Part shown: positions 1-64,000 of the stretch, one piece after another
Position numbering within the stretch: position 1 is the first letter of the stretch
How the letters are laid out: every line of letters begins with the position of its first letter
Virus record (IMG/VR): IMGVR_UViG_3300020160_001428
Coordinates: 8,408-72,407 of that record
Source: a virus
Length of the DNA: 64,000 nucleotides
Reading direction: 5' to 3' (one strand)
The notes under the pieces: model-generated
Seen by the model: the letters and a program-made list of their open reading frames with translations, nothing else
What the model was told of the DNA's origin: nothing
Database searches by the model: none
Program-made: the position numbers and the translations under genes

Positions 1-247
1 CTGCTACTTTCTGTCCACGGATGATCAACTGATCCTGATCAATCTCTACAGTGATTTCCGCTTTGTTAAAACCTGCAACTGCAAGTTCTATCTCAAAGTT
101 ACTTTCACTATGTTTAACAAGATTAAATGGAGGATAGTTGTTAGTTTGATTTCGATTTTCGGCATCGCTAAAAATACGATCAAAACCAATTAGTGCTCTA
201 CTTAGATGGGCAAGAGCCGCCGTGTCGATAGTTCTTAGTTGTGTCAT
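1..247 (-). CDS. Small heat shock protein Hsp20/IbpA family (runs off the window start)
   Basis: Manual translation from ATG 247: MTQLRTIDTAALAHLSRALIGFDRIF...NYPPFNLVKHSESNFEIELAVAGFNKAEITVEIDQDQLIIRG, typical IbpA motifs; AAGGAGA RBS. Confidence 0.93.
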   Translation of the reverse strand, partial: MTQLRTIDTAALAHLSRALIGFDRIFSDAENRNQTNNYPPFNLVKHSESNFEIELAVAGFNKAEITVEIDQDQLIIRGQKVA

Positions 248-253
248 TATATT

Positions 254-304
254 TTCTCCTTAATTAAGCAAGAATGACTGTGGGGCCTCACCCGAGCACC
301 CCAC
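254..304 (-). promoter_or_regulatory. ROSE-like RNA thermometer in hsp20 leader
   Basis: Minus strand UCUUGCUUAAUUAAGGAGA hairpin: UUGCU with bulged G pairs with the SD; upstream GUGGGG...CCCCAC hairpin. Confidence 0.75.
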
Positions 305-315
305 GTTACTGTTTA

Positions 316-2187
316 TTAAACAGTTTCTTTAAACTCAGCATTAACAGTTTCTGGTTCACCTGTTTGTGGCTGAGGTTGTGCTTTGGCTTCCATTAATGGC
401 TGTGCCGCGGCAAACAAGTCACTGACTTTCTGCGTGATAGCTTCTTTGTCTGTGCCCTTGACTGCTTCGTCAACTTCTGTAGCGGCCGCTTCGATAGCAG
501 TTACTTGTTCAGCTGTTAACTTGTCTTTATGTTCTTCTAGATCCTTACGGACTTCGTGAACTTGTGCTTCTGCTCCATTACGTGCAGTCACTAGTTCCAC
601 AGTCTTCTTATCTTCTTCGGCATTGGCTTCGGCATCTTGTACCATCTGTTGGATCTCTGCATCGCTTAGTCCACTGTTGGCTTTGATAGTGATCTTATTT
701 TCTTTGCCAGTGTTTTTATCCTTGGCACTTACGTTAAGAATACCGTTTGCGTCGATATCAAGTGTGACTTCAATCTGTGGAGCGCCACGGCGAGCAGGTG
801 CAATACCTTCTAAGTTAAACTCGCCTAGTAGTTTGTTGTACTGTGCAAGTTCACGTTCACCTTGGCTAACTTTAATAGTTACCGCAGGTTGGTTATCTTC
901 TGCTGTTGAAAACACTTGACTGTGCTTGGTTGGGATAGTTGTGTTCTTTTGAATCAACTTGGCGAACACTCCGCCCATTGTTTCAATGCCTAATGATAGA
1001 GGTGTTACGTCAAGCAACAGCACGTCATTACGGTCACCTGCTAGCACAGCACCTTGAATGGCCGCACCCGCCGCAACTGCTTCGTCTGGGTTGACATCTT
1101 TACGTGGAGCCTTACCGAATAGTTTCTCTACTGTTTCCTGTACTTTAGGCATACGTGTCATACCACCAACAAGAATAACTTCGTCGATGTCTGCAATGCT
1201 AACACCTGCATCTTTAATAGCAGTTTGGCATGGGCCAACTGAACGCTGAATCAGTTCTTCAACTAGACTTTCTAGTTTACTGCGGCTGATAGTAATGTTC
1301 ATGTGTTTTGGGCCACTTGCATCTGCTGTGATGTATGGCAAGTTAACACTAGTACTGGCACTGCTTGACAGTTCAATCTTGGCTTTTTCAGCGGCTTCTT
1401 TTAGACGTTGTAGAGAAAGGATGTCATTCTTAAGATCAACTCCACTTTCTTTCTTGAACTCATCTACTAAAAAGTCCATGATGCGTTGATCAAAGTCTTC
1501 ACCACCTAGAAATGTATCTCCGTTAGTGCTCAGTACTTCGATTTGTTTATCGCCTTCCACATTTGCAATTTCAATGATTGATACGTCGAATGTACCACCA
1601 CCAAGATCGTAAACAGCAATTTTCCTGTCTCTTTTATCAGCTTTATCAACACCATAAGCAAGAGCTGCCGCAGTAGGCTCGTTAATAATACGAAGTACTT
1701 CCAAGCCTGCGATTTTTCCAGCGTCTTTAGTAGCCTGTCTTTGGCTGTCGTTAAAGTAAGCCGGTACTGTGATAACTGCTTGAGTAACTGTTGTACCAAG
1801 ATAATCCTCCGCTGTCTTTTTCATTTTACGTAGCACTTCTGCAGAAATCTGTGGAGGTGCTAGTTTGTCGCCATTTACTTCAACCCATGCATCACCGTTG
1901 TCGGCTTTGACAATAGAATAAGGCATCAAGTCGATGTCTTTTTGCACAGCCTGTTCATCAAACTTACGTCCAATTAAACGCTTTGCCGCATAGATTGTAT
2001 TTTTGGGATTTGTTACTGCTTGACGCTTTGCGCTTGCGCCTACTAGGATTTCGTTGTTAGCGTATGCAACAATACTAGGTGTAGTACGTGCGCCTTCGCT
2101 GTTTTCGATTACCTTTGTGACTCCATTTTCAATAATGGATACGCATGAATTTGTTGTACCTAAATCGATACCGATGACTTTGCTCAT
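316..2187 (-). CDS. dnaK: Chaperone DnaK (Hsp70)
   Basis: [28 protein letters not shown] motifs; 623 aa. Confidence 0.98.
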
Positions 2188-2191
2188 AATA

Positions 2192-2264
2192 TTCTCCTTA
2201 AATTAAGCAAGATTTAGTTTGGGCGCCATGCCCGTTTGTAGAACCCTCTACGGCATCCTACAAA
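2192..2264 (-). promoter_or_regulatory. ROSE-like RNA thermometer in dnaK leader
   Basis: UCUUGCUUAAUUUAAGGAGA SD-sequestering hairpin nearly identical to the hsp20 leader; two upstream hairpins (UUUGUAG..CUACAAA, GGGC..GCCC). Confidence 0.7.
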
Positions 2265-2266
2265 TT

Positions 2267-2272
2267 TATTTA
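2267..2272 (-). promoter_or_regulatory. T4-like late promoter (TAAATA) for dnaK-hsp20
   Basis: TAAATA immediately 5' of the structured dnaK leader; motif recurs in intergenic gaps throughout the window. Confidence 0.6.
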
Positions 2273-2274
2273 TC

Positions 2275-2559
2275 TCAGTGTGTCTCGAGATTTTCAATAT
2301 TTGACCATAACTTTAGCTTCTCAATCTTAGCTACTTGTGCGGCTTCAATATTTGTCCAGCTAACAATATCCATACGTTGTAGGATGTCAATCATTGCTAG
2401 CATGTCGCCTAGTTCTTCTTCTAGGTGTTGTCTGTTAGTTTTAGGTTTTCCGGGTTTAAAATTATCAAGTCCAAAACGGCTAATCTTACTAACAGCTTGA
2501 ATAACTTCTGCACATTCTTCTTGGAGAATGTCCATTACTTCTTTTTCTTGATGATTCAT
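2275..2559 (-). CDS. MazG-like nucleotide pyrophosphohydrolase
   Basis: ILQEECAEVIQAVSK...LEEELGDMLAMI (EExxE/EExxD); start re-assigned to ATG 2559. Confidence 0.8.
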   Translation of the reverse strand: MNHQEKEVMDILQEECAEVIQAVSKISRFGLDNFKPGKPKTNRQHLEEELGDMLAMIDILQRMDIVSWTNIEAAQVAKIEKLKLWSNIENLETH

Positions 2560-2560
2560 A

Positions 2561-2803
2561 TTAATACATTTTCTTAGGAAGTGCTTGTTTAGCCAACTCT
2601 TTTTGCCAACGATTCTTTGCGGCAGATTTTTTACGTTTGCGCTCAGTAGTTGGTTTTTCATAAAATTCACGAGCACGTAGATCGTTTAGTAATCCACTGT
2701 CTTGTACTTTCTTTTTAAACTTACGCAATGCCCGTTCAATAGGCTCTCCGTCTTTTACAAAAACCGTATTACCTATAAACTTATTGTACTGATTCTCTCT
2801 CAT
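2561..2803 (-). CDS. rpsU: Ribosomal protein bS21
   Basis: [18 protein letters not shown]...[18 protein letters not shown]. Confidence 0.93.
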
Positions 2804-3170
2804 TTGAGTCCTTTTTTATATTTGGAAAATCAAAAAATCTATTTTGATTTAACAAGTCCCATTGCACCTGCATGTGCTCACACTTATAATATGTATTAGG
2901 TAGAGTCAAAAGGTAGCCTAGAAAGTGGCTAACATTAGACCCGCAGTTATCAATGTCTATGATAATAACGTCAGTCATCCTTGCAGTAATCAGTAACCAT
3001 TTAATATCCGTTTCATTACTGAACAAATAGATATTGACTGCATCATCGTGTGTAGCTAGGTAATCTTCTAGAGATTTCTTTAGCTCTGTGCTAGGACATA
3101 CTAACAACATTGATTCTGTTTGATCAAATATCAAATCAGGTGGTGTGATTATTTTTATGCTATTCTGCAT
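2781..3170 (-). CDS. Hypothetical protein
   Basis: 129 aa ORF in operon, overlaps rpsU start. Confidence 0.7.
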
Positions 3171-3236
3171 TTAATTTTTTATCTTGGATTCGTTGCCAAA
3201 GTGTTCGTTCACTTTGCTCGCTATTTTGAACATAGT

Positions 3237-4670
3237 CTATTCCACTATCTTCTTGACTTGTTGATTGTCTTCCTTGACTATGTAGGTCTTTTTTTTAGAT
3301 TCTTCTACCTGAGCAAGTATCTGAAGTAGTGCGTCAGTATCTGAAGTCTCTGTATTAACCCATTGGTCGCCGTTAAAGATGTACTCTCTAGATTCTTCAG
3401 TTGTCGACAGTTTTTTAAATTCATCTCCAGCCACTGGATTCTCTGGAAACTCATATCCTTCAAGAAGATTTACTTCTTCGCCGTTGCCGTCTATATATGT
3501 TTCGCCTGTGGCTAGACGCTCTTGTAATGTAGACTCTTTTTCCTTAGCAACTTCAGCTTCTGCGGCTTCAATCATCTTGTTCCATGCGTCGATATCAGCG
3601 ACTGGCATTGTGCTGTCTACAGTTTCAACTAGTATTGGATCCGCTTTTGGAAAATCAATTGGATTATCTGTGTTGGTTACGTGGTAACCTGGAAAAGGCC
3701 ATTCTGCTTTTATTTCTGGAAGTAGTTCGCTCTTGGTAATAACTTCTCCATTGGGCAACTCATCCTTGGCGATTTCTTTTATCTGCTCAATTTGTGCATC
3801 AGTCAATGGACCGTCATCTTGCTCGTATGCAGGATCGTTACTAGATTCTGTGACAGTGGTTGACGGGGAGACTATATCAACAACCGGACCTACTGGGCTG
3901 TCACCCTCCGCATTTTCTTTCCTCCAGCCCCAAGTCATTTGGCTCGCTAACAACATTAGCACAGCAAGTGGGTCGAATACTGCTACAATGACCATGATAA
4001 CCCATGTCACTGCTTTTTCTAAAAGATTGGCATCTGGATTATCGCCGTAGATTAGTGCGGCAATATATTTTATAGGCCCAACCTCTGCCTCAACTTTACG
4101 GACTTCGGCCGCGATGGGCGCCCGTTCTTCGTTAAGTGTTGAGATTCTTTTTTGGCTTTCTGCAATGTCTTGAGCGATGCGACTACGTTCTTTCTGCTGG
4201 GCTCTTCGAATGGTAACGGCTTTTTCCGCGCCCTTTTCGTCTTGACTGCGACCCATAACTTGATCCACAGCCTCATCCATCTGTTTGAGTGCTTTGCGAT
4301 TAGCATCTATGTTCTCTTTTTCTGTTTTAATTTTTTCATCATATATGGCAATCTTACCTTGAACATCGCCACTGACAATATTTTGATCTAAGTGTGCCTT
4401 TGATAGGAATCCAAAGATACCCATAGAGGTAATAACCATTAATACAACAACGGCTATGCTCATGTAGGCTTTCATTAGCTTTGGTATGCGGGTCCAATAT
4501 GCTTTTAACCAACTTGCGGCCACTAGTTTAGATACTTCTAAAGTAGTACCCATAACGACAATAGGCCAAAATGCGGCCGCAAATATTGACGTTAGTCCTA
4601 TCACTGAATAATAGATTGCTACCGCACTTAATGTTAATCCTGAGAGAGCTAGTAAAATTGAAAATGTCAT
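3237..4670 (-). CDS. Membrane protein with coiled coil and acidic tail; possible -1 frameshift extension to 3160
   Basis: Three N-terminal TM segments, coiled coil, fourth TM; A_AAA_AAG near the 3' end. Confidence 0.8.
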   Translation of the reverse strand: MTFSILLALSGLTLSAVAIYYSVIGLTSIFAAAFWPIVVMGTTLEVSKLVAASWLKAYWTRIPKLMKAYMSIAVVVLMVITSMGIFGFLSKAHLDQNIVSGDVQGKIAIYDEKIKTEKENIDANRKALKQMDEAVDQVMGRSQDEKGAEKAVTIRRAQQKERSRIAQDIAESQKRISTLNEERAPIAAEVRKVEAEVGPIKYIAALIYGDNPDANLLEKAVTWVIMVIVAVFDPLAVLMLLASQMTWGWRKENAEGDSPVGPVVDIVSPSTTVTESSNDPAYEQDDGPLTDAQIEQIKEIAKDELPNGEVITKSELLPEIKAEWPFPGYHVTNTDNPIDFPKADPILVETVDSTMPVADIDAWNKMIEAAEAEVAKEKESTLQERLATGETYIDGNGEEVNLLEGYEFPENPVAGDEFKKLSTTEESREYIFNGDQWVNTETSDTDALLQILAQVEESKKKTYIVKEDNQQVKKIVE

Positions 4671-4676
4671 AAGTAG

Positions 4677-4682
4677 TATTTA
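4677..4682 (-). promoter_or_regulatory. Late promoter TAAATA, 6 nt before ATG
   Basis: TAAATA-ctactt-ATG, no SD. Confidence 0.55.
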
Positions 4683-5102
4683 TCGCTCACTGAATGTCCA
4701 AAACTTACTATCTATTGTTTTGCAGGCCCATTCAGTGTAGTCCCTTATGGTATTGTCTTTTTCTACTTGTGTAAACAACATGCGACAATATCCGCCTTGT
4801 ACAGGTTTAGTCATTACTACTTTTACACGCCCTGCGGTAGCATTAGACGGGTTAGTCCACTCTGCTACTGCGCCAGTTTCTAAATGGCTTGCCGCAAAAA
4901 TAACAGTTTTGATATGTTGTTTTCGATCTTCACTAGATAATGAGCCACTGGCCTGTTTATATATATTGCCAAGTATAGCAATAAAATTTGCAGGTTCGTT
5001 ATAGTCAGTTCTAACGCCAGCAGTTGCACTCAAAGGTATAGTAGTAACAGCATGGGCTGTACTAACGGAAAGTATTAGAGTCAACAACAGTAAACGTGCC
5101 AT
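4680..5102 (-). CDS. Exported protein resembling the 17 kDa surface antigen (RT0821/Lpp0805) family
   Basis: Signal peptide MARLLLLTLILSVSTAHA; WTNPSNATAGRV...GYCR...WACK pattern. Confidence 0.6.
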   Translation of the reverse strand: MARLLLLTLILSVSTAHAVTTIPLSATAGVRTDYNEPANFIAILGNIYKQASGSLSSEDRKQHIKTVIFAASHLETGAVAEWTNPSNATAGRVKVVMTKPVQGGYCRMLFTQVEKDNTIRDYTEWACKTIDSKFWTFSER

Positions 5103-5391
5103 TGTGTTTCTTACAAACATACAATTTCTCCCGGACAGTTCGTCCACCTAAATTCATTGTGATATAGCTTTCAGTACAATCTTTGGCGATGCCCATTTTT
5201 GCCGGAACATACTGTTCTACCGGATCATCTGAGCATTTAACTGTAGTAGTGCTATTAACAGATTCTTTGTTTACAGTCTGCACAGTCTGACTAGTGTAGC
5301 AATATTGGTTACTGCCTATCCTAGTAGACTGTGGCACACTTGAGCACCCTACTAAAAAGACCACTGCTATTAATGTAATAGCCTTGATCAT
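5062..5391 (-). CDS. Putative lipoprotein
   Basis: Lipobox LVGC after a hydrophobic stretch; four further Cys. Confidence 0.7.
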   Translation of the reverse strand: MIKAITLIAVVFLVGCSSVPQSTRIGSNQYCYTSQTVQTVNKESVNSTTTVKCSDDPVEQYVPAKMGIAKDCTESYITMNLGGRTVREKLYVCKKHNGTFTVVDSNTFR

Positions 5392-5392
5392 C

Positions 5393-5872
5393 TTAGTTAC
5401 CTTTGGCTTCAGCAATCAACTGATCAAAGTCATTCTTTTGGATCTTCAAACGTACAAAGGTGTAGTGTTTCCCACTCATTGTAAACTGACCCATATCACG
5501 TTGCAAGTGCTTGCGAATAGCAGTATCTGCAACTTTGTAACTGATCACAGTTTTGGTTGTCTTCTTGTCGTTGATGATAGCAATCTCAGTTTCTGAGTTG
5601 ACTTTACCGTTAATGCGTTTGGCAAAGTTATTCATAGCCACAGCATACATCTGTTCTTCAGCGGCCTGCAAGTAAGCGGATTCGCCTGCGCCACAAGCAT
5701 ACGCATATTCTTTTTCCCACCAGAACCAACCTTCAGTACCTGCCTGGGCACAGTTTTTGTACCAATCAGGTTGAGCAAACGTTTTGCGTTCCTCAATAGG
5801 GGACAACGAAGAACATGCAGTCAACGAAACGATGCCTGCTACCAAAAGTGCCTTAGTTAAAATGCCTGTCAT
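5393..5872 (-). CDS. Putative lipoprotein (LPP20-like)
   Basis: Lipobox LTAC; PDWY...GAGES...A pattern. Confidence 0.7.
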   Translation of the reverse strand: MTGILTKALLVAGIVSLTACSSLSPIEERKTFAQPDWYKNCAQAGTEGWFWWEKEYAYACGAGESAYLQAAEEQMYAVAMNNFAKRINGKVNSETEIAIINDKKTTKTVISYKVADTAIRKHLQRDMGQFTMSGKHYTFVRLKIQKNDFDQLIAEAKGN

Positions 5873-5919
5873 ATAAGCCTCATGTGTGTGTTAAAAAATA
5901 TAGTTTTCACTATGTACAT

Positions 5920-5948
5920 AGTATAACACCTCCCGAAGGAGGTGTCAA
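5920..5948 (-). promoter_or_regulatory. Sigma70-type promoter TTGACA-N17-TATACT whose spacer is a UUCG hairpin
   Basis: Minus strand TTGACAcctccttcgggaggtgtTATACT; ACACCTCC-TTCG-GGAGGTGT inverted repeat 5926-5945. Confidence 0.75.
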
Positions 5949-5968
5949 GTGCTTTTGGCTATTCAAAT

Positions 5969-6298
5969 TTATTTGATAAAGATCAGCGCCATTAAAGTGG
6001 CCTGTAGCGCAAAGCCCAAACCAATAGTAATGATATTGAGCATATCTTTGTTCAAAATGGCTTTGATGAACAGTAATACTAGAGCTGTCCAAACCATAAG
6101 AATGATATCCACTCCCGGCATTTTGTCAGTTAGCCCTTTCATCACAGCAATCCAAGTTGGGACTGTTGCACAATGCAAAACTAGCACGGCTACCCAACCG
6201 ATTGCTTCTGCACTGATATGGCTAAACTGCTCTGCAAAGAATGTTTTCATTCCTGTTACAAACTTATCAAACTGTACTAAAAACTTTTCCATAATCAA
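5969..6298 (-). CDS. Small membrane protein (3 TM)
   Basis: Hydrophobic helices; ATGA overlap with upstream hydrolase. Confidence 0.7.
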   Translation of the reverse strand: MIMEKFLVQFDKFVTGMKTFFAEQFSHISAEAIGWVAVLVLHCATVPTWIAVMKGLTDKMPGVDIILMVWTALVLLFIKAILNKDMLNIITIGLGFALQATLMALIFIK

Positions 6299-6837
6299 AG
6301 ATCCCTATAAAATATGTGACGACCAATTTGTCCAATCTTTGGTTTGCCCCATCTTGGATTTACATAATCTGCATGATAGTACATGGCATTTTTTAGGATG
6401 TCAAGTCTAAATCCTTCTAGCAGAACTTTTTTGGCTACTTCATAGCTCTCTTTATAAGCTGGTCCGTTCACTGGTCTTAGTTTGACTGCGCTATCGCAGT
6501 ACCAACTGAACTGACAAACTACTTTTTCCATAAAGATGTTCTTTTGGAAGACAACTCCACAAACATCACTTGGAAATCTTGAATCACTGGCACGGTTCAT
6601 AGTTACCTGTGCTACAGCTACCTTACCTTCAAAGGGCTCGTGACCCGCTTCATGGTATATATTACGAGCAAGACAGTCTAGCTGACGCTCTCGATCTTTA
6701 ATAGTGACTACATCGTTAGTGACAAATAATGCCGTTTGATCTAACTTAGCCAATTTGGTCTGTGTAATAGTCTGCACAAAAATAGCAGTCAACAACAAAC
6801 TCAAACCTAGTACAAACATACGTATGGATTTTTCCAT
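6295..6837 (-). CDS. Cell wall hydrolase, SleB/Hydrolase_2 family
   Basis: CLARNIYHEAGHEPFEGKVAVAQVTMNR, CQFSWYC, YYHADYVNPRW, IGRHIFY. Confidence 0.92.
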   Translation of the reverse strand: MEKSIRMFVLGLSLLLTAIFVQTITQTKLAKLDQTALFVTNDVVTIKDRERQLDCLARNIYHEAGHEPFEGKVAVAQVTMNRASDSRFPSDVCGVVFQKNIFMEKVVCQFSWYCDSAVKLRPVNGPAYKESYEVAKKVLLEGFRLDILKNAMYYHADYVNPRWGKPKIGQIGRHIFYRDL

Positions 6838-6856
6838 AAGTTTCTCCTTTTAGTTA

Positions 6857-6970
6857 ATGCGCCAAAAGCAATAGCACATAGGAAGTTAAAAAACTATAAA
6901 ACTTCCTGTTCCCAAAAAATTCATAACTTTTCTTGGGCGGGTTAAGTAGTTAGCTCAGAATCCCACTGAG
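6857..6970 (-). ncRNA. Structured leader of four tandem hairpins (candidate cis-regulatory RNA)
   Basis: Stems 6857-6879, 6880-6907, 6911-6937, 6954-6970; mismatches become G-U pairs only on the minus strand. Confidence 0.45.
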
Positions 6971-7366
6971 TTATCTACGCATTTTGCTGATATCAATGGC
7001 TTCCTCGTCTGAGAAAACAGGCACTGCATTGCTTTTATGCATGGTTGCAATACCCTTTACTTTGGTACCAGTATAAACCTTGGCTGGTTTAAGGGTAGCA
7101 TTACCCAGACCAGTATCTACACTTTTAATATGGGCAGTAGTATTACGCCCTTGAGGAATAGTTAACGAGTATTTGGTGCTCAATAGCTCTGTTGATGCCA
7201 TTGCTCGTTTACGTTTCTTTTCCTCTAACTCTATACCTTGCCTTTTGAGCAGGTCTTTCCACGATTCATCCAATTGTTCTGCCTTTCGTTTTGCCTCGGC
7301 TGAAGCAAACTTCTTTTTGCCTTTCTTTTTGCCTGTGGTACTTAGCCACGGACCTTCCAAATGCAT
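6971..7366 (-). CDS. Conserved phage hypothetical protein
   Basis: Basic protein ending YTGTKVKGIATMHKSNAVPVF; start re-assigned to MHLEG. Confidence 0.75.
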   Translation of the reverse strand: MHLEGPWLSTTGKKKGKKKFASAEAKRKAEQLDESWKDLLKRQGIELEEKKRKRAMASTELLSTKYSLTIPQGRNTTAHIKSVDTGLGNATLKPAKVYTGTKVKGIATMHKSNAVPVFSDEEAIDISKMRR

Positions 7367-7405
7367 ACTCAAAATATTTCTCCAAAAGTTAAACACATAA
7401 GCACT

Positions 7406-7434
7406 ATTATATAGGCTTTTTACTAACTTGTCAA
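7406..7434 (-). promoter_or_regulatory. Sigma70-type early promoter TTGACA-N17-TATAAT
   Basis: Perfect consensus, 17 nt spacer. Confidence 0.85.
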
Positions 7435-7444
7435 CTTTTTTGGT

Positions 7445-7765
7445 TTAGACGCGAAACGACTCACCACACCCGCAACGATCGCGTTCATTTGGGTTGGCAA
7501 ATTCAAAACCCTCATTGAGTCCATTGCGAACCCAATCTACTTCTAGTCCTGATACATAGGCAAGACTCTTTGGATCAACGAATAACTTACAGCCCTTTGA
7601 TTCAAAACATTCATCTTCTGGATTTACGTTATCAACATACTCGAGTACATAAGCCAATCCACTACATCCGGTGGTTCTTACGCCGACTCTCAATCCGAGC
7701 CCTTTGCCCCTACGCTCTAACTGGCGTTGAACTTTTACTGCCGCGTGATCAGTTAACGATATCAT
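7445..7765 (-). CDS. iscA: Fe-S cluster A-type carrier IscA
   Basis: [23 protein letters not shown]. Confidence 0.93.
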
Positions 7766-8144
7766 GCTGTTTGGCCTTATAGTCTGCTACTGCGGCTTTT
7801 ATTGCGTCTTCGGCAAGAATTGAACAATGGATCTTAACTGGCGGTAGGGCTAGTTCTTCGGCAATTTCGGAATTTTTAAGCTCACTGGCTTTGTCGATGT
7901 GCATACCCTTGACCCACTCTGTAACGAGGCTCGAGCTCGCGATAGCCGATCCGCAGCCATACGTTTTAAATTTTGCATCTGTAATAATACCTGTATCATT
8001 GTCCACCTTTATCTGTAATTTCATTACGTCTCCGCAAGCAGGAGCTCCGACCATACCTGTACCAATGCCGTCTTCATCTTTACCAAATGATCCCACATTA
8101 CGCGGATTCTCATAGTGGTCTATTACTTTATCGCTGTATGCCAT
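7749..8144 (-). CDS. iscU: Fe-S scaffold IscU
   Basis: [46 protein letters not shown]. Confidence 0.96.
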
Positions 8145-8145
8145 T

Positions 8146-8706
8146 TTATCTTCCTTGTAATCGGTCATTTACGACTGACCAATCGATAATTCGCCAAATA
8201 TTTTCTAAATACTTGGCTTTATTTTGTTGATAGTCTAATGCCCACGCATGTTCCCATGCATCTATCAATAGAGCAATAGTCATGCCCTTTGTGTATTCGT
8301 GATTATGTATTGTATGTAACTTGCCACCTGGATCCATGTAAATCCAATTTGATCCTTGCGCGGCCATAAATTCTTTTTCTACTGCTTCTTTAAACTTGTC
8401 AAAGCTACCATAGGCCGCATCGATAAGTTCTGCACTATCGCCTGCGGGCTTGTTTGCGGCTCTTGCAGGAGTAAGTCCTGCAAAGAACAAGTTATGCAGT
8501 ACTGCGCCGCCGTAGTTAAACTTTGAGTCACCTTCACCTTTATTGTATCTTTCAAAATACTTTGCGGCCAAACCGTCAAAGTGATAGTTAAGAGTTGCTT
8601 CACTCATAACAGGATCTAACTCGTTCTTATCAAACTTTAATTTGCTTTGAACTAGTTCTCTGCCGTCAGCATCCTCTTTAAGATACTTAATAAAGTGCAT
8701 GGTCAT
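8146..8706 (-). CDS. Fe/Mn superoxide dismutase (divergent)
   Basis: LDPVMSEATLNYH, LHNLFF, DAWEHAW. Confidence 0.85.
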   Translation of the reverse strand: MTMHFIKYLKEDADGRELVQSKLKFDKNELDPVMSEATLNYHFDGLAAKYFERYNKGEGDSKFNYGGAVLHNLFFAGLTPARAANKPAGDSAELIDAAYGSFDKFKEAVEKEFMAAQGSNWIYMDPGGKLHTIHNHEYTKGMTIALLIDAWEHAWALDYQQNKAKYLENIWRIIDWSVVNDRLQGR

Positions 8707-9008
8707 ACTGAGAAGCTACTTCCACATCCGCACTTGGTCTGTGCATTTGGATTATCAATGCTAAAATTCGTACCCATTAGATCTTCAGTAAAGTCTAATG
8801 TAGCACCTTGGAGATACTGTGCGCTCATAGAGTCAACGATGACTTTTCCAAACTCAAAATCATCTTCATTTTTAGTTTGATCAAAGTCAAATGCATAGCT
8901 AAATCCGCTACAACCACCACCTTGAATAGCTATTCGTAGAAATGGCTCCTCATTTTCCACTAGAAGTTTTTCAATTTCTGCGTTTGCGTTTTCTGTAATT
9001 GTAATCAT
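8703..9008 (-). CDS. erpA: A-type Fe-S carrier, ErpA-like
   Basis: LRIAIQGGGCSGFSY, NPNAQTKCGCGSSF. Confidence 0.85.
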   Translation of the reverse strand: MITITENANAEIEKLLVENEEPFLRIAIQGGGCSGFSYAFDFDQTKNEDDFEFGKVIVDSMSAQYLQGATLDFTEDLMGTNFSIDNPNAQTKCGCGSSFSV

Positions 9009-9028
9009 AATAAGTCTCCGTATTGTAT

Positions 9029-9193
9029 TTACCAGTGTCGAACCACACCTGCAATAATAAACAAGTTGGTAATAACGTAGCAGAGAACGATAGCAGTCCT
9101 AATAACTGCTATACGGTCTGCTTCGGCATCTGTTGTGCCTGATTTTTCACCTAGGGCTTTTGCCCAGAGTCGCCAAGTGTGTTTTGTAACCAC
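9029..9193 (-). CDS. Small membrane protein (not in ORF track)
   Basis: Manual translation from GTG: VVTKHTWRLWAKALGEKSGTTDAEADRIAVIRTAIVLCYVITNLFIIAGVVRHW; GGAGG upstream; resembles a small protein common in T4-like phages. Confidence 0.65.
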   Translation of the reverse strand: MVTKHTWRLWAKALGEKSGTTDAEADRIAVIRTAIVLCYVITNLFIIAGVVRHW

Positions 9194-9663
9194 GGCTTAC
9201 ACGCCTCCCATGTGGTGTAGATATGCGATTTTCCGCCTGCGGCAATCCATTCGCTACAGTTGCTATGTCTGTCATCAATTAGGATATCGCCCGGTTTGCA
9301 ATGACGATATTTGTCATGACTAAACGGTCCAAAGAATACAGGTATGCCTGGAAAGTGTTTGTTAGCCCACCAGCACTTGTCCCAACTTGCATACTGTCCG
9401 CTGTAATCATGTGGTAATGCTGTTAGGAAGGTAACACGATCTGCTAGTCCTTTTGATACTGCTGATTTACAATAGTCAACTAGTTCGTGGGCACCCGGTT
9501 TTAATGGCAAGTTTGCATAGAAACGCAAGTCTTCTTTGAGCTTATCCCAATCCGCTTGCGGTATGCGTTCGCCTGCACGATCATCCCAACGCATTTTAAG
9601 TATTTCTTGTGCATGTGGTAACCAATCTGCTACTACATCATCCATGTCTAAATATATTTTCAT
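9151..9663 (-). CDS. HAD-family 5'(3')-deoxyribonucleotidase-like
   Basis: YLDMDDVVAD motif I; LIDDR motif. Confidence 0.85.
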   Translation of the reverse strand: MKIYLDMDDVVADWLPHAQEILKMRWDDRAGERIPQADWDKLKEDLRFYANLPLKPGAHELVDYCKSAVSKGLADRVTFLTALPHDYSGQYASWDKCWWANKHFPGIPVFFGPFSHDKYRHCKPGDILIDDRHSNCSEWIAAGGKSHIYTTWEACKPWLQNTLGDSGQKP

Positions 9664-9669
9664 AACTGT

Positions 9670-9698
9670 ATTATACAGTCTATATTTCTAGATGTCAA
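9670..9698 (-). promoter_or_regulatory. Sigma70-type promoter TTGACA-N17-TATAAT, leaderless
   Basis: Perfect consensus; ATG begins 7 nt after the -10. Confidence 0.85.
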
Positions 9699-10679
9699 CT
9701 ATACAACCTTAATATTTGCACCGCCGGTGCCCGATGTTGTAACTGCTACATTATATTCTGTCGGTAGTTGCCAACTTCTACCCACATAGACAATTTGTTT
9801 TGGCCAAGGTGCACCAAAATTTGTTTCGGTTAAGTTATCCGATTGATTACCGCCTAATATCTTTACTGCACCTGTTGTGGGATTATAGCCTCTAAAAAAT
9901 CCAATGTGGCCACCACCGGTTCTTGAAAAAACAACAACGTCATTTAATCTCCACTTAGACGGATCTCCTAATGGTACGGCAGTTCCGTATCCCTTGTATG
10001 CCAAACTACTTAGAGTTTTTAATGAAGGTAAGCAACACATCTTTAATACCCATCCTGCAAATCCTGCACACCAGGGAGTGCTGTCACTGTTGATATTGAA
10101 TCCTACACTTTTATAACAATTGATAATTTTATTATTGCTACCAGTTTCTTTCCACTTACCGGCGCCTGCTTCATAGGCCAATTGATCAAGTGTTCGGCTT
10201 AGTTTTAAAAATTTATCTGTGGGACTTAAATTATCTTCTGCACAATCAGTTAATGGGGTTGTGTTGGACGCAGGTGGTAAGCCGACTGATGACTCAATTG
10301 GTACATCACCCTTGTTCGAAAGCCCAACTGCGGCAGCGGCGCTGTCAGTTTTAGCTGTAGTTGTGCTAGTAGCAAGTCCGCGGACTTCTGGGATTGTTAG
10401 TGTGCGCTTTACAGCTTCGTGCGAGTAGTCGCCGCTGTAGGCAAATACATTTAGACTACCGGTAGTTATGTTACCACCGTCTGACATAGCATCACCTACA
10501 CGAGCAGTTTGTCGATATTCTGCTTCGACTGTTGTTGATCCTCGTACAACGGTGGCGCCCTTGGCATTAGCCGAACCAATCAATGCCATTGGATGGTTAT
10601 TGACCAGTACTGTCTGTGCTCCTTCAACTAATTTTTGATTACTGGCGACATCAACGTCTTGTCTAGCTACACTTGGCAT
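9699..10679 (-). CDS. PAAR-like domain fused to a TIGR02594/CHAP-like peptidoglycan hydrolase
   Basis: N-term VAR..D, GSTTV...TARVGD...ITTGSLNVF; C-term PWCAGF...GGHIGFF...LGGNQSD. Confidence 0.75.
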   Translation of the reverse strand: MPSVARQDVDVASNQKLVEGAQTVLVNNHPMALIGSANAKGATVVRGSTTVEAEYRQTARVGDAMSDGGNITTGSLNVFAYSGDYSHEAVKRTLTIPEVRGLATSTTTAKTDSAAAAVGLSNKGDVPIESSVGLPPASNTTPLTDCAEDNLSPTDKFLKLSRTLDQLAYEAGAGKWKETGSNNKIINCYKSVGFNINSDSTPWCAGFAGWVLKMCCLPSLKTLSSLAYKGYGTAVPLGDPSKWRLNDVVVFSRTGGGHIGFFRGYNPTTGAVKILGGNQSDNLTETNFGAPWPKQIVYVGRSWQLPTEYNVAVTTSGTGGANIKVV

Positions 10680-10682
10680 ATG

Positions 10683-11411
10683 TTAACCTAAGGTAGTAGG
10701 ATTGCCACCTTTAACATTCAAAGCGGTTTGATTAGTTTTGCGAACAACTTCTTGGGCTTTTTCAACAACGAACAAACTGTTTATAGCCGTTTTCGCTTTT
10801 AGATATTGTTTAGCAATCCATCCGCCAATTTCGGTTTGCACCGCCCAGGCTAATGATACATCATAGGCAGTAGTTATGGCTTTTCCAGCATACTCTGTAA
10901 TTGATGTTACAATAGTAGTTTGTGCATCTATCATTGTTACTTCTTTTAATGTTGATTCAACTTTTGCAATAAAAGCCGCTGGAGTTACTATTGTTGGTGG
11001 TTTGCCTGCATCTGCTAGACTTGCATTAGTAGTCTGTTGTTGGAATTCATTATGTTTAGTTTGATCTAAGTAAGCTAATTTTTGTATAGTTGCTTGCTGG
11101 CCTATATGAGTTGATATTGTAGCTAGTCCAGATCTGGATTTTTCCATTTGACCATTCACATCGCTTATCTGTGTTTCAATTGCTTTGAATCTATCGTCCA
11201 TTGATTGTAACTGCTCTAAAATATTTGAAAGTGTGCCTTGAGTTGCACTCATAACTGCAATTGGAGACCCTGGAATTATTAGTCCCGCATTCCCCCATAA
11301 CAATTCATTAGCCGCAGTCTGTGCTATAATAGCCGCGGCAGTAGTATCAGTTATAGTAACACTACCAGTACCTCCTGGCGGTAACACTGTTGTTATTGTA
11401 GTTATGGACAT
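10683..11411 (-). CDS. Hypothetical protein, probably virion-associated
   Basis: 242 aa, AGGAGA RBS, TATAAATA upstream. Confidence 0.7.
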   Translation of the reverse strand: MSITTITTVLPPGGTGSVTITDTTAAAIIAQTAANELLWGNAGLIIPGSPIAVMSATQGTLSNILEQLQSMDDRFKAIETQISDVNGQMEKSRSGLATISTHIGQQATIQKLAYLDQTKHNEFQQQTTNASLADAGKPPTIVTPAAFIAKVESTLKEVTMIDAQTTIVTSITEYAGKAITTAYDVSLAWAVQTEIGGWIAKQYLKAKTAINSLFVVEKAQEVVRKTNQTALNVKGGNPTTLG

Positions 11412-11436
11412 GTATTCTTCTCCTAATCTATATCAA

Positions 11437-11444
11437 TATTTATA
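11437..11444 (-). promoter_or_regulatory. T4-type late promoter TATAAATA
   Basis: Exact T4 late consensus upstream of the 10683/PAAR genes. Confidence 0.7.
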
Positions 11445-11730
11445 CCAGTTTTATGCCTGAAGTTTGTTCTAAGAACTGCTTGGCAAATGTAGCATCGGTA
11501 ACTTCAGCAACGGTCACAGTACCTTTGGATAGTTTGACTTCTTTGTCGGGATTTACTGTAAACAAGTAAGGCATTAGTCCCGGGCCATTTGGACCCATAG
11601 CAATAACCATAGGACGACTTAGTCTATAATGCATAGGACCATCATCGACTAGCTTGGCTACTAGTTCTTCTCCGCTAGTAAGTTTGAATGTAATAACTTC
11701 ACCGATTACAACGCCTTTATCAATAATCAT
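11440..11730 (-). CDS. Conserved phage protein (possible Sm-like fold)
   Basis: ITFKLTSGEELVAK...GLMPYLFT pattern. Confidence 0.7.
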   Translation of the reverse strand: MIIDKGVVIGEVITFKLTSGEELVAKLVDDGPMHYRLSRPMVIAMGPNGPGLMPYLFTVNPDKEVKLSKGTVTVAEVTDATFAKQFLEQTSGIKLV

Positions 11731-11731
11731 A

Positions 11732-11974
11732 TTAACCTTTTAATGTAGTAAAAAATGCTTCGTCTTTGTCTGCAAGTCCTTGAAAGCCGCCCGGCAATAG
11801 AACTCCGTCTTTAAAAATCTGGGGAACGCTACGTAGGCCTTGATCTACAAGGAACTCACGTGCTTCGGGTGCGTCTTCCATCTTAATCACTTTAAATGGA
11901 ACACCTTTGCTTTCTAATAGTGCTTTTGCTCTGTCACAAAATGGACAGTTGTTTTTTGAATATACTGTAATCAT
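11732..11974 (-). CDS. Glutaredoxin
   Basis: CPFC active site, RSVPQIF, GGF. Confidence 0.93.
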   Translation of the reverse strand: MITVYSKNNCPFCDRAKALLESKGVPFKVIKMEDAPEAREFLVDQGLRSVPQIFKDGVLLPGGFQGLADKDEAFFTTLKG

Positions 11975-11982
11975 ACTTTCTC

Positions 11983-13083
11983 TTATAATGATGGCAATGC
12001 GTCATAGTCTAATGTTTCGCTCATTACACCAATGACATAGTTTGTTGATTCTGATTCTTGTAAGGCAGTTTGTTTCTTGCTTGTGTCAACGTGCTTGTTA
12101 AACCAAGGAATAGGAGTTGACTTAGGAGCACTGGCCTGATACTTGATGCCAATCTCTTTTAGTGCGCTAACTGCGGTGTAGTCTACAAAGTCACGAAGGA
12201 TGTTTGCATTCAACCCGATTACTGGACCCATCTTAAACAAGTATGTAGCCCAATCTTTTTCTTCACGAATAACATCCATATATAGTGCATATACTTCTTG
12301 TTCACATTCTATTTTGGCAGCGGCAAAGCGTGGGTCTTCTTTAACCACTTGATTGATCAAATAAGCTGTCCAACCTTTATGCAGTAGTTCGTCTTGTAAG
12401 ATCAACTGTATAATGTTACCATTGCCCATAAAGATTTTGTTTTCTACCATTGCTAAACTTGTAGCAAACGATACCATGAAGCGGAACGCTTCTAAAGCAT
12501 AGCTGGCATGTAGCGCCATGTAGATTGCTTTGATGTGTTCTTTCTCATTAACTGATCCGTCCATTTCTTTCATACAGTTAATTCGATGTAACCTTTCGTA
12601 GTGTTCTCCAACACTCGATGCCATGTCTACAATTTCTTTAGTGTCGTGGATAGTGTTGAACACATCCTTTGGTACGTTATAGATGTTACGAATAATATGG
12701 CTGTAGCTCTTTGAGTGAATGTTAGTTTCAAAGAATGTCCAGTTATATATCAATGCTTCTAGTTCAGGCAATGATACCACAGGCATAAAGATTTGGCTTG
12801 GGCCGCGTCCTTGTAAACTATCTAATGCTGTTTGACGTAGCAAGTTACTGGTGAAGATGTGTTTAACAGCATCACTAGCATCTTTGAAGTCGTTACTATC
12901 TTTAGTAAGACTAATCTCTTCTGGTTGCCAAAAGAAGCCACGTGCAGTTGCTTCAAAGTCTGCAATCTTCTTGTACTTAACTTCTTCAAAACGTTGAATA
13001 GTAACTGGGCCAGCTGGGTCCAGAAACATCTTACGATTAAGATAGTCTGTCTTTGTGTTTAAGTTATATTGTTGTTTGCTCAT
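11983..13083 (-). CDS. nrdB: Ribonucleotide reductase class Ia beta subunit
   Basis: FFWQPEEISL, ETNIHSKSY, EAFRFMVSF, DELLH, ALQESE...Y. Confidence 0.96.
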   Translation of the reverse strand: MSKQQYNLNTKTDYLNRKMFLDPAGPVTIQRFEEVKYKKIADFEATARGFFWQPEEISLTKDSNDFKDASDAVKHIFTSNLLRQTALDSLQGRGPSQIFMPVVSLPELEALIYNWTFFETNIHSKSYSHIIRNIYNVPKDVFNTIHDTKEIVDMASSVGEHYERLHRINCMKEMDGSVNEKEHIKAIYMALHASYALEAFRFMVSFATSLAMVENKIFMGNGNIIQLILQDELLHKGWTAYLINQVVKEDPRFAAAKIECEQEVYALYMDVIREEKDWATYLFKMGPVIGLNANILRDFVDYTAVSALKEIGIKYQASAPKSTPIPWFNKHVDTSKKQTALQESESTNYVIGVMSETLDYDALPSL

Positions 13084-13734
13084 TTAATATTTTCCTGATG
13101 CAAGTACTATCTTGCAAATGTGTTCTAGTCTTTCTATGTGTTCGTATGCTCGCCATGGACTTGTGTCAATAGCAACCACCCCGTGTCCTTTGATGCCTAC
13201 AATATCGTAAGCAATATTTCCGTCTTTATCTAGCTGTAAATTCTCATGACAACGATCAGCAAGTTCTTGACTAATCGGAGCCACATCTCCTACATTAGGT
13301 GCTACCTTAGTATATCGATTGAGTTCTGGAAAAGACTCACTGATAGTACTAAGTTCAATACCGGCATGCATGGCCGCAATACAGTAGGTCGGGTGTACAT
13401 GGACTACAACACGGACCTCACCTGTATGCTGACCCATTTCTTTTTGCAATCCAAAGTGTAACGGAAGTTCTCCACTAGGCTTTAGGTTCTTACTAATCTC
13501 AGTGTAGTCTAGTTCTACACTAGCATGATACCTAGTCGGTGGCTGATCGTAGTAGCCTGTTTCAATACCAATCTTCTTGAACTGATCAGGCTGTAGTGTT
13601 TGTTTACGTACACCGCTGGGCGTGATGTAAAAGTGATCACGGTCATGATGTCGTATGCTGACATTACCATCACGACTAGTGATCCAGTTACGCTTATAAG
13701 CGTCTACCATTATGTCACAGATTGTTTCTAACAT
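13084..13734 (-). CDS. Class II aldolase/adducin family protein
   Basis: DGNVS, ITPSG, PSGELPLH, VVHVHP, GHG. Confidence 0.88.
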   Translation of the reverse strand: MLETICDIMVDAYKRNWITSRDGNVSIRHHDRDHFYITPSGVRKQTLQPDQFKKIGIETGYYDQPPTRYHASVELDYTEISKNLKPSGELPLHFGLQKEMGQHTGEVRVVVHVHPTYCIAAMHAGIELSTISESFPELNRYTKVAPNVGDVAPISQELADRCHENLQLDKDGNIAYDIVGIKGHGVVAIDTSPWRAYEHIERLEHICKIVLASGKY

Positions 13735-16061
13735 TATAGTTTACAGGCTTCGCAGTCTTCTTCTTCAAAGTCAACTTCAACATAAGTTTGTGCAACACTC
13801 TGTACAAGTTCCTCTTTGGCCTTACTACCTGCTTTATTGATTAGGCTGTAGTAGAATGTTTTCAATCCCCAATAGTGAGCTTGCATTAGATTTTTTGCAA
13901 TCAATGTGGTTGGCACCTTACGATCTGCAAAGTGTGCAGGATTGTAAAATGTGTTAGTACTAATACTTTGATCAACGTATGCGGCCAGTACTGCGGCAGT
14001 TTTTAAATAACCGTCACAGTCCTTTTGATCCCACATCATTTGATATTTGCTCTTGAGTTTATGATACTCAGGGACAACTTGGACAAAGGAACCTGCTTTG
14101 CTTTCCTTAACTGAAATAAGCGACATAGGCATTTCAATGCCATTAGTGCTATTAATAACAACACTAGAACTTTCAACAGGGGCAATAGCCATAAGTGTAG
14201 CATTTCTAACTCCATGCAATTTCATATTAACTCGTAATGTTTCCCAATCTAGTTCAGGTGTAAAGTCAGCAAGTTCGTTTGATCCTTTGGCACGTGTCTC
14301 CCAAGGAAAGATGCCTTGTCCGTAGCGTGTCTTCTCACTATGTAAGCAAGCGCCACGTTCTTTGGCTAGTTCAACTGTTGCTTCTGTTAGATAATAGGCC
14401 TGATGTTCCATCCATGCCTTAACATCTTGTAAGGCATCTTTCTCCCCGTACTTCATGCCACGTTTAGCATGCCAATAGGCCAAGTTAGTAACGCCGATAC
14501 CCAATGGCTGAATCTCATCATTGCTTAGTTTACTCTGTATACTTAAGAAGTCTTGATAGTCAAGTATGTTGCATAGACTACGTTGTAAAATGCGGCAAGC
14601 ACGGCGCATGTCTTCCGGATTCCGGAATGCTCCCCAGTTGATAGATCCTAATGTACATAACGCTATGCGACCTTCAGCGTCATCTAGACGTTTGAAAGAT
14701 TTTGTGGGCAGTAGGATTTCACAACATAAGTTACTTTGATAGATAGTATGGTACTCTGGGTCGAACGGACCCTGGTTCATCACATTGTCAATGAACACTA
14801 GATAGATACGTCCTGTATCAGTACGTTCTTTCAGTATGCCTGACTTGAATACTTCTTCGGCTGACATTGTCTTTGTACGCAAATCTTTACGCTTTTCGTA
14901 CTTGACATACAGCTCTTCAAAACGTTCAGTGTTTTTATAAAATGCTTCATACAAGTCAGGAACTTCGTTTGGATCAAAGAAAGTTATGTTTTCTTTGTTC
15001 TTAAATCTTCTCCAGAAGAAGGCACTAAGCACAACCCCATAATCCATATGACGGACTCGGGTTTCTTCTGTTCCTTGGTTGTTCTTAAGCACAATAAGGT
15101 CATCAAACTGATGATGCCAAATAGGATAGAATACAGTAGCACTAGCATTACGAATGCCTCCTTGACTGCAACTACGTAGGTCTCCAAACCATTTCTTTAA
15201 AAAAGGTATCATACCTGTGTGCATGATCTCCCCACCTCTGATGGGACTACCTAATGGACGTAAGCGACCAATCTCCAAACCAATACCTGCACGTTTGCTA
15301 GCATACTTGGCCATCATCTCACCTGAAGCAAAGATGCTGTCTAGGTCGTCGTCTGATCTGATGAGGACGCAACTTGAGAACTGCTTGGTAGGAGTCCCCA
15401 GGCCAGCAAGTACAGGAGTAGCGAGAGTAAATAGACCGTCTGAAGCTGCCTGATAATATTCTTTGATAAATCGCATACGAGCTGTGTTAGGTTCTTCTTT
15501 GTGGAAGACTGTAGCGGCTGCGACAATGTAACGTACTTGAGGTGTTTCATAAATTTCCTTTGTGGCGCGATTACGCACTAGGTACTTTTCGATTAGTTGT
15601 TCAATGCTGGCGTATCCATACTCTTCATCTTTCTCATGATCCAGCATGTCATCCATTTTATTCCAATCTTCTTGTGTATACCATGTTAGTAGTTCTTGAG
15701 TATACAATCCGGTAGCCACATTCTTTTTAACTATTTCATAAAGGTGAGGAGGCTCATAACTGCCATAGACATCTTTACGTAGCATCGACAGTCGTTGTTT
15801 GCCTGCTACATATTGATAGTTGGTGTGTCCAATATCGGGATTTGATTCTACATCGATTAGGTCCACAATAGCACGTAGAGTTATTTCGTCAATCTCTTGT
15901 GTTGTGATACCGTCATAAAAATGTGGCTGGGCTTTGATTTCGATCATACTCTGACTTACGTCAGCTATACCGCTACAAACCTTTGCAATCTGTGTCTGCC
16001 ATTTTTCTATTGTTAGTGGCTCTTTTAGGCCACTTCGTTTTGTTACTGTTATTGTTGTCAT
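13734..16061 (-). CDS. nrdA: Ribonucleotide reductase class Ia alpha subunit with ATP cone
   Basis: VTKRSG, QFSSCVL, QSNLCCEI, C-terminal CEACKL. Confidence 0.97.
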   Translation of the reverse strand: MTTITVTKRSGLKEPLTIEKWQTQIAKVCSGIADVSQSMIEIKAQPHFYDGITTQEIDEITLRAIVDLIDVESNPDIGHTNYQYVAGKQRLSMLRKDVYGSYEPPHLYEIVKKNVATGLYTQELLTWYTQEDWNKMDDMLDHEKDEEYGYASIEQLIEKYLVRNRATKEIYETPQVRYIVAAATVFHKEEPNTARMRFIKEYYQAASDGLFTLATPVLAGLGTPTKQFSSCVLIRSDDDLDSIFASGEMMAKYASKRAGIGLEIGRLRPLGSPIRGGEIMHTGMIPFLKKWFGDLRSCSQGGIRNASATVFYPIWHHQFDDLIVLKNNQGTEETRVRHMDYGVVLSAFFWRRFKNKENITFFDPNEVPDLYEAFYKNTERFEELYVKYEKRKDLRTKTMSAEEVFKSGILKERTDTGRIYLVFIDNVMNQGPFDPEYHTIYQSNLCCEILLPTKSFKRLDDAEGRIALCTLGSINWGAFRNPEDMRRACRILQRSLCNILDYQDFLSIQSKLSNDEIQPLGIGVTNLAYWHAKRGMKYGEKDALQDVKAWMEHQAYYLTEATVELAKERGACLHSEKTRYGQGIFPWETRAKGSNELADFTPELDWETLRVNMKLHGVRNATLMAIAPVESSSVVINSTNGIEMPMSLISVKESKAGSFVQVVPEYHKLKSKYQMMWDQKDCDGYLKTAAVLAAYVDQSISTNTFYNPAHFADRKVPTTLIAKNLMQAHYWGLKTFYYSLINKAGSKAKEELVQSVAQTYVEVDFEEEDCEACKL

Positions 16062-16088
16062 TAGTCTCTCTTGCAAAGTGTTGAATAT

Positions 16089-16514
16089 TTAGTGTGTTGT
16101 CGGAAGCTCTATGATCTTTTGTATATGTATACTTTTTGGAACTTGGGTTATATGCACACTTTTTTCTAAATCAACACCTAGCACACTATCGTTGATAATA
16201 CACATATAATACAGTCTTGATTGACTTTTGTCAATGCCTACTTTGAATACAGGTTGCCAATCTATAAACCGATCAGTTAATTGTAACGTGTATACAATGG
16301 CTAATGTTCGAGTGTATTCACAATAGGCATTCTCTTCAATCATCTGCCAAGGGCCAGGCCAGGTGGCGAGATCATACGGATCTATGTTGCGACTAGTTTC
16401 GGGAGCTTGGTTCCAAAAGTCTATTGCAGACTGTATTGGATTAGGGTCGTTAGATAATGCTACTCTAAAGTCGTGCCATGCTCTGAGACGATCTTCAAAC
16501 TTTTTATCAAACAT
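16089..16514 (-). CDS. Hypothetical protein
   Basis: 141 aa ORF in operon. Confidence 0.7.
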   Translation of the reverse strand: MFDKKFEDRLRAWHDFRVALSNDPNPIQSAIDFWNQAPETSRNIDPYDLATWPGPWQMIEENAYCEYTRTLAIVYTLQLTDRFIDWQPVFKVGIDKSQSRLYYMCIINDSVLGVDLEKSVHITQVPKSIHIQKIIELPTTH

Positions 16515-16517
16515 TGG

Positions 16518-18206
16518 TTAACTTAATATTTCGTACCAATAATTAATATAACCAGATTCAATACCTGTACTGTTTGAATATTTTATATAAACAGTTTCTG
16601 CATTGCCGTCTCCAACTGTTGCAGGCAATACTGGCTGGTCTTGTAGTGTTGCAGTAAATGATAGACTTTCAAATCTTGCAGGATTACCTGTGATATCATA
16701 CTCGTCAGTTAGTTTTACAGCATTATTAAATTTGTCAACAGTGATGTATAGTGTACCTTGACGTACTACCATAGTACTCTGACTACGATAGATATAGTGC
16801 AAATTAATTCTTGAACTAACGTTGCCTGGTAAACGAGCAAACGTACTGTTAATTGCACTGGCTTGGACTAACACCTGTAAATTGTATTTGTGATTACTAT
16901 GAGCTACACCACTAATTTCGCTAATGTATCTATAATCACGGAATCCTGTTTTGTTAGTTAATTCTTCACTACGTTGGAAATAATCGTTATCACTAACGTT
17001 ACTTCCTTGTCCAAAATGTATTACGCTATATGCGGCTGTTGAACTATTGCCGCCATCGTTGCCTACTTTAAAGTATTTGTTACCTTGTGATAGGTTATTT
17101 CTTCCGGCAACAATATTAATCCCATGTTCGTTAATTAAATCAAAGCGTGAATTTAAAAACGAATTGCTTCGTGGACCTTCTTGTTGGCCAGGTGCGTATT
17201 GATCGATAGATTGACCAAACAGTACGCCTTGACCTAAATTATAAAATAAACAATTGTCAAAAGTATTTGATATAATGTCAAAGGTACTGTTAACGGCATA
17301 GCTGGCATTAACAAAATCACAATTGATAAACATATTATCTTTACTAGTGATTACTCCGCTAGTTGCACGTAACTGAACACATGAATCTGCTTCAACTTTA
17401 GTACTGTCTATTAGATCAAATGAGCTTTGAAATTTAACATTGTTAAAATTTGAATCTGTTGTAGAATCTAAAATCATAACAGGAGCCAGTGACTGCGTAC
17501 TTCTCAATGTCATGCCGCTAACTTCTATAAATTTTGGTTGGTTTGAATTGGTCATGTTAACTAGAGTAACATATCCCACAACACCAACAGTTGGACTACC
17601 AACTGTTTGAAATACAGGGGCATTGGCAGTTTGCACAATAACTGTTTTATCCTTGCCCGCGCCTCTTAATACAGCAAATGGAGGAACTTTTATACTTGCA
17701 CTAATTTTGTAAATCCCGGGCTCGATGTTTATTATAATTCTATTTGATTCAGAAACATGCTCACCTGCTGGAACACCTTTAATGTACAGCTCATCAATTG
17801 CACGTTGCAAAGCCGCAGTATCGTCATTGGTAAATGTGTATATATCTGTTGATACATTATAAGAGCCGCCACCAATTGCTCCAAAACTTCTAGTGCTAAC
17901 TGTGTCATCTAGACGCTGTTGGAATGTACGTTGAACAGGAGTACCAGCAGTGGGACCTGTTTGAATAGTTCCTAGTGTACGTTTGTACTCATACTGTAAT
18001 GCTAGGTCAAGAATGTTATCATGCTCAGTAAGAATCTTAGTATTGCCTACATAGGGCGATCCTTCTTGTATTGATCCGTTACCGATGAACAGTTCTTGAC
18101 TATCGATAGCCCAGCCCATCTCTCCGCTGGCTAACTGCGGAACACTTGTTCCTGAATTTTTACGCCCTCTTCGGACTTGTACGCGACTTATTTGGACTAC
18201 GGCCAT
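16518..18206 (-). CDS. Virion structural protein with pectate-lyase-like beta-helix
   Basis: N-term ISRVQVRRG...LASGEMGW...LFIGNG; FGAIG..DDTAALQRAI...PGIY motif. Confidence 0.75.
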   Translation of the reverse strand: MAVVQISRVQVRRGRKNSGTSVPQLASGEMGWAIDSQELFIGNGSIQEGSPYVGNTKILTEHDNILDLALQYEYKRTLGTIQTGPTAGTPVQRTFQQRLDDTVSTRSFGAIGGGSYNVSTDIYTFTNDDTAALQRAIDELYIKGVPAGEHVSESNRIIINIEPGIYKISASIKVPPFAVLRGAGKDKTVIVQTANAPVFQTVGSPTVGVVGYVTLVNMTNSNQPKFIEVSGMTLRSTQSLAPVMILDSTTDSNFNNVKFQSSFDLIDSTKVEADSCVQLRATSGVITSKDNMFINCDFVNASYAVNSTFDIISNTFDNCLFYNLGQGVLFGQSIDQYAPGQQEGPRSNSFLNSRFDLINEHGINIVAGRNNLSQGNKYFKVGNDGGNSSTAAYSVIHFGQGSNVSDNDYFQRSEELTNKTGFRDYRYISEISGVAHSNHKYNLQVLVQASAINSTFARLPGNVSSRINLHYIYRSQSTMVVRQGTLYITVDKFNNAVKLTDEYDITGNPARFESLSFTATLQDQPVLPATVGDGNAETVYIKYSNSTGIESGYINYWYEILS

Positions 18207-18239
18207 TGTAAACACTCCATTATAGAGTATTTATGCCAT

Positions 18240-18956
18240 TTATGCTAGGCGATAGTACTCTGATACCCGTGTACACCAGCGTTCTGTCCAATAATCAAAA
18301 TCTGCAGATTCTAGAATAAACTCCTGATATTGCGGATCCGACCAAACTCCGGGTGTAATTTCTTCTGGCTTAACGCACATTAAAATAACACCTTTACGTA
18401 TGTTAGTTCCGTGTACTTCGTTATGAGCCATGGCATATGCAGTTAACTGAATAAAGTAGTCGTCAATAAACTCACGCTTTTTAGGCTTGTTAGTTTGTTT
18501 AAAGTCTAGAATACTTTGCTCACCTTTGTGTATGCCCACGCAGTCTGTAGTGCCTGCATACAGTTCCGGAAAATATAAAGGTACTTCACTGCCCCATACT
18601 TCGTCAACATGAATCATGCCTTCTGCAATAACCTTCTTGGCCATTACTAGGCTTTGTTGTGCATAGGGATTAGTTACTGTGTCTTTTAAAGTTTCACCTT
18701 TAATATAGTTTTCCAAGTAGGTGTGCATCCTAGTACCACGATTAGCCGCTTCAGTGGTAATCTGTTGCGCCTTAGCTTCACCTACAGCTTTACGCCAGTT
18801 TGCTAGTGCAATACGGCTTTCTGCTGGTTTTGTTTTGTCTAGGATTGTGGTTACTGACGGAACCTTGTGTCCATCGGGCGTTGCATATAAACGCTTGCCC
18901 GATGATTCATCTCTAGTCAGTTTGGTATAGGTATATCGTTCTTGTAATAATGTCAT
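18240..18956 (-). CDS. PD-(D/E)XK exonuclease (Cas4/RecB-like, phage type)
   Basis: PSVTTIL, RGTRMH, AGTTDC, DFKQ, QLTAY. Confidence 0.88.
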   Translation of the reverse strand: MTLLQERYTYTKLTRDESSGKRLYATPDGHKVPSVTTILDKTKPAESRIALANWRKAVGEAKAQQITTEAANRGTRMHTYLENYIKGETLKDTVTNPYAQQSLVMAKKVIAEGMIHVDEVWGSEVPLYFPELYAGTTDCVGIHKGEQSILDFKQTNKPKKREFIDDYFIQLTAYAMAHNEVHGTNIRKGVILMCVKPEEITPGVWSDPQYQEFILESADFDYWTERWCTRVSEYYRLA

Positions 18957-18961
18957 ATGCT

Positions 18962-18990
18962 ATAATAACATCTAGAACTAAGGGTGTCAA
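18962..18990 (-). promoter_or_regulatory. Sigma70-type promoter TTGACA-N17-TATTAT, leaderless
   Basis: 5 nt between -10 and ATG 18956, no SD. Confidence 0.7.
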
Positions 18991-19313
18991 CCCCTGGCTT
19001 TCCTCAAAGCGTGTTTTGCCATTTGACTTACACCCGAACCATCTAACTTAGCATCACTTGGTGCTGTGTCAGTTTTGGTTACTTTGGTTTTTAGTTCTAC
19101 ACCGTTTTGGTCAAAGCGTTGAGTAAGGCCTTGTGTAAGTGGATCGCTATCATAGGCCTGTTTGAATGAGTCATATGTAAACTCTTCATCGCCAACATTT
19201 TGCATGTAACGATTTACCTCATCCCAGGTAAGAACGGCAGGGCGACCTTTTTGATCTGCCCTGCCGATGAGTTGCTTTAATACTAGATTAAGTTGATTAA
19301 CTTCTTCTGTTAC
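18987..19313 (-). CDS. C-terminal extension probably reached by -1 frameshift from 19310..20200
   Basis: Frame open from the slippery A-run at 19313-19322 through ORF 18987..19205; no SD before ATG 19205. Confidence 0.65.
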   Translation of the reverse strand, partial: VTEEVNQLNLVLKQLIGRADQKGRPAVLTWDEVNRYMQNVGDEEFTYDSFKQAYDSDPLTQGLTQRFDQNGVELKTKVTKTDTAPSDAKLDGSGVSQMAKHALRKARG

Positions 19314-20200
19314 TTTTTTTTTGGTGCTAGTAAGGTTGCTAGTTTGCGACCATACTCTCGGCTTTCACGTGTCATACGACCAGCGGCTTCTTCACCACCT
19401 GCGGCTGTTGCATCTGCGGCAAACTCATCAGTTGGTTCGTCGCCCATTCCTTCGCCTGGCATAGCATCGTCTGGATTAGACATGTCTTCTTCGCCGCCGA
19501 CTTCCATGCCTGGTTCTGCACCCATCATGTCGCCACCGTTTTCACCTGTTAGTAAGCCTACGCTTTGTGTAAGTGCCTGGCGTGATGATTCTAGTGCTGT
19601 GTAGATTGTGGCCAGTGAAGGTTTCACCACTGACTCAAATTCCATGGCTAAATCAGATCCCATTTCGTCTCTTATAGAGTCTACTAGTTCTAACATTGCT
19701 TCGGCCTGCATATTTGCTGTGTCTTCCATCCAGCCTGTAATGCGGTCAACCATGTCGCGAGCGGCCATGATTAATTCGGCTTTTTCTTCTTCGCCTTCTG
19801 TGATTACATCTTCTTTTAAGCCTGCCATTTTGGCACGGATCTCTGCCTTCTCTTGTAGCTCTTGAGGAATATCTTCAAATGCGATTAGGCCTTCTTCTAC
19901 TTTGGCTAGTACTAATGATTCCATTTGTGTTAGCTGTGGAGCACTTGCTTCACGCTCTTCAATGGCTGTGTTTAGTACATCTAAGAACATTTTATTCTTA
20001 GTAAAGTTTTCGTTGTTGATAACTGCATCATAGTTAGATGCACTTTCAAACTGACTAACTTTTGTTCGTAGCTTGTTGCGGGCGTCGAGCATTTGCTCTA
20101 GCGTAAAGCTGTCTAAGTTTAGCTTCTGGCCAAACATCTGAGCCGCGCTTTCATTCAAAGCCTTTGCTGTAGGTTTTTGGTGAAATTCTGTAATTCGCAT
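19310..20200 (-). CDS. Acidic head-associated (core/scaffold-like) protein
   Basis: Glu-rich, helical; ITE/LNE motifs; ends CCA AAA AAA AAG TAA; late promoter 20232-20237. Confidence 0.7.
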   Translation of the reverse strand: MRITEFHQKPTAKALNESAAQMFGQKLNLDSFTLEQMLDARNKLRTKVSQFESASNYDAVINNENFTKNKMFLDVLNTAIEEREASAPQLTQMESLVLAKVEEGLIAFEDIPQELQEKAEIRAKMAGLKEDVITEGEEEKAELIMAARDMVDRITGWMEDTANMQAEAMLELVDSIRDEMGSDLAMEFESVVKPSLATIYTALESSRQALTQSVGLLTGENGGDMMGAEPGMEVGGEEDMSNPDDAMPGEGMGDEPTDEFAADATAAGGEEAAGRMTRESREYGRKLATLLAPKKK

Positions 20201-20234
20201 ATTAGTTCTTCCTAAATGGTATTGTTAAGTTTAT

Positions 20235-20660
20235 TTATCTCAGCGATGCATAGAAGATGCCGTCTATTCGGCTCTTGGCATCCTTGACTTGCTCTGTGAC
20301 TAGTTCCCAGCGCCAAAGTGCTGTGTCTTTAGTAACATAATCTTTGCTTACTTTCATGGTGTTTTTGTAAAATACTGAATCCATATAGTTTTTTTGAAAA
20401 CGTTTATCTTCTTTTTCAATGTCATCAATTCGGGTAGACCACTTCTTATCGTGCAGTTTTGCTATGGCAAATGCTGATACTTTTAAGTAGGTTGTTGCTA
20501 TTAGTATTTTACGGGGCATTTGGAATACATTCCACATGTCATCAGGACCTCTGACGATCATGTAGTTTTTATATTTGGTAGATCGGGCATTGATGGGAAC
20601 AAACATGCCACTTCTCACAGCCATGTCATATATCTGTGCTTCTAACTTTTCTGAGTCCAT
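20235..20660 (-). CDS. Hypothetical protein
   Basis: ORF in operon; start re-assigned to MDSEK. Confidence 0.65.
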   Translation of the reverse strand: MDSEKLEAQIYDMAVRSGMFVPINARSTKYKNYMIVRGPDDMWNVFQMPRKILIATTYLKVSAFAIAKLHDKKWSTRIDDIEKEDKRFQKNYMDSVFYKNTMKVSKDYVTKDTALWRWELVTEQVKDAKSRIDGIFYASLR

Positions 20661-20664
20661 TATT

Positions 20665-20868
20665 TTATGTGTTTGGGTAGATATAGGTTTCATTATTGTT
20701 GCCCTGTACTTTAATTACAAGACTTTTCCTGATTAGGCTCTCGATTATGAAACGCTCGTGTTCTTCAAATGTTTTCATAGACACTAACCCCTTGAGAGTT
20801 TCTAGGATAGCACGTTCTTCGCGGCTAGTCCAAGTATCAAGGCTTCTAACAAGTTCGTTTAGTTTCAT
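20665..20868 (-). CDS. Hypothetical protein (possible winged helix)
   Basis: 67 aa, TAATG coupling. Confidence 0.65.
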   Translation of the reverse strand: MKLNELVRSLDTWTSREERAILETLKGLVSMKTFEEHERFIIESLIRKSLVIKVQGNNNETYIYPNT

Positions 20869-21212
20869 TATAGTTGTGTTAGTTGTCTGCGTAGATCAGT
20901 TAACTGTTTAGTTACAGCGGTAATCTGATCTTGAATAGCTTTACGCTGTTCTAGGCGTTGCTTTTGTTGTTGTGCCATCATAGCACTTTGTATTTTTGGG
21001 TCATTAGATGTTGCTGGCATAGCCGCTGCCATACCCGCGGCAGTTTGTAAAGCGCCTGTTCCTGCTTTACCTATTGCGCCGCCTACAGCTTGAGCACCTT
21101 TTGCCAGTGCGCCGCCTACCGCAGAGCCTACTCTTGCCGCTCCGGCGGCAACTGCTGGCAGAAACTCATTTAGTTGTTTATCATCTTCGTTTACTATGTC
21201 TTGTAATCTCAT
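20868..21212 (-). CDS. Ala/Gly/Gln-rich protein, possible internal virion protein
   Basis: MRLQDIVNE..QLNEF followed by an Ala/Gly-rich helix. Confidence 0.65.
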   Translation of the reverse strand: MRLQDIVNEDDKQLNEFLPAVAAGAARVGSAVGGALAKGAQAVGGAIGKAGTGALQTAAGMAAAMPATSNDPKIQSAMMAQQQKQRLEQRKAIQDQITAVTKQLTDLRRQLTQL

Positions 21213-21931
21213 TGTCTGCCCTCAATACTTAAATCTTTATCTACGATGTTATTCATATGATCCTGTAGTCTTTCAATCCATTTTTTGTTACGTAGCATTT
21301 TGTATACTAGATTCTCTGTGCTAAACTCACTTGCGGCACTTTCTAATCCTGACTTACGCATACGTTTGATGTCATCCCACATGTGTTTAGCAATGTCATG
21401 ATCATCTTGTTTTAAGACTAACTTTACTCTATCTCTGTAGTTAGTGTATTTACGCTGTACGTCTTCACTGTCTACGTCTATATCGGTTCGTTCTGCTTGT
21501 GATACCCACTCGTCATTTAATACACTATAGATTCCTACGCTGTGATGATCTTGTCCCACATCTTGTGCATATAGTTCTACAGGTATATCCCTAACTGTAA
21601 TGTCATGTCGAGCATTGTAGTCATTCTTCTTGGCATCGAGCAACTGCTTGTATTCTTCAGTATCAGGCACTTGCACTATAATGTGTAGATCTATATCACT
21701 GTGACTTGTATAGCTATAAGCCGCATTACTACCACTGATAGTAATGTCAACTACATCTAGTTCAACGCCAATGAACTCTTCAAAGTGTTTGGCTATCTTA
21801 AGTAGGCCTTGTCTAATCTCTGGAATCAGTTGTTGGTTGGCAAATAGTTTGGGATTTAGTTCGTCGTGAAACTGCACAGCATGGTCAATGCTGAACTCGC
21901 GTACAATATCAGTAAACTCTTTTATAAGCAT
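21209..21931 (-). CDS. Nucleotidyltransferase (Pol-beta superfamily)
   Basis: GSNAAYSYTSHSDIDLHII, PVELY. Confidence 0.75.
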   Translation of the reverse strand: MLIKEFTDIVREFSIDHAVQFHDELNPKLFANQQLIPEIRQGLLKIAKHFEEFIGVELDVVDITISGSNAAYSYTSHSDIDLHIIVQVPDTEEYKQLLDAKKNDYNARHDITVRDIPVELYAQDVGQDHHSVGIYSVLNDEWVSQAERTDIDVDSEDVQRKYTNYRDRVKLVLKQDDHDIAKHMWDDIKRMRKSGLESAASEFSTENLVYKMLRNKKWIERLQDHMNNIVDKDLSIEGRQ

Positions 21932-21966
21932 ACTGTATTTAGCGTGTTAAAAGGCCTGCGGAGTTT

Positions 21967-22395
21967 TTAAAGTCCTAGGAACTTTAGGACGTGTGGAAAA
22001 CTAGTTGCGTTTAACCATCCAGTACCTGCGGCAAATGCCAGTGCTACCATAGCATACATTGTGTATTTGTTTTTGAGCTTTTCTATTTCGCCAATACGTC
22101 CTGCAAGTTTGCTGTGTGCTTCTTGATCTTCTGCGTGTAGCTTATCTGCATGTTCAAAATACTTGCCGCTGTTGGCACGATATTCTTCCTGCATTTTTTC
22201 TAGTTTGTCTGCTAGTAGGTCGCGTGTGTTGTCTAGACAGTCGTGCATTTCCTTAACATCTGCTTTAAGGTCGCTGATCTGTTCTTTGATCGATTCTACT
22301 TTAGTTTCAACTATGCCTACTCGCTCGGGTAATGCTGATAGTTGAGATACTGCTTCTGTATCTACTCGCGGTTTTTTTGCTGTTGCTGTGGCCAT
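21967..22395 (-). CDS. Coiled-coil protein with C-terminal TM helix
   Basis: Heptad pattern, C-terminal YAMVALAFAAGTGWL. Confidence 0.7.
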   Translation of the reverse strand: MATATAKKPRVDTEAVSQLSALPERVGIVETKVESIKEQISDLKADVKEMHDCLDNTRDLLADKLEKMQEEYRANSGKYFEHADKLHAEDQEAHSKLAGRIGEIEKLKNKYTMYAMVALAFAAGTGWLNATSFPHVLKFLGL

Positions 22396-22492
22396 CTTAG
22401 GCTCGTCTCCAATAAGTTAAGTTCGCTCAGAACTGTGTATATTACTGTGGCCTAGTGATGTGTGATTGATAGTTGCCTATGCTAGTATTTAG

Positions 22493-22909
22493 TCATTCCA
22501 AGTAAACTATGGTGTTTCGGTATTGACCGGCTTGTGTGTCAAACATAGAGATAGCCAGTTCTGCAGTTTCTGTTAGGCCCACTATCATAGGTACAAAATG
22601 TAAGTCTTCAACTAGCAGGCCTTCTTCACGGCCTAATGCATCTGTAAAGCCGCCGTCGTATTCTATTTCAAAGTTGAAAGTCCATACTCTGTGAGTATTC
22701 TTATAGGCATGGCCAAACTGATAGTCTTTTAGATTAACTTCATCTACTTGTGGACTAAGTCTATATAACGGATTGACACGTAGTCCTATTACCTGCAATA
22801 ACATTTGAAAGTTTTGTTGCTGTTGCCACTCAAGCTCGCGTCCAGGTTCTTTTCTGTATTGTTTGGTTTCAGTGACGTCAAGTAATGTTAGTATAGAGAA
22901 TCTTTGCAT
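22493..22909 (-). CDS. Hypothetical protein
   Basis: 138 aa; TAAATA at 22915-22920. Confidence 0.7.
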   Translation of the reverse strand: MQRFSILTLLDVTETKQYRKEPGRELEWQQQQNFQMLLQVIGLRVNPLYRLSPQVDEVNLKDYQFGHAYKNTHRVWTFNFEIEYDGGFTDALGREEGLLVEDLHFVPMIVGLTETAELAISMFDTQAGQYRNTIVYLE

Positions 22910-22928
22910 GACAGTATTTAACAGTCGT

Positions 22929-22955
22929 AAAAAAGCCCACTATAAAAGTGGGCTT
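22929..22955 (-). terminator. Rho-independent terminator
   Basis: AAGCCCAC-loop-GTGGGCTT followed by a U run on the minus strand. Confidence 0.8.
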
Positions 22956-22981
22956 AGTCTTCCCATCCCAGGGTAAGTCGA

Positions 22982-23332
22982 TTATAGAGCTGGTGCAAAT
23001 ACTGCAATGATATCGATAGTTGGTGTACCTGTTAGGGCTTCAACTGTACCATCTGTAAAGTCACCTGTGCCTTGCAAGCGTAGGAATACAACGTCTGTAG
23101 TTCCGCTAACAAAAGCTGAACCGTCTGCTGTACCAAAACCTGCTACTGTAAAAGCAGAGTCACCAGTACCGCCAGCACCGTGTGCTGTAGTAAAATAATC
23201 AACATAAGCATTAAGCTCTGTGTGAGTCATGTTTGTCTTGCTGATTTTAACGATAAGTGTACGACCTGCGTCACTTGTTGCATTGCTAAACTTTTTCCAG
23301 TTTACAATGTTTGCTGAGTCCATTTGTGCCAT
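22982..23332 (-). CDS. Small virion structural protein (putative)
   Basis: Gly/Thr/Ala-rich, GAGGAGA RBS, late promoter 23388-23393, own terminator. Confidence 0.7.
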   Translation of the reverse strand: MAQMDSANIVNWKKFSNATSDAGRTLIVKISKTNMTHTELNAYVDYFTTAHGAGGTGDSAFTVAGFGTADGSAFVSGTTDVVFLRLQGTGDFTDGTVEALTGTPTIDIIAVFAPAL

Positions 23333-23407
23333 AATATTATCTCCTCGTTTATGGTTTTTAGACCACCCTCTGTGGTCCTTGTAATATTATTTAGCCAAAG
23401 ACTAAAA

Positions 23408-23677
23408 TTATTCTTCTAATGGGGGAGTTTTACGGCTTTCTTGTATTTTGAGTACGCCACGCTTAAACTTACGTGCATCTGCTGTACGGATAGCATTTAG
23501 GAAACGGCGCTCTAGTTCGGCGCTTTCTTCTTCGTTAAACTGCTGTTTAATCAAAGCCATAAGATTGATTGCGCTCTCTATGATATTGGCACCACGGTTT
23601 TCTATCAATAGCTCAGTGTTACGGCTATTGCCTAAACTATTGAGTTCCTCTAAGATAGAGCGTGTTCTTCTTTTCAT
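23408..23677 (-). CDS. Conserved hypothetical protein
   Basis: MKRRTRSILEEL...ELERRFLNAIR; start re-assigned. Confidence 0.7.
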   Translation of the reverse strand: MKRRTRSILEELNSLGNSRNTELLIENRGANIIESAINLMALIKQQFNEEESAELERRFLNAIRTADARKFKRGVLKIQESRKTPPLEE

Positions 23678-23713
23678 ATTAGTGTTTCCTGTAGTATTAT
23701 TTACCCTAAGTGT

Positions 23714-23742
23714 ATTATACAACATAGTTTGGTTAAAGTCAA
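23714..23742 (-). promoter_or_regulatory. Sigma70-type promoter TTGACT-N17-TATAAT
   Basis: Near-consensus; divergent partner at 23748. Confidence 0.75.
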
Positions 23743-23747
23743 ATCTG

Positions 23748-23776
23748 TTGACTTTTTGTGCGGTCGCACATATACT
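23748..23776 (+). promoter_or_regulatory. Sigma70-type promoter TTGACT-N17-TATACT
   Basis: Near-consensus; TAAATA at 23781-23786 follows. Confidence 0.75.
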
Positions 23777-23833
23777 AGACTAAATACATCAGTAGAAACC
23801 ATGAGTCTCTACACACACTTACAGAGGACTAAA

Positions 23834-24010
23834 ATGAAATATCTATCAGAAAAGATGCAGACTATCCTAGAACGTTTAAGCGAAATGTTCCCAGGATCTA
23901 GCTATCAATCAAGTCTAGATCACTATCTAGCAGACAAAGGCATTACCGATGCCGCACAGTTGGAAAACTACATCCGACAATTCAATTCTCAAAAGGAATC
24001 TTATCTATGA
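23834..24010 (+). CDS. Small protein (DUF3563-like)
   Basis: GAGGA RBS; LDHYLADKGITDAAQLENYIRQF. Confidence 0.6.
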   Translation: MKYLSEKMQTILERLSEMFPGSSYQSSLDHYLADKGITDAAQLENYIRQFNSQKESYL

Positions 24011-24129
24011 AAAACTTTTTAAACGCACTTTACGAAATCAGTATAAGCATTGGTCAAGCTCGTGCCGCGGCCGCATTGGCTCGCTCAGGCATGTACAACG
24101 AAGCCAAAGCGTTAATGCTATCTAAGTAA
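24007..24129 (+). CDS. Small 40 aa protein (not in ORF track)
   Basis: ATGA overlap; MKNFLNALYEISISIGQARAAAALARSGMYNEAKALMLSK. Confidence 0.6.
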   Translation: MKNFLNALYEISISIGQARAAAALARSGMYNEAKALMLSK

Positions 24130-24177
24130 ATATTGCGCCGCAAGGTGTAATAAATAACACACACAGAAGGAGTAGCA

Positions 24178-24594
24178 ATGACTACAAAGTTTTCACACGT
24201 CAAAGGATCTGAAGTAGAGTTTAAGGGTGGCGGACTTCGCGACTTTTTTCTATACAAGGATCTCGGAGTAGCAGATGCAACTAACGGGCGTGTCCTAGCA
24301 CACATTACCAAAGCCAATTTACCCCCAGAGAATTCGGGAGGCACAGGCTGGCATATTCACGTGGCAGAGTTCCAAATCGTTTACATGCTAAAGGGTTGGG
24401 CCAAGTTCATGTACGAAGATAAAATACACCTAGTCGAAGCAGGCGATTGCGTACAGCAACGTCCTGGCATTGTACACTATTTGTACGACTACAGCCCGGA
24501 CATGGAGTATTTGGAAATCATAACTCCAGCAGACTACGGAACAGTGCCGGCTGAAGGTCCTTGCGATATACCCAATCCCACACCTTGGGAGTAA
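24178..24594 (+). CDS. Cupin domain protein
   Basis: GWHIHVAEFQIVYMLKGW, PGIVH; AAGGAG RBS. Confidence 0.88.
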   Translation: MTTKFSHVKGSEVEFKGGGLRDFFLYKDLGVADATNGRVLAHITKANLPPENSGGTGWHIHVAEFQIVYMLKGWAKFMYEDKIHLVEAGDCVQQRPGIVHYLYDYSPDMEYLEIITPADYGTVPAEGPCDIPNPTPWE

Positions 24595-24597
24595 GCT

Positions 24598-25173
24598 ATG
24601 ACCCTAGTTTACATACATGGCGCCAGTGCCACTAGCGAAAGCTTCAACTATGTTAGAAGTAAGTTGGGCAAGGGTGTTGACATCAACTACGACAGTCGAA
24701 ATGGTTTTGAAAACAACCTAAAAGACATGCAGTCAACTTTGAGTAACTACACTGACATAGTGTTCATTGCCCATAGCTTGGGCGGCATCTACAGTTTACA
24801 CTTAGCCAATACAATGCCCATGAGTGTAAAGGGTGCTGTAACCCTAAGCACTCCATATGGTGGTGCTGAAGTAGCAGACTATGCTCAATACTTCTTGCCA
24901 TTCAGCAGACTGATGCGTGACATCGGTCCTAGTTCGTGGGTTATGAAGCAGGCAAGAAATATCAAAATACAGCATCCTTGGACTAACATTGTTACTGTAA
25001 AGGGACAAAGTGCGTTTATGCATGAGCCTAACGATGGTGTAGTTACTATCGCTAGTCAAAAGCATCACGAGGATATGGAACTAGTAGAAGTGGACTATAA
25101 TCACTATGAGGTTGTTCTAGCTGAGCCAGTGATTAAAATCATTAAAGAACGAGTAAAAAAGTTCGGAAAGTAG
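24598..25173 (+). CDS. Alpha/beta hydrolase
   Basis: IHG, AHSLGG nucleophile, STPYGG, NDGVV, NH. Confidence 0.88.
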   Translation: MTLVYIHGASATSESFNYVRSKLGKGVDINYDSRNGFENNLKDMQSTLSNYTDIVFIAHSLGGIYSLHLANTMPMSVKGAVTLSTPYGGAEVADYAQYFLPFSRLMRDIGPSSWVMKQARNIKIQHPWTNIVTVKGQSAFMHEPNDGVVTIASQKHHEDMELVEVDYNHYEVVLAEPVIKIIKERVKKFGK

Positions 25174-25202
25174 TTGCTTTTATTCGTAAAAGCATATATA
25201 AT
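25174..25202 (+). promoter_or_regulatory. Sigma70-type promoter TTGCTT-N17-TATAAT
   Basis: 17 nt spacer, upstream of 25263. Confidence 0.65.
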
Positions 25203-25262
25203 AGTAACATAGAGAAAAAGAAGTATCTATGTTAATACAGACATTACACACAGGAGATTATT

Positions 25263-25529
25263 ATGTCATTCGAAACACCAAAACTACCAGAAGTTAAATT
25301 CAACAAAAACGGATACGAAATCCGTGCAGACATCCTAGCATTAGCTAAAGATGCTGTCCAAGCAGAGTACAGCTACAAGTTCCAAGGTTGGGAAATGTCA
25401 ACTGCCAAAGATGAAAAGACTGGCAAGTTGATTACTACAGTAGGTATGCCAGAGTTTCCAGGAATCGATAAGGTTCTAGAAGCGGCTGAGAAAATGTACG
25501 GCTTTGTTAATCAAAGCACAAAGAAATAA
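25263..25529 (+). CDS. Conserved phage hypothetical protein
   Basis: AGGAGA RBS; KNGYEIRADIL...VLEAAEKMYGFV. Confidence 0.75.
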   Translation: MSFETPKLPEVKFNKNGYEIRADILALAKDAVQAEYSYKFQGWEMSTAKDEKTGKLITTVGMPEFPGIDKVLEAAEKMYGFVNQSTKK

Positions 25530-25564
25530 TATAAAATAATAATACGGGCATAGCCTATACTATA

Positions 25565-25595
25565 AAAGAAAAGCACCTTCGGGTGCTTTTTCTTT
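25565..25595 (+). terminator. Rho-independent terminator (bidirectional shape)
   Basis: AAAAGCACC-TTCG-GGTGCTTTT. Confidence 0.85.
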
Positions 25596-25674
25596 GGCCC
25601 TATGTAAACTTATTTGCGGGCTAAGGCGTTGTATATATAGCAGATGAATTTCTGCCTTAACCTAAGGAAATATT

Positions 25675-25887
25675 ATGAAAGCACTTATCGCAACTATCGT
25701 ATCAGCATTTGCATTGACAGCATTTGCCGCAGAGCCAGCCAAGGCCCCTGCAACTCCAGCACCTGCCGCATCAGCGCCAGCTAAGGCAGAAGTTAAGAAG
25801 GACGAAAAGAAGCCTGCAAAAAGCGAACCTGCTAAGAAAGAGCCAGCTAAAACAGACGCCAAAGCCGCTACACCAGCCGCTAAGTAA
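25675..25887 (+). CDS. Secreted Ala/Pro/Lys-rich small protein
   Basis: Signal peptide ending AFA; low-complexity EPAKK repeats; AAGGA RBS. Confidence 0.75.
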   Translation: MKALIATIVSAFALTAFAAEPAKAPATPAPAASAPAKAEVKKDEKKPAKSEPAKKEPAKTDAKAATPAAK

Positions 25888-26062
25888 ACTCGACCTAGAA
25901 GACAGTGATCTCATTGTTGATGATGAGATCACATTTGGTCGTAATCTAAAGGCTCGCGATTTTGGTAGGGTTATCGAAGATGACTTATCAGACTATGTAA
26001 AGTTTAGATTATGGCTAGCTAGACAACTAGCTATGAGAGCATATGATAAAGCCCACGCATAA
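25888..26062 (+). CDS. Possible small protein, start uncertain
   Basis: Open frame ...DDEITFGRN...LSDYVKFRLWLARQLAM fills the gap to the terminator; no ATG/GTG/TTG start near its 5' end. Confidence 0.4.
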
Positions 26063-26077
26063 GTGGGCTTTTTCTTT
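26048..26077 (+). terminator. Rho-independent terminator between convergent genes
   Basis: AAAGCCCAC-GCATAA-GTGGGCTTT-TTCTTT. Confidence 0.8.
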
Positions 26078-26096
26078 GAACAACGTCTTTGTAAAA

Positions 26097-26537
26097 TTAG
26101 TTACACCAACTTTGTTTAGCGTCACCGTAGTATTCACGAGCCAAGCCGTTAGTAATAAGTCCTTGACGAATGCTTTGTCCGTTTACCAGGATATCTCCCA
26201 ATATACGGCCACCAAACTTATCCCATCCGTAGATAATAACTTGATGCTTTGGGTGGGATTGTAAGGCTTGAGTTGTAAATTTACTCGCCAGTTGCGCCCG
26301 CTGGTCTTCTTGTGGACATTGAGCTCTGTGTCCTTTTTCCGGTGTGTCGACTCCGTAGATTCTAACAGCAAGTTCGGGCTTGAGCGGTAGTGGTAGAAAG
26401 GGGGCGGCGATTACAATAGTATCGCCATCACTCACTCTAATAACTTGTGCATCGTATGTTGCTGATTTTGCAGGCATCTTGCCTTGTGCAAATGTCAGTA
26501 CTGGTACTGCTAATAATAGTAATAAAAACTTCTTCAT
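26097..26537 (-). CDS. Thermonuclease (SNase-like) with signal peptide
   Basis: DGDT, VRIYGVDTPE, DKFGGRILG. Confidence 0.9.
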   Translation of the reverse strand: MKKFLLLLLAVPVLTFAQGKMPAKSATYDAQVIRVSDGDTIVIAAPFLPLPLKPELAVRIYGVDTPEKGHRAQCPQEDQRAQLASKFTTQALQSHPKHQVIIYGWDKFGGRILGDILVNGQSIRQGLITNGLAREYYGDAKQSWCN

Positions 26538-26564
26538 TTGGTATCCTTAATCTAAGTACTTTAT

Positions 26565-27200
26565 TTATTGCCATGCGACCATTTTAAACCGCTCACGAGG
26601 TATGCCAAAATAGTCGCACTTCCAGTGACTTTGTGCAAAGAAGTCTAAATGATGCCACTCGTCTTTATGTGCTAGTATTTGCTTGGCGGCATGCTTCCAA
26701 TCAATGGCTAAGAGCACAGGTTCTACAGTAGCTTTTATTTCTGCTACTTCTTCATAGATAAAGCTATCCCATTCCCAGTGTAGAACTTCAAAGGCGTTGC
26801 CCTCACGATCAGCATAGTCCATAGAGAAGTCCAAGCCCCACTTGGGACGTAGTGCTATGATCTTGTTGACTAGGGGTAGTGTCTTTGCCCAATGATTAAG
26901 TTCTATTAGAGCTTGCCCTGTGTAGCCCTTACGTTCAAATAAGAGACTGTGGTTAAGGTGTGCGCCCTCTATTGCGGGCAGGTGTGTAAACCAATCTTGT
27001 TTAAGAGCTCGAAGATGTTCTCTATGCTTTTTGGGCTTGATTCTATTGCCGTAGGCAAAGTGTTGTTCTAGTTGGGTAAGATCGTAACCGTTCTGATCAA
27101 ATAGATCTAGGTCTTCTACTGTGGGTTGATAAAGCAGTTTTTCTATGGGCTTGTCCCAATAACCGTTTGAATCAAACTTATTATCACTGATTGATAACAT
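26565..27200 (-). CDS. Hypothetical protein
   Basis: 211 aa ORF. Confidence 0.7.
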   Translation of the reverse strand: MLSISDNKFDSNGYWDKPIEKLLYQPTVEDLDLFDQNGYDLTQLEQHFAYGNRIKPKKHREHLRALKQDWFTHLPAIEGAHLNHSLLFERKGYTGQALIELNHWAKTLPLVNKIIALRPKWGLDFSMDYADREGNAFEVLHWEWDSFIYEEVAEIKATVEPVLLAIDWKHAAKQILAHKDEWHHLDFFAQSHWKCDYFGIPRERFKMVAWQ

Positions 27201-27212
27201 GTTACTGTAGTT

Positions 27213-27578
27213 TTAGCCCATTATGATTGCGGCTACAAAGGCATCTTCTTGTGATATGGCGCTGATGTTTAATCGAGCCTGTGCCTGTTGCTCTGTAGTT
27301 ATTGTTTGTGAAAGATAACTCACTGCCGAAGTTGCTCCACTAGTTACCCACGATAAGTTACCTGATGAGTCTGTTTGAAGTAGTTGTCCGTTAGTTCCGC
27401 CTGTTGGGAACGACTGTAGTGTTACTATTGATTCTACACTTGCTACGGATTTTTTAAGGTATATTCGGCCGTCATAGGTGTTTAAGGCTAGTTCACCTAG
27501 TGCTAAGTCACCTGTTGCTGGTACTCTACCCGCAACTGCGCTTCGTTTTAACTTAACGACGTTTGCCGTTGTAGCCAT
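27213..27578 (-). CDS. Short tail-fibre-associated protein
   Basis: VKLKRSAVAGRVP...LALGELALNTYDGRIY; GTNGQLLQTDSSGNLSW. Confidence 0.75.
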   Translation of the reverse strand: MATTANVVKLKRSAVAGRVPATGDLALGELALNTYDGRIYLKKSVASVESIVTLQSFPTGGTNGQLLQTDSSGNLSWVTSGATSAVSYLSQTITTEQQAQARLNISAISQEDAFVAAIIMG

Positions 27579-27597
27579 GTGGCATCCCTTTATAATC

Positions 27598-27634
27598 CGC
27601 TATATAGCGAGGTTTTTACAAGAGTATATACTCT
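27598..27634. repeat. Two palindromes with a TATATA core
   Basis: CGCTATATAGCG (27598-27609) and AGAGTATATACTCT (27621-27634) between late promoter 27640-27645 and ATG 27578. Confidence 0.7.
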
Positions 27635-27666
27635 CACTGTATTTATTGTTTTAGGGGGATTAGGTG

Positions 27667-28020
27667 TTACCCGATGATTACTGAAGACACAATCCCACTA
27701 GAAGCACCGTGTCCGGCAACTAATGAAATATATGGAGCAATCATACCGCCACCGCCGGTTGCAGGATCAGCAATAGTTGTAGTGTAAGTTGTGCCACTGA
27801 TCACAAATGAGATTGGTGTTCCGGGAGTCAGTGAGCTATAAACTGCCCAAAGGGCGGCTGCGTTGGTACTGTCATTAACTTGAAGGTTATTACCTGACAA
27901 GTATACACCTTGACCGTATACTAGAGGCCAACCTGTGTAAGTTATAGAACTAGGAGGAACAAACCCATTCAAGGTTACCCCAGCATTGATGGTCATTCCT
28001 GGTCCGATAGTTAAAGCCAT
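27667..28020 (-). CDS. Small tail-associated protein (putative)
   Basis: MALTIGPGMTINAGVTL; Gly/Ser/Thr-rich; coupled to the fibre gene. Confidence 0.65.
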   Translation of the reverse strand: MALTIGPGMTINAGVTLNGFVPPSSITYTGWPLVYGQGVYLSGNNLQVNDSTNAAALWAVYSSLTPGTPISFVISGTTYTTTIADPATGGGGMIAPYISLVAGHGASSGIVSSVIIG

Positions 28021-30602
28021 TAGTATGTACCGCCGTCTAAATCAGCCCAAACAGGTAATCCTTCTTGTAACTGTAGAGTTTGTCCATTTGTGCCGGCTGT
28101 TAACTTGCTCAGTGTGTTTGAGGCACTTGCGTATAGTAAGTCACCCTTTGCATAACTACTCTGACCAGTACCACCGTAGGCATAAGTGATCACGTTAGCT
28201 TGCCAAGTACCAGTTCCGACAGTGCCAAGTGTAGTGATTGTGTTTTGACCAACATATGTGCTGGCAATGTCAACCGCATTAGCAGTTACACTAATCCTAT
28301 CAGCTGTACCAACTACATCCAATACACCATTTGTGTAAGTTAAACCGTTACCAGCTACTGTACTTGCTAGTTGTACATTATCCCCGGATATTTCAATACC
28401 GTTAGCAACGTTTACATCTAGTGTGTTACCAGTCTTGCTTAATCCCTGACCTGCTGTAATCTGTCCTGCACCACTGAACTGTACGAATGATAACGCTGTA
28501 GTTCCAACAGTAATAGCACCGTCAGTTGTTAATACAAATCCGCTGTCAGCGTTTGTTGTGCCTTCTTCAACGAAGGTAAACATTCCGCTAGTAACTTCTA
28601 CTCCCGGAGTATTATCACAATCTTCTGCACGAGTCCATGCACCACTTGCAACAACGTAAATACCGTTGTCTTCACCTGTTGTTTGATTCTTGACTAACAC
28701 ACGATTGCCAACTGCAAGCGCCACACCGTCAATAGTTTGTGTATTGCTCAGTGTAATGTTAGCAGTGGTTGCCGCACGTACAGATGCTTTGACATCCAAT
28801 CCTGAACGAGTAGCATCAACATAGGCCTTAGTTGCCGCGTCTTGTGCGCTAGTTGGATCTGTAAGATTAGTTATTTTTCCTGATACTGACAAGTTCCCGT
28901 CAGTACCAAATGTCCATGTCTTTGAGTTGCCAGCATCGATTACAACGTTACCAGCAGTAGAGCCGGTAATACTGTCAATGCCAACTAGGCTAGTGTCTAG
29001 TTCAACTACACCACTAGTGACTGCAAAGTTAGTACTGAACTGAGCAATACCTTTGTTACTAGTACTTGCATCTTCACCAGCAACTGTTATAGTAGTGCCA
29101 GAGTGTGTTACATCAATGCCTTCACCGCCTAGTATGCTGATAGCATTACTAGCAACAGTTAATGCACCACTGTCAGTAGTAACTGACTGTACAACATTTG
29201 TTTTTAGTGCAACGTCACCGCTAGTAACTACAAATCCACTGGTATTAAATGTTGCAACACCTTTTACGCTTGATGTAGCTGTGGCTACGCTGATTGCCAC
29301 TTGGTTATCTGTTACTGCTGTGCTGATTGCTCCGCTACCAGTGATAGTTAATGTATCACTACCTAACGCAACTCCGTCAGTTCCTGTGTTGCCAGCAATA
29401 TTAAGCGTGGTGCTTATAGATGCTGTTGTTACTGCTGTAATTAAGCCCTTACCATTAACAGTAATAACTGGTATTGCTGTTGAACTACCAAATGATCCAG
29501 TGTTTGTGTTTACTGTGTCTAGGGTAACTGTAATAGTTGTGTCACCCAAGTTGGTCATTGTGGCAAAACCGTCCGCATCGCCAGCAATGGTAATAACAGG
29601 ATCACTTACATTAAAGTCTAACTTACCATTTGTGTCATCATAAGTTACGCTAATACCGCTTTCAGTATTAGAGTCAATCATTCCGCCTACGATGTCTTGT
29701 ATTCTTTCTGTTTTTAATGTAACTGCACCAGTGGTAACTGTAAAGTCTGTTACATCAAAGCTGGCAATACCTTTGTTAGTATCTGTTGCATCTTCGCCGG
29801 ATACTGTTACTGTACCTGCTGTATCGTCATAAGTTACATCAATGCCTTCGCCGGCTACTACTTGTCCACCTGTTGCGTCTTGAATGTACTCAAGTAACGA
29901 AGTACTAGCATCAGTATAGATGTTACTGATAATGGACTTACCAGTACCATTTGGAGTAACTGTGATATTACCGTTTGTATCTGTAGATGTAATGGCATTG
30001 CCGTCAATGCTGATATTGTCTACAGTTAATGCTGTGAATGAGCCGGTACTAGGTGTAACGTTACCAATAGGTGTATTATTAATACTAGTAAAACTGGCGG
30101 CTCCGGCGCTGATAGTGCCGCTTACAAATAATGCGCCACCAACACCAACACCACCAGTTACAACCAATGCACCAGTACTGGTGCTTGTGCTGACTTTACT
30201 AGAAGTTAATAATACGCTGCCAGTACCGTTAGGAGCAAGTGTTAAGTCTCCATTGACATCTGTAGTGATTATACTGTTGCCATTAAATGACAAGTTATCA
30301 ACTAATAGTTCGTCTAGCTTTTTATTAGCATCAACAACTAACGCTGAACTGGCTGTTAGTAAGCCACGTTCGTGATCTAGTAGATCTGTAAAATACTTAC
30401 CACCAATAACAATAACGTCATTGGCATTACCAGTGCCGCCGTTGACACCGTTTGCTCCGATGAATAACCTGTCACCACCGTTGCTAGTAGGGTTGCCGCT
30501 GGCAGTTAAGTAGCTGTAGGCTAACTCACCTAGTTTTAACGATGCTGGTGCACCTGAGGTACCTGATCGTTTAATCTTTATAATATTTGATTCAATAGCC
30601 AT
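28020..30602 (-). CDS. Tail fibre protein
   Basis: IKIKRS...LKLGELAY; repeated GEGIDVT and GEDA..NKGIA.F; DAATKAYVD; RVLVKNQT...NGIY. Confidence 0.85.
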   Translation of the reverse strand: MAIESNIIKIKRSGTSGAPASLKLGELAYSYLTASGNPTSNGGDRLFIGANGVNGGTGNANDVIVIGGKYFTDLLDHERGLLTASSALVVDANKKLDELLVDNLSFNGNSIITTDVNGDLTLAPNGTGSVLLTSSKVSTSTSTGALVVTGGVGVGGALFVSGTISAGAASFTSINNTPIGNVTPSTGSFTALTVDNISIDGNAITSTDTNGNITVTPNGTGKSIISNIYTDASTSLLEYIQDATGGQVVAGEGIDVTYDDTAGTVTVSGEDATDTNKGIASFDVTDFTVTTGAVTLKTERIQDIVGGMIDSNTESGISVTYDDTNGKLDFNVSDPVITIAGDADGFATMTNLGDTTITVTLDTVNTNTGSFGSSTAIPVITVNGKGLITAVTTASISTTLNIAGNTGTDGVALGSDTLTITGSGAISTAVTDNQVAISVATATSSVKGVATFNTSGFVVTSGDVALKTNVVQSVTTDSGALTVASNAISILGGEGIDVTHSGTTITVAGEDASTSNKGIAQFSTNFAVTSGVVELDTSLVGIDSITGSTAGNVVIDAGNSKTWTFGTDGNLSVSGKITNLTDPTSAQDAATKAYVDATRSGLDVKASVRAATTANITLSNTQTIDGVALAVGNRVLVKNQTTGEDNGIYVVASGAWTRAEDCDNTPGVEVTSGMFTFVEEGTTNADSGFVLTTDGAITVGTTALSFVQFSGAGQITAGQGLSKTGNTLDVNVANGIEISGDNVQLASTVAGNGLTYTNGVLDVVGTADRISVTANAVDIASTYVGQNTITTLGTVGTGTWQANVITYAYGGTGQSSYAKGDLLYASASNTLSKLTAGTNGQTLQLQEGLPVWADLDGGTY

Positions 30603-30618
30603 TTAACCGCTCCGTATT

Positions 30619-31449
30619 TTAGAAAAACCCACCGTCCATCTCATTGGATCTTAAATTCTGTATTGTATCCCAACGTTCACTGCTGGCGTTATAAATCAAC
30701 AATGCACCATCATCTAGTGCCGCGCCACCAGCCGTTGAGTTAACATCTGGGATATCCACTACTGTATTTATTCCAGCCCCTTTACTTACGCTGATCGAGC
30801 CAAACTCGTCAATATTGACGTTTGTACCTGCTTTTACCACACCCAAAGTGCTGGTAGTTGCTACGGGAACGCTGACAGTGCCGTCAACTGCAACATTGAT
30901 ATTATCGCCAACAATAACACCACCGAGAGTGGTAGTTGTAGCAGGAGTCAGTGAGTATTGTTCAATACTAGACCACTCTACATCGTAATCTGTGGTTGTT
31001 GCTTTTACTAAGACCTGCCCAGGTACTCCACCTTCAGGGAGGGGAGTTAGATCTACTGGCAGACCGGTTGCTGGGCTAGTTGCGTTAACAGTTCCTGAAA
31101 CAACTAGATCAATCGGAGCTCCGTCGTTAGTGATAGATAATTTGTTAGTTTCAGTGTCAACACTAAATCTAACGCCACTGACATATAAGCTACCTGGACC
31201 AACATATATGTCTTTCCATTGCTTTTCTACTGTACCCAGTGAGTAGACATTATCTACAGAGGGAATAATATTTCGATTAACTGCACCTAAATCAACAGTA
31301 CTAGTGATAAAAGTATTAATAGCAGTACTGATGCCGCCAAGTTCTGCGGCAAAATCTACAAAGTTACCGTTGATCTTGCGAAAGGCTTCGCGAACAGTAT
31401 CGCCATCTCTAGCGTTGGGTGTACCAAGATTAATTGTTTCGATTGTCAC
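30619..31449 (-). CDS. Baseplate/tail-fibre related protein
   Basis: INLGTPNARDGDTVREAFRKIN; ATTTTLGGVIVG; DGGFF end. Confidence 0.75.
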   Translation of the reverse strand: MTIETINLGTPNARDGDTVREAFRKINGNFVDFAAELGGISTAINTFITSTVDLGAVNRNIIPSVDNVYSLGTVEKQWKDIYVGPGSLYVSGVRFSVDTETNKLSITNDGAPIDLVVSGTVNATSPATGLPVDLTPLPEGGVPGQVLVKATTTDYDVEWSSIEQYSLTPATTTTLGGVIVGDNINVAVDGTVSVPVATTSTLGVVKAGTNVNIDEFGSISVSKGAGINTVVDIPDVNSTAGGAALDDGALLIYNASSERWDTIQNLRSNEMDGGFF

Positions 31450-31490
31450 TTTCTGCTCCTGCTATGCTCTTTTCAATATTTATCGTTATC

Positions 31491-33254
31491 TTATATATGC
31501 TCCTGCCAAGTAACTACGCCCACAGCATCATCATTGTTGGTAGTAGCAATAGCAGCCAAACACCATATGTCCGATACGCCTGCAATAGTGCGGCCTATCT
31601 GTTGACTAAAGTCTACTTCATTTGAAGTAATAGCGGCTGATCCACCTTTGTTAGATCCTACAAAGATACCTTGATCGATTACAGTTCCACCTGACAATGC
31701 CGTGGAGGCAAGGTCATACTCTACCGAACTGTCTGATCCAGAACTAGTCCAACTAGCATCAGTCAATGTTGGGTTTATGATTATGCGATAGACAAACGCG
31801 GCCTGTTGTAGGCCATACACATCAAACTTAACAGGGACCACAACCGATTCGAGATTGGCTGCTTTGAGCCTAATACATACTAGAGGTCTATACACAGTAT
31901 CGCTGATATTTTTACCTGTTAGACTGGTTCCAATACTGCGGGTAACGCTACGATTCATGTAGCCACCTTCGGATATCACAGTGGAGCAGATAGCTCGCAT
32001 GGTGCCTGCGGCTCCTGTACTGGTCAGTTCATATCTAACGGGCAATGTAGCAGTGGTCATGTAAACTCTGTCAAAGCCAACTCGATTAGCGTGATGGAAG
32101 GTGTGACATACTATGAACTGTCCGTCTATGACAAACCCGCAACGAACTGATCCTACGCCCAGCCATTCAATATCACACCAAAAAATCTGTGATCTACTTA
32201 CAACTAAGGTAATGCCGCTTGCTCCTGTACCATTGAGTTTATCACCATTCCAAGTTGCTTGAGCAAACTTTTCTGTTGTATCGTCTACTGATCCTGATGT
32301 GTATTTCCTTATGACAAGATTTACTGTGGTACCATCTACTTCAAAGTATACACCGTTCTGTGCTCCAAACAATCCCACACGCTGACGCAGACCCGCAGTG
32401 GGTGTGGTCATCGCAAAAGTAGCCATGGTCAGTAGACTCTTGCCAGGCTGATAGGCAAACACTGATTTGGTTTGTCTTAAACTTTCATCACCGTTGCCCG
32501 ACACTGACATTAATACTGAACTTTCATTAGTTACAAATGTTGATGTGGCCGCGCCAGTGTCTACCTGATTCCATTTGAATGGATCATCTCTGTAGCGTTG
32601 GGCACCATCGAACAGGGTAAACGGATTGCTGACTCGTAGTCTGCCAAACGCATCGAGATTTGCTCCGCCGAAAGACACAACCGGTGTGCCTGTAATCGTA
32701 GCAGTAACATTACCACTAATCGGAACGGGATTGCCTGTATCGTTCTTAATCTCTACTTCTGGCATTGTACCTACATTAACTGTAGGCGTACCACTGATAG
32801 TAACTGTGGTATTCTCTAATGCTGTTAATGTAGTGCTTCCTAACTCAACTGTACCACTTACAGTGGCATTAATATTCTCTAATGCTGTTAATGTATTTGT
32901 ATCTAATGCTACAGTTCCACTTACTTGTTGTGTAGTTGGGAATGTCACATTGGCATTAACAGTACCGTCTACTGTTATAGTATTGCCGCCATCTTGTACT
33001 GTAACTGTGCCGCCAATAGGCATATAAGGTACTGCGAGGATGCCGCTGGTACCCACTTCCGTTATGTGCGTATGAACTGGAGCTTCAGGTGTTGATGTAA
33101 CTGTAACAGTATCAACTAGATTTACATCACCTGTAATAGTAATGTTATCACTACCCAGTGTAACACGGAGGTGAGGCTTACCAGCGTCATCATACTCCAT
33201 AGCCTTATGGATGTTGTTTAAGTTAGGATCTTGGGTATCGTGATGGTAAGGCAT
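31491..33254 (-). CDS. Virion structural protein
   Basis: Thr/Val-rich repeats; DAFGRLRVSNPFTLFD, YQPGKS, EWLGVG motifs. Confidence 0.75.
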   Translation of the reverse strand: MPYHHDTQDPNLNNIHKAMEYDDAGKPHLRVTLGSDNITITGDVNLVDTVTVTSTPEAPVHTHITEVGTSGILAVPYMPIGGTVTVQDGGNTITVDGTVNANVTFPTTQQVSGTVALDTNTLTALENINATVSGTVELGSTTLTALENTTVTISGTPTVNVGTMPEVEIKNDTGNPVPISGNVTATITGTPVVSFGGANLDAFGRLRVSNPFTLFDGAQRYRDDPFKWNQVDTGAATSTFVTNESSVLMSVSGNGDESLRQTKSVFAYQPGKSLLTMATFAMTTPTAGLRQRVGLFGAQNGVYFEVDGTTVNLVIRKYTSGSVDDTTEKFAQATWNGDKLNGTGASGITLVVSRSQIFWCDIEWLGVGSVRCGFVIDGQFIVCHTFHHANRVGFDRVYMTTATLPVRYELTSTGAAGTMRAICSTVISEGGYMNRSVTRSIGTSLTGKNISDTVYRPLVCIRLKAANLESVVVPVKFDVYGLQQAAFVYRIIINPTLTDASWTSSGSDSSVEYDLASTALSGGTVIDQGIFVGSNKGGSAAITSNEVDFSQQIGRTIAGVSDIWCLAAIATTNNDDAVGVVTWQEHI

Positions 33255-34162
33255 TATAATCCGTAGTAGCTCTTGGTTGTGTTGTAGTTTTGTGTGATTT
33301 CAGCATCACTTAATGCTCTACTATAAATCTGTATGGCACCCATGCCGCCGTTAAAGTTGGGGTCAGGTCCTCCAGGAGGATATCCCCAATTACTTCTACC
33401 AATATAACAATTAGCCCTAGTGCTGACAGCTGGTGCTGCCACTGCTCCTGTTGCTGTTGGAACTCCATCTATAAACACCTTGCCTACTGTTCCTGTAGGC
33501 GTCCACGTTGCACATACATGATGCCAGCCGGTATTAGGCAATAGTTGAACTTCGGATTGTATATTATCGCCACTGGGGCCGACCCACAGTACAGGTTCAC
33601 CACTTAGGCCGCCTGTTGCAGATAACAACACATTGTCTGAACCTGCGTCACTGCCAAAATCTATAATACGATTCCAGTTGGGTACGCTGATAATGTATAC
33701 CCAACTTTGAATTGTGTATCCAGCACTGGTAAAGTAAATGCCCGGTGGACATTGAGCATATTGTGCGTCTGAACCGTCGAATGCCAGTGCTCCACCTAGG
33801 GCTTCACCGTAGGCAATTCCACCGTAGACCGTGGCATGATTGTTGTTGCCGCTTAGATCATTCCAAGTGTCCTCACCGGGTTCTCTAGACCAACTGTTTA
33901 GATTGCGAGCATCTAGATTTAATACTAGTCCCTCTTCAATGACTGTGATAATAGTATCTGGGTTCCAAGGACGACCTTGTAAAAGTCCGCCTGCATTAGG
34001 ATTATTAGTTATCGCGTTGCCACTGTACTGTGTGGGTAACTGTGTAATGTCGTAAGTTGCTCTAGGGTTACCATCCGCCGCACGTTTTGTAGCTGCCAAA
34101 TCTAGTTTAGCTTTTTGCCTAAGTTGTTTTGTTGCCAGTGTTGAGATACCGTTTTGACTCAT
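33254..34162 (-). CDS. LamG/concanavalin A-like lectin domain virion protein
   Basis: GLVLNLDA...WNDLSGNNNHAT, WHHVCATW, IYSRALSDAEITQNY. Confidence 0.85.
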   Translation of the reverse strand: MSQNGISTLATKQLRQKAKLDLAATKRAADGNPRATYDITQLPTQYSGNAITNNPNAGGLLQGRPWNPDTIITVIEEGLVLNLDARNLNSWSREPGEDTWNDLSGNNNHATVYGGIAYGEALGGALAFDGSDAQYAQCPPGIYFTSAGYTIQSWVYIISVPNWNRIIDFGSDAGSDNVLLSATGGLSGEPVLWVGPSGDNIQSEVQLLPNTGWHHVCATWTPTGTVGKVFIDGVPTATGAVAAPAVSTRANCYIGRSNWGYPPGGPDPNFNGGMGAIQIYSRALSDAEITQNYNTTKSYYGL

Positions 34163-34455
34163 TGCGGGCCTCCATTGTATATTGGAAAACTGTTGCCTCT
34201 AATGTCAGCAGGGTCCTTAGGACCGTTTACTCCACCGCCTGCATGTGTAGTAACAGCATCAATACCAGCATACTGCTCTTTAGGCTTGTTGGTCATAATA
34301 GTTTCTTTTTCTTTGCTTAGTAGATCGAATACTTGTTTGAAACGATTAGGGTCATTCGACTGTAGTGTTTGATCCTGCGGCTCATCAACTGCCTCGGGCT
34401 CTTGCTCTCGGTCCATTGCGTCTAAAACTGCTCTGATTAAGTCTTGTGCTCTCAT
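34159..34455 (-). CDS. Hypothetical protein
   Basis: MRAQDLIR...AGGGVNGPKDPADIR; start re-assigned. Confidence 0.7.
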   Translation of the reverse strand: MRAQDLIRAVLDAMDREQEPEAVDEPQDQTLQSNDPNRFKQVFDLLSKEKETIMTNKPKEQYAGIDAVTTHAGGGVNGPKDPADIRGNSFPIYNGGPQ

Positions 34456-34474
34456 TATTGGCTTTCCTATTAGA

Positions 34475-34489
34475 TATTTATCGTAAATA
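34475..34489. promoter_or_regulatory. Back-to-back divergent late promoters (TATTTA-tcg-TAAATA)
   Basis: Located in the 41 nt gap between divergent genes. Confidence 0.6.
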
Positions 34490-34496
34490 ACATACG

Positions 34497-34985
34497 ATGA
34501 CAGCAAAACCTGTATTAATGATTCATGAGATTACAGATGCAATTTTTAACTTGCCCCTAGCTGATTATCTGCTGACTTTTGATGATGGTACCCAAGATCA
34601 TTGGCAGTATTTTAAGCAAGTACGGGCTATTCCTACAGAAAAAATCTACTTTATCATTACCAATCGTATTGGCACAGCAGGATATCTCAATTTAGAACAA
34701 GTTAAACAGATGAGTTTAGATCCAATGACTACAATTGGTGGGCATAGTCACGATCACATTAGGTTAAACACATTTGACACGCTGGTTGAAAAAGTAGCAT
34801 ATATTAAACAAGACACTGAACAAATGATTAATTGGTTTAATGAGAATTTAGGATACTGTCCTAAAGCATTCTGTTTACCCTATAACGAAGATGCTGGCGG
34901 ACTATATGCCGCGTGGCTGAGAAATAAAGGGATTACTAGTATCTATGCTAGCGAAAGGACTGCCTGTGAGCATATACTTTCCTAA
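34497..34985 (+). CDS. Polysaccharide deacetylase (CE4/NodB-like)
   Basis: LTFDDG, GGHSHDH, LPY. Confidence 0.85.
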   Translation: MTAKPVLMIHEITDAIFNLPLADYLLTFDDGTQDHWQYFKQVRAIPTEKIYFIITNRIGTAGYLNLEQVKQMSLDPMTTIGGHSHDHIRLNTFDTLVEKVAYIKQDTEQMINWFNENLGYCPKAFCLPYNEDAGGLYAAWLRNKGITSIYASERTACEHILS

Positions 34986-35694
34986 TACGCCTGCTACCTT
35001 TATCCATGTTCCAAGGACCGGAGGCACTAGTTTTAAAAGTTGGGCAAAGACTAATATCCTATCTAGTCAAGAGCTACCATTGCCAGATTTTATCCCCAGC
35101 AACACAAATATAATTCCCAATAGACAACATCTCATATCTGTTTGGGGCGACTTGGGAACTGAGTTTGCATTTGTTCGCAATCCCTATGATCGACTAGTTA
35201 GTCTTTATCATTATATGGGTCAATGGGCTGAACAACGATTTGCAGATAACAAAAACAAATTAGCCACCGGTGTTGACTTTGTCAAATCGTTTCCATATCA
35301 AAGTAGTAATGCTATAACTGCTATACAAGATGATAAACGTCTAATTGATTATTATAACTTGGGCTTTGAGAATTGGCTCAACTCTGTGTTCCATAATAGA
35401 GATGATATCTACAGTAAAACTGGGCATGGTACAAGGCATATTATTGATCACTTTTGGCGAGGAGAAACTCAGCTAAGTTGGTTCAATGGTCAACTGCCCG
35501 ATGTCATTATAAAGACTGAAGAACTAAGCAGGCAATTTTATATTATACAAGATTTACTAAATTGCCATGTGCCACTGCCTATAGAAAATAGTAGCAGGCA
35601 CGATCACTATCAAGCATACTATAATTCATCTACAAAAAAACTAGTAGAAACAATATTTGCTGAAGACTTAGCCGCGTTTGAATACAAGTTTTAA
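34966..35694 (+). CDS. Sulfotransferase family 2 protein
   Basis: FIHVPRTGGTS 5'-PSB loop, FVRNPYDRLVSLY, EDLAAFEYKF; GTG start after AAGGA. Confidence 0.85.
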   Translation: MSIYFPNTPATFIHVPRTGGTSFKSWAKTNILSSQELPLPDFIPSNTNIIPNRQHLISVWGDLGTEFAFVRNPYDRLVSLYHYMGQWAEQRFADNKNKLATGVDFVKSFPYQSSNAITAIQDDKRLIDYYNLGFENWLNSVFHNRDDIYSKTGHGTRHIIDHFWRGETQLSWFNGQLPDVIIKTEELSRQFYIIQDLLNCHVPLPIENSSRHDHYQAYYNSSTKKLVETIFAEDLAAFEYKF

Positions 35695-36318
35695 TGCTTC
35701 TGCATTACTGTAGCCAACTTGATATCCCCTATACTTTAATAGTGTCAGCATTGCCTCCACACTACGAGCATCAGGAAACTCGTATGTTTCAGTAACATAT
35801 TTTCTCAGTGCAGTTTCTTTCAGTACCACTATGTCAGCGTTAATTTCTATGTAAGTGTTTGGTTCAAATACTGGTTGTACTTGCGAGAAAGTCCAATCAG
35901 TACTAGATGGCACTTCAAAGAAGTACAATTCATCGACAGTACTAGAGGGTTTAGGGCGACATGCTACCAGTGCGGCTTCTGCTAGTATGCGATGATCTCT
36001 ATTCATGTCACTGATGTTGTGAGTATAGACAGCATTAAACTTTTCCATATCAACTAACTTGGTCACAAACTCCGACATTTCTTTAATGTCTAATGTTAGA
36101 TCGTTATTGTTCCACATCTTCCATTTAGCTCCAGCGGCTTCACAATTCTTAATAAATGTGTCAGTCCTAACTCGACTGACGTCATAGGCATTTGGTCGAT
36201 TGCCGTTGCACATACTGTAGACATGTACGTCATGTCCTTCACGACTTAGCTTTACGATAGTTCCGTAAGGGCCATAGGCTTCGTCGTCAGGGTGAGCTAG
36301 TAGAAATAATATTTTCAT
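35668..36318 (-). CDS. PIG-L/LmbE family N-deacetylase
   Basis: AHPDDE, DMNRDH. Confidence 0.88.
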   Translation of the reverse strand: MKILFLLAHPDDEAYGPYGTIVKLSREGHDVHVYSMCNGNRPNAYDVSRVRTDTFIKNCEAAGAKWKMWNNNDLTLDIKEMSEFVTKLVDMEKFNAVYTHNISDMNRDHRILAEAALVACRPKPSSTVDELYFFEVPSSTDWTFSQVQPVFEPNTYIEINADIVVLKETALRKYVTETYEFPDARSVEAMLTLLKYRGYQVGYSNAEALKLVFKRG

Positions 36319-36983
36319 TGCAATATCCAGTCCATTCCTAATTTTTTATACAGCAATTCAGCAACCATAAAATCTTCTTCATCGTCAATGTCTATGCTTT
36401 CAATTTTACTTAACATAGTAAAATGGGGTTTATTTCCTACTATGTTGCCTGTTGCGGCTAGAAGTTCAGTCTTAATAATACCCACGGCCCAGTTTAATGA
36501 TACAATATTAGGCAACTCTTGACTACGAGGAGTTTTATTACTGTCATAGTTAAGAGACTTGCCATCTTGCCATAAAAACTTCTTTTCAGGACTAACTGAT
36601 ACAACACTATCTATGTTAGGATAATCTGTTTTAATTTTATCAACTGCCGCCTGTAAGGTTGATAATTTCAATAGTGGTTGAACAACTTCTGAGTTTATCA
36701 TAAATTCAGCAGGACATGCCTCAGCTAAATTTTTATAAAATAGATCATTAGATATTTCTCCGGCATAATAAGGATCTCTGTGATGTACACGTATGCCGTG
36801 TGAACCTGCAATCCTAACACATTGTTCACAGTCTGTACTGACTATGATGTCTGATAAGCCGTTTACCTGTTTTAACATTGTTAGTCTAATATCTAATAGA
36901 GTAGTATCAGCAAACGGCTTTGAGTTCTTTGAAGGTACACGCTTAGAGCCTTTTCTTACAGGGACCATTGCAATAATGCTCAT
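36315..36983 (-). CDS. Acylneuraminate cytidylyltransferase (NeuA-like)
   Basis: PVRKGSKRVPSKN, VSTD, SIDIDDEEDF. Confidence 0.88.
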   Translation of the reverse strand: MSIIAMVPVRKGSKRVPSKNSKPFADTTLLDIRLTMLKQVNGLSDIIVSTDCEQCVRIAGSHGIRVHHRDPYYAGEISNDLFYKNLAEACPAEFMINSEVVQPLLKLSTLQAAVDKIKTDYPNIDSVVSVSPEKKFLWQDGKSLNYDSNKTPRSQELPNIVSLNWAVGIIKTELLAATGNIVGNKPHFTMLSKIESIDIDDEEDFMVAELLYKKLGMDWILQ

Positions 36984-37660
36984 AATATTTCCTTTTCTGC
37001 ATCTGCAAACATTGCAGATATTGTATCAAACACTCCGCCAAAGTCATTAATATCATATTCTTTAGGCGGATTATTTTTATTTCCTAATACGGTAATATTA
37101 ATATCTTTATTTTTTAAAATGTAACTGTATGATAACATATCTTCTGCATATTTGTCATATGTATTTTTGTCATTAAATCCAAAACAATTATCAAATACTT
37201 TTGGAAATTTAAGGTATGGTCTTATAATTGCATCAAAAAGATAGCCATGAGAAACAAATTGGCATTCTTTGAATTGCTCTTTGCTAGGAAAATCTATATC
37301 AAGCGTTTTATCCAATGACGTTACTTGGATATCCGATAGCACAAAGTTCCAAGGTTCCGGAGATACTAATAGGGTAGACAGCCAACGTTCTTCTAATGTC
37401 AGTTGTGCTTTGAGAGCTCTGCCAATAAATCGATTGTTTCCTAATTCGATTCGTAGCTGTTGTATTTCTGTAATATTCCATAAGAATAACGGATCATATA
37501 TTTCATGAATATAATAATAAAACATTCCATTTAGGGCTGCCGGCCATGACCTATCTAAGGGCGGATTTATTAAAAACTGTAGTATATTATATTCGTTATA
37601 AGATGACAATGATCTATTTTTTAGAGAGGCAAGGACTTTTGCATTGTAGATATAAATCAT
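36980..37660 (-). CDS. Hypothetical protein
   Basis: 226 aa, ATGA-coupled at both ends. Confidence 0.65.
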   Translation of the reverse strand: MIYIYNAKVLASLKNRSLSSYNEYNILQFLINPPLDRSWPAALNGMFYYYIHEIYDPLFLWNITEIQQLRIELGNNRFIGRALKAQLTLEERWLSTLLVSPEPWNFVLSDIQVTSLDKTLDIDFPSKEQFKECQFVSHGYLFDAIIRPYLKFPKVFDNCFGFNDKNTYDKYAEDMLSYSYILKNKDINITVLGNKNNPPKEYDINDFGGVFDTISAMFADAEKEIL

Positions 37661-38592
37661 AGCATATCTCCAATTATATCATCAAGTGAATGTTTAGGAC
37701 TATAATCAATGGCTGCTTTAATCTTAGTCAAGTCAGGTACACGTTTATAGATATCACCGTGATGTTTACTAAATGCCTGTTCATAAGGCACTAACTGTAT
37801 TTTAGAATTCGAGCCAGATATAGCAATAACACGCTCTGCTAGTTGCTTAATACTGACTGGTTCATCATTACCAATGTTGAACAGCTCTCCGTTTATATCA
37901 GACAGTTTTATTAGAGCATCAACTGCATCACTAACGTGGCAGAAACTACGCACCTGTTCACCTGTACCATATACTATAATATCTTCGTTGTTCTTTGCGG
38001 CTTTGATCATACGGGGTAATACCATACCATAGTCACCTAGCTGTCCAGGGCCTACTACATTAAAGAACCGTACAATGGTAAATGGAAACTCACTAGCACG
38101 TATCATAAACTCTGTTGTCAGCTTGGCACTGGCATATCCCCAACGTAGTTTACTGCTAGGCCCAATGCTGGCATTGGCTTCTTCGTGGAAAGGACCTTCT
38201 CCGTAGATTTCACTTGTGCTAGAAAATGTCACGTGTCTGTTCCGTAGCTTTTGAAACAGGGGAATCATCTTGTTAGCCAGTGCAAGGTTGTTAAACAAAG
38301 TACCACTTGGATCTTTGTCTACATGTTCTACTCCCACACTTCCTGCAAGCATAAAGATTTTATCGTGCTTGCGAGCAATCTTAAGGAATTCATTATCGTC
38401 CATTGTAGTCAAATCAGCCTCAACAAATCTATAAAGATTTTTATGCTGTTTGAATTGTTCTAGACCTTCTTTGTTAGCAGTCTTAAGGTTATCAATAACT
38501 GTAACGCCAACATGACGTTCCTTAGAATCAAAGAGTGCTTTGGTCAGTTGCTGGCCTATGAAGCCCGCGCCTCCCAGAATTAAATAATTCAT
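37657..38592 (-). CDS. NAD-dependent epimerase/dehydratase (extended SDR)
   Basis: GGAGFIG, SSTSEIYG, YASAK, RFFNVVGP. Confidence 0.92.
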   Translation of the reverse strand: MNYLILGGAGFIGQQLTKALFDSKERHVGVTVIDNLKTANKEGLEQFKQHKNLYRFVEADLTTMDDNEFLKIARKHDKIFMLAGSVGVEHVDKDPSGTLFNNLALANKMIPLFQKLRNRHVTFSSTSEIYGEGPFHEEANASIGPSSKLRWGYASAKLTTEFMIRASEFPFTIVRFFNVVGPGQLGDYGMVLPRMIKAAKNNEDIIVYGTGEQVRSFCHVSDAVDALIKLSDINGELFNIGNDEPVSIKQLAERVIAISGSNSKIQLVPYEQAFSKHHGDIYKRVPDLTKIKAAIDYSPKHSLDDIIGDML

Positions 38593-39160
38593 AAATTTGT
38601 CCTAATGTTATTTCCTCAATGGGTATCTGCTTGCAATCTGCCATTGCTTCTACCACATCATCTATGTGTGCAATATAATGCATTTTATCTGGATCAGTTG
38701 GCACATACGCTGTACCGTCTATGCACCTTTGTATAAAACTATCCGAGCTTGCGCCAGGACCGTATACACTAGGTATACGATAATTGATGTAACTAGCTAC
38801 TCCAGCACTATGTTCTAAATAAACTTCCATACATCTCTTAGCTATATTATACGCTGTTTGCGGACCTTTGTCAACTCCTATTAACTTAGCGCCTTGACTA
38901 CTAGCATTAACAAAAAATGCCGTTGGACATACAGCTAGTGCCTTTCGAGTAGCATCCATAATAGTATCCATTACTTCTCTAGGATTACTATTCATGTACT
39001 CAGTTGAACTTGGACAGGCCAAATGATATACCATATCACATTCTATTTGTTTAAAGGAGCGGTCGATAGGATATACTATATGTCCTCGACGAACTAGACT
39101 TTCAACTAATCTAGTTCCAATAAATCCTGTTGCTCCCGTTACTGCTACTTTCCTTACCAT
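38528..39160 (-). CDS. NAD-dependent epimerase/dehydratase (short)
   Basis: TGATGFIG, YHLA, YNIAK, VYGP. Confidence 0.8.
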   Translation of the reverse strand: MVRKVAVTGATGFIGTRLVESLVRRGHIVYPIDRSFKQIECDMVYHLACPSSTEYMNSNPREVMDTIMDATRKALAVCPTAFFVNASSQGAKLIGVDKGPQTAYNIAKRCMEVYLEHSAGVASYINYRIPSVYGPGASSDSFIQRCIDGTAYVPTDPDKMHYIAHIDDVVEAMADCKQIPIEEITLGQIYELFNSGRRGLHRPATDQSTL

Positions 39161-39624
39161 GGTGCGTTATCCCATCCTAATCTTATAAATCTAACTCCAG
39201 TGTCCTGTAATCCATATTTGATTGTTCTAATAAATGAACGCCCTGTCTCTGGGGTAAACAAAGGAATGTCTAAGGCATTAGTGAGCAAGTTATCATCGTC
39301 AACTAAGTGCCCGCGACCGCAGATACTATAACAACCATTGTGCCCAGCATTAACAAAGATAATACTACCGTTATGTTCTGCCCAACCTTTAATATTGAGT
39401 TTGATTTGTTCGTATGCTTTATACAATACAAAGCCCGCAACTCCGTATATTATAACACGCTTTCCTTGACTTGCAAGGCCTGCCGCTATGTTAACCATAT
39501 TAGGTTCTTGTACGCCGCAGTTGATTATTTTATAGTTGCCGTCAGTCCACTTCCACATGTCTGCATGTAGAAAGTAAACTTCTCCTGGATAACGATTTAA
39601 AAATTTATGTAAAGTTGCTCTCAT
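39154..39624 (-). CDS. Transketolase pyrimidine-binding domain (stand-alone)
   Basis: INCGVQEPNMVNIAAGLA, YEQIK, FIRL. Confidence 0.8.
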   Translation of the reverse strand: MRATLHKFLNRYPGEVYFLHADMWKWTDGNYKIINCGVQEPNMVNIAAGLASQGKRVIIYGVAGFVLYKAYEQIKLNIKGWAEHNGSIIFVNAGHNGCYSICGRGHLVDDDNLLTNALDIPLFTPETGRSFIRTIKYGLQDTGVRFIRLGWDNAPW

Positions 39625-40885
39625 CTTCTAACCATTTATAGTATAGCGTTCCTCTGTGTATGTCAATTAGTTCTTGTGGGTTTACTGTGTCAGCTGGTCG
39701 AGCTACATCATCTCTAAAGCCAGATAATACATAATCCCACGCTTCCGCTGGAAATATATCAATTTCTTTACGATCCTCTACAGGGACGGTTTTGTAATGA
39801 TTCCAGTAGTCGTTGTCTCGTTTAGAATATTTGTAGTGGGCAATGATAAAATTCATTACGGAATCAAATTCATCATTTGTCTCTGCATTGTATTCATCTT
39901 CTTCAAGTGTGCCATTAATATATGCTGTTAATCTTTTTAGTGCAGAAGTTACCAAATATAATCCAGTTGATTCGATCGGCTCAATGAACGCAGACGCTAG
40001 TCCAATGGCAACTATATTATCTTTCAAGTGTATTTTGTTTCTGCCTGTAGTCATTGAAACAGATCCAATTTGATGCGGTTCTACAGTAATATGAAACTTA
40101 TCCTGTGCATACTTAATAAAATCATCCAATACATCGTATTTGCTGTCATGTACATATCCAATAGCTAGCTCAGTACCTAACGGAATATTCCATATCCAAC
40201 CATGCGGCATTGCTTTGAATATACTATATGGTTTACATTGCATTTCTTTATCAGTATATGCGTGTCTAAAGACCAATGCACGATTGTTTGGTATTTTATC
40301 TGCAATACTTACAAAGTTATCCGGCCATGAGGCTACATATCTCCCAAAACCAGTGCTATCAATAAGAAGATCACATGTTCCTTCTACATCTTTTAAAGTT
40401 ACAAATTTGCGTATAATTGTTAAATTAGGAATACTAGGCGCTAGTGTATCCATATAGGCTAACAGTTCAGTGGCTCTAAAATGCACAGAAATATCTTTGT
40501 ATTCTAAAATATTATCGGGTATCTTATCAGTTGCTATTATCTTATCTATACTTGAACTGTTGTACCTGTCAGTCTGTCCTACTCCAAACGGAAATGTAAA
40601 ACTTTCTCCGTTTTGATTAAAGTCTTGAAACTTAATTCCAAGTTTAAGTGTGCCATTACAGTGATTAATAACATCCTTGTGAGAGATGCCAAGATCGTTT
40701 AGAAATTGACTTACGTCTGGTATAAGAGCTTCACCAACCCCTATAGGTTTGTTCTCTTCGGGATATATCCAAGTAATTTCTTTGTCAGGATATTGCTTTG
40801 ACAAATAGAATGCTGTTAGGTATCCTGAAGTTCCTGCACCAACGATTGTAATTCGGTTAATGTTTCTATCTTTTTGTAATGCCAT
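39605..40885 (-). CDS. Flavin-dependent tryptophan halogenase-like protein
   Basis: VGAGTSG, IGVGEA, LKLGIKF, DSTGF, GWIWNIPL, IGLASAFIEPIESTG. Confidence 0.88.
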   Translation of the reverse strand: MALQKDRNINRITIVGAGTSGYLTAFYLSKQYPDKEITWIYPEENKPIGVGEALIPDVSQFLNDLGISHKDVINHCNGTLKLGIKFQDFNQNGESFTFPFGVGQTDRYNSSSIDKIIATDKIPDNILEYKDISVHFRATELLAYMDTLAPSIPNLTIIRKFVTLKDVEGTCDLLIDSTGFGRYVASWPDNFVSIADKIPNNRALVFRHAYTDKEMQCKPYSIFKAMPHGWIWNIPLGTELAIGYVHDSKYDVLDDFIKYAQDKFHITVEPHQIGSVSMTTGRNKIHLKDNIVAIGLASAFIEPIESTGLYLVTSALKRLTAYINGTLEEDEYNAETNDEFDSVMNFIIAHYKYSKRDNDYWNHYKTVPVEDRKEIDIFPAEAWDYVLSGFRDDVARPADTVNPQELIDIHRGTLYYKWLEDESNFT

Positions 40886-41532
40886 TTTTTAATATCCTGT
40901 TGTATACTAGTAACTCCGTGTCCTTTATGCGTATGAAAAATATACACATTAGGCACTGTATCTACAGCATTGTTATATGCTGTTAAAATCTTTGTCCTAT
41001 CATGTCCATCTACTTCTTGCACAAACCAGCTGTATTCTTTAAAGAACTGAATAGTAGGTTTAATTTTTAAAACGTCACTGACGTTTCCCGTAACTTGTGC
41101 ATTGTTATAATCAATAGTTAAGAATATATTCTTAATATTATGATGCCCGATAAACTGGATAGCTTCTAAGGTATTACCCATTTGTAGTGCGGCGTCGCTA
41201 ATGTTGACCCACACACGCTTATCTGTAGTCATAGCAATACCAATGGCAACACCGAGTGCATTGCCCATTGTTTCTTCACCATAGTCTACAAATACAATTT
41301 CATCGTGTTTGACTCCTACACTTAGGTCTTCGATCTTATCTAAGAAGCCTAATTTCTGCCATACTAGATAGTATAACTGTGCTCCAAATGGTTTGCCTAT
41401 TACAATATGATCTTTGTAAGGTACAACAATCTGTTCTGTGAACAATACATCAACATAGTCAAGCATACTCATAGCACTGGCGATATGACTTAGGCCATTT
41501 TGATAAGAATATTCAAGTAGCTGACGTTTCAT
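40816..41532 (-). CDS. Transketolase N-terminal (TPP-binding) subunit
   Basis: SHIASAMS, MGNALGVAIG, SDAALQMG...IDYN, VDGHD, THKGHGV. Confidence 0.8.
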   Translation of the reverse strand: MKRQLLEYSYQNGLSHIASAMSMLDYVDVLFTEQIVVPYKDHIVIGKPFGAQLYYLVWQKLGFLDKIEDLSVGVKHDEIVFVDYGEETMGNALGVAIGIAMTTDKRVWVNISDAALQMGNTLEAIQFIGHHNIKNIFLTIDYNNAQVTGNVSDVLKIKPTIQFFKEYSWFVQEVDGHDRTKILTAYNNAVDTVPNVYIFHTHKGHGVTSIQQDIKKWHYKKIETLTELQSLVQELQDT

Positions 41533-42107
41533 TTTGGAATTAACTTTCCCATAGTTAACTTGTCTAGCGGATATTCTAATATTCCAGATTTAAAATTTAG
41601 AATTGCATCTATAGTTTTGGCTACAAAGACATCAACATCTAAATATAGATCTTCAAAAGGTATGTCTGTATAGTCCTTACGTAATATCCTAGGCTGTAGT
41701 CTATCTGATTTCATTGCCGTAACGTCTGCTAGTCTTGTACTGTATATTGTGCCAATTCGCAATATTAAATAGTCGTCGCAATTATATTTGATATAGTTTT
41801 CTAAATAGAATTTACCAAGATTGTAACTAGTACTGCCAGAGTGATCTAATATTAGATCGTCAACGCCAGTTGTACTAGCAAATACAATTGGCATATCTAA
41901 TCTATCAACTAATTTAATTGTTTCTCTAACATACTGATGCATGACATGTGCGTCATGCTGTGACAAATGGCTGTGTGTAAATGTAGGACTGCCAAGGTGC
42001 AGATACATGTCAATATTCTGTGTACCGTCTACCCATTCTATTTCAGTTCGTTCTCTTAATTTGCTAGCTAGGAATCCGCCCCAGCCTGATAATCCAACTT
42101 TTTTCAT
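41529..42107 (-). CDS. Short SDR/epimerase-like protein
   Basis: GWGGFLA, FASTT, YNLGK, LRIGTIY. Confidence 0.65.
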   Translation of the reverse strand: MKKVGLSGWGGFLASKLRERTEIEWVDGTQNIDMYLHLGSPTFTHSHLSQHDAHVMHQYVRETIKLVDRLDMPIVFASTTGVDDLILDHSGSTSYNLGKFYLENYIKYNCDDYLILRIGTIYSTRLADVTAMKSDRLQPRILRKDYTDIPFEDLYLDVDVFVAKTIDAILNFKSGILEYPLDKLTMGKLIPK

Positions 42108-43189
42108 ATTGATACTGTTCCTGGTTTTCTAGATAGGTAAAAGTCTCCGCCGCAGTAATCCCACCGGCAGACAGTTCCTGTTTTAAATAATATAGATAAT
42201 TTAGTTATTGCTAACTTGTCTGTTACTAGATTAGTATATGGCACTTCGGGCGCACTATCGCGAATGAAGTTTGTCATATGTATTCCGCAATGGAACACAT
42301 TGCCGTCACCGTTGATAGTTATAGACTCTTGTCCTGCCGCACACTTCCAGCCACGTGCATCTATGCCCAATTTAAATAGATCATTTGTGGTGTATATTAC
42401 ATCGTCGATTTCGTATCGTTGTTCTGTTTTGTTGTGTTGCTTATAAAATGCCATATGCTTTTCTGCAACATCTTCTGGATATACATAATGACAGAAGCCA
42501 TAGATCATTTCGCAGTTTTGTATTTTTTCATATTCTAAATAGGAAACAACTTTGGCATAAAACTCTTCAGGAATAACTTCTACAGTCTTTCCCTGATACC
42601 ATCGATCGCCGCGTTCAACGTTCTCCATCATAATATCCATGTTGTGGATAGGAATGCCTAGCTCTTTAAGCACTTCCCAGTTATGGTCGAAGTCTTTAAG
42701 TTTATTCATCCGCTTGAGTTCTAAGTAGTGGAAACTAGCATTAAATTGATCACAGTACGGAAGCATAGCACGTAGCTTATCTTCTTTAATAGTAAGATTA
42801 GTCTGCATCTCGTTGTATGCATTAATACCAGTCTCGGCACCCTTTTGATGTATATACTTTAGAATGTCTAAGCAACGAGGATGTCTAGTAGGTTCTCCTC
42901 CGTGATAGTAAAACAACACGGATTTAAATCCTTGTTTTTGAAAAAACTCAAACAATTTATCAACTGTTATAATAATATCTTCGTATGTGTAATGTTTTCC
43001 GCTATGCCAGTGACAGTAATTACATTTTAGATCACATGCTTCTGTAATACGGAATGTGACCATATAGTCGTAGTCTATACCACCTTGCTCGAGGTTGCTG
43101 AGCATGTTATAGGACCGCAGTGGTTTAATTTGCCCAACTTGCATGTCTTCTTTATGTCTAACTACTTTGAGTTTTTTCCAATCTGCCAT
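42104..43189 (-). CDS. Radical SAM protein with Twitch/SPASM-like C-terminus
   Basis: CDLKCNYC, HGGEPT; CAAG...GNVFHC...CRWDYC. Confidence 0.9.
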   Translation of the reverse strand: MADWKKLKVVRHKEDMQVGQIKPLRSYNMLSNLEQGGIDYDYMVTFRITEACDLKCNYCHWHSGKHYTYEDIIITVDKLFEFFQKQGFKSVLFYYHGGEPTRHPRCLDILKYIHQKGAETGINAYNEMQTNLTIKEDKLRAMLPYCDQFNASFHYLELKRMNKLKDFDHNWEVLKELGIPIHNMDIMMENVERGDRWYQGKTVEVIPEEFYAKVVSYLEYEKIQNCEMIYGFCHYVYPEDVAEKHMAFYKQHNKTEQRYEIDDVIYTTNDLFKLGIDARGWKCAAGQESITINGDGNVFHCGIHMTNFIRDSAPEVPYTNLVTDKLAITKLSILFKTGTVCRWDYCGGDFYLSRKPGTVSI

Positions 43190-43207
43190 TTATATTATCC
43201 TTGTGCT

Positions 43208-43236
43208 ATTGTAAACTATTTGCAGTTAATTGTCAA
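43208..43236 (-). promoter_or_regulatory. Sigma70-type promoter TTGACA-N17-TACAAT
   Basis: Internal promoter for the distal half of the island. Confidence 0.7.
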
Positions 43237-44068
43237 CCTGATTGTAAAAAAACAGGAACTGAGGTATAAAGCAAACAGCATTGCCCAATTTGACTTCTAC
43301 TACCTCCCCTTTAAATTTTCCAGTTGGATCACTTTTAGGAATAAAGTTAAATTTTGAATTCGTGTTCTTTAAAGCAGGAAGTGTTGTTGTTTTATATTTG
43401 GATTGTAAATGTAACAGTTCTATTCGTGTCATATGTTCTAATTTAGATTTTGAATCAGTGTCAATACTATCAAACTCTACGTTTTCGACCACTTGATATA
43501 GATCATCAACTTTGTTTAAAAATATTCCACTGCTAACTAATTCGTCAAATAGTTCTCGAGCTTCACTAACAGTAATAAACTCGTAGTCATTGTTGTAGAC
43601 AAAACTTTTAAAATAATCTAAGAGATCGTTAGAGGAATCAAAATGCTTGCGGGCAATTGCTTCTAAGTTATCAAATCTGTTTTGAAATTGCGTGTCTTTC
43701 CAGTCTTTCCATATAAAATCTAAGAAGTAATCTCGATTGCATGTCACACTGTCTGCCCACCATAGTCTATGAAATATAGTTCTTGCAAAACAATTGGCTT
43801 GGAACACAAATTCATTTAATTCCAAGTAAGCGCATTTATCTTTATACATGAGAGTTTCACAGATTATATCAAAGAATGGAACGTTATGTTCAGTTAGATG
43901 ATAGGTATTAATTTCATTGTGAGCGCATCTGGGTTTTATTTGATGTGTTGGATATCTACTGTTGAGATCAACTGCTCTTGCTGTTTTTATACCTTGTATA
44001 AAATTGACAATACTATTAAACTCAGAGCTTTCTAAGTATTCAGTAGTGTTTACGTTGTAAGGAGTCAT
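43226..44068 (-). CDS. Hypothetical protein
   Basis: 280 aa in operon. Confidence 0.65.
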   Translation of the reverse strand: MTPYNVNTTEYLESSEFNSIVNFIQGIKTARAVDLNSRYPTHQIKPRCAHNEINTYHLTEHNVPFFDIICETLMYKDKCAYLELNEFVFQANCFARTIFHRLWWADSVTCNRDYFLDFIWKDWKDTQFQNRFDNLEAIARKHFDSSNDLLDYFKSFVYNNDYEFITVSEARELFDELVSSGIFLNKVDDLYQVVENVEFDSIDTDSKSKLEHMTRIELLHLQSKYKTTTLPALKNTNSKFNFIPKSDPTGKFKGEVVEVKLGNAVCFIPQFLFFYNQVDN

Positions 44069-44865
44069 TCTTTGCTCCTTAAGAAAAATCTCATTAACTC
44101 TCCATAAAACTCGTCATCTGTCATTTCTCTTCCGGTTATTTTAAAACTTTTTACTCCCATTGCAATTAGTCGTTGCATGGCATCGGGTTTAATATCCATA
44201 CAATCATACTTGCTGTCTCTACTAGGATCAAACTTTGGTAGCCAACATTCTTCTACTTCTGCGCTGTATGGTCTGCCTGCGGTGTTTTCATCAGCAATGG
44301 CTTTAAAGTGTTGATCCCAATATTTGCAACCCCATATACAAGTGTCGTTCAACATGACTTCCCACTTGGAGCAGTCAAGCTCAGTTGCTCTAGGATCAAA
44401 TATGTGTTCAAATCTTGGCACTATCCAATCGTATTTGCTTTCAAGGTCTTTGTACCATGCAATATCAGAATCCTGTAATGGTATATTAAGTAGGCCCATT
44501 CCTGTTATGCTATAGATTAGATCGTATTTGGGAAAGTGTGTTCTCACATACTGACGTAGATCATCATTGACTATGATTAAAGAGTTACCTTCTCTGTGAA
44601 ATTTTTCTAGTAGATGGTTTCCTGTCTCGTCATCTAAATTGATCTTGTGATTGCTCATGGTAAGAGCGATGCTTACATTTTTATTATAATAATAATTAAT
44701 TAAAGCATCGTTATAGAACACGTCTCGATTTATTCGACCACCGTTCCATCGACACTTATTGATGCCATCATAGACTACTAGATTGTCTAGACTCGTGGCC
44801 TTATTTCCTAAAAATTTAATTAAAGGAATGGACTTACTAAATGCTCCTGCTATTAAATATCTCAT
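44065..44865 (-). CDS. Peptidase U32-like (Fe-S) protein
   Basis: WNGGR, EVMLNDTCIWGC...H...C, GVKSFKITGR. Confidence 0.65.
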   Translation of the reverse strand: MRYLIAGAFSKSIPLIKFLGNKATSLDNLVVYDGINKCRWNGGRINRDVFYNDALINYYYNKNVSIALTMSNHKINLDDETGNHLLEKFHREGNSLIIVNDDLRQYVRTHFPKYDLIYSITGMGLLNIPLQDSDIAWYKDLESKYDWIVPRFEHIFDPRATELDCSKWEVMLNDTCIWGCKYWDQHFKAIADENTAGRPYSAEVEECWLPKFDPSRDSKYDCMDIKPDAMQRLIAMGVKSFKITGREMTDDEFYGELMRFFLRSKE

Positions 44866-44872
44866 TTGTTTC

Positions 44873-45622
44873 TCACATTAAGAAGCATTTATTTTTTGGA
44901 CAAATGCCGTCTGTTTTTATTCTATAACAACAATTATACATTTCCAATTGCGGACTGTATAAAAAGTACTTGTCTTTGTATAAACAAGGTTTTCCCTTTG
45001 GGCTAAATGTCACACTGGCCCAAACTTCAGATCTAGGTTTACCCAACCGAGTTACTTCTTCAAATTTTATAATCTTACTATAGGCCGGGTCATTTTTTAA
45101 TTTAAGATATTCTTGCAATGCAATATTGCTTCGACCATCACCAAAATCTGTAATAGGCGTTAGATACACGTTGCCGGTTTTGGTATGTTCTTTTACCTTA
45201 AGATAATACCATATTGCTTCTTTGCCGCTAAACATTACATCGATTACCCTACAGGTAATATTTTCTTTAAGGATGTCTTCTATATCTTCATGGCTAACTT
45301 CAGTTGGATGTATGCTAGCCTGCAGGGTATAAGGCTCGCTAATGGTTTTCATTACTTCAATGCTGTGTTTGCTAAGATTAGTCTGAATGACAAATGGTAT
45401 TTGAAATTCATTAAAGCACTTAATAATATATCCAATTTCAGGATGCACAAATGGTTCGCCACCAAAGACAAATACCTCAACGCCCGGATACGTATCTCCT
45501 AGCATCTTGACAAATGTTCTTAGTGTGTTGTGATCTGTAACATGATGTATACTTTTGTCCAAGTTGGAACAATAGTAACAGTTGTAGTTACATTTCATAG
45601 TGACTTCCCATTCAACTTGCAT
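44873..45622 (-). CDS. Radical SAM protein
   Basis: CNYNCYYC, GGEPF, QTN; C-terminal Cys cluster. Confidence 0.9.
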   Translation of the reverse strand: MQVEWEVTMKCNYNCYYCSNLDKSIHHVTDHNTLRTFVKMLGDTYPGVEVFVFGGEPFVHPEIGYIIKCFNEFQIPFVIQTNLSKHSIEVMKTISEPYTLQASIHPTEVSHEDIEDILKENITCRVIDVMFSGKEAIWYYLKVKEHTKTGNVYLTPITDFGDGRSNIALQEYLKLKNDPAYSKIIKFEEVTRLGKPRSEVWASVTFSPKGKPCLYKDKYFLYSPQLEMYNCCYRIKTDGICPKNKCFLM

Positions 45623-46520
45623 TCTTTACCTTAAGTTGTTTTAGTAGCCCGTCACAGTTGCAGGCCTTATGCGGACAAATCATGGGAATTGTTTTAGTGA
45701 TGTTTTTAAAGAAATCTGGATTACGCAATAGATTTACGTCATCTTCTTTTGCTAGACAAAACTTTACTACATTTCCACGCACATCAATTTCATAGTTGTT
45801 GTTATAGCAACTCCAACCTTTAAAATTAGTTAGTCCTTGTTGAAAGACTTGATAATCATTAAACCGGTCGTTGTCATAGGCTAGATCTTTTTCTATTTCA
45901 TCTTCAAAGAACTTAAAGTATTCCCAAAATTCTTTGCGATAGTTAAACAATTTCTGTATAGTATTTCCGTAGATAAAATGAGGGTGTATTTTGAGTCCAG
46001 GTATTCCCTTGCAAATTTCATACATTTCTTTTATCTGTGGCCACAGTCGTTTATCGTGGTGTAGCATAATATTAACTTTACACTTGTACCCACGTTCAAC
46101 CATGTGTTTCATGTTGTTGACAAATCTAACAGGGTCAGTGCAATCAGCAGGATGATAGCTGAATAAAAATGCTAACCTATCATAGTGTGGATGAGTTGTT
46201 AAATCCTTTTCAGCATTAGTTACTACGTAGACAAATTGAAACTTTTCTAATGCAGAAATCTTATCTAGTATATAATAGTAGTGTGGTCCGATAGTGGGTT
46301 CTCCACCTAGTAGGCCCAAGTTGAAAGGCAGGCTACTTCTATCCAGTGCTTCAATAACGCCGTCGATAGTCTGCTTGCTAGATATTTTACCCCACTCTTT
46401 TCCATACTCGTTTCGAGCATAGCAGTAGGAACAATGCAGTTGGCAAATGGTCAAACTATCCCAATGTACATTAATGTGATCAGGATCTTGTTGTATATGA
46501 TGTTGTTTTACGTAGTCCAT
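45612..46520 (-). CDS. Radical SAM protein
   Basis: CQLHCSYC, GGEPT; FKGWSC...C...CPHKACNC. Confidence 0.9.
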   Translation of the reverse strand: MDYVKQHHIQQDPDHINVHWDSLTICQLHCSYCYARNEYGKEWGKISSKQTIDGVIEALDRSSLPFNLGLLGGEPTIGPHYYYILDKISALEKFQFVYVVTNAEKDLTTHPHYDRLAFLFSYHPADCTDPVRFVNNMKHMVERGYKCKVNIMLHHDKRLWPQIKEMYEICKGIPGLKIHPHFIYGNTIQKLFNYRKEFWEYFKFFEDEIEKDLAYDNDRFNDYQVFQQGLTNFKGWSCYNNNYEIDVRGNVVKFCLAKEDDVNLLRNPDFFKNITKTIPMICPHKACNCDGLLKQLKVKNAS

Positions 46521-47449
46521 GATCTCTCTTTATAGTAGTTGGTCATTCTTCTCGATGGGCAGATGTCATTTGGACACGTTTCTTTTTTAACAATATCTCC
46601 GCCTAGATATAAAGGTAACTTCTTTCCAGTACAGGTAATATCAATAGTGCCATCTATCCTAACCGTTAAACTTGCAGGAGTACAGGTATAACCTTTAAAC
46701 TTATTTAGGCCTTGATATTCTATCTCGTAATCTTTTAATATTCTTTGACTGCCGTCATCAAAGGTACAGTCAACTTCTTCAAAGTAGGTCCACCCTCCCA
46801 TTGCACCGTCTGTGTTTTCAGCTTCTTCCAAGTATGTATGAAATGTGTTAAAAAATTCATCTGTATAGTTTGGGGTAAAGTCTTGTGTTGGTGCTAGTAT
46901 GCAAGGCTTAAATTCAATATTGTTAGTCTTTAAGAAATTAAGAAACTCTAAGGTAGTTGTCCATAATGCAGTATCGTCACTCATACTGACATGTACTGAG
47001 AATCGTATATCGGGCAATTTGTTTATTTCTAAACATTTATTAAAAAACTTAGGGTGTGCATACTGTGGATGATAGGAAGCAAATACAACCAATTTTCCTG
47101 CGCCTATATTACTGAGGGTATCATAAAACTCGACAGGTTTAACCAAATTAGTAAAAAATGATATGTCCTGACATTGCTCCATATCAGCTAATCCTTGAAC
47201 AACTTCTTGCACATAAGGATATAACGTAGGTTCACCTCCGGTAATGCAGATATTAAATGGCATCTTAATGTTATTCAGTCGGGCTAATGTTATTTGGTGA
47301 TTAGCAGTATGATCGGGTTTTGAAAAGTCGTTAGACAATGATCTCAGAACTGGACAGTACGAGCATTTAAAATTGCACCAGTTAGTTAATGGCCAGTCAA
47401 TAAAGAGGCGTTCTACTGGTCTTCCACAACTAAGAATTGGGTTTATCAA
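46508..47449 (-). CDS. Radical SAM protein
   Basis: CNFKCSYC, TGGEPT; FKGYTC...C...CPNDIC. Confidence 0.9.
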   Translation of the reverse strand: MINPILSCGRPVERLFIDWPLTNWCNFKCSYCPVLRSLSNDFSKPDHTANHQITLARLNNIKMPFNICITGGEPTLYPYVQEVVQGLADMEQCQDISFFTNLVKPVEFYDTLSNIGAGKLVVFASYHPQYAHPKFFNKCLEINKLPDIRFSVHVSMSDDTALWTTTLEFLNFLKTNNIEFKPCILAPTQDFTPNYTDEFFNTFHTYLEEAENTDGAMGGWTYFEEVDCTFDDGSQRILKDYEIEYQGLNKFKGYTCTPASLTVRIDGTIDITCTGKKLPLYLGGDIVKKETCPNDICPSRRMTNYYKERSWTT

Positions 47450-48098
47450 CGGCGTTTCCTTCTAAACAATGATATGTTGTATTTACTAGGGAATTAGCCT
47501 GTGAAAAAGAAATGTTGTCTCCACCATCTATTGTCTGATAATAGAATACCTTGTTTAGGGTTTTGATCGACTTGGCTTGAAGTGCGGCATGGACTGTTAG
47601 TTTGATATCGTTGTGTATGTTACTGTCCATGGGAAACTCAAAATCAATTATACAATCACGTTTATATATGTGCTGTGATAGTTGCAGATGCTCGGTGTTT
47701 AATCTATCTAAAAACTCGTCCGATGTTAACTGACTATTTTTGTACAATGTCATAAAAGTTAACATATTTGATGTTTCATATGTAGGGCAATAATTCCCTA
47801 CTATTAAGTCAGCGTCTAATCTAATAGTTAGAAAGTCTTTATGCAGATAGTCATCATCTTCCAAATAATAAACATATTCGCCCTGAGCAATTTCTAATAA
47901 AAATTTATACTTTTCACATAGACTACCTGATGCATAGTAGAAGTATTTTACCTGCGGATGTTTAATTTCTTCAATATCGCAACTATCATTATTAACTAAT
48001 ACTTCAACTCCGGGAGTAATCTGTGCAAGAACACTTTCTAAACAACGAGTAAACAGCTTAGGTCGATTATGAGTAAGGATTAAAATACTTAAATGCAC
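47430..48098 (-). CDS. Glycosyltransferase family 2 (GT-A)
   Basis: LSILILTHNRP, VNND, YLEDDD. Confidence 0.85.
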   Translation of the reverse strand: MHLSILILTHNRPKLFTRCLESVLAQITPGVEVLVNNDSCDIEEIKHPQVKYFYYASGSLCEKYKFLLEIAQGEYVYYLEDDDYLHKDFLTIRLDADLIVGNYCPTYETSNMLTFMTLYKNSQLTSDEFLDRLNTEHLQLSQHIYKRDCIIDFEFPMDSNIHNDIKLTVHAALQAKSIKTLNKVFYYQTIDGGDNISFSQANSLVNTTYHCLEGNAVDKPNS

Positions 48099-49078
48099 TT
48101 TATCTTATCTCCATTAACGGGTCTGGGTTCGACGTGGCCTTTTAATTCGTTTTCAATTCCGTCGCAGACAAAAAAGTATTTGCATCCTGTACATTTGACT
48201 GTTTTAAAATAACTTTGCAGTCTAATACGCTCTGCTTCTACTAGGCATTGTTCAACTTTTTCTTTTTGACTGTAGAGTTTACTAGTATCTAGATTACCAC
48301 TGTAAACTGCTTTGTTCCAATCTTTTAAATCATAAATGTGTTGATAGTGTCCTTTTACATGATCAACATATCCTTCCATATAACACGGAGGAAAGTATCG
48401 AGCATTTACTTCAATTAGGTTTTGTAATTTATCTATATACCGTTTGACATAGTCGCACACTAGGGCATAATCAATTATGTTACCGTTAGCATTGTCTTGC
48501 CAATAATTCAATGCAATAAAATTTACCTGTGTGGGCTTAAGATCTAGCATTACTTGAGTGTCAATATTATTGTAGTTTAATTCACAAATGGTAGTGTTTA
48601 ATCGTACCTCAATGCCCAATTGATGTGCGTTAGCAATTGCTCGTAGTATGTTATCAAATGCACCTTTCTTACCTACAATTGTGTCGTGTACGTCTGCGGT
48701 AGTGGCATGCAGACTAAACAGTATTTCTCTTAGCCCGAGATTGTAAGATCGCTTGGCAAACTCAATGTTACTAAACTTTCCGCCGTGACTTAGACAACTG
48801 ATGCGTTTAAATTTATCCTGACAATACTCAAGTATTTTAAACCAATTAGGTTCTACTGAGCTTTCACCGCCAGACAGGTCAATTTCTTCAATGCCATATG
48901 CTAAAAGATAATCGACTCTATCAGTTATTTGTTTAAGAGTATCGCGTTCAGTAAGATGATTTTTATAATAACAAAAGTCACAAGAATAGTTACAAAGTTT
49001 ACCCGTGTCTAGTTTTGCCCTAGAATTAATAGGACGATCATAATCTATCTCAAGTTGATTAACACTTAATTTGTTCAT
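48089..49078 (-). CDS. Radical SAM protein
   Basis: CNYSCDFC, SGGE; C-terminal CTGCKYFFVCDG. Confidence 0.9.
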   Translation of the reverse strand: MNKLSVNQLEIDYDRPINSRAKLDTGKLCNYSCDFCYYKNHLTERDTLKQITDRVDYLLAYGIEEIDLSGGESSVEPNWFKILEYCQDKFKRISCLSHGGKFSNIEFAKRSYNLGLREILFSLHATTADVHDTIVGKKGAFDNILRAIANAHQLGIEVRLNTTICELNYNNIDTQVMLDLKPTQVNFIALNYWQDNANGNIIDYALVCDYVKRYIDKLQNLIEVNARYFPPCYMEGYVDHVKGHYQHIYDLKDWNKAVYSGNLDTSKLYSQKEKVEQCLVEAERIRLQSYFKTVKCTGCKYFFVCDGIENELKGHVEPRPVNGDKIKCI

Positions 49079-49940
49079 TTAATAACTTTAAAAATTCATC
49101 GTTAGGTAATAAGGTCGTGCCTATTAGTCCGTCTTTTTTTCTTACCTCAAGAGCACAATCATAATAATCTATATCATATATTACATCTTTGCCGTAATGC
49201 TCACATTCTAATATGAACCGACTGGAGCAATCGAAGTGTCCAGGAGTTCTAGTGTATATGTATGTACTAAATTTGTTCCACATATTATCAATCGGTACTA
49301 GATGCACATTATCTAACGAATACAAGTTAGTATTATTAGTTAGAACAATGTTTTTTTCAAATCCGTGTTTTTTTATTAAAGATTCTAGTTCTATTTGAGG
49401 AATTTCTCTACAAAGGTCAGTAAGATAAAACATTGCCGCAATCTCTGAAACTTCGAGCAATGGTTTATACTTAGAAAATAGTATTTTCTTTTTATAGTTT
49501 ACTAACATTAAATCAGGTACACAATCTCCGTAGATTTCAAAGTCCTGTAACAAAAATATATTTGATTTTGTTTTAGTATAGTATGAAAAATCAGACTCAG
49601 AACAACGAAATAGAAATATGTTTTCAACAAGTAAATCTGCATTCTTTAATCTAGGACTGCCGTCAACAACTAAAAGATTCTTAGCAATTATAACCTTAGG
49701 AGCATGATGCTCTATTATATCATCTACAGTTAAATTATCGTATTTTTGGTTAATTGCATTAATAAATTCTTGTTTAGTTGTACCGTCCGATAATAATATG
49801 CAGGGTTTTAATTTAGTATATTCTTTAACTGCATAATAGTAGTCAATCATTTCAAACATGTGGCCACACACTCCAAATTTAAATTCAAATGAAGTTGTTA
49901 GTACGAGATCATAGGATTTTAAATTTACAATGTTGGACAT
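49059..49940 (-). CDS. Hypothetical protein, possibly GT-B-like
   Basis: C-terminal DCSSRFILECEHYGKDVI resembles a GT-B nucleotide-binding segment. Confidence 0.55.
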   Translation of the reverse strand: MSNIVNLKSYDLVLTTSFEFKFGVCGHMFEMIDYYYAVKEYTKLKPCILLSDGTTKQEFINAINQKYDNLTVDDIIEHHAPKVIIAKNLLVVDGSPRLKNADLLVENIFLFRCSESDFSYYTKTKSNIFLLQDFEIYGDCVPDLMLVNYKKKILFSKYKPLLEVSEIAAMFYLTDLCREIPQIELESLIKKHGFEKNIVLTNNTNLYSLDNVHLVPIDNMWNKFSTYIYTRTPGHFDCSSRFILECEHYGKDVIYDIDYYDCALEVRKKDGLIGTTLLPNDEFLKLLNEQIKC

Positions 49941-50722
49941 GTGATTTCCTGTAGAGATAACGGTTGGTAATCTAATTCATCAAACAAACTAGAAGGCAAC
50001 TGTTCTGCAATTTCTTGAGGAATGTCTAATCGATTATTTGGCAATATTTTTTTAAAATTATCTGCTAGACAGTTGAATTGATCTACATCTAGCGGACTTA
50101 GACTACACATGGGCATTAGATTATGATATTCATCTTGAGTTAATATATTATTATAACTTCTATAGCATGACAAATCAATAGATTGATTGCCAATTTGAAT
50201 CATTTTAGTTTCTAAAATATTTTCAAATTTAACTGTTTGAACAGTTGGCATCTGTTTTAATATGACGGATTGTATAAGAGACGACTCATTACGTTGTTTT
50301 AGCAGTTTGACGCCGGCTGTTGTATTATAGGGTGCCGAGTCTTGAGTAATAGAATCAATAGTATATATTGCTGACGGATTGCGAGTTATATTGATCGCGC
50401 ATACGCTGTCAATATCACTAGTAACCATATTGACAAATGTTTTAGAAAAACTTCCGCTAATGACTAATATTGGATATGGTCGATTATGGTACTGAGATAG
50501 AAAGGCCGTGTAGTCACCACCTTCTGGAAATACTGTATCTGTTTTAACACCAAAGTCAGTCCAGATGGCACGGAACTGCATTTTTAATTGATTATTAGTA
50601 TTATTATCTAATAGTTCTTGGTAATTATTGTCAGTGTGTTTGATCGAGTTTAAATGCTGTGTAATAGTCCAAGCGATGGTGGCTTTTTTAATAGTCTCCG
50701 ACCCGCTTAGGATAATTAACAT
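49925..50722 (-). CDS. P-loop/sulfotransferase-like protein, paralog of 50728
   Basis: ILSGSETIKK, INITRNPS, VKFENIL. Confidence 0.55.
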   Translation of the reverse strand: MLIILSGSETIKKATIAWTITQHLNSIKHTDNNYQELLDNNTNNQLKMQFRAIWTDFGVKTDTVFPEGGDYTAFLSQYHNRPYPILVISGSFSKTFVNMVTSDIDSVCAINITRNPSAIYTIDSITQDSAPYNTTAGVKLLKQRNESSLIQSVILKQMPTVQTVKFENILETKMIQIGNQSIDLSCYRSYNNILTQDEYHNLMPMCSLSPLDVDQFNCLADNFKKILPNNRLDIPQEIAEQLPSSLFDELDYQPLSLQEITCPTL

Positions 50723-50727
50723 GATTA

Positions 50728-51780
50728 TTAGTCGACAATGTCGTCATACGTTAACGGCTCGTATCCTAGTTCAGTAAACAAATTTTCTGGCATGTTTGCG
50801 GATATGACAGCTTTAATTTCAGATATTGTTGCTGGCGTAGATCTTAACGAATTAATATAAGTCGTAATCTCTTCGGTTATGTTAGGGCTTTGACCAGACG
50901 CATAATGTTGTAATTCTATATTAATTGCATCTAATGTTTCTGCTGATATAATTTCTAAAGGTATTAAGTTTTCATGTTCCCATTGTGTCAGCACACTATT
51001 AAAATTATCGTACCCTGCTGGCACTGTAACTTCAACACCATTAACTGTAAATTTACCAGCTGTAATAATGTCTTCAAATCTAATAGTAGTAATATCATCA
51101 AATTTAGCTAATACGGCGGCGTTGGCAATTGAGTAAACTAATTTTCTAGCATCTAATTCAGGAGTTCTATTTTTTTCAGGATTTGCATAGTATGCATCGT
51201 CTTTACGATTTAATAAAATGCAAGTAGACGGATTGCGGATAATGTTTATCACCGTAACATTCTCAGCCCCAATATCAGTTCTTACACTGTTAATAAATGC
51301 TTTAGAAAATATACCAGTAATAACATGTACGTCTCCCAGTCTATTTGCATAGTTTGCTAATACATCAGCATATGAGTGAGGATGTAACAATGGAATTTTT
51401 GGTGAACTGTTTCCGTAGTCAACCGTGTCTGTGATACCAAAATCGTGTGCGAGATCAATAAAGAAATTGCTAAAATGATTATTTCGACCACCTGTTAAAA
51501 ACAAGTTATCGTTTAGTTCTAGAATTTTGTCAAATATTGCATTACCTTCTAGATCAATTACTCCGTCGTTATCTAAATCGATCAATAACTCGTTAGTATG
51601 CGGTTGATCACCGATAGCCGGGGAATATACTACTTTTCCCGTAGGGTCTGTTACTCTAAATGGCTCAATGGAAAAATCAACAGTATGTCCATCGACTACA
51701 AACCTATTTAAGGCAGCAATTATCTTTCTTGCAAAAAACTTTTTGTGTATAGTTTCTACACCACTTAAAATTACTAACAT
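50728..51780 (-). CDS. P-loop/sulfotransferase-like protein with DxDxDG motif
   Basis: ILSGVETIHK, INIIRNPS, IRFEDII; DLDNDGVIDLE. Confidence 0.55.
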   Translation of the reverse strand: MLVILSGVETIHKKFFARKIIAALNRFVVDGHTVDFSIEPFRVTDPTGKVVYSPAIGDQPHTNELLIDLDNDGVIDLEGNAIFDKILELNDNLFLTGGRNNHFSNFFIDLAHDFGITDTVDYGNSSPKIPLLHPHSYADVLANYANRLGDVHVITGIFSKAFINSVRTDIGAENVTVINIIRNPSTCILLNRKDDAYYANPEKNRTPELDARKLVYSIANAAVLAKFDDITTIRFEDIITAGKFTVNGVEVTVPAGYDNFNSVLTQWEHENLIPLEIISAETLDAINIELQHYASGQSPNITEEITTYINSLRSTPATISEIKAVISANMPENLFTELGYEPLTYDDIVD

Positions 51781-51782
51781 AG

Positions 51783-52193
51783 TTATCTCCTTAAATAGTC
51801 TTGTATAACGGCGTTGACTGCATTATCATCATTATAATCAGTTAACATTTGAAGTTGATTTATTACAGAAGAATATTCATTTTTATTCTTCTCAATTTCT
51901 TTAATATTATCTTTTAATGTAAGATATTTTTCAAGATTGTTAATTAAATTCTCATCGCCTGTTTCAATAATTTTAATATAACACTCTTCTTTGTTACTAT
52001 CAGTAATGATAATTCCTTTACTGATAAATTCATTGTTTAATAACATAAAAGAAACAAAGTCAACTAATGTAAACGATAATAAATTATCTCCCATAATACC
52101 GCGTACTTTGGTTTTGACTGCTTTCGCGGCTTTACCTGCATAGGTACTAGCATCAATTCCTTCTACTTCTTCATAATTAGTGATTTCTTTCAT
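51783..52193 (-). CDS. Hypothetical protein (cluster accessory)
   Basis: 136 aa directly after the S74 ORF. Confidence 0.7.
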   Translation of the reverse strand: MKEITNYEEVEGIDASTYAGKAAKAVKTKVRGIMGDNLLSFTLVDFVSFMLLNNEFISKGIIITDSNKEECYIKIIETGDENLINNLEKYLTLKDNIKEIEKNKNEYSSVINQLQMLTDYNDDNAVNAVIQDYLRR

Positions 52194-52443
52194 TTTTTAA
52201 CCTTTCAATTTCGTCAGATAATTCTTGTACTGCTTTGATCAATGGAAAAATTAACTGATGCGGATTAGCTACAATAAAGTATCCGTCTCGATCTTTTTCT
52301 AAAATAGTGTATTTTTCTATTGGCCAAATTTCATTTATATTCTGTGCCATACAGCTCATAGTTTTTCTTACTGTATCACCTTTAGTGTTGTCAGTATATA
52401 TATGCTCTGCAGGTCTTAGCTGTTTTATTTTCTCTAAACTCAT
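52177..52443 (-). CDS. Stand-alone C-terminal part of an S74 (intramolecular chaperone) domain
   Basis: LEKIKQLRP...MAQNINEIWP...LIFPLIKAVQELSDEIERLK; TAATG overlap with upstream gene. Confidence 0.75.
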   Translation of the reverse strand: MSLEKIKQLRPAEHIYTDNTKGDTVRKTMSCMAQNINEIWPIEKYTILEKDRDGYFIVANPHQLIFPLIKAVQELSDEIERLKNERNH

Positions 52444-53087
52444 TACATATACTCAATTTCAGTTTTAACTTGTTCATCGCTATAGTTGCAATTACAGGTA
52501 CATGAGTAATTGCAGTTACAGGTGCAGTAGTTGCAGTTACATGTGCAATAGTTGCAGTTACAGGTGCAGGCGATCCTAGAGTCATTAATTTGATTTACTA
52601 AGGAATTTATATGAACAGCTCTAATCTTTGATCCAACTAATGCGGCAAATGATGTTGCATTGCTAACTGCGGGCACCTGTGGATAGGTTATAGTTTCCGG
52701 TTGTGGGACTGGACCATATACTGGTATCTGGTTGCCAGTCGGGTTTCCGTAAGGATCAAGTTCTGGAGTATAGCCAACTACTACTTGCCCGTTAGGACTA
52801 TTGATATTCTGGTTAGCTCCATTTTGTGCTGTTGTTGCCGCTGGTCCTGCAACGCTTACAGCAGTAATAATAGTGTCTAGGCGGGCCGCTGAAACTGTTC
52901 CCGAGTAATAGCCGGCAGGTATAACGATATTAGATTGGCCTCTTCGAACTCTTTCATTGATTGCAGCCTGAAAAATGCCAGCCATGGCTGAGCCACTAAT
53001 AGTAGTGCTAGTTCCAACGTAGCCGCCGATGTACCCTAGAGCATTTGATGCGTTGGTTCCGTAAACGTTTGCAACTAAACTTGCCAT
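52443..53087 (-). CDS. Cys-rich repeat protein 3 (candidate radical SAM substrate) with S74 cleavage stub
   Basis: Ends CTCNCNYCTCNCNYCTCNCNYSCTCNCNY-SDEQVKTEIEYM. Confidence 0.85.
   Translation of the reverse strand: MASLVANVYGTNASNALGYIGGYVGTSTTISGSAMAGIFQAAINERVRRGQSNIVIPAGYYSGTVSAARLDTIITAVSVAGPAATTAQNGANQNINSPNGQVVVGYTPELDPYGNPTGNQIPVYGPVPQPETITYPQVPAVSNATSFAALVGSKIRAVHINSLVNQINDSRIACTCNCNYCTCNCNYCTCNCNYSCTCNCNYSDEQVKTEIEYM
52482..52568 (-). repeat. 21-nt tandem repeat encoding (CTCNCNY)x4
   Basis: Four units with synonymous variation. Confidence 0.95.
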
Positions 53088-53093
53088 TTATAA

Positions 53094-53927
53094 CTACTCC
53101 ACCTCAAAATTAATTGGTAATTTTGAGTAGTTAACAAAATAGTATCCGTCTAGGTCTTTACCTAGAGCACATTCGTATTTGGTGCCTTGTAGTTCTTGAG
53201 CCATTACTCCACGATAGCGAGTCGATTTATCTTTGATATAGTTCCAAGAATAAACATTTAAATTATTTTCAACTTTAATAAATTTGATATTTTCTTTTAA
53301 TCTTATATCACTACCATAATTACAATTACAGGTACATGCATAATTGCAGTTACAGGTGCAGTAGTTGCAATTACAGGTGCAGTAGTTGCAATTACAGGTG
53401 CATACAGCGCCGGCAGAATTAATAGCACTAATTAGTGTATTAATATCTACAGAACTTATCCGTTGGTCTTTACTGAACGATGTTCCAACTGACGGCGCCG
53501 GTGATTGTGGATAGGTTATTACTTCTGGAGTAGGTACTGCGGCGTATGTTGGGGTTGAACCAACTACATTTCCGTAACCGTCAAGGATCGGAGTTGAACC
53601 TGTTTGTACTACTCCGTTAGAACTATTGATATTCTGATTAGCTCCGTTATATGCTTGACTGGCCGCTGGGCCGGCCTGCTGAACTGTTGTAATAATCTCT
53701 TGAACCCTAGCCCCTAATATTTTTCCACTAAAATAACTTGCCGGAAGTTGAATTGCTGAGCCGCCGCGGCGACTTCTTTCTGCAATGGCTTTATTTGCTA
53801 TATCAACTAATTTGTTTTCTCGCATTACGTCAGTAGATAACACGCCGGCCAGGTTATGAGTTACGGCATTAGTGGCATTAGTTCCGTATATACTTTTAGT
53901 CAGTCCCGAAAAAGTTGGTAATGCCAT
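53094..53927 (-). CDS. Cys-rich repeat protein 2 with fused S74 chaperone domain
   Basis: (CTCNCNY)x4-G-SDIRLKENI...YSWNY...GVMAQE...VNYSKL. Confidence 0.88.
   Translation of the reverse strand: MALPTFSGLTKSIYGTNATNAVTHNLAGVLSTDVMRENKLVDIANKAIAERSRRGGSAIQLPASYFSGKILGARVQEIITTVQQAGPAASQAYNGANQNINSSNGVVQTGSTPILDGYGNVVGSTPTYAAVPTPEVITYPQSPAPSVGTSFSKDQRISSVDINTLISAINSAGAVCTCNCNYCTCNCNYCTCNCNYACTCNCNYGSDIRLKENIKFIKVENNLNVYSWNYIKDKSTRYRGVMAQELQGTKYECALGKDLDGYYFVNYSKLPINFEVE
53316..53402 (-). repeat. 21-nt tandem repeat encoding (CTCNCNY)x4
   Basis: Four units. Confidence 0.95.
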
Positions 53928-54500
53928 TTACATGTACTCCACTTGACTTTTAAGTTGTTCATCGCTATAGTTGCAGTTACAGGTACATGAGTAATTGCAG
54001 TTACAGGTGCAGTAGTTGCAATTACAGGTGCAGTAGTTGCAGTTACAGGTACATACAGCACCAGCAGTATTAATTTCTGTAATTAGTGCATTGACAATAG
54101 CACTAGTTATTCTTTGGCCGGCTATAAAGTTTCCTGAGCCGCTAGGAACTGCTACTTGACCGTAAGTAGTTATTGCTGGAGGATTGCCACTATTAGCGCC
54201 ACCTCCATAATTGGTATTGTATGCTTGACTAGTTGCGGGTCCTGCAATTTCTACATTAGTTTTAATTTCTTGAATTTTGCTTGCAAATAATCTACCAGTA
54301 TAATAATTAGAAGGAATAGCAATTGCCGAACCACCGCGACGTGTTCTTTCTGAAATAGCTTTTTGTGCTATATTGTAAAATATTCCGCCAGACATCTTAT
54401 TTGTGTTATTGACTTGTGTAAGTCCATGAGATACTGAATCGCTGGCGTCAGTACCGTAGATGTCTTTTACTAATCCCGATGTTATATTTGGTAACGCCAT
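53928..54500 (-). CDS. Cys-rich repeat protein 1 with S74 cleavage stub
   Basis: Ends (CTCNCNY)x4-SDEQLKSQVEYM; AAGGAGA/GGAG RBS. Confidence 0.85.
   Translation of the reverse strand: MALPNITSGLVKDIYGTDASDSVSHGLTQVNNTNKMSGGIFYNIAQKAISERTRRGGSAIAIPSNYYTGRLFASKIQEIKTNVEIAGPATSQAYNTNYGGGANSGNPPAITTYGQVAVPSGSGNFIAGQRITSAIVNALITEINTAGAVCTCNCNYCTCNCNYCTCNCNYSCTCNCNYSDEQLKSQVEYM
53967..54053 (-). repeat. 21-nt tandem repeat encoding (CTCNCNY)x4
   Basis: Four units. Confidence 0.95.
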
Positions 54501-54512
54501 CGCTCCGTCTCC

Positions 54513-54911
54513 TTAAATTGCTTTTGATAAAAAGTCTAAATCTTCTTTAGCTTTATTCTGTGCTAGAAATTTGTCATAGTCGTCAAGATCAGCAGTTGAT
54601 GTAATAAAATCTAGTGTGTTCTTATCAACCTCCTTGTCTGGCATTTCTTGATTTTCATTCATATCTTTGATAATCTGCATGACTAAATCAGTTAACGATA
54701 TACCTAAAATAGAAGTGACCATTTCTATTTGTTTAGAAATATCAACAGTTTCAACTGGTTCAGTTCTTTCAGACATTTCTTTGATAATGTTCATAGATAG
54801 AATAAATCCATCTAGCATAATTGTAGAAACTCCTGGTTCATCTTCAACTTCCATAAGGTTGATAATCTCTAGGATTTTTTCTAATTTTTCGTTTATTGTC
54901 ATCTGAGTCAT
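54513..54911 (-). CDS. Acidic helical hypothetical protein
   Basis: 132 aa, ATGA-coupled to the rSAM gene. Confidence 0.7.
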   Translation of the reverse strand: MTQMTINEKLEKILEIINLMEVEDEPGVSTIMLDGFILSMNIIKEMSERTEPVETVDISKQIEMVTSILGISLTDLVMQIIKDMNENQEMPDKEVDKNTLDFITSTADLDDYDKFLAQNKAKEDLDFLSKAI

Positions 54912-55780
54912 TTTATTTCTTTGTCCTTAAAATCATGAAATTTTGGAGAGTTTTCGTAGTTACCGTAGGTCGTTACATTACCCTCGTTAGTAAAATATGT
55001 CTTCAATTCTTTGCGTTCACCACAACCATTGCACATGTCGCAAAACAATTCGCATACAGGTACAGATACTGCTTTATTTATCCAGTCATTTCTAAGCTGA
55101 TTTTTAATCTCGGTTAGCTTTTCGATGTCCTTTGGGGTTAGTGTATCCCAGGCCACACTAGTGATCATGCGCTCTGGATTAAAAGTTTTTATCAATTTGG
55201 TCATGTCTTTATACACATGGTTGATATTAAACTTATGTATGGTATAACGCATACGATATCTAAACTTGTTTTTTACTAGATTAGTAAAGACTTCAATCAT
55301 ACTTCTAGTACTGTCCATACCATTATGATATACCCGATCCTTGTTGCCAATTCCGTCAAAGCTAACATCTATTGATAACAGTCCCTTTTTATAAAAGAAG
55401 TTGTTCATTGTTTCATCAATAAAGTTTTGACTTAGGTATTTGATACCGTTGGTTGTCATGTTAAAATGTACATTACGTTTCTTACTAAAGGCATAGTCCA
55501 TAGCAAAGCAGACGTTCTCCCATTCTAGCGTAGGTTCGCCGCCAAACAATACAATTAGTGTTTGGCTTTTAGGATCTTCTCTAGCAAGTATTGCATCTAC
55601 ATGGTTGACAATATCTTCTTTGGTTAGTATCTGTGGCGGTCGGCCTGGTAAGTCTTCGTAACAATACGTGCAGGCTAGATTGCATTTATTAGTAAAGTAT
55701 AGAACGTTAACAGCCGAACCTACAGGGGCAGGTTTGTCTGTCTTATCTCCTACAAAAAAATCACTAACAATTGGTATCAT
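54908..55780 (-). CDS. Radical SAM protein with short Cys-rich tail
   Basis: CNLACTYC, FGGEPTL, TTNG, SFDG; CELFCDMCNGC. Confidence 0.92.
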   Translation of the reverse strand: MIPIVSDFFVGDKTDKPAPVGSAVNVLYFTNKCNLACTYCYEDLPGRPPQILTKEDIVNHVDAILAREDPKSQTLIVLFGGEPTLEWENVCFAMDYAFSKKRNVHFNMTTNGIKYLSQNFIDETMNNFFYKKGLLSIDVSFDGIGNKDRVYHNGMDSTRSMIEVFTNLVKNKFRYRMRYTIHKFNINHVYKDMTKLIKTFNPERMITSVAWDTLTPKDIEKLTEIKNQLRNDWINKAVSVPVCELFCDMCNGCGERKELKTYFTNEGNVTTYGNYENSPKFHDFKDKEIK

Positions 55781-56070
55781 TGAATAATCATCTCATGCGA
55801 GTTTTTATATCTATTTTCTTGTGGACGACTTTTGGCTTCTTTAATAATGTGACTCATACTAGATAAGAATTGTCCATAGTCAAATTTATAGTCGTATAAG
55901 TGTCCGCGATTAAGATCGTCATAGCCAACGTATTGGCTGTCTACTTTTGCTTTGCCTTTACGGGCTTCTTCAATTTGCAGTGACAATTCATCTACAGACA
56001 ACACACGATCTGAAACGTGCTCTACTGGAGCCATCTCAACTTTAACTGGAATCTTTAAAATGCTTTTCAT
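55777..56070 (-). CDS. Small hypothetical protein between rSAM genes
   Basis: 97 aa, translationally coupled on both sides. Confidence 0.7.
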   Translation of the reverse strand: MKSILKIPVKVEMAPVEHVSDRVLSVDELSLQIEEARKGKAKVDSQYVGYDDLNRGHLYDYKFDYGQFLSSMSHIIKEAKSRPQENRYKNSHEMIIQ

Positions 56071-57194
56071 TAGTTTCTACACTCCACACCTTCATTTTCT
56101 ACACCCACGTTTTGTAAGTAGTGTAGAATTAGATCTTGAAATACTGGAACATCTTTACATTCTTCTACAACACGCATGGCCTGTTCGTTAGTGATGTGAA
56201 AGATTTCGCAGATGCTGTCTAGGGGTTTGTTGCCGTTGGTAACTTGACTGTATGTACAGCCTGCATTACAAACTTGTTTTAATTGGCAAGGCTCGCACTT
56301 ATTAAAGTTTTGTGGATTGAAAATGTCTTGATAATAGTTGAAGTCATATTCACTGTCCATCTTCATAATCTTTTTACTAGCAAAGCGAGCACACGGATAG
56401 AACTCACCACTACTCATTAATACTCCGCCATGAGTACCAGCAAAGCAACCAAATGGTCTCTTACCTTTAACTAGACCGTATAAGATGTCTAGGATAGACA
56501 AACGTAGGAAGCCAACTGAACAAGGTATGCCTGCTTTTAGTTTGGCAATATAGCAGTCAGTTAATCTGATAAGTTCTCTACGAAAATCATGTAGGTCATC
56601 TTCTGTCCATACATCATCACGCACAATAGAAAAGTCAGGATGTTCAATGCCCCAACTTAACAAGAACTCGAAGTTCTCAGTCATGTCTTTGGTATTCCCA
56701 GGCCATATCATTACCTTACAGCCGTTGGTTAGATCTGTAATGATGTCCTTCTTGTGGTTATACATGTCAAGGATGCCATCAAACAACTCTCCAGTCTCTG
56801 GATTAGTGTTTTCTAACAATGGCAGTAAAGGACGAGTAGTATTAGAACTCATGCCGTCAAACGACCAGCTGACTCCTACTCCGTGTTCTTTTAGATACTT
56901 GGCTTTGTCTGCATCAATCATTGTTAGGTTAGTAATAATGTTAATGCCTTTGCATCTTGGATCGGCTGTTAGCTTAGGCACAGCATAGGTAATTAGATCC
57001 CAATTGAGCAATGGCTCACCACCAAAGAAGCTGACATGAAACTCGCTGTCATTACTGCGCTTCATTAGATTATACAGCTCTGGCATAGCATTATCAAACG
57101 TCTCAGGTTCCATCCATGTAGGACGGTTGGCCACGTAACAATATGGGCACCCAAGGTTACATTTTTCAGTTACTGATATCTCTAGTGTAAACAT
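56070..57194 (-). CDS. Radical SAM/SPASM protein (peptide/protein maturase type)
   Basis: CNLGCPYC, FFGGEPLL; CFAG...YPC...CEPCQLKQVCNAGC...IC. Confidence 0.93.
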   Translation of the reverse strand: MFTLEISVTEKCNLGCPYCYVANRPTWMEPETFDNAMPELYNLMKRSNDSEFHVSFFGGEPLLNWDLITYAVPKLTADPRCKGINIITNLTMIDADKAKYLKEHGVGVSWSFDGMSSNTTRPLLPLLENTNPETGELFDGILDMYNHKKDIITDLTNGCKVMIWPGNTKDMTENFEFLLSWGIEHPDFSIVRDDVWTEDDLHDFRRELIRLTDCYIAKLKAGIPCSVGFLRLSILDILYGLVKGKRPFGCFAGTHGGVLMSSGEFYPCARFASKKIMKMDSEYDFNYYQDIFNPQNFNKCEPCQLKQVCNAGCTYSQVTNGNKPLDSICEIFHITNEQAMRVVEECKDVPVFQDLILHYLQNVGVENEGVECRN

Positions 57195-57195
57195 A

Positions 57196-58302
57196 TTAGA
57201 CTGTACATTGCTCCGCTTTAATAACGATAGTTGGTTTCTTGTATGTCTTTAGAGCAGTACGTAGAGCATGGTGTACAATCTCGTTTGACTTAAAGACTTT
57301 ACATACTTGCCAATTGGCAGTATGGTCACTCCACTTTTCCAAGTAAGTATCTTTCTCTGACTTTTCGTATGTGGCCGCATTACACTTCATACAGAATTGT
57401 GCATCGCAACTCATGCAGTCAAGTGGTTGATTCTTTAGTGCGTCTTTGTACATTGCTGTCTTTTCTGCAATGAGTGCATCGATGTCTGGTGCCTTAAGAA
57501 TATTGCCCATAACGTGTGCATGACTTTCTTTGTACATACAACCGTGGCATGGACTAATGTCGCCGTTAAGGTCAACCGATACATAGTTAATACCAGATGC
57601 ACATAGGGCACGGCTTTGAGTGAACCAACCAAACTTTTCTGGAGGTAGTTTGTTTAGATAAATGTATTTGGCAATCTTAGCAAGTCCTTCATTAAGTACT
57701 GCTAGTCTAGGCATAAACTCTTCTTCAGTTAAATGACTATACATGTCCGGTGTTGGAAAATAGTTCTCATCAAACTGTAACACATCAAGGAACGCTTCGT
57801 AGATTAAGTGGAAGTGTTCAGCAGTTAATACTGATTTCATTTTAACAGCTAGGCCTGCTTGTTTTGCCGCAAGGTAGTTTGATTTAACTAAACTTGAACT
57901 TGGGTTACCTGTCTTATCTATACGTGTGATATCGTTTACTGGCTTGCCGTCATAGCTAACCTGTATCTTCAGCCTACCTGGCATTGCTTGATGAAAGCGC
58001 ACTAGCTCTTTCATATATTTCTTTAGATACACACCATTGGTATAAAAGAAAAAGTTGTAGTTAGGATTGTCAATGTACTTTTCCATCACGCCACGGCAGA
58101 ATTCCCAATTTACAAACGGCTCGCCGCCCCAAAAGTAAATATCTCTCTTTGGGTCTTTAAACTTGCCCATAAACTCTTCAATGTTCTCTAAGGTCACAGA
58201 AGTATTTTCTTCGTAGGCTGTTGAAAGCCCGCATTCAAATCCTTCTGAGCAATAGGTACATGCTAGATTGCAGGTACTGGTTACGTTTAAGTCAATTACC
58301 AT
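57196..58302 (-). CDS. Radical SAM/SPASM protein
   Basis: CNLACTYC, WGGEPF; CASG...PCHGC...CMSC..FCMKC...VC. Confidence 0.93.
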   Translation of the reverse strand: MVIDLNVTSTCNLACTYCSEGFECGLSTAYEENTSVTLENIEEFMGKFKDPKRDIYFWGGEPFVNWEFCRGVMEKYIDNPNYNFFFYTNGVYLKKYMKELVRFHQAMPGRLKIQVSYDGKPVNDITRIDKTGNPSSSLVKSNYLAAKQAGLAVKMKSVLTAEHFHLIYEAFLDVLQFDENYFPTPDMYSHLTEEEFMPRLAVLNEGLAKIAKYIYLNKLPPEKFGWFTQSRALCASGINYVSVDLNGDISPCHGCMYKESHAHVMGNILKAPDIDALIAEKTAMYKDALKNQPLDCMSCDAQFCMKCNAATYEKSEKDTYLEKWSDHTANWQVCKVFKSNEIVHHALRTALKTYKKPTIVIKAEQCTV

Positions 58303-59045
58303 TATCTTTCCTTAATGTTTCTATATTTGTTATTCAATTCTATCACTGTGTTTAATAGTGGTAGCTCGTATGTACTAGCTAACGCTTTGATATCTTTTGG
58401 CAAGCAAGGGCCGCCAAATCCTCTTTGGCCGTCGGGTCCTGGAACTTGGAAATGATGTGAGCCCATCCACGGATGTTCTGACAATATCTTTGCTACTGTA
58501 TCCCATTCAACACCTACTTCTTGAGCAACATCAAACATCTGATTCATAAATGTAACCTTTAAAGCATAAAAGCTGTTCATAGTGTATTTAACCATACTTG
58601 CCGTAGCAATATCAGTAATGAAAACCTTGTTTAAATCAACGGTAGAATACCGTTTGTAAACATTAACGAGCTCGTTAGCACGTTTACCGCCTATTAAAAC
58701 CATTGGTGGTTTGACAAAGTCTTCTAGGCTAGTGGCCCTAGAAAGAAACTCTGGATTGTAAACAACATCAAATACTTCAAGGTATTGAGGAAGTATTGTA
58801 CTTTTGACAACTGTTATGCCTGAATATTGTTCATTCTTAATATCTGCAAGAACACGTTTAAGTATAGCATAGTTTGTATCGTCTGTTGGAGTAGGCACAC
58901 AGACAAATATAGCGTCTGGGTTTGCGGCCACAACTTCTTTAACTGACACTGTATTATACTGTGGGTCTGAAATGATACAGGGTGTTTTAGAGAACCCATA
59001 TTCTACGGCCTTACCTACCATGCCATATCCGATTATTCCAATCAT
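58302..59045 (-). CDS. UDP-glucose/GDP-mannose dehydrogenase family (short phage form)
   Basis: GYGMVG, CVPTP, KST, NPEFL, GFGGPCLPKD; lacks the C-terminal domain. Confidence 0.88.
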   Translation of the reverse strand: MIGIIGYGMVGKAVEYGFSKTPCIISDPQYNTVSVKEVVAANPDAIFVCVPTPTDDTNYAILKRVLADIKNEQYSGITVVKSTILPQYLEVFDVVYNPEFLSRATSLEDFVKPPMVLIGGKRANELVNVYKRYSTVDLNKVFITDIATASMVKYTMNSFYALKVTFMNQMFDVAQEVGVEWDTVAKILSEHPWMGSHHFQVPGPDGQRGFGGPCLPKDIKALASTYELPLLNTVIELNNKYRNIKER

Positions 59046-59065
59046 GTTATTATCCTAATTGTGTA

Positions 59066-59094
59066 AGTCTACAGTAATTTTGTCAGTTTGTCAA
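59066..59094 (-). promoter_or_regulatory. Sigma70-type promoter TTGACA-N17-TAGACT heading the rSAM operon
   Basis: 17 nt spacer, 20 nt upstream of ATG 59045. Confidence 0.65.
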
Positions 59095-59112
59095 ATCTTT
59101 TGATTAGGCGAA

Positions 59113-59126
59113 TATTTATGTAAATA
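59113..59126. promoter_or_regulatory. Back-to-back divergent late promoters (TATTTA-tg-TAAATA)
   Basis: Between the rSAM operon and hemA. Confidence 0.6.
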
Positions 59127-59133
59127 AACTACT

Positions 59134-60324
59134 ATGATTAATAAACAACCATTCACTGAAATTTTATCAGGACTAAAAGACTCTGGCAAGTATCGAGTGT
59201 TCAACGACATACTTAGAGAGAACGGCAAGTTTCCACAGGCCATCTGGTACGGGCCTTATAATATTAAAACAATCACCAATTGGTGTAGCAACGACTATCT
59301 AGGCATGGGACAACATAAGGTTGTGCTCGATGCCATGCATACTGCCCTAGATATGACCGGCGCAGGGTCAGGCGGCACTCGAAACATTGCCGGAACTAGT
59401 CATTATCATGTGGCTCTTGAAATGGAACTAGCGAAATTACATAACAAAGCATCTGCACTATTATTTTCAAGTGCGTATGTTGCTAACGAATGGACGTTGA
59501 TTGCGCTGTCTAAGATTATTCCAAACATTGAATACATCAGTGACAGTAACAATCACAATAGTATTATTGTAGGTATTAGCCATAGTCGTGCCAAGAAAAG
59601 CGTATTCCGTCACAACGATATGGAAATGCTAGAAGAACTGTTACAGGCTAGTAGAGCCGCTGGTAACATTCCTTGTATTGTTTTTGAATCAGTTTATAGC
59701 ATGGATGGCGACGTAGGCCTAATCAAAGAGATATGTGACCTAGCAGACAAGTACGAAGCAATGACCTACATTGACGAAGTACATGCTGTTGGACTATATG
59801 GAGATCACGGTGGTGGTAAACTAGAGCAGTTGGGCCTACAGCATCGAGTTGACATAGTTAACGGTACACTGGGAAAAGCCTTTGGAGTGCAAGGCGGGTA
59901 CATTGCCGCTGATGTGGATGTTGTGGATGCTATTCGTAGTATTGCCGCAGGCTTTATCTTTACTACATCGATGTCGCCAGTTACTTGTGCAGGCGCATTG
60001 GCCGCTGTTAAGTATCTTAAAGACCATAATGAGCTACGTGAAGAACATCAAGACCGTGCTCGTAAACTAAAGTATCGATTGGACAAGGCTGGGTTGCCTG
60101 TAATGCAATGTAGCACTACTCATATTGTTCCTGTACTAGTAGGAGATGCTGTACGCTGTAAAGCAATGAGTGATACGCTATTAACTGAGTTTAACATCTA
60201 TGTACAGCCAATCAACTATCCCACAGTAGATGTGGGAACGGAGCGGTTGCGCTTTGCACCTACTCCGTTACATGATGATGGAATGATTGAAGATCTAATC
60301 GAAGCTCTTAAAACTCTGTTTTAA
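59134..60324 (+). CDS. hemA: 5-aminolevulinate synthase (Shemin/C4 pathway)
   Basis: [52 protein letters not shown]. Confidence 0.94.
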
Positions 60325-60740
60325 AAACTGTTATTGAACCAGCCGACCTTCTTACCGTCGGCTATTCTTTTCTCATATACTTCTACGCTACCGGGCCAGC
60401 GCCAAGCCCATACTGCTACAATAGCCATAAAGACTGCTGTGCTTAAAATACCAATAGGTTTAACACCTGTTAAGTACATGATCAACAAACTGCTAGACAT
60501 CATAGCTAACATAAAGTATTTCATCTTGGTAGGGAACACACGTTTGGTATTCCAGTTAGTTAGGAACGGTCCAAATAGTTTGTGATTGTACAGCCAGGCA
60601 TGCATCTTAGGACTACCCTTGGCAAAGCAATAGGCTGCGAAGACTACAAATATACTGTAGGGTATACCGGGTGTGATTAACCCGATATACGCCATCCCAA
60701 GGCTTAGAAAGCCTAAACATTTCCAAAAGAGTTTTTTCAT
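60321..60740 (-). CDS. DUF454/YbaN family membrane protein
   Basis: [13 protein letters not shown]...[22 protein letters not shown]. Confidence 0.85.
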
Positions 60741-60743
60741 ACA

Positions 60744-61256
60744 CTATTTAATGTATGGCGCCCATGCTTCGTGTCGAATTTGGAAAGGCATGTGCTTACG
60801 CTTGTTGACTAGTTCCCAGTATTCTGGCTTGTGCGGCTTTGACTTAGGCTTGATCTTTTTGTTTGCACCCTTGCCTGCATTACAAGGTCCGCAGGCTGTG
60901 GTAGTGTTTTCAAAAGTGCTCTTACCGCCGTGGCTAACTGGTAGCACATGGTCAAGTGTGCAATGCTTCTTTTCTAAGTTGTCGCCGCAGTATTGGCAAA
61001 CATAACCGTCACGAAGGAACACGTTGCTCTTAGAGAAACGAATTGAAGTCTTTGGCTTCATGTAGTCAGTCAGCATCATAATACTAGGTACTGGTGTTTC
61101 CCAATTGGCTGAGTGAACAATCCAATTGTCGTGCCATTCCAGTACTCGAGCCTTGTCGAGCACCATGTATTTGATTGCATCTTGCCAGGTCAAGGTACTC
61201 AAAGGTAACCATGAAACGGGCTGTGCATCGGAATTTAATAGTAAAGTATCTGCCAT
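60744..61256 (-). CDS. HNH endonuclease (McrA-like)
   Basis: NVFLRDGYVCQYC, TLDHVLP..GG...N..ACGPCNAGK. Confidence 0.9.
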   Translation of the reverse strand: MADTLLLNSDAQPVSWLPLSTLTWQDAIKYMVLDKARVLEWHDNWIVHSANWETPVPSIMMLTDYMKPKTSIRFSKSNVFLRDGYVCQYCGDNLEKKHCTLDHVLPVSHGGKSTFENTTTACGPCNAGKGANKKIKPKSKPHKPEYWELVNKRKHMPFQIRHEAWAPYIK

Positions 61257-61291
61257 GTTAAAACTCAAGTTAAGTTATACTATATTTACGT

Positions 61292-61320
61292 AGTATACAC
61301 TCAAACCCTGTAACAGTCAA
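61292..61320 (-). promoter_or_regulatory. Sigma70-type promoter TTGACT-N17-TATACT
   Basis: Upstream of the HNH gene; TAAATA at 61283-61288. Confidence 0.7.
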
Positions 61321-61327
61321 GTGATTT

Positions 61328-61879
61328 TTAGGATATTGTGAAGTAGTTTTGGACCATACTAGCCGCGGCTGAGTCTATTGAACGCTTCCAAATTGTTTCT
61401 GGATCCTTGCCAAATACAATGGATTCGTCTGCGGTGTCTGCGGTTAGCCAAGAATGTTTTTTATTCCAGGGTGCTGTTCCGGAGATCTCTCCTTCGAGCT
61501 GTGCAGGTGTCCAAACACTCATGCCTAAGTATAAGCGCCAACGTCTAGGTCGATCGCCAGCACATATTCTATTGAGCATAGTGCGATCTGAACTGACTCG
61601 ATACCCATTGCCAATTTGCATAGTGTTGCCACATGCCCAATCATCAGTGTGTAGCATAACGAGTGCGGCCGGATTAACTGGCCCACCTGTAAACAAGACA
61701 TCTGGACCAAGAAACTCTAGGTCGTGATGACTAGCAAGCTCACTGAGAGCGCGATCTGAAGGTTTGTTTAGCACAAGTCCTACGATTGAATTTGGGTTCT
61801 GTTCGTACAAAAAGATTACTGTCTTTCCCCAAAATTCATCTTCTTGTGCAGGAGGTGCAACGAGAAGTGTACCGATCAT
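61328..61879 (-). CDS. YqgE/AlgH (DUF179) family protein
   Basis: LLVAPP, GLVLNKP, GGPV, LGMSVW..QLEGEI..W. Confidence 0.88.
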   Translation of the reverse strand: MIGTLLVAPPAQEDEFWGKTVIFLYEQNPNSIVGLVLNKPSDRALSELASHHDLEFLGPDVLFTGGPVNPAALVMLHTDDWACGNTMQIGNGYRVSSDRTMLNRICAGDRPRRWRLYLGMSVWTPAQLEGEISGTAPWNKKHSWLTADTADESIVFGKDPETIWKRSIDSAAASMVQNYFTIS

Positions 61880-61880
61880 G

Positions 61881-62129
61881 TTAACTCCAATCAGGCAAAG
61901 GACCGCCGTAGCGTTTGCCCTTGATTTTCTTGCCGCCGACTTTAGTTCGACTAGTAGGGCCTTTGCCTAGCTTATGGCTTTTATTACCATCGCGGGCACG
62001 TAGTCCTTGACTCTTGCAAGATGACAGGTTTGATGCACCTAGTTCGCTGTCGCTTTTGGTGCTGACGCATAGCTTTCGAGATGCTTTTTCGTCTAGTTCG
62101 AAGTTTTCTATTAGGTCTTTTATTTTCAT
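61881..62129 (-). CDS. Small basic hypothetical protein
   Basis: MKIKDLIENFELDE...YGGPLPDWS; TAAATA 8 nt upstream. Confidence 0.65.
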   Translation of the reverse strand: MKIKDLIENFELDEKASRKLCVSTKSDSELGASNLSSCKSQGLRARDGNKSHKLGKGPTSRTKVGGKKIKGKRYGGPLPDWS

Positions 62130-62130
62130 A

Positions 62131-62346
62131 CTATCTATATTTATCCGCGGGGTTAATGTTGTCTTCGGCATATTCGGGTCCTAACTTGAATGTCAGAGCC
62201 TTTCTAGGGCCTTTGGTTGTGTTAATCACATATTCTCCACTCTTCTCGTGAAACTCAATTTTGGTAATTTTAGCCAGATCGTCATGCGGTCCGACTACAA
62301 TCTCCTGCCCTAATTCCAAATTAATGGATACGCTACGTAGGGTCAT
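62131..62346 (-). CDS. Hypothetical protein
   Basis: AAGGAGA RBS before MTLRSV. Confidence 0.65.
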   Translation of the reverse strand: MTLRSVSINLELGQEIVVGPHDDLAKITKIEFHEKSGEYVINTTKGPRKALTFKLGPEYAEDNINPADKYR

Positions 62347-62402
62347 GATCTTCTCCTTGGATAAGTTGACTACAACTGTATTTATTTTTGGATTGGATAC
62401 GG

Positions 62403-62431
62403 TTGACAAAACGCCGCTTAGACTGTATAAT
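62403..62431 (+). promoter_or_regulatory. Sigma70-type early promoter TTGACA-N17-TATAAT
   Basis: Perfect consensus. Confidence 0.85.
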
Positions 62432-62464
62432 ACTAACATCGACAACAACTTAAAGCTACCTACA

Positions 62465-62653
62465 ATGCGTCCAATATTAATTATAGCGGTACTTTTGTTA
62501 TCTGGCTGTGCCAACACAGAATGGCTAGGTAAGACCACACGCAGTGGCTATATGGATTACGATCCCTGTTTCAAATGCGGAGAGAAATGGGAACAGATTC
62601 CCGCCCAAAGATTTGATGCTCAAATTCGTTATGCTAGAGGAGAACGCTGGTGA
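62465..62653 (+). CDS. Small lipoprotein
   Basis: MRPILIIAVLLLSGC lipobox; CFKC. Confidence 0.65.
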   Translation: MRPILIIAVLLLSGCANTEWLGKTTRSGYMDYDPCFKCGEKWEQIPAQRFDAQIRYARGERW

Positions 62654-62982
62654 TAGCTGTTAAGGAAACGACCGATTGGGGTAATGCCAAAGCACCCAAT
62701 CACACATATCTTTTGGACGGGAACAATTTGATTGCCTACATCAAACAAGGTGAGTCTGCTCCGTTTTATTTTAAGAATCCAATCAAAGGTTTTGACAAGC
62801 GTGGTCGTAAGTTTGACACGCTGGCATCGAATCCGTTTAAGACGTTTGAAATTAAAAGCTCAATCGTTCGAGTTGAGGGCAGTAAGGGTGCAGTCTATGA
62901 AGTAGACACTGATACAAACACCTGTACCTGTCCAGGTTATACATTTAGAGGCAGTTGTAAACACACAAAGGAGTTAGCATGA
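62650..62982 (+). CDS. SWIM zinc-finger protein
   Basis: GSKGAVYEV...CTCPGYTFRGSCKH. Confidence 0.8.
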   Translation: MIAVKETTDWGNAKAPNHTYLLDGNNLIAYIKQGESAPFYFKNPIKGFDKRGRKFDTLASNPFKTFEIKSSIVRVEGSKGAVYEVDTDTNTCTCPGYTFRGSCKHTKELA

Positions 62983-63176
62983 ATAAATGGGTATATAGAA
63001 TATTGATGTCTGCGTTGGGCTTGATGATTGCCACACAGATATATGTTGCAGTAACTACTGAGCCGATACCAAAACACTGTTTGGCAGGCATTGTAATGGT
63101 GCTAGACAAGAGTAAAGACATGTATGTTCAACAAGGACTATGGGCCACTCATTGTATGCCTATAGATAGGGATTAA
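62979..63176 (+). CDS. Small membrane-anchored protein
   Basis: GGAG RBS, N-terminal TM. Confidence 0.6.
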   Translation: MNKWVYRILMSALGLMIATQIYVAVTTEPIPKHCLAGIVMVLDKSKDMYVQQGLWATHCMPIDRD

Positions 63177-63177
63177 T

Positions 63178-63408
63178 ATGGATATGGATCAAGCGGCAGT
63201 ATTTTTGGCTGGAAGCATTTTGACAGCATTGGGATTTCTTGTAGTGATTGCGGCAATAATTGTTGTTAATAATTTACTACACAAATATTGGAAACCTGTA
63301 CGTATTTTTAGTTCGGATAGTTGGAATCTAAATCCGCACGTTCGATATGCAACTGCTGAGGAAATTGCTGAAGTAAATGGCGCCAAAGCTGTTGACAAGA
63401 AAGTCTAA
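63178..63408 (+). CDS. Small membrane protein
   Basis: N-terminal TM helix. Confidence 0.65.
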   Translation: MDMDQAAVFLAGSILTALGFLVVIAAIIVVNNLLHKYWKPVRIFSSDSWNLNPHVRYATAEEIAEVNGAKAVDKKV

Positions 63409-63420
63409 CAGCGTTATAAT
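63392..63420 (+). promoter_or_regulatory. Sigma70-type early promoter TTGACA-N17-TATAAT
   Basis: Perfect consensus. Confidence 0.85.
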
Positions 63421-63449
63421 AACACTATTATCAACATAGAAAGCCTACT

Positions 63450-63806
63450 ATGAGCGGATGGAATACAATACAACGGCTTCGAAACATCGAAGCTCAAATA
63501 GATAAACTTGGTTTCAAGTTTGCCAAGAGCAAGCATAGTGAGTGGACAGACGCACACGGTGCTCTAGGTCTTGTGCCAAAGGATGTTGACAGCTTGCCGA
63601 TTTATAGTCGTGATGCTGAACTGTTTGTTGGCAGTTTGGAGAGACTTGAAGATTGGCTGGCCGGAGTACGTTGGGCTCGTGAATACGATTTGATGTTACA
63701 TCTTAGCGATGAAGCAAAGCGTGATAAGGCTGAACAAAAGCAACGCAATAGAAACCTCATGCGATCCATTAAAGAAGGTAAAATGATAACTGGAGATGCA
63801 GAATGA
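63450..63806 (+). CDS. Hypothetical protein
   Basis: 118 aa after a strong promoter. Confidence 0.7.
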   Translation: MSGWNTIQRLRNIEAQIDKLGFKFAKSKHSEWTDAHGALGLVPKDVDSLPIYSRDAELFVGSLERLEDWLAGVRWAREYDLMLHLSDEAKRDKAEQKQRNRNLMRSIKEGKMITGDAE

Positions 63807-64000
63807 AACTGATCGCTTGCCCGCATTGTGGCGACACTTATCCAGACTTTGATGTGGCTCATATGTGTAGCCGGGGTCCGTATGCTCCCCAACTCAAACC
63901 TAGAATGAAAGTCTACGGCTATGCTGTTCAAACATTTGACAAAGACAGTGAAGTGCCCGATGTGAGTGTCCGTGTGTTTGCATCCAGGAACAATCTAGAA
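63803..64000 (+). CDS. Hypothetical protein with CxxC (runs off the window end)
   Basis: ATGA overlap; MKLIACPHCGDTYPDFDVAHMC... Confidence 0.55.
   Translation, partial: MKLIACPHCGDTYPDFDVAHMCSRGPYAPQLKPRMKVYGYAVQTFDKDSEVPDVSVRVFASRNNLE

Follow-up and report, generated by a model that had tools for sequence, protein, structure and literature searches.

A 24.5-kb island of 33 genes (34497-59045) in the analyzed window (a stretch of 64,000 nucleotides of viral DNA) would, by a slight preference, be a maturation pathway for the fibre proteins of phage virions. Its centre (52443-54500) encodes three paralogous fibre-like proteins, each of which carries at its C-terminal end four copies of the heptad CTCNCNY followed by a cleavage-type motif of S74 chaperones, and three PapB/CteB-like radical SAM (rSAM) enzymes are encoded directly upstream of them. 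This analysis established the anatomy of the island, the family assignments of its genes and their co-occurrence. In the literature searched, we found no published description of a Cys-heptad fibre associated with an rSAM cassette.

The 31 minus-strand ORFs of the island form a single block running from 59045 down to 35668, in which adjacent ORFs share 1-70 nt or leave gaps of at most 36 nt; two plus-strand ORFs (34497-35694) are convergent with this block. An earlier note on this DNA had described about 30 tightly coupled genes, an AT-richer middle and eight CxxxCxxC rSAM enzymes, and was right on all three points. The GC content is 0.364 in the island compared to 0.416 in the remainder of the window, and it is lowest at 49-51 kb (0.321). 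Among the 34 proteins scanned with Pfam, eight match PF04055 (34.6-63.9 bits; cut-off 29.5) and all eight carry CX3CX2C near their N-terminus; their genes (42104-43189, 44873-45622, 45612-46520, 46508-47449, 48089-49078, 54908-55780, 56070-57194 and 57196-58302) are the only rSAM genes in the entire 72.4-kb record. The same scan detected no transporter family at E<=0.01 and, apart from a sub-threshold U32 similarity, no protease family, in agreement with the previous observation that no exporter or stand-alone protease is visible. The stretches 41000-52521 and 54003-59362 are also covered, with 0-2 differences, by contigs that stem from three further runs of a single study; these contigs are interrupted only at the repeat paralogues. 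An assembly artefact is ruled out for the block. The island originates from a freshwater giant-phage fragment.

The three Cys-repeat proteins already recognized in the earlier note are confirmed by their translations and by three 21-bp tandem arrays that encode their repeats. All are encoded on the minus strand: (i) protein A (53928..54500; 190 aa; phrog_26958; array at 53968-54050), whose C-terminus consists of (CTCNCNY)x3, S, CTCNCNY, then SDEQLKSQVEYM, (ii) protein B (53094..53927; 277 aa), the only paralogue that includes a full C-terminal S74 intramolecular chaperone domain (PF13884, 31.7 bits for a cut-off of 22) and that also matches tail-fibre PHROGs, with 696 relatives among 2091 candidates, and (iii) protein C (52443..53087; 214 aa; array at 52483-52569). 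The stop of protein C is overlapped by the start of a stand-alone 88-aa S74-type C-terminal piece (52177..52443, minus strand), which matches positions 344-429 of the 449 of the tail-fibre profile phrog_1980 (E 8.9e-5) and, under the cut-off, PF13884 (E 0.0085). In an alignment of 24 sequences (42-83% identical to the query), hardly any Cys, Asn or Tyr varies in the four heptads. A search pattern that preset positions 1, 3, 5 and 7 collected 331 heptads from 53 loci: T occupies position 2 in 244 of them, N, D and Q occur at position 4 in 154, 139 and 26 heptads, respectively, and N occupies position 6 in 292. The motif SD-x-[RQ]-x-K stands straight after the last heptad in most members. Among relatives, the number of repeats goes up to 28 and protein sizes reach 542-835 aa. 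In L012, L033 and L042, the repeat gene is either preceded by giant collagen-like tail-fibre genes or located amid S74-type fibre C-termini. The earlier note had not singled out the key feature, namely the invariance of the heptad repeat and the S74 site that goes with it.

These data suggest that the repeat proteins are probably components of the virion. They would be small trimeric fibre subunits folded by an S74-type chaperone (fused in B, split off after C) that would then cleave itself off, leaving the (CTCNCNY)4 array as the C-terminus of the mature fibre; this end is the distal one in known S74-chaperoned fibres. Protein B resembles S74-chaperoned fibres and spikes of the endosialidase type by its PF13884 domain and by the cleavage-type motif directly after the repeat. 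The fibre tip of T4 gp37 binds metal through HxH repeats and, like tips of this type, the island proteins would end, once matured, in a short repeat whose ligand-type residues alternate. Unlike both systems, the island has a repeat built on Cys, together with rSAM genes dedicated to it. It should also be emphasized that the fibre-like genes of the window (28020-34162) are 18 kb away from the repeat genes, which counts against a role in fibre maturation. The description of the island as lying next to tail-fibre genes was loose, since these genes abut its sugar end only and not the repeat genes.

The three upstream enzymes are all encoded on the minus strand. The 368 type (57196..58302; PF04055 47.4 bits; CX3CX2C at residue 11) matches the SPASM model TIGR04085 (30.7 bits for a cut-off of 27) and is represented in 39 of the 46 viral loci; in distant loci, its gene lies immediately 5′ of the repeat protein gene (0-46 nt). 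The 374 type (56070..57194) is PapB/CteB-like: it aligns with positions 5-319 of the 330 of the PapB family model NF047865, has a full SPASM motif CX2CX5CX3C (C300-x2-C-x5-C-x3-C313) and belongs to a clade of 26 sequences (support 0.997). Its best NCBIfam matches are families of thioether-forming maturases, including CcpM (71 bits), QhpD (70.6 bits) and the SCIFF maturase (63.5 bits), and its top PDB chain is 5wgg (residues 101-431, E 7.4e-13), which we take to be CteB. The 290 type (54908..55780; PF04055 50.6 bits; homologue in 39 of 46 viral loci) has a single C-terminal four-Cys cluster motif (Cys 243, 247, 250 and 253). The 290 and 368 types form near-pure clades with weak deep support (0.17 and 0.47, respectively). 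No N-terminal recognition domain is present in the three enzymes, the alignment with 5wgg beginning at chain residue 101, and none acting in trans was found.

The PapB family is the top-scoring one for all three enzymes (130, 86.7 and 64.5 bits for the 374, 290 and 368 types, respectively), which relates them to the maturation of ranthipeptides and SCIFF peptides. PapB and CteB, both rSAM/SPASM enzymes, form thioether bridges between Cys and carbon in Cys-rich peptides, the acceptor residues being Asp for PapB, Asn for NxxcB and Thr for CteB. As in ranthipeptide systems, the substrate gene of the island adjoins the enzyme genes and encodes repeated Cys beside Asp/Asn/Thr. Unlike them, the island (i) scores far under the equivalog cut-offs, (ii) lacks an RRE, a protease and an exporter, (iii) has a fibre-like "precursor" of 190-277 aa (up to 835 aa in relatives) with an S74 chaperone, and (iv) is phage-encoded, with three distinct enzymes per substrate. 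Another relevant enzyme is QhpD, which makes Cys-Asp/Glu thioether bridges inside the QhpC subunit of quinohemoprotein amine dehydrogenase. It provides a precedent for thioether stapling by an rSAM enzyme of a folded functional protein rather than of a natural-product peptide, although QhpC, unlike the repeat proteins, is neither repetitive, trimeric nor viral. The scores of the three enzymes against QhpD (TIGR03906) are 70.6, 57.3 and 50.3 bits for a cut-off of 453. Because the scores against named maturases are so far under the curated cut-offs (130 compared to 340 bits for PapB), the chemistry is not assignable by homology.

There is nonetheless a good chance that these rSAM enzymes act on the repeat. 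The 368, 374 and 290 enzymes, with their auxiliary Fe-S clusters, would modify it in the reducing cytoplasm, before or during fibre assembly. Judging by family resemblance, the most likely reaction would join the Cys sulfur to a carbon of a neighbouring Asn/Asp, Thr or Tyr, and the resulting non-reducible thioether bridges would make the tip a rod held together by covalent staples; we give thioether formation on the repeat slightly less than an even chance.

The same gene arrangement could suggest that the repeat proteins are not virion parts but give rise to a released product akin to a RiPP (a metal chelator, a toxin or an anti-defence factor), their N-terminal 150-175 residues being a leader and S74 only a self-cleaving follower. 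Indeed, maturases beside a Cys-rich C-terminal core, a conserved upstream helix and an ERxRRG motif recall long-leader precursors, and paralogous "precursors" occur in tandem (three here, four in L001). However, neither the island nor the conserved core includes a leader protease or an exporter, S74 domains are chaperones of fibres and spikes, relatives lie within tail-fibre modules, and proteins of 542-835 aa with up to 28 repeats are unlike diffusible peptides; we therefore regard a released product as very unlikely. The earlier note had also preferred decoration of virion proteins to a secreted metabolite. This preference is favoured by S74, by the relatives in tail-fibre modules and by the coupling with rSAM genes described below, while the chemistry itself is something that we infer.

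Clustering of related loci at 90% identity gave 34 non-redundant groups, of which 29 have a SPASM-type rSAM homologue within the repeat locus. In 27 groups, the rSAM gene lies at most 1.1 kb from the repeat gene, often 0-46 nt upstream, and six of the seven MAG-borne loci have a coupled rSAM homologue. The gene set recurs in many uncultured phages, and the entire core is found in unchanged order in 11 lineage groups. The earlier note would have been contradicted by genes occurring independently in relatives, and the synteny search did not refute it, the core being syntenic in these groups and the set, sugar genes included, co-occurring in the Campylobacter phage CPt10. No rSAM gene was found in the locus for five of the 34 groups; a search over the whole length of five viral records, which represent three such groups and are 7-33% complete, gave none either.

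The groups devoid of a visible rSAM, among which L033 has full 10-kb flanks on both sides, would fit heptads that are self-sufficient, forming a trimeric beta-helix whose stacked cysteines would bind metal ions or Fe-S-like clusters or would form extracellular disulfides, the rSAM enzymes serving a sugar, a cofactor or DNA. The strict C-x-C-x-C alternation would suit a beta-strand with one Cys face, and Tyr is replaced by His at position 7 in some members (L034-L037). Precedents exist in phage fibres that bind metal through HxH repeats and in the antifreeze beta-helices of insects, which contain internal ladders of Cys. We nevertheless consider this unlikely: SPASM-type homologues are adjacent in 27 of the 34 groups and co-occur non-syntenically in Campylobacter phages, which would be difficult to account for if no direct functional link existed, the rSAM-less records are largely incomplete and the closest families of the enzymes use Cys-containing peptides or proteins.

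Modification of the repeat by rSAM enzymes, the reading retained here, concerns only part of the conserved core, whose other genes are also on the minus strand. The first gene of the operon (58302..59045) encodes a short UDP-sugar dehydrogenase-like protein (247 aa; PF00984 65.1 and PF03721 40.2 bits; TIGR03026 129.5 bits, under the 189.8 cut-off) with the N-terminal and central domains but not the C-terminal one; the dehydrogenase claimed previously is thus a short form. Eighteen of the 46 viral loci have a homologue in this position. A 97-aa protein encoded between two maturases (55777..56070; positionally conserved in 21 of 46 viral loci) and an acidic 132-aa protein encoded directly 5′ of the repeat proteins (54513..54911; 19 of 46) have no match in Pfam, PHROG or NCBIfam. 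On the 3′ side of the repeat genes lies the gene of an all-helical 136-aa partner (51783..52193; 32 of 46 viral loci and CPt10), whose structure model has a pLDDT of 90.9 and for which the PDB search gave nothing at E<=0.001. It is followed by two paralogous proteins of 350 and 265 aa (49925..51780; 29% identical to each other). Their Atlas score of 0.80 to viral Sulfotransfer_3 clusters lies inside the chance range and Pfam found nothing across 14 members of this family, so that a sulfotransferase-like nature is a weak lead. Likewise, a conserved 293-aa protein (unk293; 49059..49940; phrog_24441; 25 of 46 viral loci and CPt10) may be glycosyltransferase-like, an Atlas score of 0.91 to GT clusters being a lead only.

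The five other rSAM enzymes lie further along the operon. The 329 type (48089..49078; PF04055 63.9 bits) scores 69 bits for HxsC, under the cut-off, and belongs to a clade of 14 (support 1.0). After a family 2 glycosyltransferase (47430..48098; 222 aa; PF00535 36 bits; 20 of 46 viral loci) come three consecutive rSAM enzymes of 313, 302 and 249 aa (44873..47449; PF04055 37.7, 34.6 and 38.3 bits), each with CX3CX2C, without SPASM match and in a clade of its own (support 0.97-1.0). A highly conserved TIM-barrel protein (44065..44865; mean column identity of 57% over 14 sequences; Cys 38, 176 and 180 conserved) has the U32 peptidase 5d88 as best PDB match (E 1.4e-4; TM 0.55-0.58; model pLDDT 81.3). 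The U32-like label given to it is weakly supported: it agrees with this best fold match, but the Pfam U32 score is 14.3 bits, under the 22.4 cut-off, and the similarity seen in 10 of the 14 family members is also under the cut-off. A 280-aa protein (homologues in five of 46 viral loci) and the 361-type rSAM (PF04055 40.6 bits; clade of eight, support 1.0) complete this part (42104..44068).

The sugar-nucleotide end of the operon (35668..42107, minus strand) is variable. Pfam assigned a transketolase N half and a C half, encoded by separate genes on either side of that of a flavin-dependent halogenase, two SDRs, a cytidylyltransferase of CMP-sugar type (CTP_transf_3; PseF 63.4 bits, under the cut-off) and a PIG-L deacetylase; a 226-aa protein has no assigned function. 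The two convergent plus-strand genes (34497..35694) encode a CE4 polysaccharide deacetylase (Polysacc_deac_1, PF01522, 35.3 bits) and a Sulfotransfer_2 protein (PF03567, 30.9 bits). The halogenase-like, split transketolase, NeuA-like, PIG-L, CE4, GT2 and sulfotransferase genes of the earlier note are thus all recovered, whereas only two of its three SDRs are, the third (41529-42107; 192 aa) being Rossmann-like by eye only. The halogenase (39605-40885; PF04820, Trp_halogenase, 229.8 bits) has GAGTSG and WIWNIP motifs. VirX1 is a viral flavin-dependent halogenase from a cyanophage; the island protein shares with it PF04820 and the GxGxxG and WxWxIP motifs and, unlike it, is encoded between split transketolase halves in a sugar/rSAM operon. 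Homologues are rare in the 46 viral loci: six for the transketolase N half, five for the C half, four for SDR311, three for CE4, two for the halogenase, one for PIG-L and none for the cytidylyltransferase and Sulfotransfer_2. SDR, CE4, PIG-L or the transketolase N half adjoin the cassette in L006-L011, L019, L024, L039-L041 and L045.

The five other rSAM enzymes, the U32-like TIM barrel, the GT2, the GT-like protein, the short dehydrogenase and the sugar end might build and attach a modified sugar, whose target would probably be the same repeat proteins. Such glycosylation of the fibre is a tentative proposal. The crosslinks plus glycan envisaged earlier are favoured by the comparative evidence, but the far sugar end differs between relatives, which counts against the fibre-maturation reading.

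The Campylobacter group II phages CP220, CPt10 and IBB_35 (Firehammervirus) have, like the island, the 374, 290, 368 and 329 types, sugar genes and a heptad protein; unlike it, their genes are dispersed rather than in a single operon and their repeat protein is devoid of S74. In CPt10, the set is spread across 175 kb and comprises these four rSAM types (329-type orthologue, 267 bits), the short sugar dehydrogenase about 1.5 kb upstream of the 374-type gene, the helical partner, the unk293 type, both transketolase halves, SDR, PIG-L, CE4 and a 542-aa repeat protein with six to seven heptads and an extra Cys-rich C-terminal part. The gene of the C half is directly upstream of the repeat gene, and CE4 adjoins PIG-L and SDR; the repeat and 374-type genes are tens of kb apart. 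Among 50,697 deposited phage records, the CPt10 repeat protein matches 15 Campylobacter records, and the 374 type matches strongly only in 15 records that come from the same ten phages (identity of 36.6-36.9%, E<=3e-66). In CP220, the repeat gene lies between tail tube/sheath genes and a gp63-like "tail fiber attachment catalyst" gene.

These phages also bear on whether the fibre is served by the minimal module alone (repeat protein, helical partner and two or three rSAM enzymes of SPASM type), with the remaining five rSAM enzymes, the U32-like protein, the GTs and the sugar genes belonging to a separate pathway such as DNA hypermodification or host surface sugar remodelling. Firehammervirus DNA bears a 7-deazaguanine derivative, which supports such a separation, as do a QueE-like rSAM annotated in CP220, the near absence of the far sugar end from relatives and the distant loci that keep the minimal module only (L010, L011, L018, L021, L034 and L045-L049). 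Furthermore, the CP220 authors treat a five-rSAM cluster as an interchangeable module (Timms et al., 2010). We judge a separate pathway improbable since rSAM329, unk293, the short dehydrogenase, the transketolase halves, SDR, PIG-L and CE4 recur in CPt10 with the minimal module, both sets are united in different orders in L024, L041 and L045, none of the 34 proteins scanned reaches a curated cut-off for a nucleotide- or base-modifying family, and the QueE-like scores are about 24-27 bits for a cut-off of 260.

No published link between the repeat gene and the rSAM genes of Campylobacter phages was found. The accessible text of Timms et al. (2010) reports 11 and 12 rSAM genes, with their role unexplained, and a 21-bp repeat in CPT_0180; CPT_0180 is not among the 11 CP220 virion bands given there, which counts against a virion location. 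A deacetylase, an LmbE-like gene and a UDP-glucose dehydrogenase are mentioned by Carvalho et al. (2012). The recurrence of the gene set in these phages touches their long-unexplained rSAM genes.

The island at 34497-59045 combines known kinds of components: rSAM/SPASM maturases, fibres chaperoned by S74 domains and nucleotide-sugar enzymes. From its sequence, this combination appears to be a phage-borne, widely conserved cassette that matures a structural protein by RiPP-type chemistry; as far as our literature search found, the cassette is undescribed. The argument is built on the observed anatomy of the locus, on family resemblances and on gene co-occurrence. Taking them together, we lean towards the view that rSAM enzymes modify virion fibre proteins; the specific chemistry proposed below is held with less confidence.

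The earlier note had recognized about 30 tightly coupled genes, three Cys-repeat proteins and an AT-richer middle, and all these features hold. Thirty-one ORFs are carried by the minus strand from 59045 to 35668 and overlap their neighbours or lie at most 36 nt from them, besides two convergent plus-strand ORFs at 34497-35694. The GC content of the island is 0.364 compared to 0.416 elsewhere and drops to 0.321 at its lowest point (49-51 kb). The Cys-repeat proteins are three paralogues with four CTCNCNY copies each: A (53928-54500, 190 aa), B (53094-53927, 277 aa) and C (52443-53087, 214 aa). All of them end with CTCNCNY-CTCNCNY-CTCNCNY-x-CTCNCNY followed at once by SD-x-[RQ]-x-K. In protein B, an S74 domain (PF13884, 31.7 versus a cut-off of 22) opens with GSDIRLK right after the last heptad; proteins A and C retain just SDEQxK of the S74 region, and the 88-aa gene after protein C codes for an S74-like C-terminal piece on its own. 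The folding of trimeric phage fibres and spikes is the task of S74 domains, which then cleave themselves off. Therefore, the heptad array would be the C-terminus of the mature chain. Homotrimer prediction for protein B (three copies, with alignment) scored 0.01 against a mark of 0.42 and is given no weight either way.

The family of the repeat proteins includes 696 proteins (E ≤ 0.001) among 2091 candidates, all unnamed, and the Cys, Asn and Tyr of the repeat are nearly all invariant though members drop to about 40% identity. Over the 53 loci found in viruses and metagenome-assembled genomes (MAGs), the heptad consensus is C-T-C-[N/D/Q]-C-N-Y, with an optional one-residue spacer and 3 to 28 copies. 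Since the arrays are 21-bp tandem repeats at the DNA level, copy number may change by slippage. Loci L014, L017, L033, L034-L037, L041 and L042 stand out by repeat-number range or variants, such as CPCNCNF in L042 and CICDCNH in L034-L037; in L014 the heptads are split over two or three arrays. Four paralogues are found in L001 and one in most relatives. A tblastn search of phages with protein B matched only its S74 part (four records), and a search for longer fused forms yielded six proteins, all devoid of Pfam domains.

The eight CxxxCxxC rSAM enzymes noticed earlier were recovered exactly: eight of the 34 scanned proteins pass the PF04055 cut-off (34.6-63.9 versus 29.5 bits), all with CX3CX2C located at residues 11-52. 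Three of them, the 368 type (57196-58302), the 374 type (56070-57194) and the 290 type (54908-55780), are encoded directly upstream of the repeat genes. The 374 type carries a full SPASM motif (CX2CX5CX3C: C300, C303, C309 and C313, plus C250, C268 and C329), the 368 type passes the SPASM model TIGR04085 (30.7 versus a cut-off of 27) and the 290 type has part of this signature, i.e. a single four-Cys motif; none of the five other rSAM enzymes of the island matches SPASM. The best family for all three is PapB (NF047865; 130 bits for the 374 type, 86.7 for the 290 type and 64.5 for the 368 type) and the next-best families, SCIFF maturase, QhpD and CcpM, also form thioethers. None reaches the PapB equivalog cut-off (340 bits), and their scores against the other thioether-forming families are likewise all far under the curated cut-offs. 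Judging from these profiles, the three enzymes are relatives, not members, of the PapB family.

The kinship with RiPP maturases could also mean that the repeat proteins yield a released RiPP product. The island offers no short precursor accompanied by a leader protease or exporter, the candidates being proteins of 190-277 aa with an S74 chaperone. The earlier note had seen neither exporter nor stand-alone protease; Pfam searches of the 34 proteins indeed found no transporter family, and no protease family apart from a sub-threshold U32 similarity. None of the three enzymes has an N-terminal RRE domain, the rSAM motif beginning at residues 11-33, and no such domain came up in trans, the small 97-aa and 132-aa neighbours matching no family. 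Furthermore, the alignment of the 374 type with PDB 5wgg (CteB, a SCIFF maturase) begins at residue 101 of that chain, so that the enzyme lacks the N-terminal recognition domain. We regard a released product as improbable, the least credible of the alternatives weighed here.

A pattern scan of IMG/VR provided 46 viral loci. Homologues (phmmer, E ≤ 1e-5) of the 290 and 368 types were detected in 39 of them each, of the 374 type in 36 and of the helical 136-aa partner in 32. GT2 and the U32-like protein have homologues in 20 loci each and the halogenase in two; the cytidylyltransferase and Sulfotransfer_2 have none in the 46. Clustering of the repeat proteins at 90% identity gave 34 groups, excluding L039 and L040, where the pattern found fewer than three heptads, yet both have the enzymes. 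A SPASM-type homologue is present in the locus for 29 of the 34 groups, and within 1.1 kb for 27. The five exceptions are L012/13, L020 (truncated upstream by the contig end), L033, L042/43 and L050; in three of these groups, five viral records, just 7-33% complete, contain no rSAM gene anywhere. Such loci are what would be expected if the repeat were a self-sufficient beta-helix stabilised by metal or disulfides, a reading that we consider unlikely given the enzymes accompanying most groups. In L012, L033 and L042, the repeat gene has giant collagen-like tail-fibre genes and fibre C-termini of the S74 type as neighbours, surroundings that support a fibre role.

The synteny search proposed earlier as a check favours a coherent gene set. 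In eleven groups (L001, L002, L003/4, L005, L006, L007, L008/9, L016, L019, L025-32 and partly L024), the entire core follows the order of the window: short dehydrogenase, 368 type, 374 type, 97-aa protein, 290 type, 132-aa protein, repeat protein(s) and helical partner, then unk350, unk293, rSAM329 (48089-49078), GT2, rSAM302, rSAM249, U32-like protein and rSAM361. More distant lineages have retained a minimal module, in which two or three SPASM-type enzymes accompany the repeat protein and the helical partner. The repeat-protein family is essentially viral: 185,579 prokaryotic species (one genome each) provided only seven loci; every one is on a MAG contig, and four of these contigs are shorter than 16 kb. 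Short contigs from archaeal and diverse bacterial MAGs (L047 and L049 from Thermoplasmata, L048, L050-L053) also carry the minimal module. The contigs L047-L053 are probably viral or proviral, and phages of widely differing hosts may thus share the module.

A phylogeny built with FastTree from 142 rSAM sequences resolves the 374 type as a clade of 26 (support 0.997); near-pure clades were recovered for the 290 and 368 types, with weak deep support (0.17 and 0.47), and each of the five non-SPASM types has its own clade (support ≥0.97). Three distinct and persistently co-inherited enzymes suggest, at the sequence level, three non-redundant steps on the repeat; one SPASM-type enzyme per Cys position of the heptad is speculation. 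Four short gut-phage fragments with weak 374-type matches (22.5-26.1% identity) contain no heptad ORF, and were treated as carrying unrelated rSAM enzymes.

We propose that the repeat proteins are trimeric fibre subunits whose heptads would be modified in the cytoplasm by the three SPASM-type enzymes. The modification would most likely consist of thioether bridges from Cys to a carbon of adjacent Asn/Asp, Thr or Tyr, since every close family forms such bridges and the known acceptor residues are conserved in the heptad: those of PapB, NxxcB and CteB are the ones found there. Being non-reducible, such bridges would serve the phage in the reducing cytoplasm, where disulfides could not. The other genes of the core, together with the variable sugar end, may build and attach a sugar, one possibility being S-glycosylation of Cys by the GT2, as in glycocins. 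More tentatively, and with the odds somewhat against it, phages could build part of their fibres as a polymer made on the ribosome and then stapled and glycosylated by enzymes, with the entire 24 kb island acting as a fibre-maturation factory. Each Cys position of a CTCNCNY heptad could then carry a thioether bridge, for a maximum of three per heptad, made by three dedicated rSAMs, possibly with S- or O-linked sugars from GT2 and GT-like enzymes; the C-terminal end of the trimeric fibre would thereby become a redox-proof rod.

Family searches confirmed most of the enzymes named in the earlier note: halogenase, split transketolase, SDRs, cytidylyltransferase, PIG-L, CE4, Sulfotransfer_2, GT2 and UDP-sugar dehydrogenase (truncated here). 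The halogenase (PF04820, 229.8 versus a cut-off of 21 bits) shows the motifs GAGTSG (residue 16) and WIWNIP (residue 230); GxGxxG and WxWxIP are the hallmarks of flavin-dependent halogenases. Its gene sits between the N and C halves of the split transketolase (39154-41532, minus strand). In L008/L009, the N half precedes a halogenase, and in L006 and L019 it directly precedes the C half. The U32-like assignment is weakly supported: the window protein misses the PF01136 cut-off (14.3 versus 22.4 bits), 10 of the 14 family members have a weak match (best E 7.4e-4) and the predicted fold moderately resembles 5d88. The cytidylyltransferase scores 63.4 for PseF (cut-off 205.7 bits) and the 34 proteins include no nonulosonate synthase (NeuB/PseI); a CMP-Pse/Leg/Neu pathway was rejected because the synthase is missing. 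A tetrapyrrole link via the neighbouring ALA synthase was also rejected, since rSAM329 resembles NirJ/AhbD only at a level (about 48-56 bits versus cut-offs of 500-650) that reflects generic rSAM similarity. Four conserved unknowns, compared by profile with PDB sequences, gave no meaningful match, no Pfam domain is shared within the unk350 and unk293 families (all members scanned), and the predicted fold of the helical partner matched no PDB entry at E ≤ 0.001. Atlas look-ups, to be taken as leads only, pointed to GT-like (0.91) and sulfotransferase-like (0.80) proteins.

Three loci belong to Campylobacter group II phages, which encode a 542-aa protein with seven heptad units C-[L/T]-C-[D/N]-C-N-Y (six by the stricter pattern). 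This protein is found in 15 deposited records of about ten phages, including CP220, CPt10, CP20, CP21, IBB_35, F379, CJLB-12, CJLB-13, CJLB-14, CC_R7 and WX1. Among 50,697 phage records, the only strong matches of the 374 type are 15 records of these same phages. Scanning the ORFs of the CPt10 record, which is 98% complete, located homologues of: (i) the helical partner, short dehydrogenase and 374 type at 13.6-18.9 kb, the 290 type at 84.6 kb and the 368 type at 164.0 kb, (ii) unk293 at 122.7 kb and a strong rSAM329 orthologue (267 bits) at 140138-141172, (iii) the transketolase N half at 69.7 kb and its C half immediately upstream of the repeat gene (159.4-161.7 kb), and (iv) SDR, PIG-L and CE4, mutually adjacent, at 143.9-146.0 kb. 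A five-rSAM cluster at 73874-79426 is weakly similar to the non-SPASM enzymes of the window (15-49 bits), and the U32-like profile has no match in CPt10. These scattered homologues indicate that the gene set, sugar genes included, travels together despite lost synteny. The genes outside the minimal module might instead serve a separate function, as the rarity of the halogenase, cytidylyltransferase and Sulfotransfer_2 among the viral loci would allow; the presence in CPt10 of rSAM329, unk293, the short dehydrogenase, both transketolase halves, SDR, PIG-L and CE4 alongside the minimal module makes this rather doubtful.

Timms et al. 2010 (PMC2853527) mention 11 and 12 rSAM genes of unknown role, term the five-rSAM cluster of CPt10 an interchangeable module and note without comment a 21-bp repeat in CPT_0180, the CP220 counterpart of the repeat protein gene. 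Among the unusual genes mentioned by Carvalho et al. 2012 (PMC3322345) are radical SAM, polysaccharide deacetylase, LmbE-like and UDP-glucose dehydrogenase genes, and Nishimura et al. 2017 (PMC5332604) mention 12 rSAM genes in a marine T4-like genome. A cyanophage paper merely lists an rSAM gene as 'antibiotic synthesis', and our literature search found no paper tying rSAM enzymes to a Cys-repeat fibre protein. If fibre modification is correct, viruses use RiPP-type radical chemistry on a structural protein, beyond its bacterial use on small peptides, a large metagenomic family of 'hypothetical' proteins gains a function and a role can be assigned to many of the rSAM genes that several phage lineages carry without explanation. 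If, in addition, the fibre is a stapled polymer, this would account for the 11-12 rSAM genes of Campylobacter group II phages, a puzzle since 2010 (15 years). These phages are in development for poultry biocontrol and are cultivable, so that the hypothesis is directly testable. The invariant heptad and its three matched enzymes would also be an attractive source of new crosslinking biocatalysts.

The source record is a 72,407-base linear viral sequence whose estimated completeness is 21%; the window is therefore a fragment of a very large phage. Megablast of the island against deposited phages gave no match. Four freshwater metagenome runs of a single study, the source possibly among them, contain near-identical DNA, and one run of another study contains a relative at roughly 93% identity; no RNA run is among those listed for this stretch. 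Contigs from other runs span 41000-52521 and 54003-59362 with 0-2 differences and breaks confined to the repeat paralogues. Hence, the island is not a chimera. Every independent metagenome assembly breaks inside the three paralogues (52500-54010), and one contig of another study joins 52724 to 53865, which may reflect a variant with fewer paralogues or a mis-join.

Outside the island, the window encodes a class Ia ribonucleotide reductase, a PAAR/lysozyme-like baseplate protein and, abutting the sugar end, fibre-like structural proteins (28020-34162). In the latter genes (33254-34162 and 28020-33254, both on the minus strand), a lectin-type domain, Laminin_G_3 (87.3 bits), was identified, together with an 860-aa protein matching head-decoration and tail-fibre PHROGs. 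The wider region is flanked by a staphylococcal-nuclease-like gene (26097-26537, minus strand) and an HNH endonuclease gene (60744-61268, minus strand). A full-length 5-aminolevulinate synthase gene (59134-60324, plus strand; TIGR01821, 572 bits versus a cut-off of 338.6), a phage-borne haem-precursor gene, runs divergently from the island; a homologue occupies the same position in L001-L004 and none was found in the CPt10 ORF scan. The DnaK (Hsp70) encoded at 316-2187 (minus strand) shares about 70% identity with bacterial DnaK from some deposited records and 51-58% with the copies of huge uncultured phages.

What the first reader, a model, noticed from the sequence alone, without database searches (positions are those of the whole stretch)
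52177..52481. Split S74 intramolecular chaperone, apparently supplied in trans (or rejoined by a frameshift)
Seen: proteins 1 and 3 both stop at the same point just after the cleavage site (SDEQLKSQVEYM*, SDEQVKTEIEYM*). The next ORF begins MSLEKIKQLRP via TAATG; joined by one residue (a -1 shift gives EYM-V-MSLEK) it fits the S74 pattern SDxRLKxNIxxLxxALxKIxxLRP in register and continues to the AQ and LIKAVQEL motifs. Established: S74 domains are normally C-terminal, cis-acting, and self-cleave at the Ser using a Ser-Lys dyad. Inference: a two-piece chaperone/protease shared by two substrates. The identical stop in two paralogues argues against a sequencing error.
Basis: partly seen in the sequence, partly recalled or inferred. 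Interest (0 to 1): 0.75.

Follow-up and report, generated by a model that had tools for sequence, protein, structure and literature searches.

The report
Split self-cleaving phage chaperone, shared
In an uncultured freshwater phage, a fold-and-self-cut domain that normally sits in one piece at the end of fibre proteins is encoded in two pieces, a 12-residue tag on several small cysteine-repeat proteins and one separate 88-residue protein, giving a natural system to test whether this chaperone can work between molecules.

Summary
On the minus strand, two paralogues (54500-53928 and 53087-52443) end 12 residues after an S74-type Ser-x4-Lys site. An 88-aa ORF (52443-52177) starts in a TAATG overlap and encodes the rest of the S74 fold.

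It is not an error or a frameshift:
- The window and 14 related loci all have the same stop and junction.
- Thirty tags occur in 23 nucleotide versions, with Ser, Asp, Lys, Glu and Tyr invariant.
- Assemblies from four runs are identical across the junction.
- There is no slippery site or significant downstream structure.
- Internal paralogues run straight into the next paralogue.
- In a distant relative (31% identity) tag and body lie 5 kb apart.

The ORF88 model (pLDDT 92.6) matches only S74/ICA structures among its top ten PDB hits. A 3+3 complex model docks exactly the tag onto ORF88 (ipSAE 0.68, best control 0.00), but this may reflect memory of solved cis structures.

Most likely one trans-acting body serves one to four tagged clients. 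Binding and cleavage are inferred.

The clients carry invariant CTCNCNY repeats beside PapB-like radical SAM maturases.

This scan noted split S74 domains twice before, on other phage DNA. I found no paper describing one. It is a new variant of a known kind.

The parts
52177..52443 (-). ORF88: the free-standing body of the S74/CIMCD fold. It has helix 1, two beta-hairpins, the MAQ motif and the long C-terminal helix LIFPLIKAVQELSDEIERLKNE. It lacks the Ser-x4-Lys start of the domain.
   Evidence: ORF. PF13884 positions 16-54 of 58, E 0.0085. 27 homologous clusters, 26 of them 83-94 aa long. AF2 model pLDDT 92.6. Its top 10 Foldseek PDB hits are all ICA/CIMCD chains: 7dc3, 3gw6 and 3gud. A profile of the standalone family hits S74 structures 8jov, 3gud, 7dc3, 8hqz and 3gw6.
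52441..52445 (-). TAATG stop-start overlap between protein 3 and ORF88. ORF88 lies in the -1 frame relative to protein 3.
   Evidence: The overlap is identical in the window and in all 14 related loci. Contigs of 4 runs (one study; one run may be the source) cover it with 0 differences.
52446..52481 (-). 12-residue S74 tag of protein 3 (SDEQVKTEIEYM). Ser203 is the putative nucleophile and scissile site, and Lys208 the putative general base.
   Evidence: The predicted interface with ORF88 is residues 200-214 in all three copies.
52482..52568 (-). CTCNCNY x4 repeat of protein 3, directly upstream of the tag.
   Evidence: It is invariant or nearly so in 84 family members.
52443..53087 (-). Protein 3 (214 aa): a client protein with a body of unassigned fold, the Cys repeat and the tag.
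   Evidence: In the AF2 model residues 11-175 are confident and residues 179-214 have pLDDT below 50. No fold match in PDB or BFVD.
53094..53927 (-). Protein 2 (277 aa): a paralogue whose tag is replaced by a complete but short cis S74 domain (residues 206-277) with no terminal helix.
   Evidence: PF13884 E 1.9e-7, 31.7 bits, above the cut-off. Alignment A4. 27 of the 120 best family members have this form.
53931..53966 (-). 12-residue S74 tag of protein 1 (SDEQLKSQVEYM). Its TAA is directly followed by the ATG of protein 2.
53928..54500 (-). Protein 1 (190 aa): a client paralogue with the Cys repeat (53967-54053) and the tag. It is preceded by a GGAG ribosome-binding site.
51783..52193 (-). 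ORF136: overlaps the end of ORF88 by 17 nt. Its domain also follows the ORF88-like gene in the distant relative G001.
   Evidence: 48% identity over 89 aa, E 1e-18, to the 304-aa protein after the ORF88-like gene in L021. phrog_25260, unknown function.
54908..58302 (-). Three radical SAM/SPASM genes (54908-55780, 56070-57194, 57196-58302) and a 97-aa ORF directly upstream of the array. Their best matches are thioether-forming peptide maturases.
   Evidence: Pfam Radical_SAM. The best NCBIfam hit for all three is the PapB-family ranthipeptide maturase (E 1.7e-24, 1.1e-37, 9.5e-18), all below the equivalog cut-off.

Best explanation
This is a naturally split peptidase-S74 / C-terminal intramolecular chaperone module that works between polypeptides.

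Each client is a small CTCNCNY-repeat protein. There are two in this window and one to four in relatives. Each keeps only the first 12 residues of the domain: Ser1 (nucleophile and scissile site), Lys6 (general base) and a short strand x-[IV]-E-Y-[MIL].

The other ~88 residues are made as one separate protein from the last gene of the array. Its start overlaps the stop of the last client (UAAUG), so it is probably translated by termination-reinitiation.

Proposed mechanism:
1. ORF88 trimerises through its C-terminal helix.
2. Three client tails dock by beta-strand addition, each bridging two ORF88 subunits, and rebuild the S74 fold.
3. This sets the register of the three chains and nucleates folding of the Cys-repeat end.
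4. The Ser/Lys pair on the tag then cuts between Tyr202 and Ser203. This frees the mature client and the ORF88 trimer, which may be reused.

Shown: the split, its conservation, purifying selection on the tag, the S74 fold of ORF88 and the absence of frameshift signals.

Inferred: binding (one structure prediction), trimer nucleation, cleavage and recycling.

The split point matches the T5 pb1 structure, where a loop (1265-1276) follows the scissile Ser1264 and precedes the first hairpin (1277 onward).
For: (1) Conserved split. The window and all 14 related loci have tag, TAA and TAATG. ORF88 homologues form 27 clusters at 67-97% identity; 26 are 83-94 aa and one is a 57-aa fragment.

(2) Selection on the tag. 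There are 23 distinct nucleotide versions of 30 tags. S1, D2, K6, E10 and Y11 are invariant, and Ser uses two codon families. Among the 120 best client homologues, 84 end in a 12-residue tag. These give 50 distinct tags with S, D, K and Y invariant.

(3) Trans by gene arrangement. Internal paralogues end TAA-ATG(next paralogue). In record G001 a CTC[NQ]CNY protein ends SDRRLKTEIEYM* at base 519. The ORF88-like gene (31% identity) starts at base 5529 with its own start and an in-frame stop 8 codons upstream.

(4) Fold. The AF2 model has pLDDT 92.6. Its top 10 Foldseek PDB hits are all ICA/CIMCD: 7dc3 (TMq 0.72, E 1.8e-3, prob 1.0), 3gw6 and 3gud. The profile hits 8jov at 1.8e-5, 3gud at 3.2e-5 and 7dc3 at 2.5e-4.

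(5) Complex. Protein 3 residues 150-214 x3 plus ORF88 x3 gave ipSAE 0.68 (runs 0.65, 0.68, 0.69) against a best of 3 controls of 0.00.
- The mark was reached by 58 of 80 solved complexes and 2 of 110 mismatched pairs.
- The runs share at least 74% of contacts, and the partner's pLDDT is at least 83.
- The confident interface on the client is exactly residues 200-214.
- Tag residues 207-213 pair with ORF88 residues 10-17 of one copy, and residue 214 touches residue 70 of another.

(6) Split point. It lies at the loop/hairpin boundary described for T5 pb1, which has Ser1264 and Lys1269 with the same S-x4-K spacing (passages read in PMC4690869).

(7) Interchangeable forms. 27 of the 120 best family members, and protein 2 of this array, carry a cis S74 at the same place instead of the tag.

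(8) Persistence. Free-standing S74 bodies form a persistent lineage. 48 of 128 near-full-length hits of an exhaustive profile search are standalone by sequence. The label needs only 9 changes on the tree, against a shuffled mean of 38.6, and 0 of 500 shuffles are as low.
Against: - No experiment exists, and binding rests on one model. The tool warns that pairs resembling solved structures can pass from memory. Cis S74 structures are solved, so the pass shows that tag plus ORF88 look like an S74 domain, not that they bind.
- The client side of the model is poor (pLDDT 43-45).
- ORF88 alone is below Pfam's cut-off (16.8 against 22 bits).
- 8 of the 120 best client homologues end at the last repeat, or one residue after it, with no tag. 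One has Cys in place of the Ser. The tag is therefore not indispensable for every paralogue; some of these may be cut by contig ends.
- In G001 the ORF88-like gene stays next to an ORF136-like domain and not next to the tagged gene. Its primary partner could therefore be another protein.
- I know of no published evidence that an S74 domain works in trans. The key papers (Schwarzer 2007 and 2009) were not held.
- 'Standalone' labels for distant family members come from gene calls only. Their DNA context was seen for two lineages only.
Confidence: 0.65

Rival explanations
1. The tag and ORF88 are no longer functionally linked. The 12 residues are kept for another reason. They could be a follower peptide recognised by the neighbouring radical SAM/SPASM maturases, or a C-terminal signal for assembly or degradation. 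ORF88 would then be a free trimeric coiled-coil module serving another protein, such as ORF136.
For: - The ORF88-like gene of G001 is 5 kb from the tagged gene but directly followed by an ORF136-like domain.
- Tag and Cys repeat are conserved as one block beside PapB-like maturases.
- 8 of the 120 best family members have no tag.
Against: - The invariant positions of the tag are exactly those of the S74 catalytic pair with its spacing (S1, K6), plus D2.
- The tag stops one residue before the point where ORF88 begins in the S74 register.
- The complex model puts the interface on the tag alone, with controls at 0.00.
- Tagged clients and ORF88 homologues co-occur in every locus of both lineages seen.
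Confidence: 0.2
2. A programmed -1 ribosomal frameshift at the end of protein 3 rejoins tag and body into one ~302-aa protein with an ordinary cis S74 domain. The free 88-aa product is minor or absent.
For: - The -1 reading gives EYM-V-MSLEK in perfect S74 register.
- This suggests that the split arose from a one-base change in a continuous gene.
Against: - There is no X XXY YYZ site. The junction reads G-TAT-ATG-TAA, G-TAC-ATG, A-TAC-ATA or G-TAT-ATA in different loci, so the third positions drift.
- The ORF88 frame is closed by TGA four codons upstream of its ATG, which leaves three codons in which to shift (read).
- The 106 nt downstream fold at z -1.11, and 22 of 200 shuffles fold as well.
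- The tags of internal paralogues are followed by another gene.
- In G001 tag and body are 5 kb apart.
- No fused homologue of ORF88 appeared among longer proteins: 38 candidates, none at E <= 0.01, which is weak evidence.
Confidence: 0.04
3. Sequencing or assembly error, or a recent pseudogene. On this reading a continuous S74 gene was broken in this one record.
For: None beyond the single-base nature of the frame change.
Against: - The junction is the same in the window and in all 14 related loci from IMG/VR and metagenome contigs.
- There are 27 clusters of ORF88 homologues.
- Contigs of 4 runs are identical over both junctions, with 0 substitutions and 0 indels. They come from one study, and one run may be the source.
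- Synonymous variation with a conserved protein sequence shows purifying selection on both pieces.
Confidence: 0.01

Closest known systems
Peptidase S74 / C-terminal intramolecular chaperone domain (CIMCD, IMC, ICA). Examples: K1F endosialidase (PDB 3GW6), T5 L-shaped tail fibre pb1 (4UW8, 8HQZ), phi29 gp12 (3GUD) and MyRF ICA (7DC3).
   Same: - Same fold for ORF88.
- Same S-x4-K pair at the start of the domain (T5 Ser1264/Lys1269 in PMC4690869).
- Same position at the C-terminal end of a client that is expected to trimerise.
- Same AQ and [LI]xAVQEL motifs.
   Different: - The domain is cut after residue 12 into two polypeptides.
- The catalytic pair stays on the client, and the body is a separate gene product.
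- One body serves one to four paralogous clients, and in one relative it lies 5 kb away.
- All described members are contiguous and act once, on their own chain.
Separately encoded tail-fibre chaperones: T4 gp38/gp57A and the Tfa proteins of Mu and lambda (recalled), and the Alteromonas phage 'transient chaperone caps' (PMC10579305) and Pam3 (PMC9608196), both seen in search listings only.
   Same: A small protein encoded just downstream of the fibre gene. It is needed (here: presumed needed) for trimer folding from the C-terminal end and is absent from, or only transiently on, the mature fibre.
   Different: Those chaperones are unrelated in sequence and fold to S74. They carry no autoproteolytic logic, and their clients have no cleavable tag.
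Split inteins in 'fractured genes' (PMC2677866, search listing only).
   Same: A self-processing protein module naturally divided into two genes, which must reassemble by fragment complementation before chemistry can occur. One fragment is very short.
   Different: Different fold and chemistry: hydrolysis after chaperoning, not splicing. This is an analogy only.
Earlier notes of this scan, e1-5380974 and e1-6054210: split S74 in uncultured T4-like phages.
   Same: A short S74 tag on a virion protein plus a separate 84-89-aa body. Both notes read it as trans-acting and not as a frameshift.
   Different: - Those have a 24-25-residue tag on one large baseplate or virion protein.
- Here the tag is 12 residues and sits on an array of one to four small Cys-repeat paralogues.
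- One paralogue here has reverted to a cis domain, and the array lies inside a radical SAM cluster.
- I did not re-examine those loci.

Membership tests
Peptidase S74 / CIMCD (Pfam PF13884) | Sequence match to the family profile above the curated cut-off. | tested here: inconclusive
   ORF88 alone scores 16.8 bits, E 0.0085, against a cut-off of 22, and covers profile positions 16-54 of 58. A profile of 42 standalone relatives hits solved S74 chains: 8jov 1.8e-5, 3gud 3.2e-5, 7dc3 2.5e-4, 8hqz 0.012 and 3gw6 0.038. PHROG tail-fibre families match at their C-terminal ends, best E 8.9e-5. Protein 2's cis domain passes at 31.7 bits.
Peptidase S74 / CIMCD | The fold: helix, beta-hairpins and a long C-terminal helix that forms a trimeric coiled coil. 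| tested here: met
   The AF2 model has pLDDT 92.6, with H3-7, E11-14, E28-31, H33-39, E48-50, E56-58 and H61-87. Foldseek PDB ranks 1-10 are all ICA/CIMCD chains (7dc3 TMq 0.72, prob 1.0; 3gw6 prob 0.98-1.0; 3gud prob 0.87-0.92). E-values are 1.8e-3 to 0.2, so none is below 1e-3.
Peptidase S74 / CIMCD | Conserved Ser (scissile and nucleophile) with Lys five residues later at the start of the domain. | tested here: met
   Both are present on the client tag and not on ORF88: S203/K208 in protein 3. They are invariant in 23 of 23 nucleotide versions and 50 of 50 distinct 12-residue tags. One of the 120 best homologues has Cys for Ser.
Peptidase S74 / CIMCD | The domain is contiguous with its client (intramolecular, one polypeptide). 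| tested here: not met
   There is a stop codon after residue 12 of the domain in the window and all 14 related loci, and in G001, where the body is 5 kb away. There are no frameshift signals.
Peptidase S74 / CIMCD | Autoproteolytic release of the domain after trimer folding. | not testable with these tools
   This needs expression and mass spectrometry.
Peptidase S74 / CIMCD | Trimeric assembly with the client's C-terminal end. | tested here: inconclusive
   The 3+3 model scores ipSAE 0.68 against a best control of 0.00, with the interface on residues 200-214 and partner pLDDT of at least 83, but client pLDDT is 43-45. The pass may reflect memory of solved cis structures.
Radical SAM/SPASM thioether (ranthipeptide/sactipeptide) maturase system, considered for the neighbouring genes and the CTCNCNY repeat | A maturase that reaches an equivalog cut-off, and a Cys-rich substrate encoded beside it. 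| tested here: inconclusive
   Three adjacent enzymes best match the PapB family (130, 86.7 and 64.5 bits), far below the 340-bit cut-off. One has a SPASM domain hit at 30.7 bits against a cut-off of 27. A Cys-rich repeat is present. No cross-link chemistry can be tested here.

The most novel reading that the evidence does not exclude
The 12-residue sequence SD-x3-K-x2-[IV]EY[MIL] is a portable, self-removing trimerisation tag. Any protein carrying it would be folded from its C-terminal end by a free, reusable ORF88 trimer, and would then cut the tag off with its own Ser/Lys pair. The chaperone would thus have changed from a single-use cis domain into a multi-turnover factor shared by a growing gene family. 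In this phage the clients would also be cross-linked through their CTCNCNY repeats by phage-encoded PapB-like radical SAM enzymes. The phage's own Fe-S assembly genes would support those enzymes. That would make a RiPP-style modified virion protein whose assembly is timed by the split chaperone.
Probability: 0.25. Interest if true: 0.85.

Novelty: new variant of a known kind. Interest (0 to 1): 0.64.

Why it matters
S74 domains are defined as intramolecular. How far their chaperone and protease functions depend on covalent linkage to the client has, as far as my searches show, not been settled by a natural example. Here nature has already made the cut, at a structurally sensible place, and has kept it through deep divergence and gene duplication.

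- It gives a direct, simple test system: two small genes expressed in E. coli, read out by the loss of 12 residues. That system can ask whether the body can act in trans and whether it turns over.
- If the body does act in trans, it offers a 12-residue self-removing tag for producing trimeric fibres.
- It explains how a phage can multiply and diversify small fibre-like genes cheaply, by sharing one chaperone gene.
- It cautions annotators that 85-100-aa 'hypothetical proteins' near fibre genes may be free S74 bodies. In an exhaustive search, 48 of 128 near-full-length hits were of this kind.

Tried and rejected
- **Frameshift:** rejected, see rivals.
- **Sequencing error:** rejected.
- **Another genetic code:** not pursued. 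All genes of the region end in ordinary stops, and every tag ends in TAA followed by a start.
- **Cultured-phage relatives:** megablast of 50000-56000 and tblastn of protein 3 against 50,697 phage records gave no match. The low-complexity filter may hide the repeat.
- **Fused homologues of ORF88 among longer proteins:** 38 candidates, none at E <= 0.01, which is weak evidence.
- **DNA context of distant standalone bodies:**
  - Alignment A2 was too diverse for the search for related loci.
  - With A3, 79 of the 80 best IMG/VR loci were long cis ORFs.
  - Single proteins P0178 and P0030 gave nothing.
  - A degenerate start-motif pattern gave 0 matches.
  - A scan with the L021 ORF gave 36 cis loci and only its own record as standalone.
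  - The context of standalone bodies is therefore known for two lineages only.
- **Expression:** no RNA holder was listed among 19 runs.
- **Complex prediction controls:** all 0.00.
- **Fold of the client body:** no match at E <= 0.001 in PDB or BFVD. The ESM Atlas gave only its own kind (0.93) and a PF13884-bearing cluster at 0.86, which is a lead only.
- **Literature:**
  - Searches found no paper on a split or trans-acting S74.
  - One search found nothing on CTCNCNY.
  - One search found nothing on radical SAM with Cys-rich fibres in jumbo phages.
  - Passages read in PMC12632334, PMC7824862, PMC3357383, PMC10684548 and PMC12752171 did not bear on trans action.
  - Schwarzer 2007 and 2009 were not held. 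What I say of them is recalled.
- **Earlier notes of this scan:** by place and by sequence, nothing.
Full report
**What is there**

The region is transcribed on the minus strand. After a 132-aa acidic ORF (54911..54513) and a GGAG site come three paralogous genes with no spacer between them.
- Protein 1 (54500..53928, 190 aa) ends ...CTCNCNYSDEQLKSQVEYM, and its TAA is directly followed by the next ATG.
- Protein 2 (53927..53094, 277 aa) carries a complete S74 domain after the same repeat. Pfam PF13884 gives E 1.9e-7 and 31.7 bits against a cut-off of 22.
- Protein 3 (53087..52443, 214 aa) ends ...CTCNCNYSDEQVKTEIEYM.
- The last A of protein 3's TAA is the first base of the ATG of an 88-aa ORF (52443..52177, MSLEKIKQLRP...).
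- That ORF is in turn overlapped by 17 nt by a 136-aa ORF (52193..51783).

Coordinate 52481 is the first base of the Ser codon of protein 3's tag. The only other match to the tag pattern in the window, at 43333, lacks the repeat and looks like chance.

**Is ORF88 the rest of an S74 domain?**

Sequence:
- Pfam aligns ORF88 residues 2-41 to PF13884 positions 16-54 of 58. The score is weak (E 0.0085, 16.8 bits), because the first 15 positions are missing.
- A profile of 42 free-standing relatives hits solved S74/ICA chains: 8jov 1.8e-5, phi29 3gud 3.2e-5, MyRF 7dc3 2.5e-4, T5 pb1 8hqz 0.012 and K1F 3gw6 0.038.
- PHROG tail-fibre families match ORF88 at their extreme C-termini.

Fold:
- The AlphaFold2 model built on 52 sequences is confident (pLDDT 92.6).
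- Its ten best Foldseek hits in the PDB are all ICA/CIMCD chains, led by 7dc3 (TMq 0.72, probability 1.0).
- None of these hits has an E-value below 1e-3.

Register:
- In 36 cis homologues the domain reads S1-D2-x3-K6 ... G15-L16 ... P24.
- The tag fills positions 1-12, and ORF88's Met falls on position 14.

Split point:
- In T5 pb1 the scissile Ser1264 (with Lys1269) is followed by a loop, 1265-1276, and the first hairpin starts at 1277 (passages read in PMC4690869).
- The natural cut here therefore lies at the boundary between that loop and the globular body.
- Both residues of the catalytic pair stay on the client.

**Is the split real and maintained?**

- ORF88 has 27 homologous clusters at 67-97% identity. 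Twenty-six are 83-94 aa long and one is a 57-aa fragment.
- I examined the window and 14 related loci from IMG/VR and metagenome contigs. L001 and L012 are the same contig. Every locus has a gene ending in the 12-residue tag, TAA and TAATG into the ORF88 homologue.
- Arrays hold one tagged gene (L015-L017), three (L005, L009, L011) or four (L001). The window and L008 hold two tagged genes plus one cis gene.
- Thirty tags from 15 sources fall into 23 nucleotide versions. S1, D2, K6, E10 and Y11 never change, although Ser is written AGC, AGT, TCC or TCG, and the stop is always TAA.
- Among the 120 best of 638 homologues of protein 3:
  - 84 end in a 12-residue tag, giving 50 distinct tags with S, D, K and Y invariant;
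  - 27 carry a short cis S74 of about 72 aa without the terminal helix;
  - 8 end at the last repeat or one residue after it;
  - 1 has Cys for the Ser.
- Logan contigs of four runs cover both junctions without a single difference. They come from one study, and one run may be the source.

**Trans or frameshift?**

- A -1 shift would give EYM-V-MSLEK in register.
- The junction has no slippery heptamer, and its third-codon positions drift between loci.
- The ORF88 frame is closed by a TGA four codons before its ATG (read).
- The 106 nt downstream fold no better than shuffles: z -1.11, and 22 of 200 shuffles fold as well.
- The tags of internal paralogues are followed by another paralogue's ATG, so they can never be fused.
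- The strongest argument comes from the virus record G001, found through L021:
  - A CTC[NQ]CNY-repeat protein ends SDRRLKTEIEYM* at base 519.
  - The ORF88-like gene (31% identical) starts at base 5529. The genes in between include a radical SAM gene and a 266-aa gene that looks sulfotransferase-like to my eye; no tool named it.
  - It has an in-frame stop eight codons upstream.
- The one-residue gap suggests that the split arose by a one-base change that happened to create TAATG at an internal Met. This is an inference.

**Does the tag meet the body?**

I folded three copies of protein 3 residues 150-214 with three copies of ORF88, each with its own alignment.
- The score was ipSAE 0.68 (runs 0.65, 0.68, 0.69) against 0.00 for the best of three controls.
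- In the tool's calibration this mark was reached by 58 of 80 solved complexes and 2 of 110 mismatched pairs.
- The runs share at least 74% of contacts, and the partner's pLDDT is at least 83.
- The confident interface on the client is exactly residues 200-214 in all three copies.
- Tag residues 207-213 pair antiparallel with ORF88 residues 10-17 of one subunit.
- Asp204 touches residues 33 and 55-56, and Met214 touches residue 70 of another subunit. Each tag therefore bridges two subunits.

Caveats:
- Cis S74 structures are solved, so the pass may be memory of them. It shows that tag plus ORF88 look like an S74 domain, not that they bind.
- The client part is poorly modelled (pLDDT 43-45).

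**How general is it?**

- An exhaustive profile search found 192 proteins at E <= 1e-3. The best 30 are all 73-102 aa long, and fused C-terminal forms appear only from about E 1e-7.
- Of 128 near-full-length matches, 48 are free-standing by sequence (they start with Met just before the first helix and have no S-D-x3-K). Another 76 are cis and 4 are unclear.
- On a tree of 86 columns, which is poorly resolved, the label needs 9 changes against a shuffled mean of 38.6, and 0 of 500 shuffles are as low. Well-supported branches force at least 2 changes.
- Free bodies are thus a persistent state with few origins.
- Their DNA context is known to me for two lineages only. My other attempts to fetch contexts failed.
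- Two earlier notes of this scan describe split S74 domains in T4-like phages, with 24-25-residue tags and 84-89-aa bodies. They agree with this reading, but I did not re-test them.

**Context**

- The record is a 72-kb virus contig estimated at 21% complete. Homologues sit on contigs of up to 346 kb. It is probably a large freshwater phage, which is an inference.
- The window encodes eight radical SAM proteins, two IscA-like proteins and one IscU-like protein, superoxide dismutase, glutaredoxin, Hsp70, ribonucleotide reductase, a PAAR-like motif (26.4 bits, just under Pfam's 27-bit cut-off), a cell-wall hydrolase and many sugar-modifying enzymes.
- The three radical SAM genes directly upstream of the array best match PapB-family ranthipeptide maturases and other thioether-forming SPASM enzymes. 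All are far below the equivalog cut-offs.
- The CTCNCNY x4 block is the most conserved part of the clients.
- The client body (residues 11-175) is confidently modelled but matches no known fold.

**Verdict**

This is a genuine, conserved, naturally split S74 module. One body gene serves one to four tagged clients. Trans complementation is the best-supported mechanism, at about 0.65. The tag's cleavage and the body's reuse are inferred.

It fails one defining feature of the family, that the domain is intramolecular, while keeping the fold and the catalytic pair. I therefore file it as a new variant of a known kind and not as an ordinary member.

I found no paper that describes such a split. The two most relevant papers were not held.

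Noticed in passing
window 52482-52568, 53316-53402, 53967-54053 (minus strand); radical SAM genes at 54908-58302: Each paralogue carries an invariant CTCNCNY-CTCNCNY-CTCNCNY-x-CTCNCNY block just before the S74 site. Three radical SAM/SPASM genes directly upstream best match PapB-type thioether (ranthipeptide) maturases, though below the cut-offs. This looks like RiPP-style cross-linking of a phage structural protein. No paper mentions the motif.
   Followed up: partly
window 7448-9008, 11735-11974, 319-2187: The phage encodes Fe-S cluster assembly proteins (two IscA-like, one IscU/NifU-like), Fe/Mn superoxide dismutase, glutaredoxin and a full Hsp70. They sit in the same window as eight radical SAM genes and are plausibly a support system for them.
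   Followed up: no
window 51783-52193 (minus strand); L021 2781-3695: The 136-aa ORF that overlaps the end of ORF88 shares a domain (48% identity over 89 aa, E 1e-18) with the C-terminus of the 304-aa protein that follows the ORF88-like gene in the distant record G001. This pairing is kept even where the tagged gene is 5 kb away. The family is phrog_25260, of unknown function.
   Followed up: partly
window 53094-53312 (minus strand); L008 2640-3356: Protein 2's cis S74 domain is a short form that stops just after ...YSKLP and lacks the terminal coiled-coil helix. In L008 the same gene ends ...FEVEYM*, as if the cassette had been inserted into an older tag whose last residues, VEYM, remain. In the window a TAG cuts it at ...FEVE.
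   Followed up: partly
proteins P0255, P0298, P0238, P0280, P0297, P0195: Eight of the 120 best family members end at the last CTCNCNY repeat, or one residue after it, with no tag. One has Cys instead of the Ser (CDEQIKTEIEYM). P0255 and P0298 report the same longest-contig length (166,727 bases) as a tagged paralogue and an ORF88 homologue, so they may lie on one contig. I could not see whether a stop replaces the Ser codon.
   Followed up: no
L098 1-519 (record G001); protein P0290: The repeat number varies. G001's protein has about 11 units, with CTCQCNY variants before the CTCNCNY units. P0290 has 12 units followed by a cis short S74.
   Followed up: no
window 39608-40885, 34945-35691, 49928-51780: The same cluster holds a tryptophan-halogenase-like flavoprotein, a sulfotransferase and two paralogous genes without a family match (350 and 265 aa). 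It also holds nucleotide-sugar enzymes.
   Followed up: no

Follow-up and report, generated by a model that had tools for sequence, protein, structure and literature searches.

The window, that is, the whole stretch of 64,000 nucleotides that was analysed, is attributed to a giant freshwater phage and carries on its minus strand a cassette of radical-SAM (rSAM) genes, small conserved genes and three paralogous genes coding for proteins with cysteine arrays (A, B and C). Its features, in the order of transcription, are:

58302-59045, minus strand: truncated UDP-glucose/GDP-mannose dehydrogenase-like protein, 247 aa (Pfam PF00984, 6.2e-18; PF03721, 3.6e-10); first conserved cassette gene
57196-58302, minus strand: rSAM/SPASM enzyme, 368 aa; CX3CX2C at residue 11, C-terminal Cys 234/252/255/296/299/304/307/334
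56070-57194, minus strand: rSAM/SPASM enzyme, 374 aa; CX3CX2C at residue 12, canonical 7-Cys SPASM including CX2CX5CX3C at residue 300
55777-56070, minus strand: conserved 97-aa protein between rSAM genes; syntenic homologues with 42-98% identity, 15 matches
54908-55780, minus strand: third rSAM, 290 aa; CX3CX2C at residue 33, only four C-terminal Cys (243/247/250/253)
54513-54911, minus strand: conserved acidic protein, 132 aa, immediately upstream of the array genes; syntenic homologues with 40-90% identity, 16 matches
53928-54500, minus strand: array protein A, 190 aa; N-domain, array (53967-54053), 12-aa S74 stub (53931-53966)
53094-53927, minus strand: array protein B, 277 aa; N-domain, array (53316-53402), Gly, complete S74 chaperone (~53097-53312)
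52443-53087, minus strand: array protein C, 214 aa; N-domain, array (52482-52568), 12-aa S74 stub (52446-52481)
52177-52443, minus strand: separately encoded S74 remainder, 88 aa (PF13884 profile positions 16-54, E 0.0085, 16.8 bits, below cut-off; phrog_1980, tail fiber, 8.9e-05)
51783-52193, minus strand: highly conserved all-helical protein, 136 aa (phrog_25260, 4.2e-15; AF2 pLDDT 91.4)
44873-51780, minus strand: further genes travelling with the cassette by synteny (Pfam, NCBIfam, PHROG)

The array genes belong to a tightly packed block that comes after the rSAM genes at 57196-58302, 56070-57194 and 54908-55780, in agreement with the single operon of the original prediction. The region 52100-54600 is reproduced without differences by contigs of three further runs (one study), and both gene junctions are bridged. 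Syntenic homologues of the dehydrogenase-like gene were found in eight other loci, and the block of L086 begins with a similar 244-aa ORF, as judged by eye from the printed N- and C-terminal sequence only. The 97-aa protein has no Pfam or PHROG family and the 132-aa protein matched no family; in L042 the slot of the latter is occupied by an acidic small protein. The 136-aa protein comes after the array genes in nearly all lineages and has 229 database clusters, the 120 listed including none named beyond 'hypothetical protein'; its AF2 model has no PDB match. The genes at 44873-51780 encode an HxsC-like rSAM (329 aa), three other rSAMs, a GT2 glycosyltransferase and three proteins of unknown function, one of 293 aa (phrog_24441) and two paralogues of 350 and 265 aa.

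Array proteins and the S74 chaperone

In each array protein, a folded N-domain is combined with a conserved helix (I.A..IN.LI..IN.AG), the Cys-heptad array and an S74-type S-x4-K site. The array, (CTCNCNY)x3-[S/A]-CTCNCNY, has 29 aa and 12 Cys in all three proteins (residues 150-178 in A, 176-204 in B and 174-202 in C), and six-frame translation of the window gives the heptad CTCNCNY 12 times, four in each of these genes. As had been stated from the letters of the DNA, the N-regions are diverged (149, 175 and 173 aa in A, B and C, with 58-84 identical residues per pair), the motifs listed as common to them are visible in the alignment, and the DNA of the core differs by synonymous changes except for one S/A change. 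Over its 87 nt there are 7 nucleotide changes between A and B (six synonymous codons and the S/A change), 5 between A and C (all synonymous) and 8 between B and C (seven synonymous and the S/A change). Arrays with nearly all-synonymous differences beside diverged N-regions point to purifying selection on every array position, and not on Cys alone. Among 1051 heptads, position 4 is N in 83%, D in 13% and Q in 2.4%, and Tyr7 is conserved in 94%; the conservation of Thr2, Asn4, Asn6 and Tyr7 equals that of the array Cys.

The AF2 model of B has a mean pLDDT of 82.6 with only 32-34 in the array, which is thus not modelled. The N-region is confidently predicted to be a folded domain, for which structure comparison recognised no fold relative. 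Protein A matched no Pfam or NCBIfam family, and residues 149-203 of C match phrog_26958 (the CP220 gp140 family, 1e-13).

The core had also been described as ending exactly at an S74 SD site in all three proteins, which has to be amended. Only B has the S74 domain (PF13884, 1.9e-07, 31.7 bits for a cut-off of 22, residues 206-247), with a single Gly between array and SD site, whereas A and C end 12 residues past the array, at SDEQ.K....YM, the 88-aa remainder being a separate gene whose start overlaps the stop of C by one base (TAATG). Homologues of the 88-aa protein come after stub-type array genes in five other loci, and in L089 a separate chaperone-like ORF, judged by eye, comes after the stub. 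This split S74, broken after exactly 12 residues and with the rest in a separate gene, is present in 56 of the 120 family members listed (about half). To our knowledge, the arrangement has not been described before.

Radical-SAM enzymes and their link to the arrays

Two of the enzymes have a full SPASM domain and the third a single 4-Cys C-terminal motif; their pairwise identity is 25-32%, over the core only. Pfam Radical_SAM is matched by the 368-aa enzyme (3.1e-12), which also reaches 30.7 bits with SPASM TIGR04085 (cut-off 27), and by the third enzyme (3.3e-13). The top NCBIfam match is PapB in all cases, with 130 bits for the 374-aa enzyme (1.1e-37, profile positions 4-316 of 330), 86.7 bits for the third and 64.5 bits for the 368-aa enzyme, against a cut-off of 340. 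In general, the best scores are those with PapB/SCIFF/QhpD-type thioether formers, all of them far below the family cut-offs, and none of the enzymes has an RRE domain.

There are also weak HMM matches, with similar scores, to cyclophane formers (YhhB, AmcB), DynA and the anaerobic sulfatase maturase. These matches, the mutual distance of the three enzymes and the conserved Tyr7 would fit a non-thioether chemistry on the arrays, such as epimerisation of alternate residues, conversion of Cys to formylglycine, or C-C/ether links via Tyr7 or Thr2. Nevertheless, such a chemistry is considered very unlikely: the strongest and longest HMM alignments are with the thioether formers PapB, SCIFF and QhpD, and the substrate is 43% Cys with a C-x-x-N/D/Q spacing like that of known thioether motifs.

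The association was followed in both directions. Starting from the arrays, the 42 loci comprise 30 distinct array proteins; of the corresponding 30 loci, 21 also encode a relative of the three rSAMs, and 7 of the other 9 are without enough flank to tell. The gap between array and rSAM genes is 0-523 nt in 18 of the 21 loci, 1095 nt in one and 2.2-2.3 kb in two groups of Campylobacter phages. Starting from 70 viral loci with relatives of the 368-aa enzyme, at least three tandem heptads were found at the locus of 19 of the 20 closest relatives, and in each of the next six (25-30% identity) the gene directly downstream encodes a Cys-motif protein, which in four carries a degenerate (CxCNxx)x4 array ending at SD..LK. 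Besides, the array protein occurs in 15 records corresponding to 11 cultured Firehammervirus phages (CP220 gp140 among them), and the same 11 of 11 phages contain both SPASM rSAMs and the 136-aa protein family. The pairing of arrays and rSAM/SPASM enzymes, for which a pattern search had been proposed as a check, is thus well supported by gene neighbourhood and co-occurrence, and on these genomic grounds the link between them is strong.

The exceptions are the array genes of L047/L049, with no rSAM within 13 kb upstream or ~1.6 kb downstream and none in the contigs of 22.7 and 16.1 kb, and the long-form array gene of L043, which has no rSAM nearby. They would suit arrays that are self-sufficient modules of trimeric fibres held by metal or disulfides, with the rSAMs serving another target, for instance a sugar or cofactor of the island. 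Such arrays would be comparable to the His-x-His iron sites of some phage fibres and spikes. In a β-strand, alternating Cys (C.C.C) would all point to the same face, and distant members add Cys/His-rich N-termini (MAC.GH...). Furthermore, the UGDH-like gene is always in the cassette, which lies outside the tail module, in a ~24-kb island together with sugar-nucleotide, GT2 and additional rSAM genes, so that its enzymes could serve another pathway; in CP220, the 374-aa-type rSAM clusters with UGDH (gp019, annotated UDP-glucose dehydrogenase), far from gp140. The archaeal repeat protein CrpA is itself suspected of binding metal, according to the available text of PMC13692751. This explanation is nonetheless regarded as unlikely, as adjacency persists down to 25-30% enzyme identity, the array gene then being the very next gene, the top matches of the enzymes are all Cys-peptide cross-linkers and not sugar or cofactor rSAMs, and the conservation of Thr2, Asn4, Asn6 and Tyr7 goes beyond the needs of metal binding alone.

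Fibre context and relatives in cultured phages

Uncharacterised homologues of the array proteins exist in cultured Campylobacter phages. True homology is seen for CP220 gp140 (CPT_0180) and its orthologues in Firehammervirus, which share the helix and have a (C[TL]C[DN]CNY)x6 array. However, gp140 is without S74 and has 534 aa, with the array mid-protein and more Cys motifs behind it. The genes are also dispersed in CP220, with gp136 at 2.2 kb from gp140 and gp023, gp019 and gp015 at ~145 kb. The product of gp015, homologous to the 136-aa protein, is encoded next to the baseplate hub gene. In the available text of PMC2853527, the 21-bp repeat of CP220 gp140 was recorded in 2010 without function, and the numerous rSAM genes of the phage were interpreted as metabolic.

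The arrays are also mid-protein in long forms of 500-850 aa, some of them with two arrays. Array genes come directly after those of PHROG tail-fibre proteins in L078 and L047/L049, and some relatives combine the N-terminal module with other C-termini. These features and the S74 domain lend support to the earlier proposal of a fibre protein, whereas the alternative offered with it, a phage RiPP using S74 as protease, agrees less well with the confidently predicted fold of the N-region and with the mid-protein arrays of relatives.

More broadly, the proteins could be non-virion factors, RiPP-like or not (a metal binder, an anti-host or anti-competitor agent, an intracellular scaffold), in which the N-domain would serve as an oversized leader and the role of S74 would be limited to that of a follower protease and trimeriser. 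The layout is indeed RiPP-like (conserved N-part, Cys-rich C-part, maturases upstream) and is shared by CrpA, for which the available text of PMC13692751 gives no known structural role. In addition, ~20 kb separate the cassette from the recognised virion genes of the window, no virion proteomics was found that places any array-family member in a particle, and the gel bands listed for CP220 in the available text of PMC2853527 do not include the array protein. We consider this quite unlikely, given the predicted folding of the N-domain, arrays that sit, sometimes twice, within such long proteins, and array genes that in one lineage come directly after tail-fibre genes. Moreover, in the matched PHROG families it is tail-fibre and virion structural proteins that are annotated with S74, the BFVD matches are auto-processing chaperone-domain proteins (several without name), and profile searches found neither leader peptidase nor exporter in the cassette.

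Known systems and proposed stapling of the fibre

The closest precedent seems to be CrpC/CrpA from Methanococcus voltae (2026), as far as the available text of PMC13692751 goes. There, the SPASM rSAM CrpC installs ranthionines at C-x-x-Q/D motifs of the large Cys-repeat protein CrpA, as shown by MS. As in the cassette, the enzyme gene adjoins that of a large protein, not a peptide, whose N-part is conserved and whose C-terminal region carries tandem Cys repeats, and the N-terminal domain of the substrate takes part in engagement and is not only a leader. On the other hand, CrpC/CrpA is archaeal and cellular, its repeat has 17 residues instead of seven, CrpC has an RRE and belongs to TIGR04463 (at most 30.6 bits for the window enzymes, cut-off 525), and the same text contains neither an S74 chaperone nor a viral context (the word 'phage' occurs 0 times). 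The claim that no characterised system has this architecture holds for viruses, literature searches having found no paper on a viral case; SPASM thioethers on a large Cys-repeat protein, however, are now shown for this archaeal pair.

QhpD, of quinohemoprotein amine dehydrogenase maturation, puts Cys-Asp/Glu thioethers into a protein subunit, QhpC, and not into a natural-product peptide (summarised in the available text of PMC13692751). Its family (TIGR03906) is among the better HMM matches (70.6 bits; cut-off 453), although QhpC, as a small subunit of an enzyme, receives three specific links, and repeats, a trimeric fibre and a phage are absent from that system. The ranthipeptide/sactipeptide maturases PapB, CteB (SCIFF) and NxxcB have the 7-Cys SPASM in common with the cassette, PapB and SCIFF being the best HMM matches. 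NxxcB forms a Cys-Asn β-thioether and tolerates Asp, Gln and Ala (PMC9389541, available text), a Cys-to-Asn/Asp chemistry that fits the C-x-x-N/D/Q of the arrays. Differences are that the precursors here are proteins of 190-830 aa with folded domains, the enzymes are without RRE and score below the cut-offs, and the cassette is without peptidase or exporter. With S74 fibres and spikes (K1F endosialidase, T5 pb1), B shares the domain and a Ser-x4-Lys dyad right after the array, with the same spacing as Ser1264/Lys1269 of T5 pb1; here, however, the site is preceded by a Cys-heptad array, and in about half of the present family the S74 is split. Cleavage of pb1 requires the folded trimer and leaves the upstream segment as mature distal tip (PMC4690869, available text).

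On balance, it seems somewhat probable from the sequence comparisons that phage-encoded rSAM enzymes staple a trimeric fibre-type protein with thioethers. The enzymes, having no RRE, would probably bind the helix or the N-domain, perhaps aided by the 97-aa and 132-aa proteins, and would join array Cys as thioethers to side-chain carbons of neighbouring residues; the likely rings are two C-x-x-N pairs per heptad (Cys1-Asn4 and Cys3-Asn6), with a third partner for Cys5. The S74 chaperone would trimerise the chains and cleave before its Ser, by which the array would become a free C-terminal tip. It would act in cis in B, and the 88-aa protein would complement the 12-residue stubs of A and C in trans. 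The product would be a covalently stapled, reduction-proof appendage of fibre or baseplate. Since fibre-type array proteins are nearly always encoded beside rSAMs of the cysteine-stapling type, this giant phage probably cross-links its own particle proteins chemically.

The gene block and its cysteine-rich arrays

The cassette, a minus-strand block in which neighbouring genes overlap or are separated by 17 nt at most, is real, widespread and undescribed. Its features in block order, followed by those of its surroundings, are listed below (rSAM, radical-SAM enzyme).

58302-59045, minus: UGDH-like gene, first in the block
57196-58302, minus: 368-aa rSAM
56070-57194, minus: 374-aa rSAM
next in order, minus: 97-aa ORF
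54908-55780, minus: 290-aa rSAM
next in order, minus: acidic 132-aa ORF
53928-54500, minus: array protein A, 190 aa
53094-53927, minus: array protein B, 277 aa
52443-53087, minus: array protein C, 214 aa
52177-52443, minus: 88-aa ORF
51783-52193, minus: 136-aa ORF, end of the block
44873-51780: beyond the block and down to about 44.9 kb, further unknowns (two paralogues of 350 and 265 aa; a 293-aa protein, phrog_24441), an HxsC-like rSAM, a GT2 and three more, short rSAMs
39605-41532: tryptophan-halogenase-like gene (phrog_2928, 9.2e-82) adjoining a transketolase-N-like gene, in the same large biosynthetic island
59134-60324, plus: class I/II aminotransferase-fold protein (PF00155, 6.3e-63), just past the cassette on the opposite strand

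The genes at 44873-51780 accompany the cassette in many loci, distant ones included (L086, L087, L089 and L090; such handles denote viral records or MAG contigs found in the searches). The 97-aa and 132-aa ORFs have no family match in Pfam or PHROG, and a scan for promoters and terminators gave counts no higher than the shuffle level. The IMG/VR record is 72.4 kb long with a CheckV completeness of 21%, so the window is one piece of a very large phage genome. Four runs from a single freshwater study contain 83-98% of its sampled words, and no RNA data set was listed among the holders. In three further runs of that study, contigs reproduce 52100-54600 without difference and bridge both the A/B and the C/88-aa junctions. 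Errors of sequencing or assembly can thus be discounted as the cause of the stops, although the shared study means that the runs do not represent independent populations. These contigs break at the arrays, as expected of short-read assemblies at repeats.

Each of A, B and C carries a 29-aa array with 12 Cys, made of four CTCNCNY heptads with one spacer residue, S or A, between the third and the fourth. The six frames of the window contain 12 heptads, all of them within these three proteins. The original description of three paralogues with an invariant core and only synonymous DNA changes holds but for one codon: any two of the arrays are distinguished by 5-8 of their 87 nt, and the S/A codon is the sole site of non-synonymous change. 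The N-regions (149, 175 and 173 aa in A, B and C) have 58-84 identical residues in common. Gene conversion was ruled out as the source of the array identity because synonymous sites differ between the paralogues, and the pattern of substitutions points to purifying selection on each array residue. Among 1051 heptads from 244 proteins, uncorrected for relatedness, position 2 is T in 82%, position 4 is N in 83%, D in 13% and Q in 2.4%, position 6 is N in 97%, and position 7 is Y in 94% and F in 4%. Positions 4 and 6 are thus mostly Asn, which gives two C-x-x-N pairs per heptad. The usual spacers between heptads are single A, S or G residues.

At E <= 0.001 the family of these proteins spans 696 database clusters; the 120 that were listed come from metagenome-type sources and are named only 'hypothetical protein' or 'Chaperone of endosialidase'. 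A megablast search with the DNA of this region found no phage match, and tblastn of B against phages matched the S74 part alone, probably because the low-complexity filter hides the arrays.

Radical-SAM enzymes and their association with the arrays

The 368-aa and 374-aa rSAMs have a CX3CX2C motif starting at residues 11 and 12, respectively, and the full SPASM Cys complement (seven auxiliary Cys), an organisation shared with the ranthipeptide and sactipeptide maturases PapB, CteB and NxxcB. In the 290-aa rSAM the motif starts at residue 33 and the C-terminal Cys number only four. These positions leave no room for an N-terminal RRE domain, and no family match points to a PqqD-like partner in the 97-aa and 132-aa neighbours. 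The three enzymes are 25-32% identical to each other and can be aligned in the core alone. PapB (NF047865) is the top NCBIfam match, with 130, 64.5 and 86.7 bits for the 374-aa, 368-aa and 290-aa enzymes against a cut-off of 340. It is followed by SCIFF (TIGR03974; 63.5, 54.1 and 56.8 bits for the three rSAMs, cut-off 425), QhpD, nif11, CcpM and other peptide maturases of this sort, each far under its cut-off; the CrpC family (TIGR04463) scores 30.6, 23.9 and 23.7 bits against 525. By these scores none of the three rSAMs belongs to a curated family, and they resemble Cys-peptide cross-linkers in general. Their distance from every curated family counts against the reading that we favour, in which they staple the arrays with thioethers. 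The enzymes might instead act on the arrays by some other chemistry, which is considered improbable in view of that general resemblance and of the repeated C-x-x-N pairs.

The association of arrays and enzymes was studied in both directions. In the forward test, back-translated patterns of two tandem heptads yielded 28 viral loci, 12 loci of the CxCDCNY variant and 2 MAG contigs (42 in all); a set rule found the array ORF in 41 of the 42, giving 30 distinct array proteins. An rSAM relative (blastp E < 1e-5 to one or more of the three window enzymes, within the locus) accompanies 21 of these 30. The gap between array and rSAM is 0-523 nt in 18 of the 21, 1095 nt in L016/L031 and 2.2-2.3 kb in two Campylobacter-phage groups (CPt10 and CP220). 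As regards the nine proteins with no rSAM in the locus, L011, L014, L022, L027 and L048 hold less than 1 kb on the relevant side, and L046 and L055 end 0-1 nt past the gene, in a lineage that has its rSAM on the downstream side, seen in L078 and L080. True local absence is found in L047/L049 and in the L043 long form.

For the inverse test, 70 viral loci were collected with a profile built on the 368-aa enzyme, and at least three tandem heptads were found in the locus for 19 of its 20 closest relatives (30-97% identity; the exception is L081). The next six, L085-L090 (25-30% identity), were missed by the regular expression; read by eye, the very next gene encodes a Cys-motif protein in 6/6. 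In four of them this protein has a (CxCNxx)x4 array, hexad-like, that closes with CNY-SD..LK; S74 is whole in L086, L087 and L090 and split in L089. The other two show shorter Cys motifs and lack S74. L081 and these six are the seven regex-negative loci that were read by eye. In the remaining 44 (L091-L134, mostly partial, low-identity matches) the regular expression alone was applied and found tandem heptads in 0/44. The co-occurrence of (CTCNCNY)n repeats with rSAM/SPASM enzymes, which the original prediction proposed to look for in phage databases, was therefore found from either side, in 21/30 array proteins and in 19/20 of the closest enzymes.

Among 50,697 phage records used for comparison with cultured phages, the family of the CP220 array protein gp140 (phrog_26958) is present in 15, which represent 11 Campylobacter Firehammervirus phages. 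The 368-aa-type rSAM occurs in the same 15 records and one weak faecal contig, the 374-aa type in 15 records from those 11 phages and in 8 weak others, and the 136-aa family likewise in 15 records from the 11 phages.

The co-occurrence bears on the possibility that the arrays are self-folding modules held by metal or disulfides, and that the enzymes have nothing to do with them. Alternating Cys, together with the Cys/His-rich N-termini of distant members, would suit metal binding; arrays without a local rSAM exist in two lineages, and the genes are scattered in CP220. Besides, the UGDH-like gene is always in the cassette, inside a large sugar/GT2/rSAM island, which would allow for a role of the enzymes, or of a part of them, in a glycan or cofactor pathway. 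Set beside the recurrent pairing of arrays and rSAMs, this explanation is judged unlikely.

As to those N-termini, seen in L012, L021, L023, L050, L053, L054, L082, L085 and L086, distant array proteins begin with a conserved Met-Ala-Cys-x-Gly-His or similar Cys/His-rich stretch, and those of another lineage begin with MGSPCP. The stretch may represent a second metal or modification site.

The S74 chaperone, whole and split

It had been proposed that all three arrays are followed by an autocleaving S74 domain. This holds for B, the only one to pass the PF13884 gathering score (31.7 bits vs 22), but not for A and C, which have no S74 match in Pfam and stop 12 residues past the array (S-D-E-Q-x-K-x-x-x-E-Y-M). 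The rest of the domain is the 88-aa ORF, which begins on the final base of the stop codon of C (TAATG), covers S74 profile positions 16-54 with 16.8 bits, below the cut-off, and also has a tail-fibre PHROG match.

An S-D-x-x-x-K motif, with Lys five residues after Ser, stands immediately after the array in A and C and after one Gly in B, so both putative catalytic residues stay on the 12-residue stub. The available part of the work on T5 pb1 (PMC4690869) reports that the cleaved bond precedes Ser1264, that Lys1269 is its partner and that cleavage needs the folded trimer; A, B and C have a like Ser-Lys spacing. The same source describes residues 1265-1276 of pb1 as a loop ahead of the first hairpin of the chaperone, and the split would therefore sit at a structural boundary.

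Of the 120 best family members, S74 is complete in 60 and cut to a stub of exactly 12 residues in 56; another 3 end at the array and 1 has Cys in place of Ser. Homologues of the 88-aa ORF lie downstream of stub-type genes in L017, L022, L023, L025 and L042; in L089 the stub is followed by a chaperone-like ORF, also separate, as read by eye. A frameshift fusion of C and the 88-aa ORF was ruled out, since the TAATG junction has no slippery site; in L042 such a joining is impossible, given that the chaperone frame opens only 20 nt past the stop of the stub. On these grounds, and because the 12-residue stub recurs in 56 of the 120 listed family members, stub and chaperone are read as separate genes.

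A separately encoded S74 remainder could serve several paralogues: in L017 one chaperone gene follows four stub-type paralogues. The corresponding parts in the window are 52177-52481 and 53931-53966.

Fold, fibre context and proposed maturation

An AF2 monomer of B (58 sequences) has a mean pLDDT of 82.6. The N-domain (about residues 20-175, with a closing helix at 159-174) and the S74 part are predicted with confidence, and the array has values of 32-34. In S74 fibre proteins a trimeric beta-helical segment precedes the cleavage site; in B this place is taken by the low-confidence array. Foldseek found nothing in the PDB at E <= 0.001, a wide fold search with VIA gave a best Z of 5.5, within the noise range, and BFVD matched the S74 part only, the N-domain having no solved or viral relative in these searches. 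A trimer prediction with three copies of residues 1-205 scored 0.00, which is no verdict and no evidence either way. The helix ahead of the array (I.A..IN.LI..IN.AG) is kept in very distant members and in gp140. Arrays are internal in 13 of 18 'longer' matches, as well as in gp140 (534 aa) and a MAG protein of 832 aa; some long forms have two arrays about 200 residues apart. A profile of the N-region only found 111 representatives among 1.84 billion proteins, 86 of them with arrays; the other 25 include fragments, degenerate arrays and proteins in which the first helix module (N.ER.RRG) alone is shared and the C-termini are unrelated. A conserved front with exchangeable ends would be the pattern of fibre families.

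In one lineage (L078, L047/L049) proteins with tail-fibre PHROG matches (3.5e-19 and 2.3e-12) are encoded immediately ahead of the array gene. Among them, at positions 2226-13259 of L047, are two giant Gly/Ser/Ala-rich collagen-like proteins, 1562 and 2007 aa long, in which globular inserts recur; the last 275 aa of the second, read in the near-identical L049, match tail-fibre PHROGs. In CP220, gp140 adjoins a gp63-like 'tail fiber attachment catalyst' gene, and the homologue of the 136-aa protein adjoins a baseplate-hub gene. No proteome was found that places an array protein in a virion, and CPT_0180 (gp140) is absent from the gel bands of CP220 listed in the available part of the report (PMC2853527). 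These absences would fit a product that acts outside the virion; given the tail-fibre neighbours, this is judged somewhat less probable than the metal or disulfide module.

The 136-aa protein itself is all-helical and far better conserved than the array N-domains (64-96% identity among 120 listed); longer forms, of about 200 aa, occur in distant phages, and no PDB fold match and no usable Atlas match were obtained. The gp140 homologue is named 'putative N-acetylneuraminate pyruvate lyase' in CP21 (HE815464.1, 74991-76592) and WX1 (OP654737.1, 20183-21742) and 'hypothetical' elsewhere; no support was seen for the enzyme name.

Several precedents are relevant to the chemistry. In the parts of the literature at hand, NxxcB forms a Cys-Asn beta-thioether and tolerates Asp, Gln or Ala as acceptor, and the products of PapB and CteB contain beta- and gamma-thioethers (PMC9389541). 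CrpA, the large protein on which the SPASM enzyme CrpC installs ranthionines, is described as having ten Cys repeats of 17 residues and C-x-x-Q/D motifs; the N-terminal domain of CrpA aids binding, and its repeat region gives a low-confidence beta-helix model (PMC13692751, likewise in part). The cassette shares with CrpC/CrpA a Cys-repeat protein beside a SPASM enzyme and a C-x-x-(polar acceptor) motif, here C-x-x-N twice per heptad. It differs from ranthipeptide and sactipeptide systems, whose precursors are a short leader and core, in that the array proteins have 190-277 aa with a confidently folded N-domain, and relatives of 499-851 aa carry internal arrays. From the two C-x-x-N pairs per heptad and these precedents we infer that the phage rSAMs would staple the arrays with thioethers. 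S74 would trimerise the chains and cut ahead of its Ser, acting in cis on B but in trans on A and C, and the stapled array would end up as the C-terminal tip. What the sequences show is the set of parts with its gene order, conservation and co-occurrence; the chemistry, the division of labour among the enzymes, the sequence of steps, the trimeric state and the place in the virion are inferences.

Thioether stapling of fibre-type array proteins by the phage rSAMs is favoured, if only slightly above even. It is held no higher, and the three alternatives keep their shares, because of the points raised against it: the enzyme families, the lone arrays, the scatter in CP220, the sugar island, the fit to metal binding and the proteomes. 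A fuller version is tentative and falls somewhat short of an even chance. In it the distal tip of a virion fibre would receive many thioethers from the rSAMs, 2-3 for each heptad and as many as 12 in a chain or 36 in a trimer, and a separately encoded split S74 would fold and trim several fibre paralogues in trans. Such a protein would be the first structural protein of a virus to be cross-linked by enzymes and matured in RiPP style; the system is widespread among aquatic giant phages and occurs in Campylobacter phages that can be cultivated.

SPASM maturases, Cys-repeat protein substrates (CrpA, QhpC) and S74 chaperones are known kinds; new are their union in viruses, the heptad array and the split chaperone. 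The literature searched describes no viral case of a SPASM- or thioether-matured fibre or array, the string CTCNCNY was found in no paper, and the search listing for Firehammervirus receptor-binding and tail-fibre proteins showed nothing on gp140. Timms et al. (2010) recorded a 21-bp repeat in CPT_0180 and 11-12 rSAM genes in CP220/CPt10; in the accessible part of that work repeat and enzymes are left unconnected, and the enzymes are taken as metabolic (PMC2853527).

The whole set is present in cultured Firehammervirus phages, and the idea is therefore directly testable. The split chaperone offers a natural experiment on whether an 'intramolecular' chaperone can act in trans. If the stapled-fibre reading is true, structural biology would gain in the Cys-heptad array a new fibre module, which may be a stapled beta-helix, and enzymology would have three new maturases, distant from each other, that work on a simple repeating substrate. 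RiPP-type radical chemistry would build virus particles, beyond the small natural products of cells. It would also account for the many rSAM genes of Campylobacter group II and many aquatic giant phages, a puzzle noted in 2010 and read as host metabolism.
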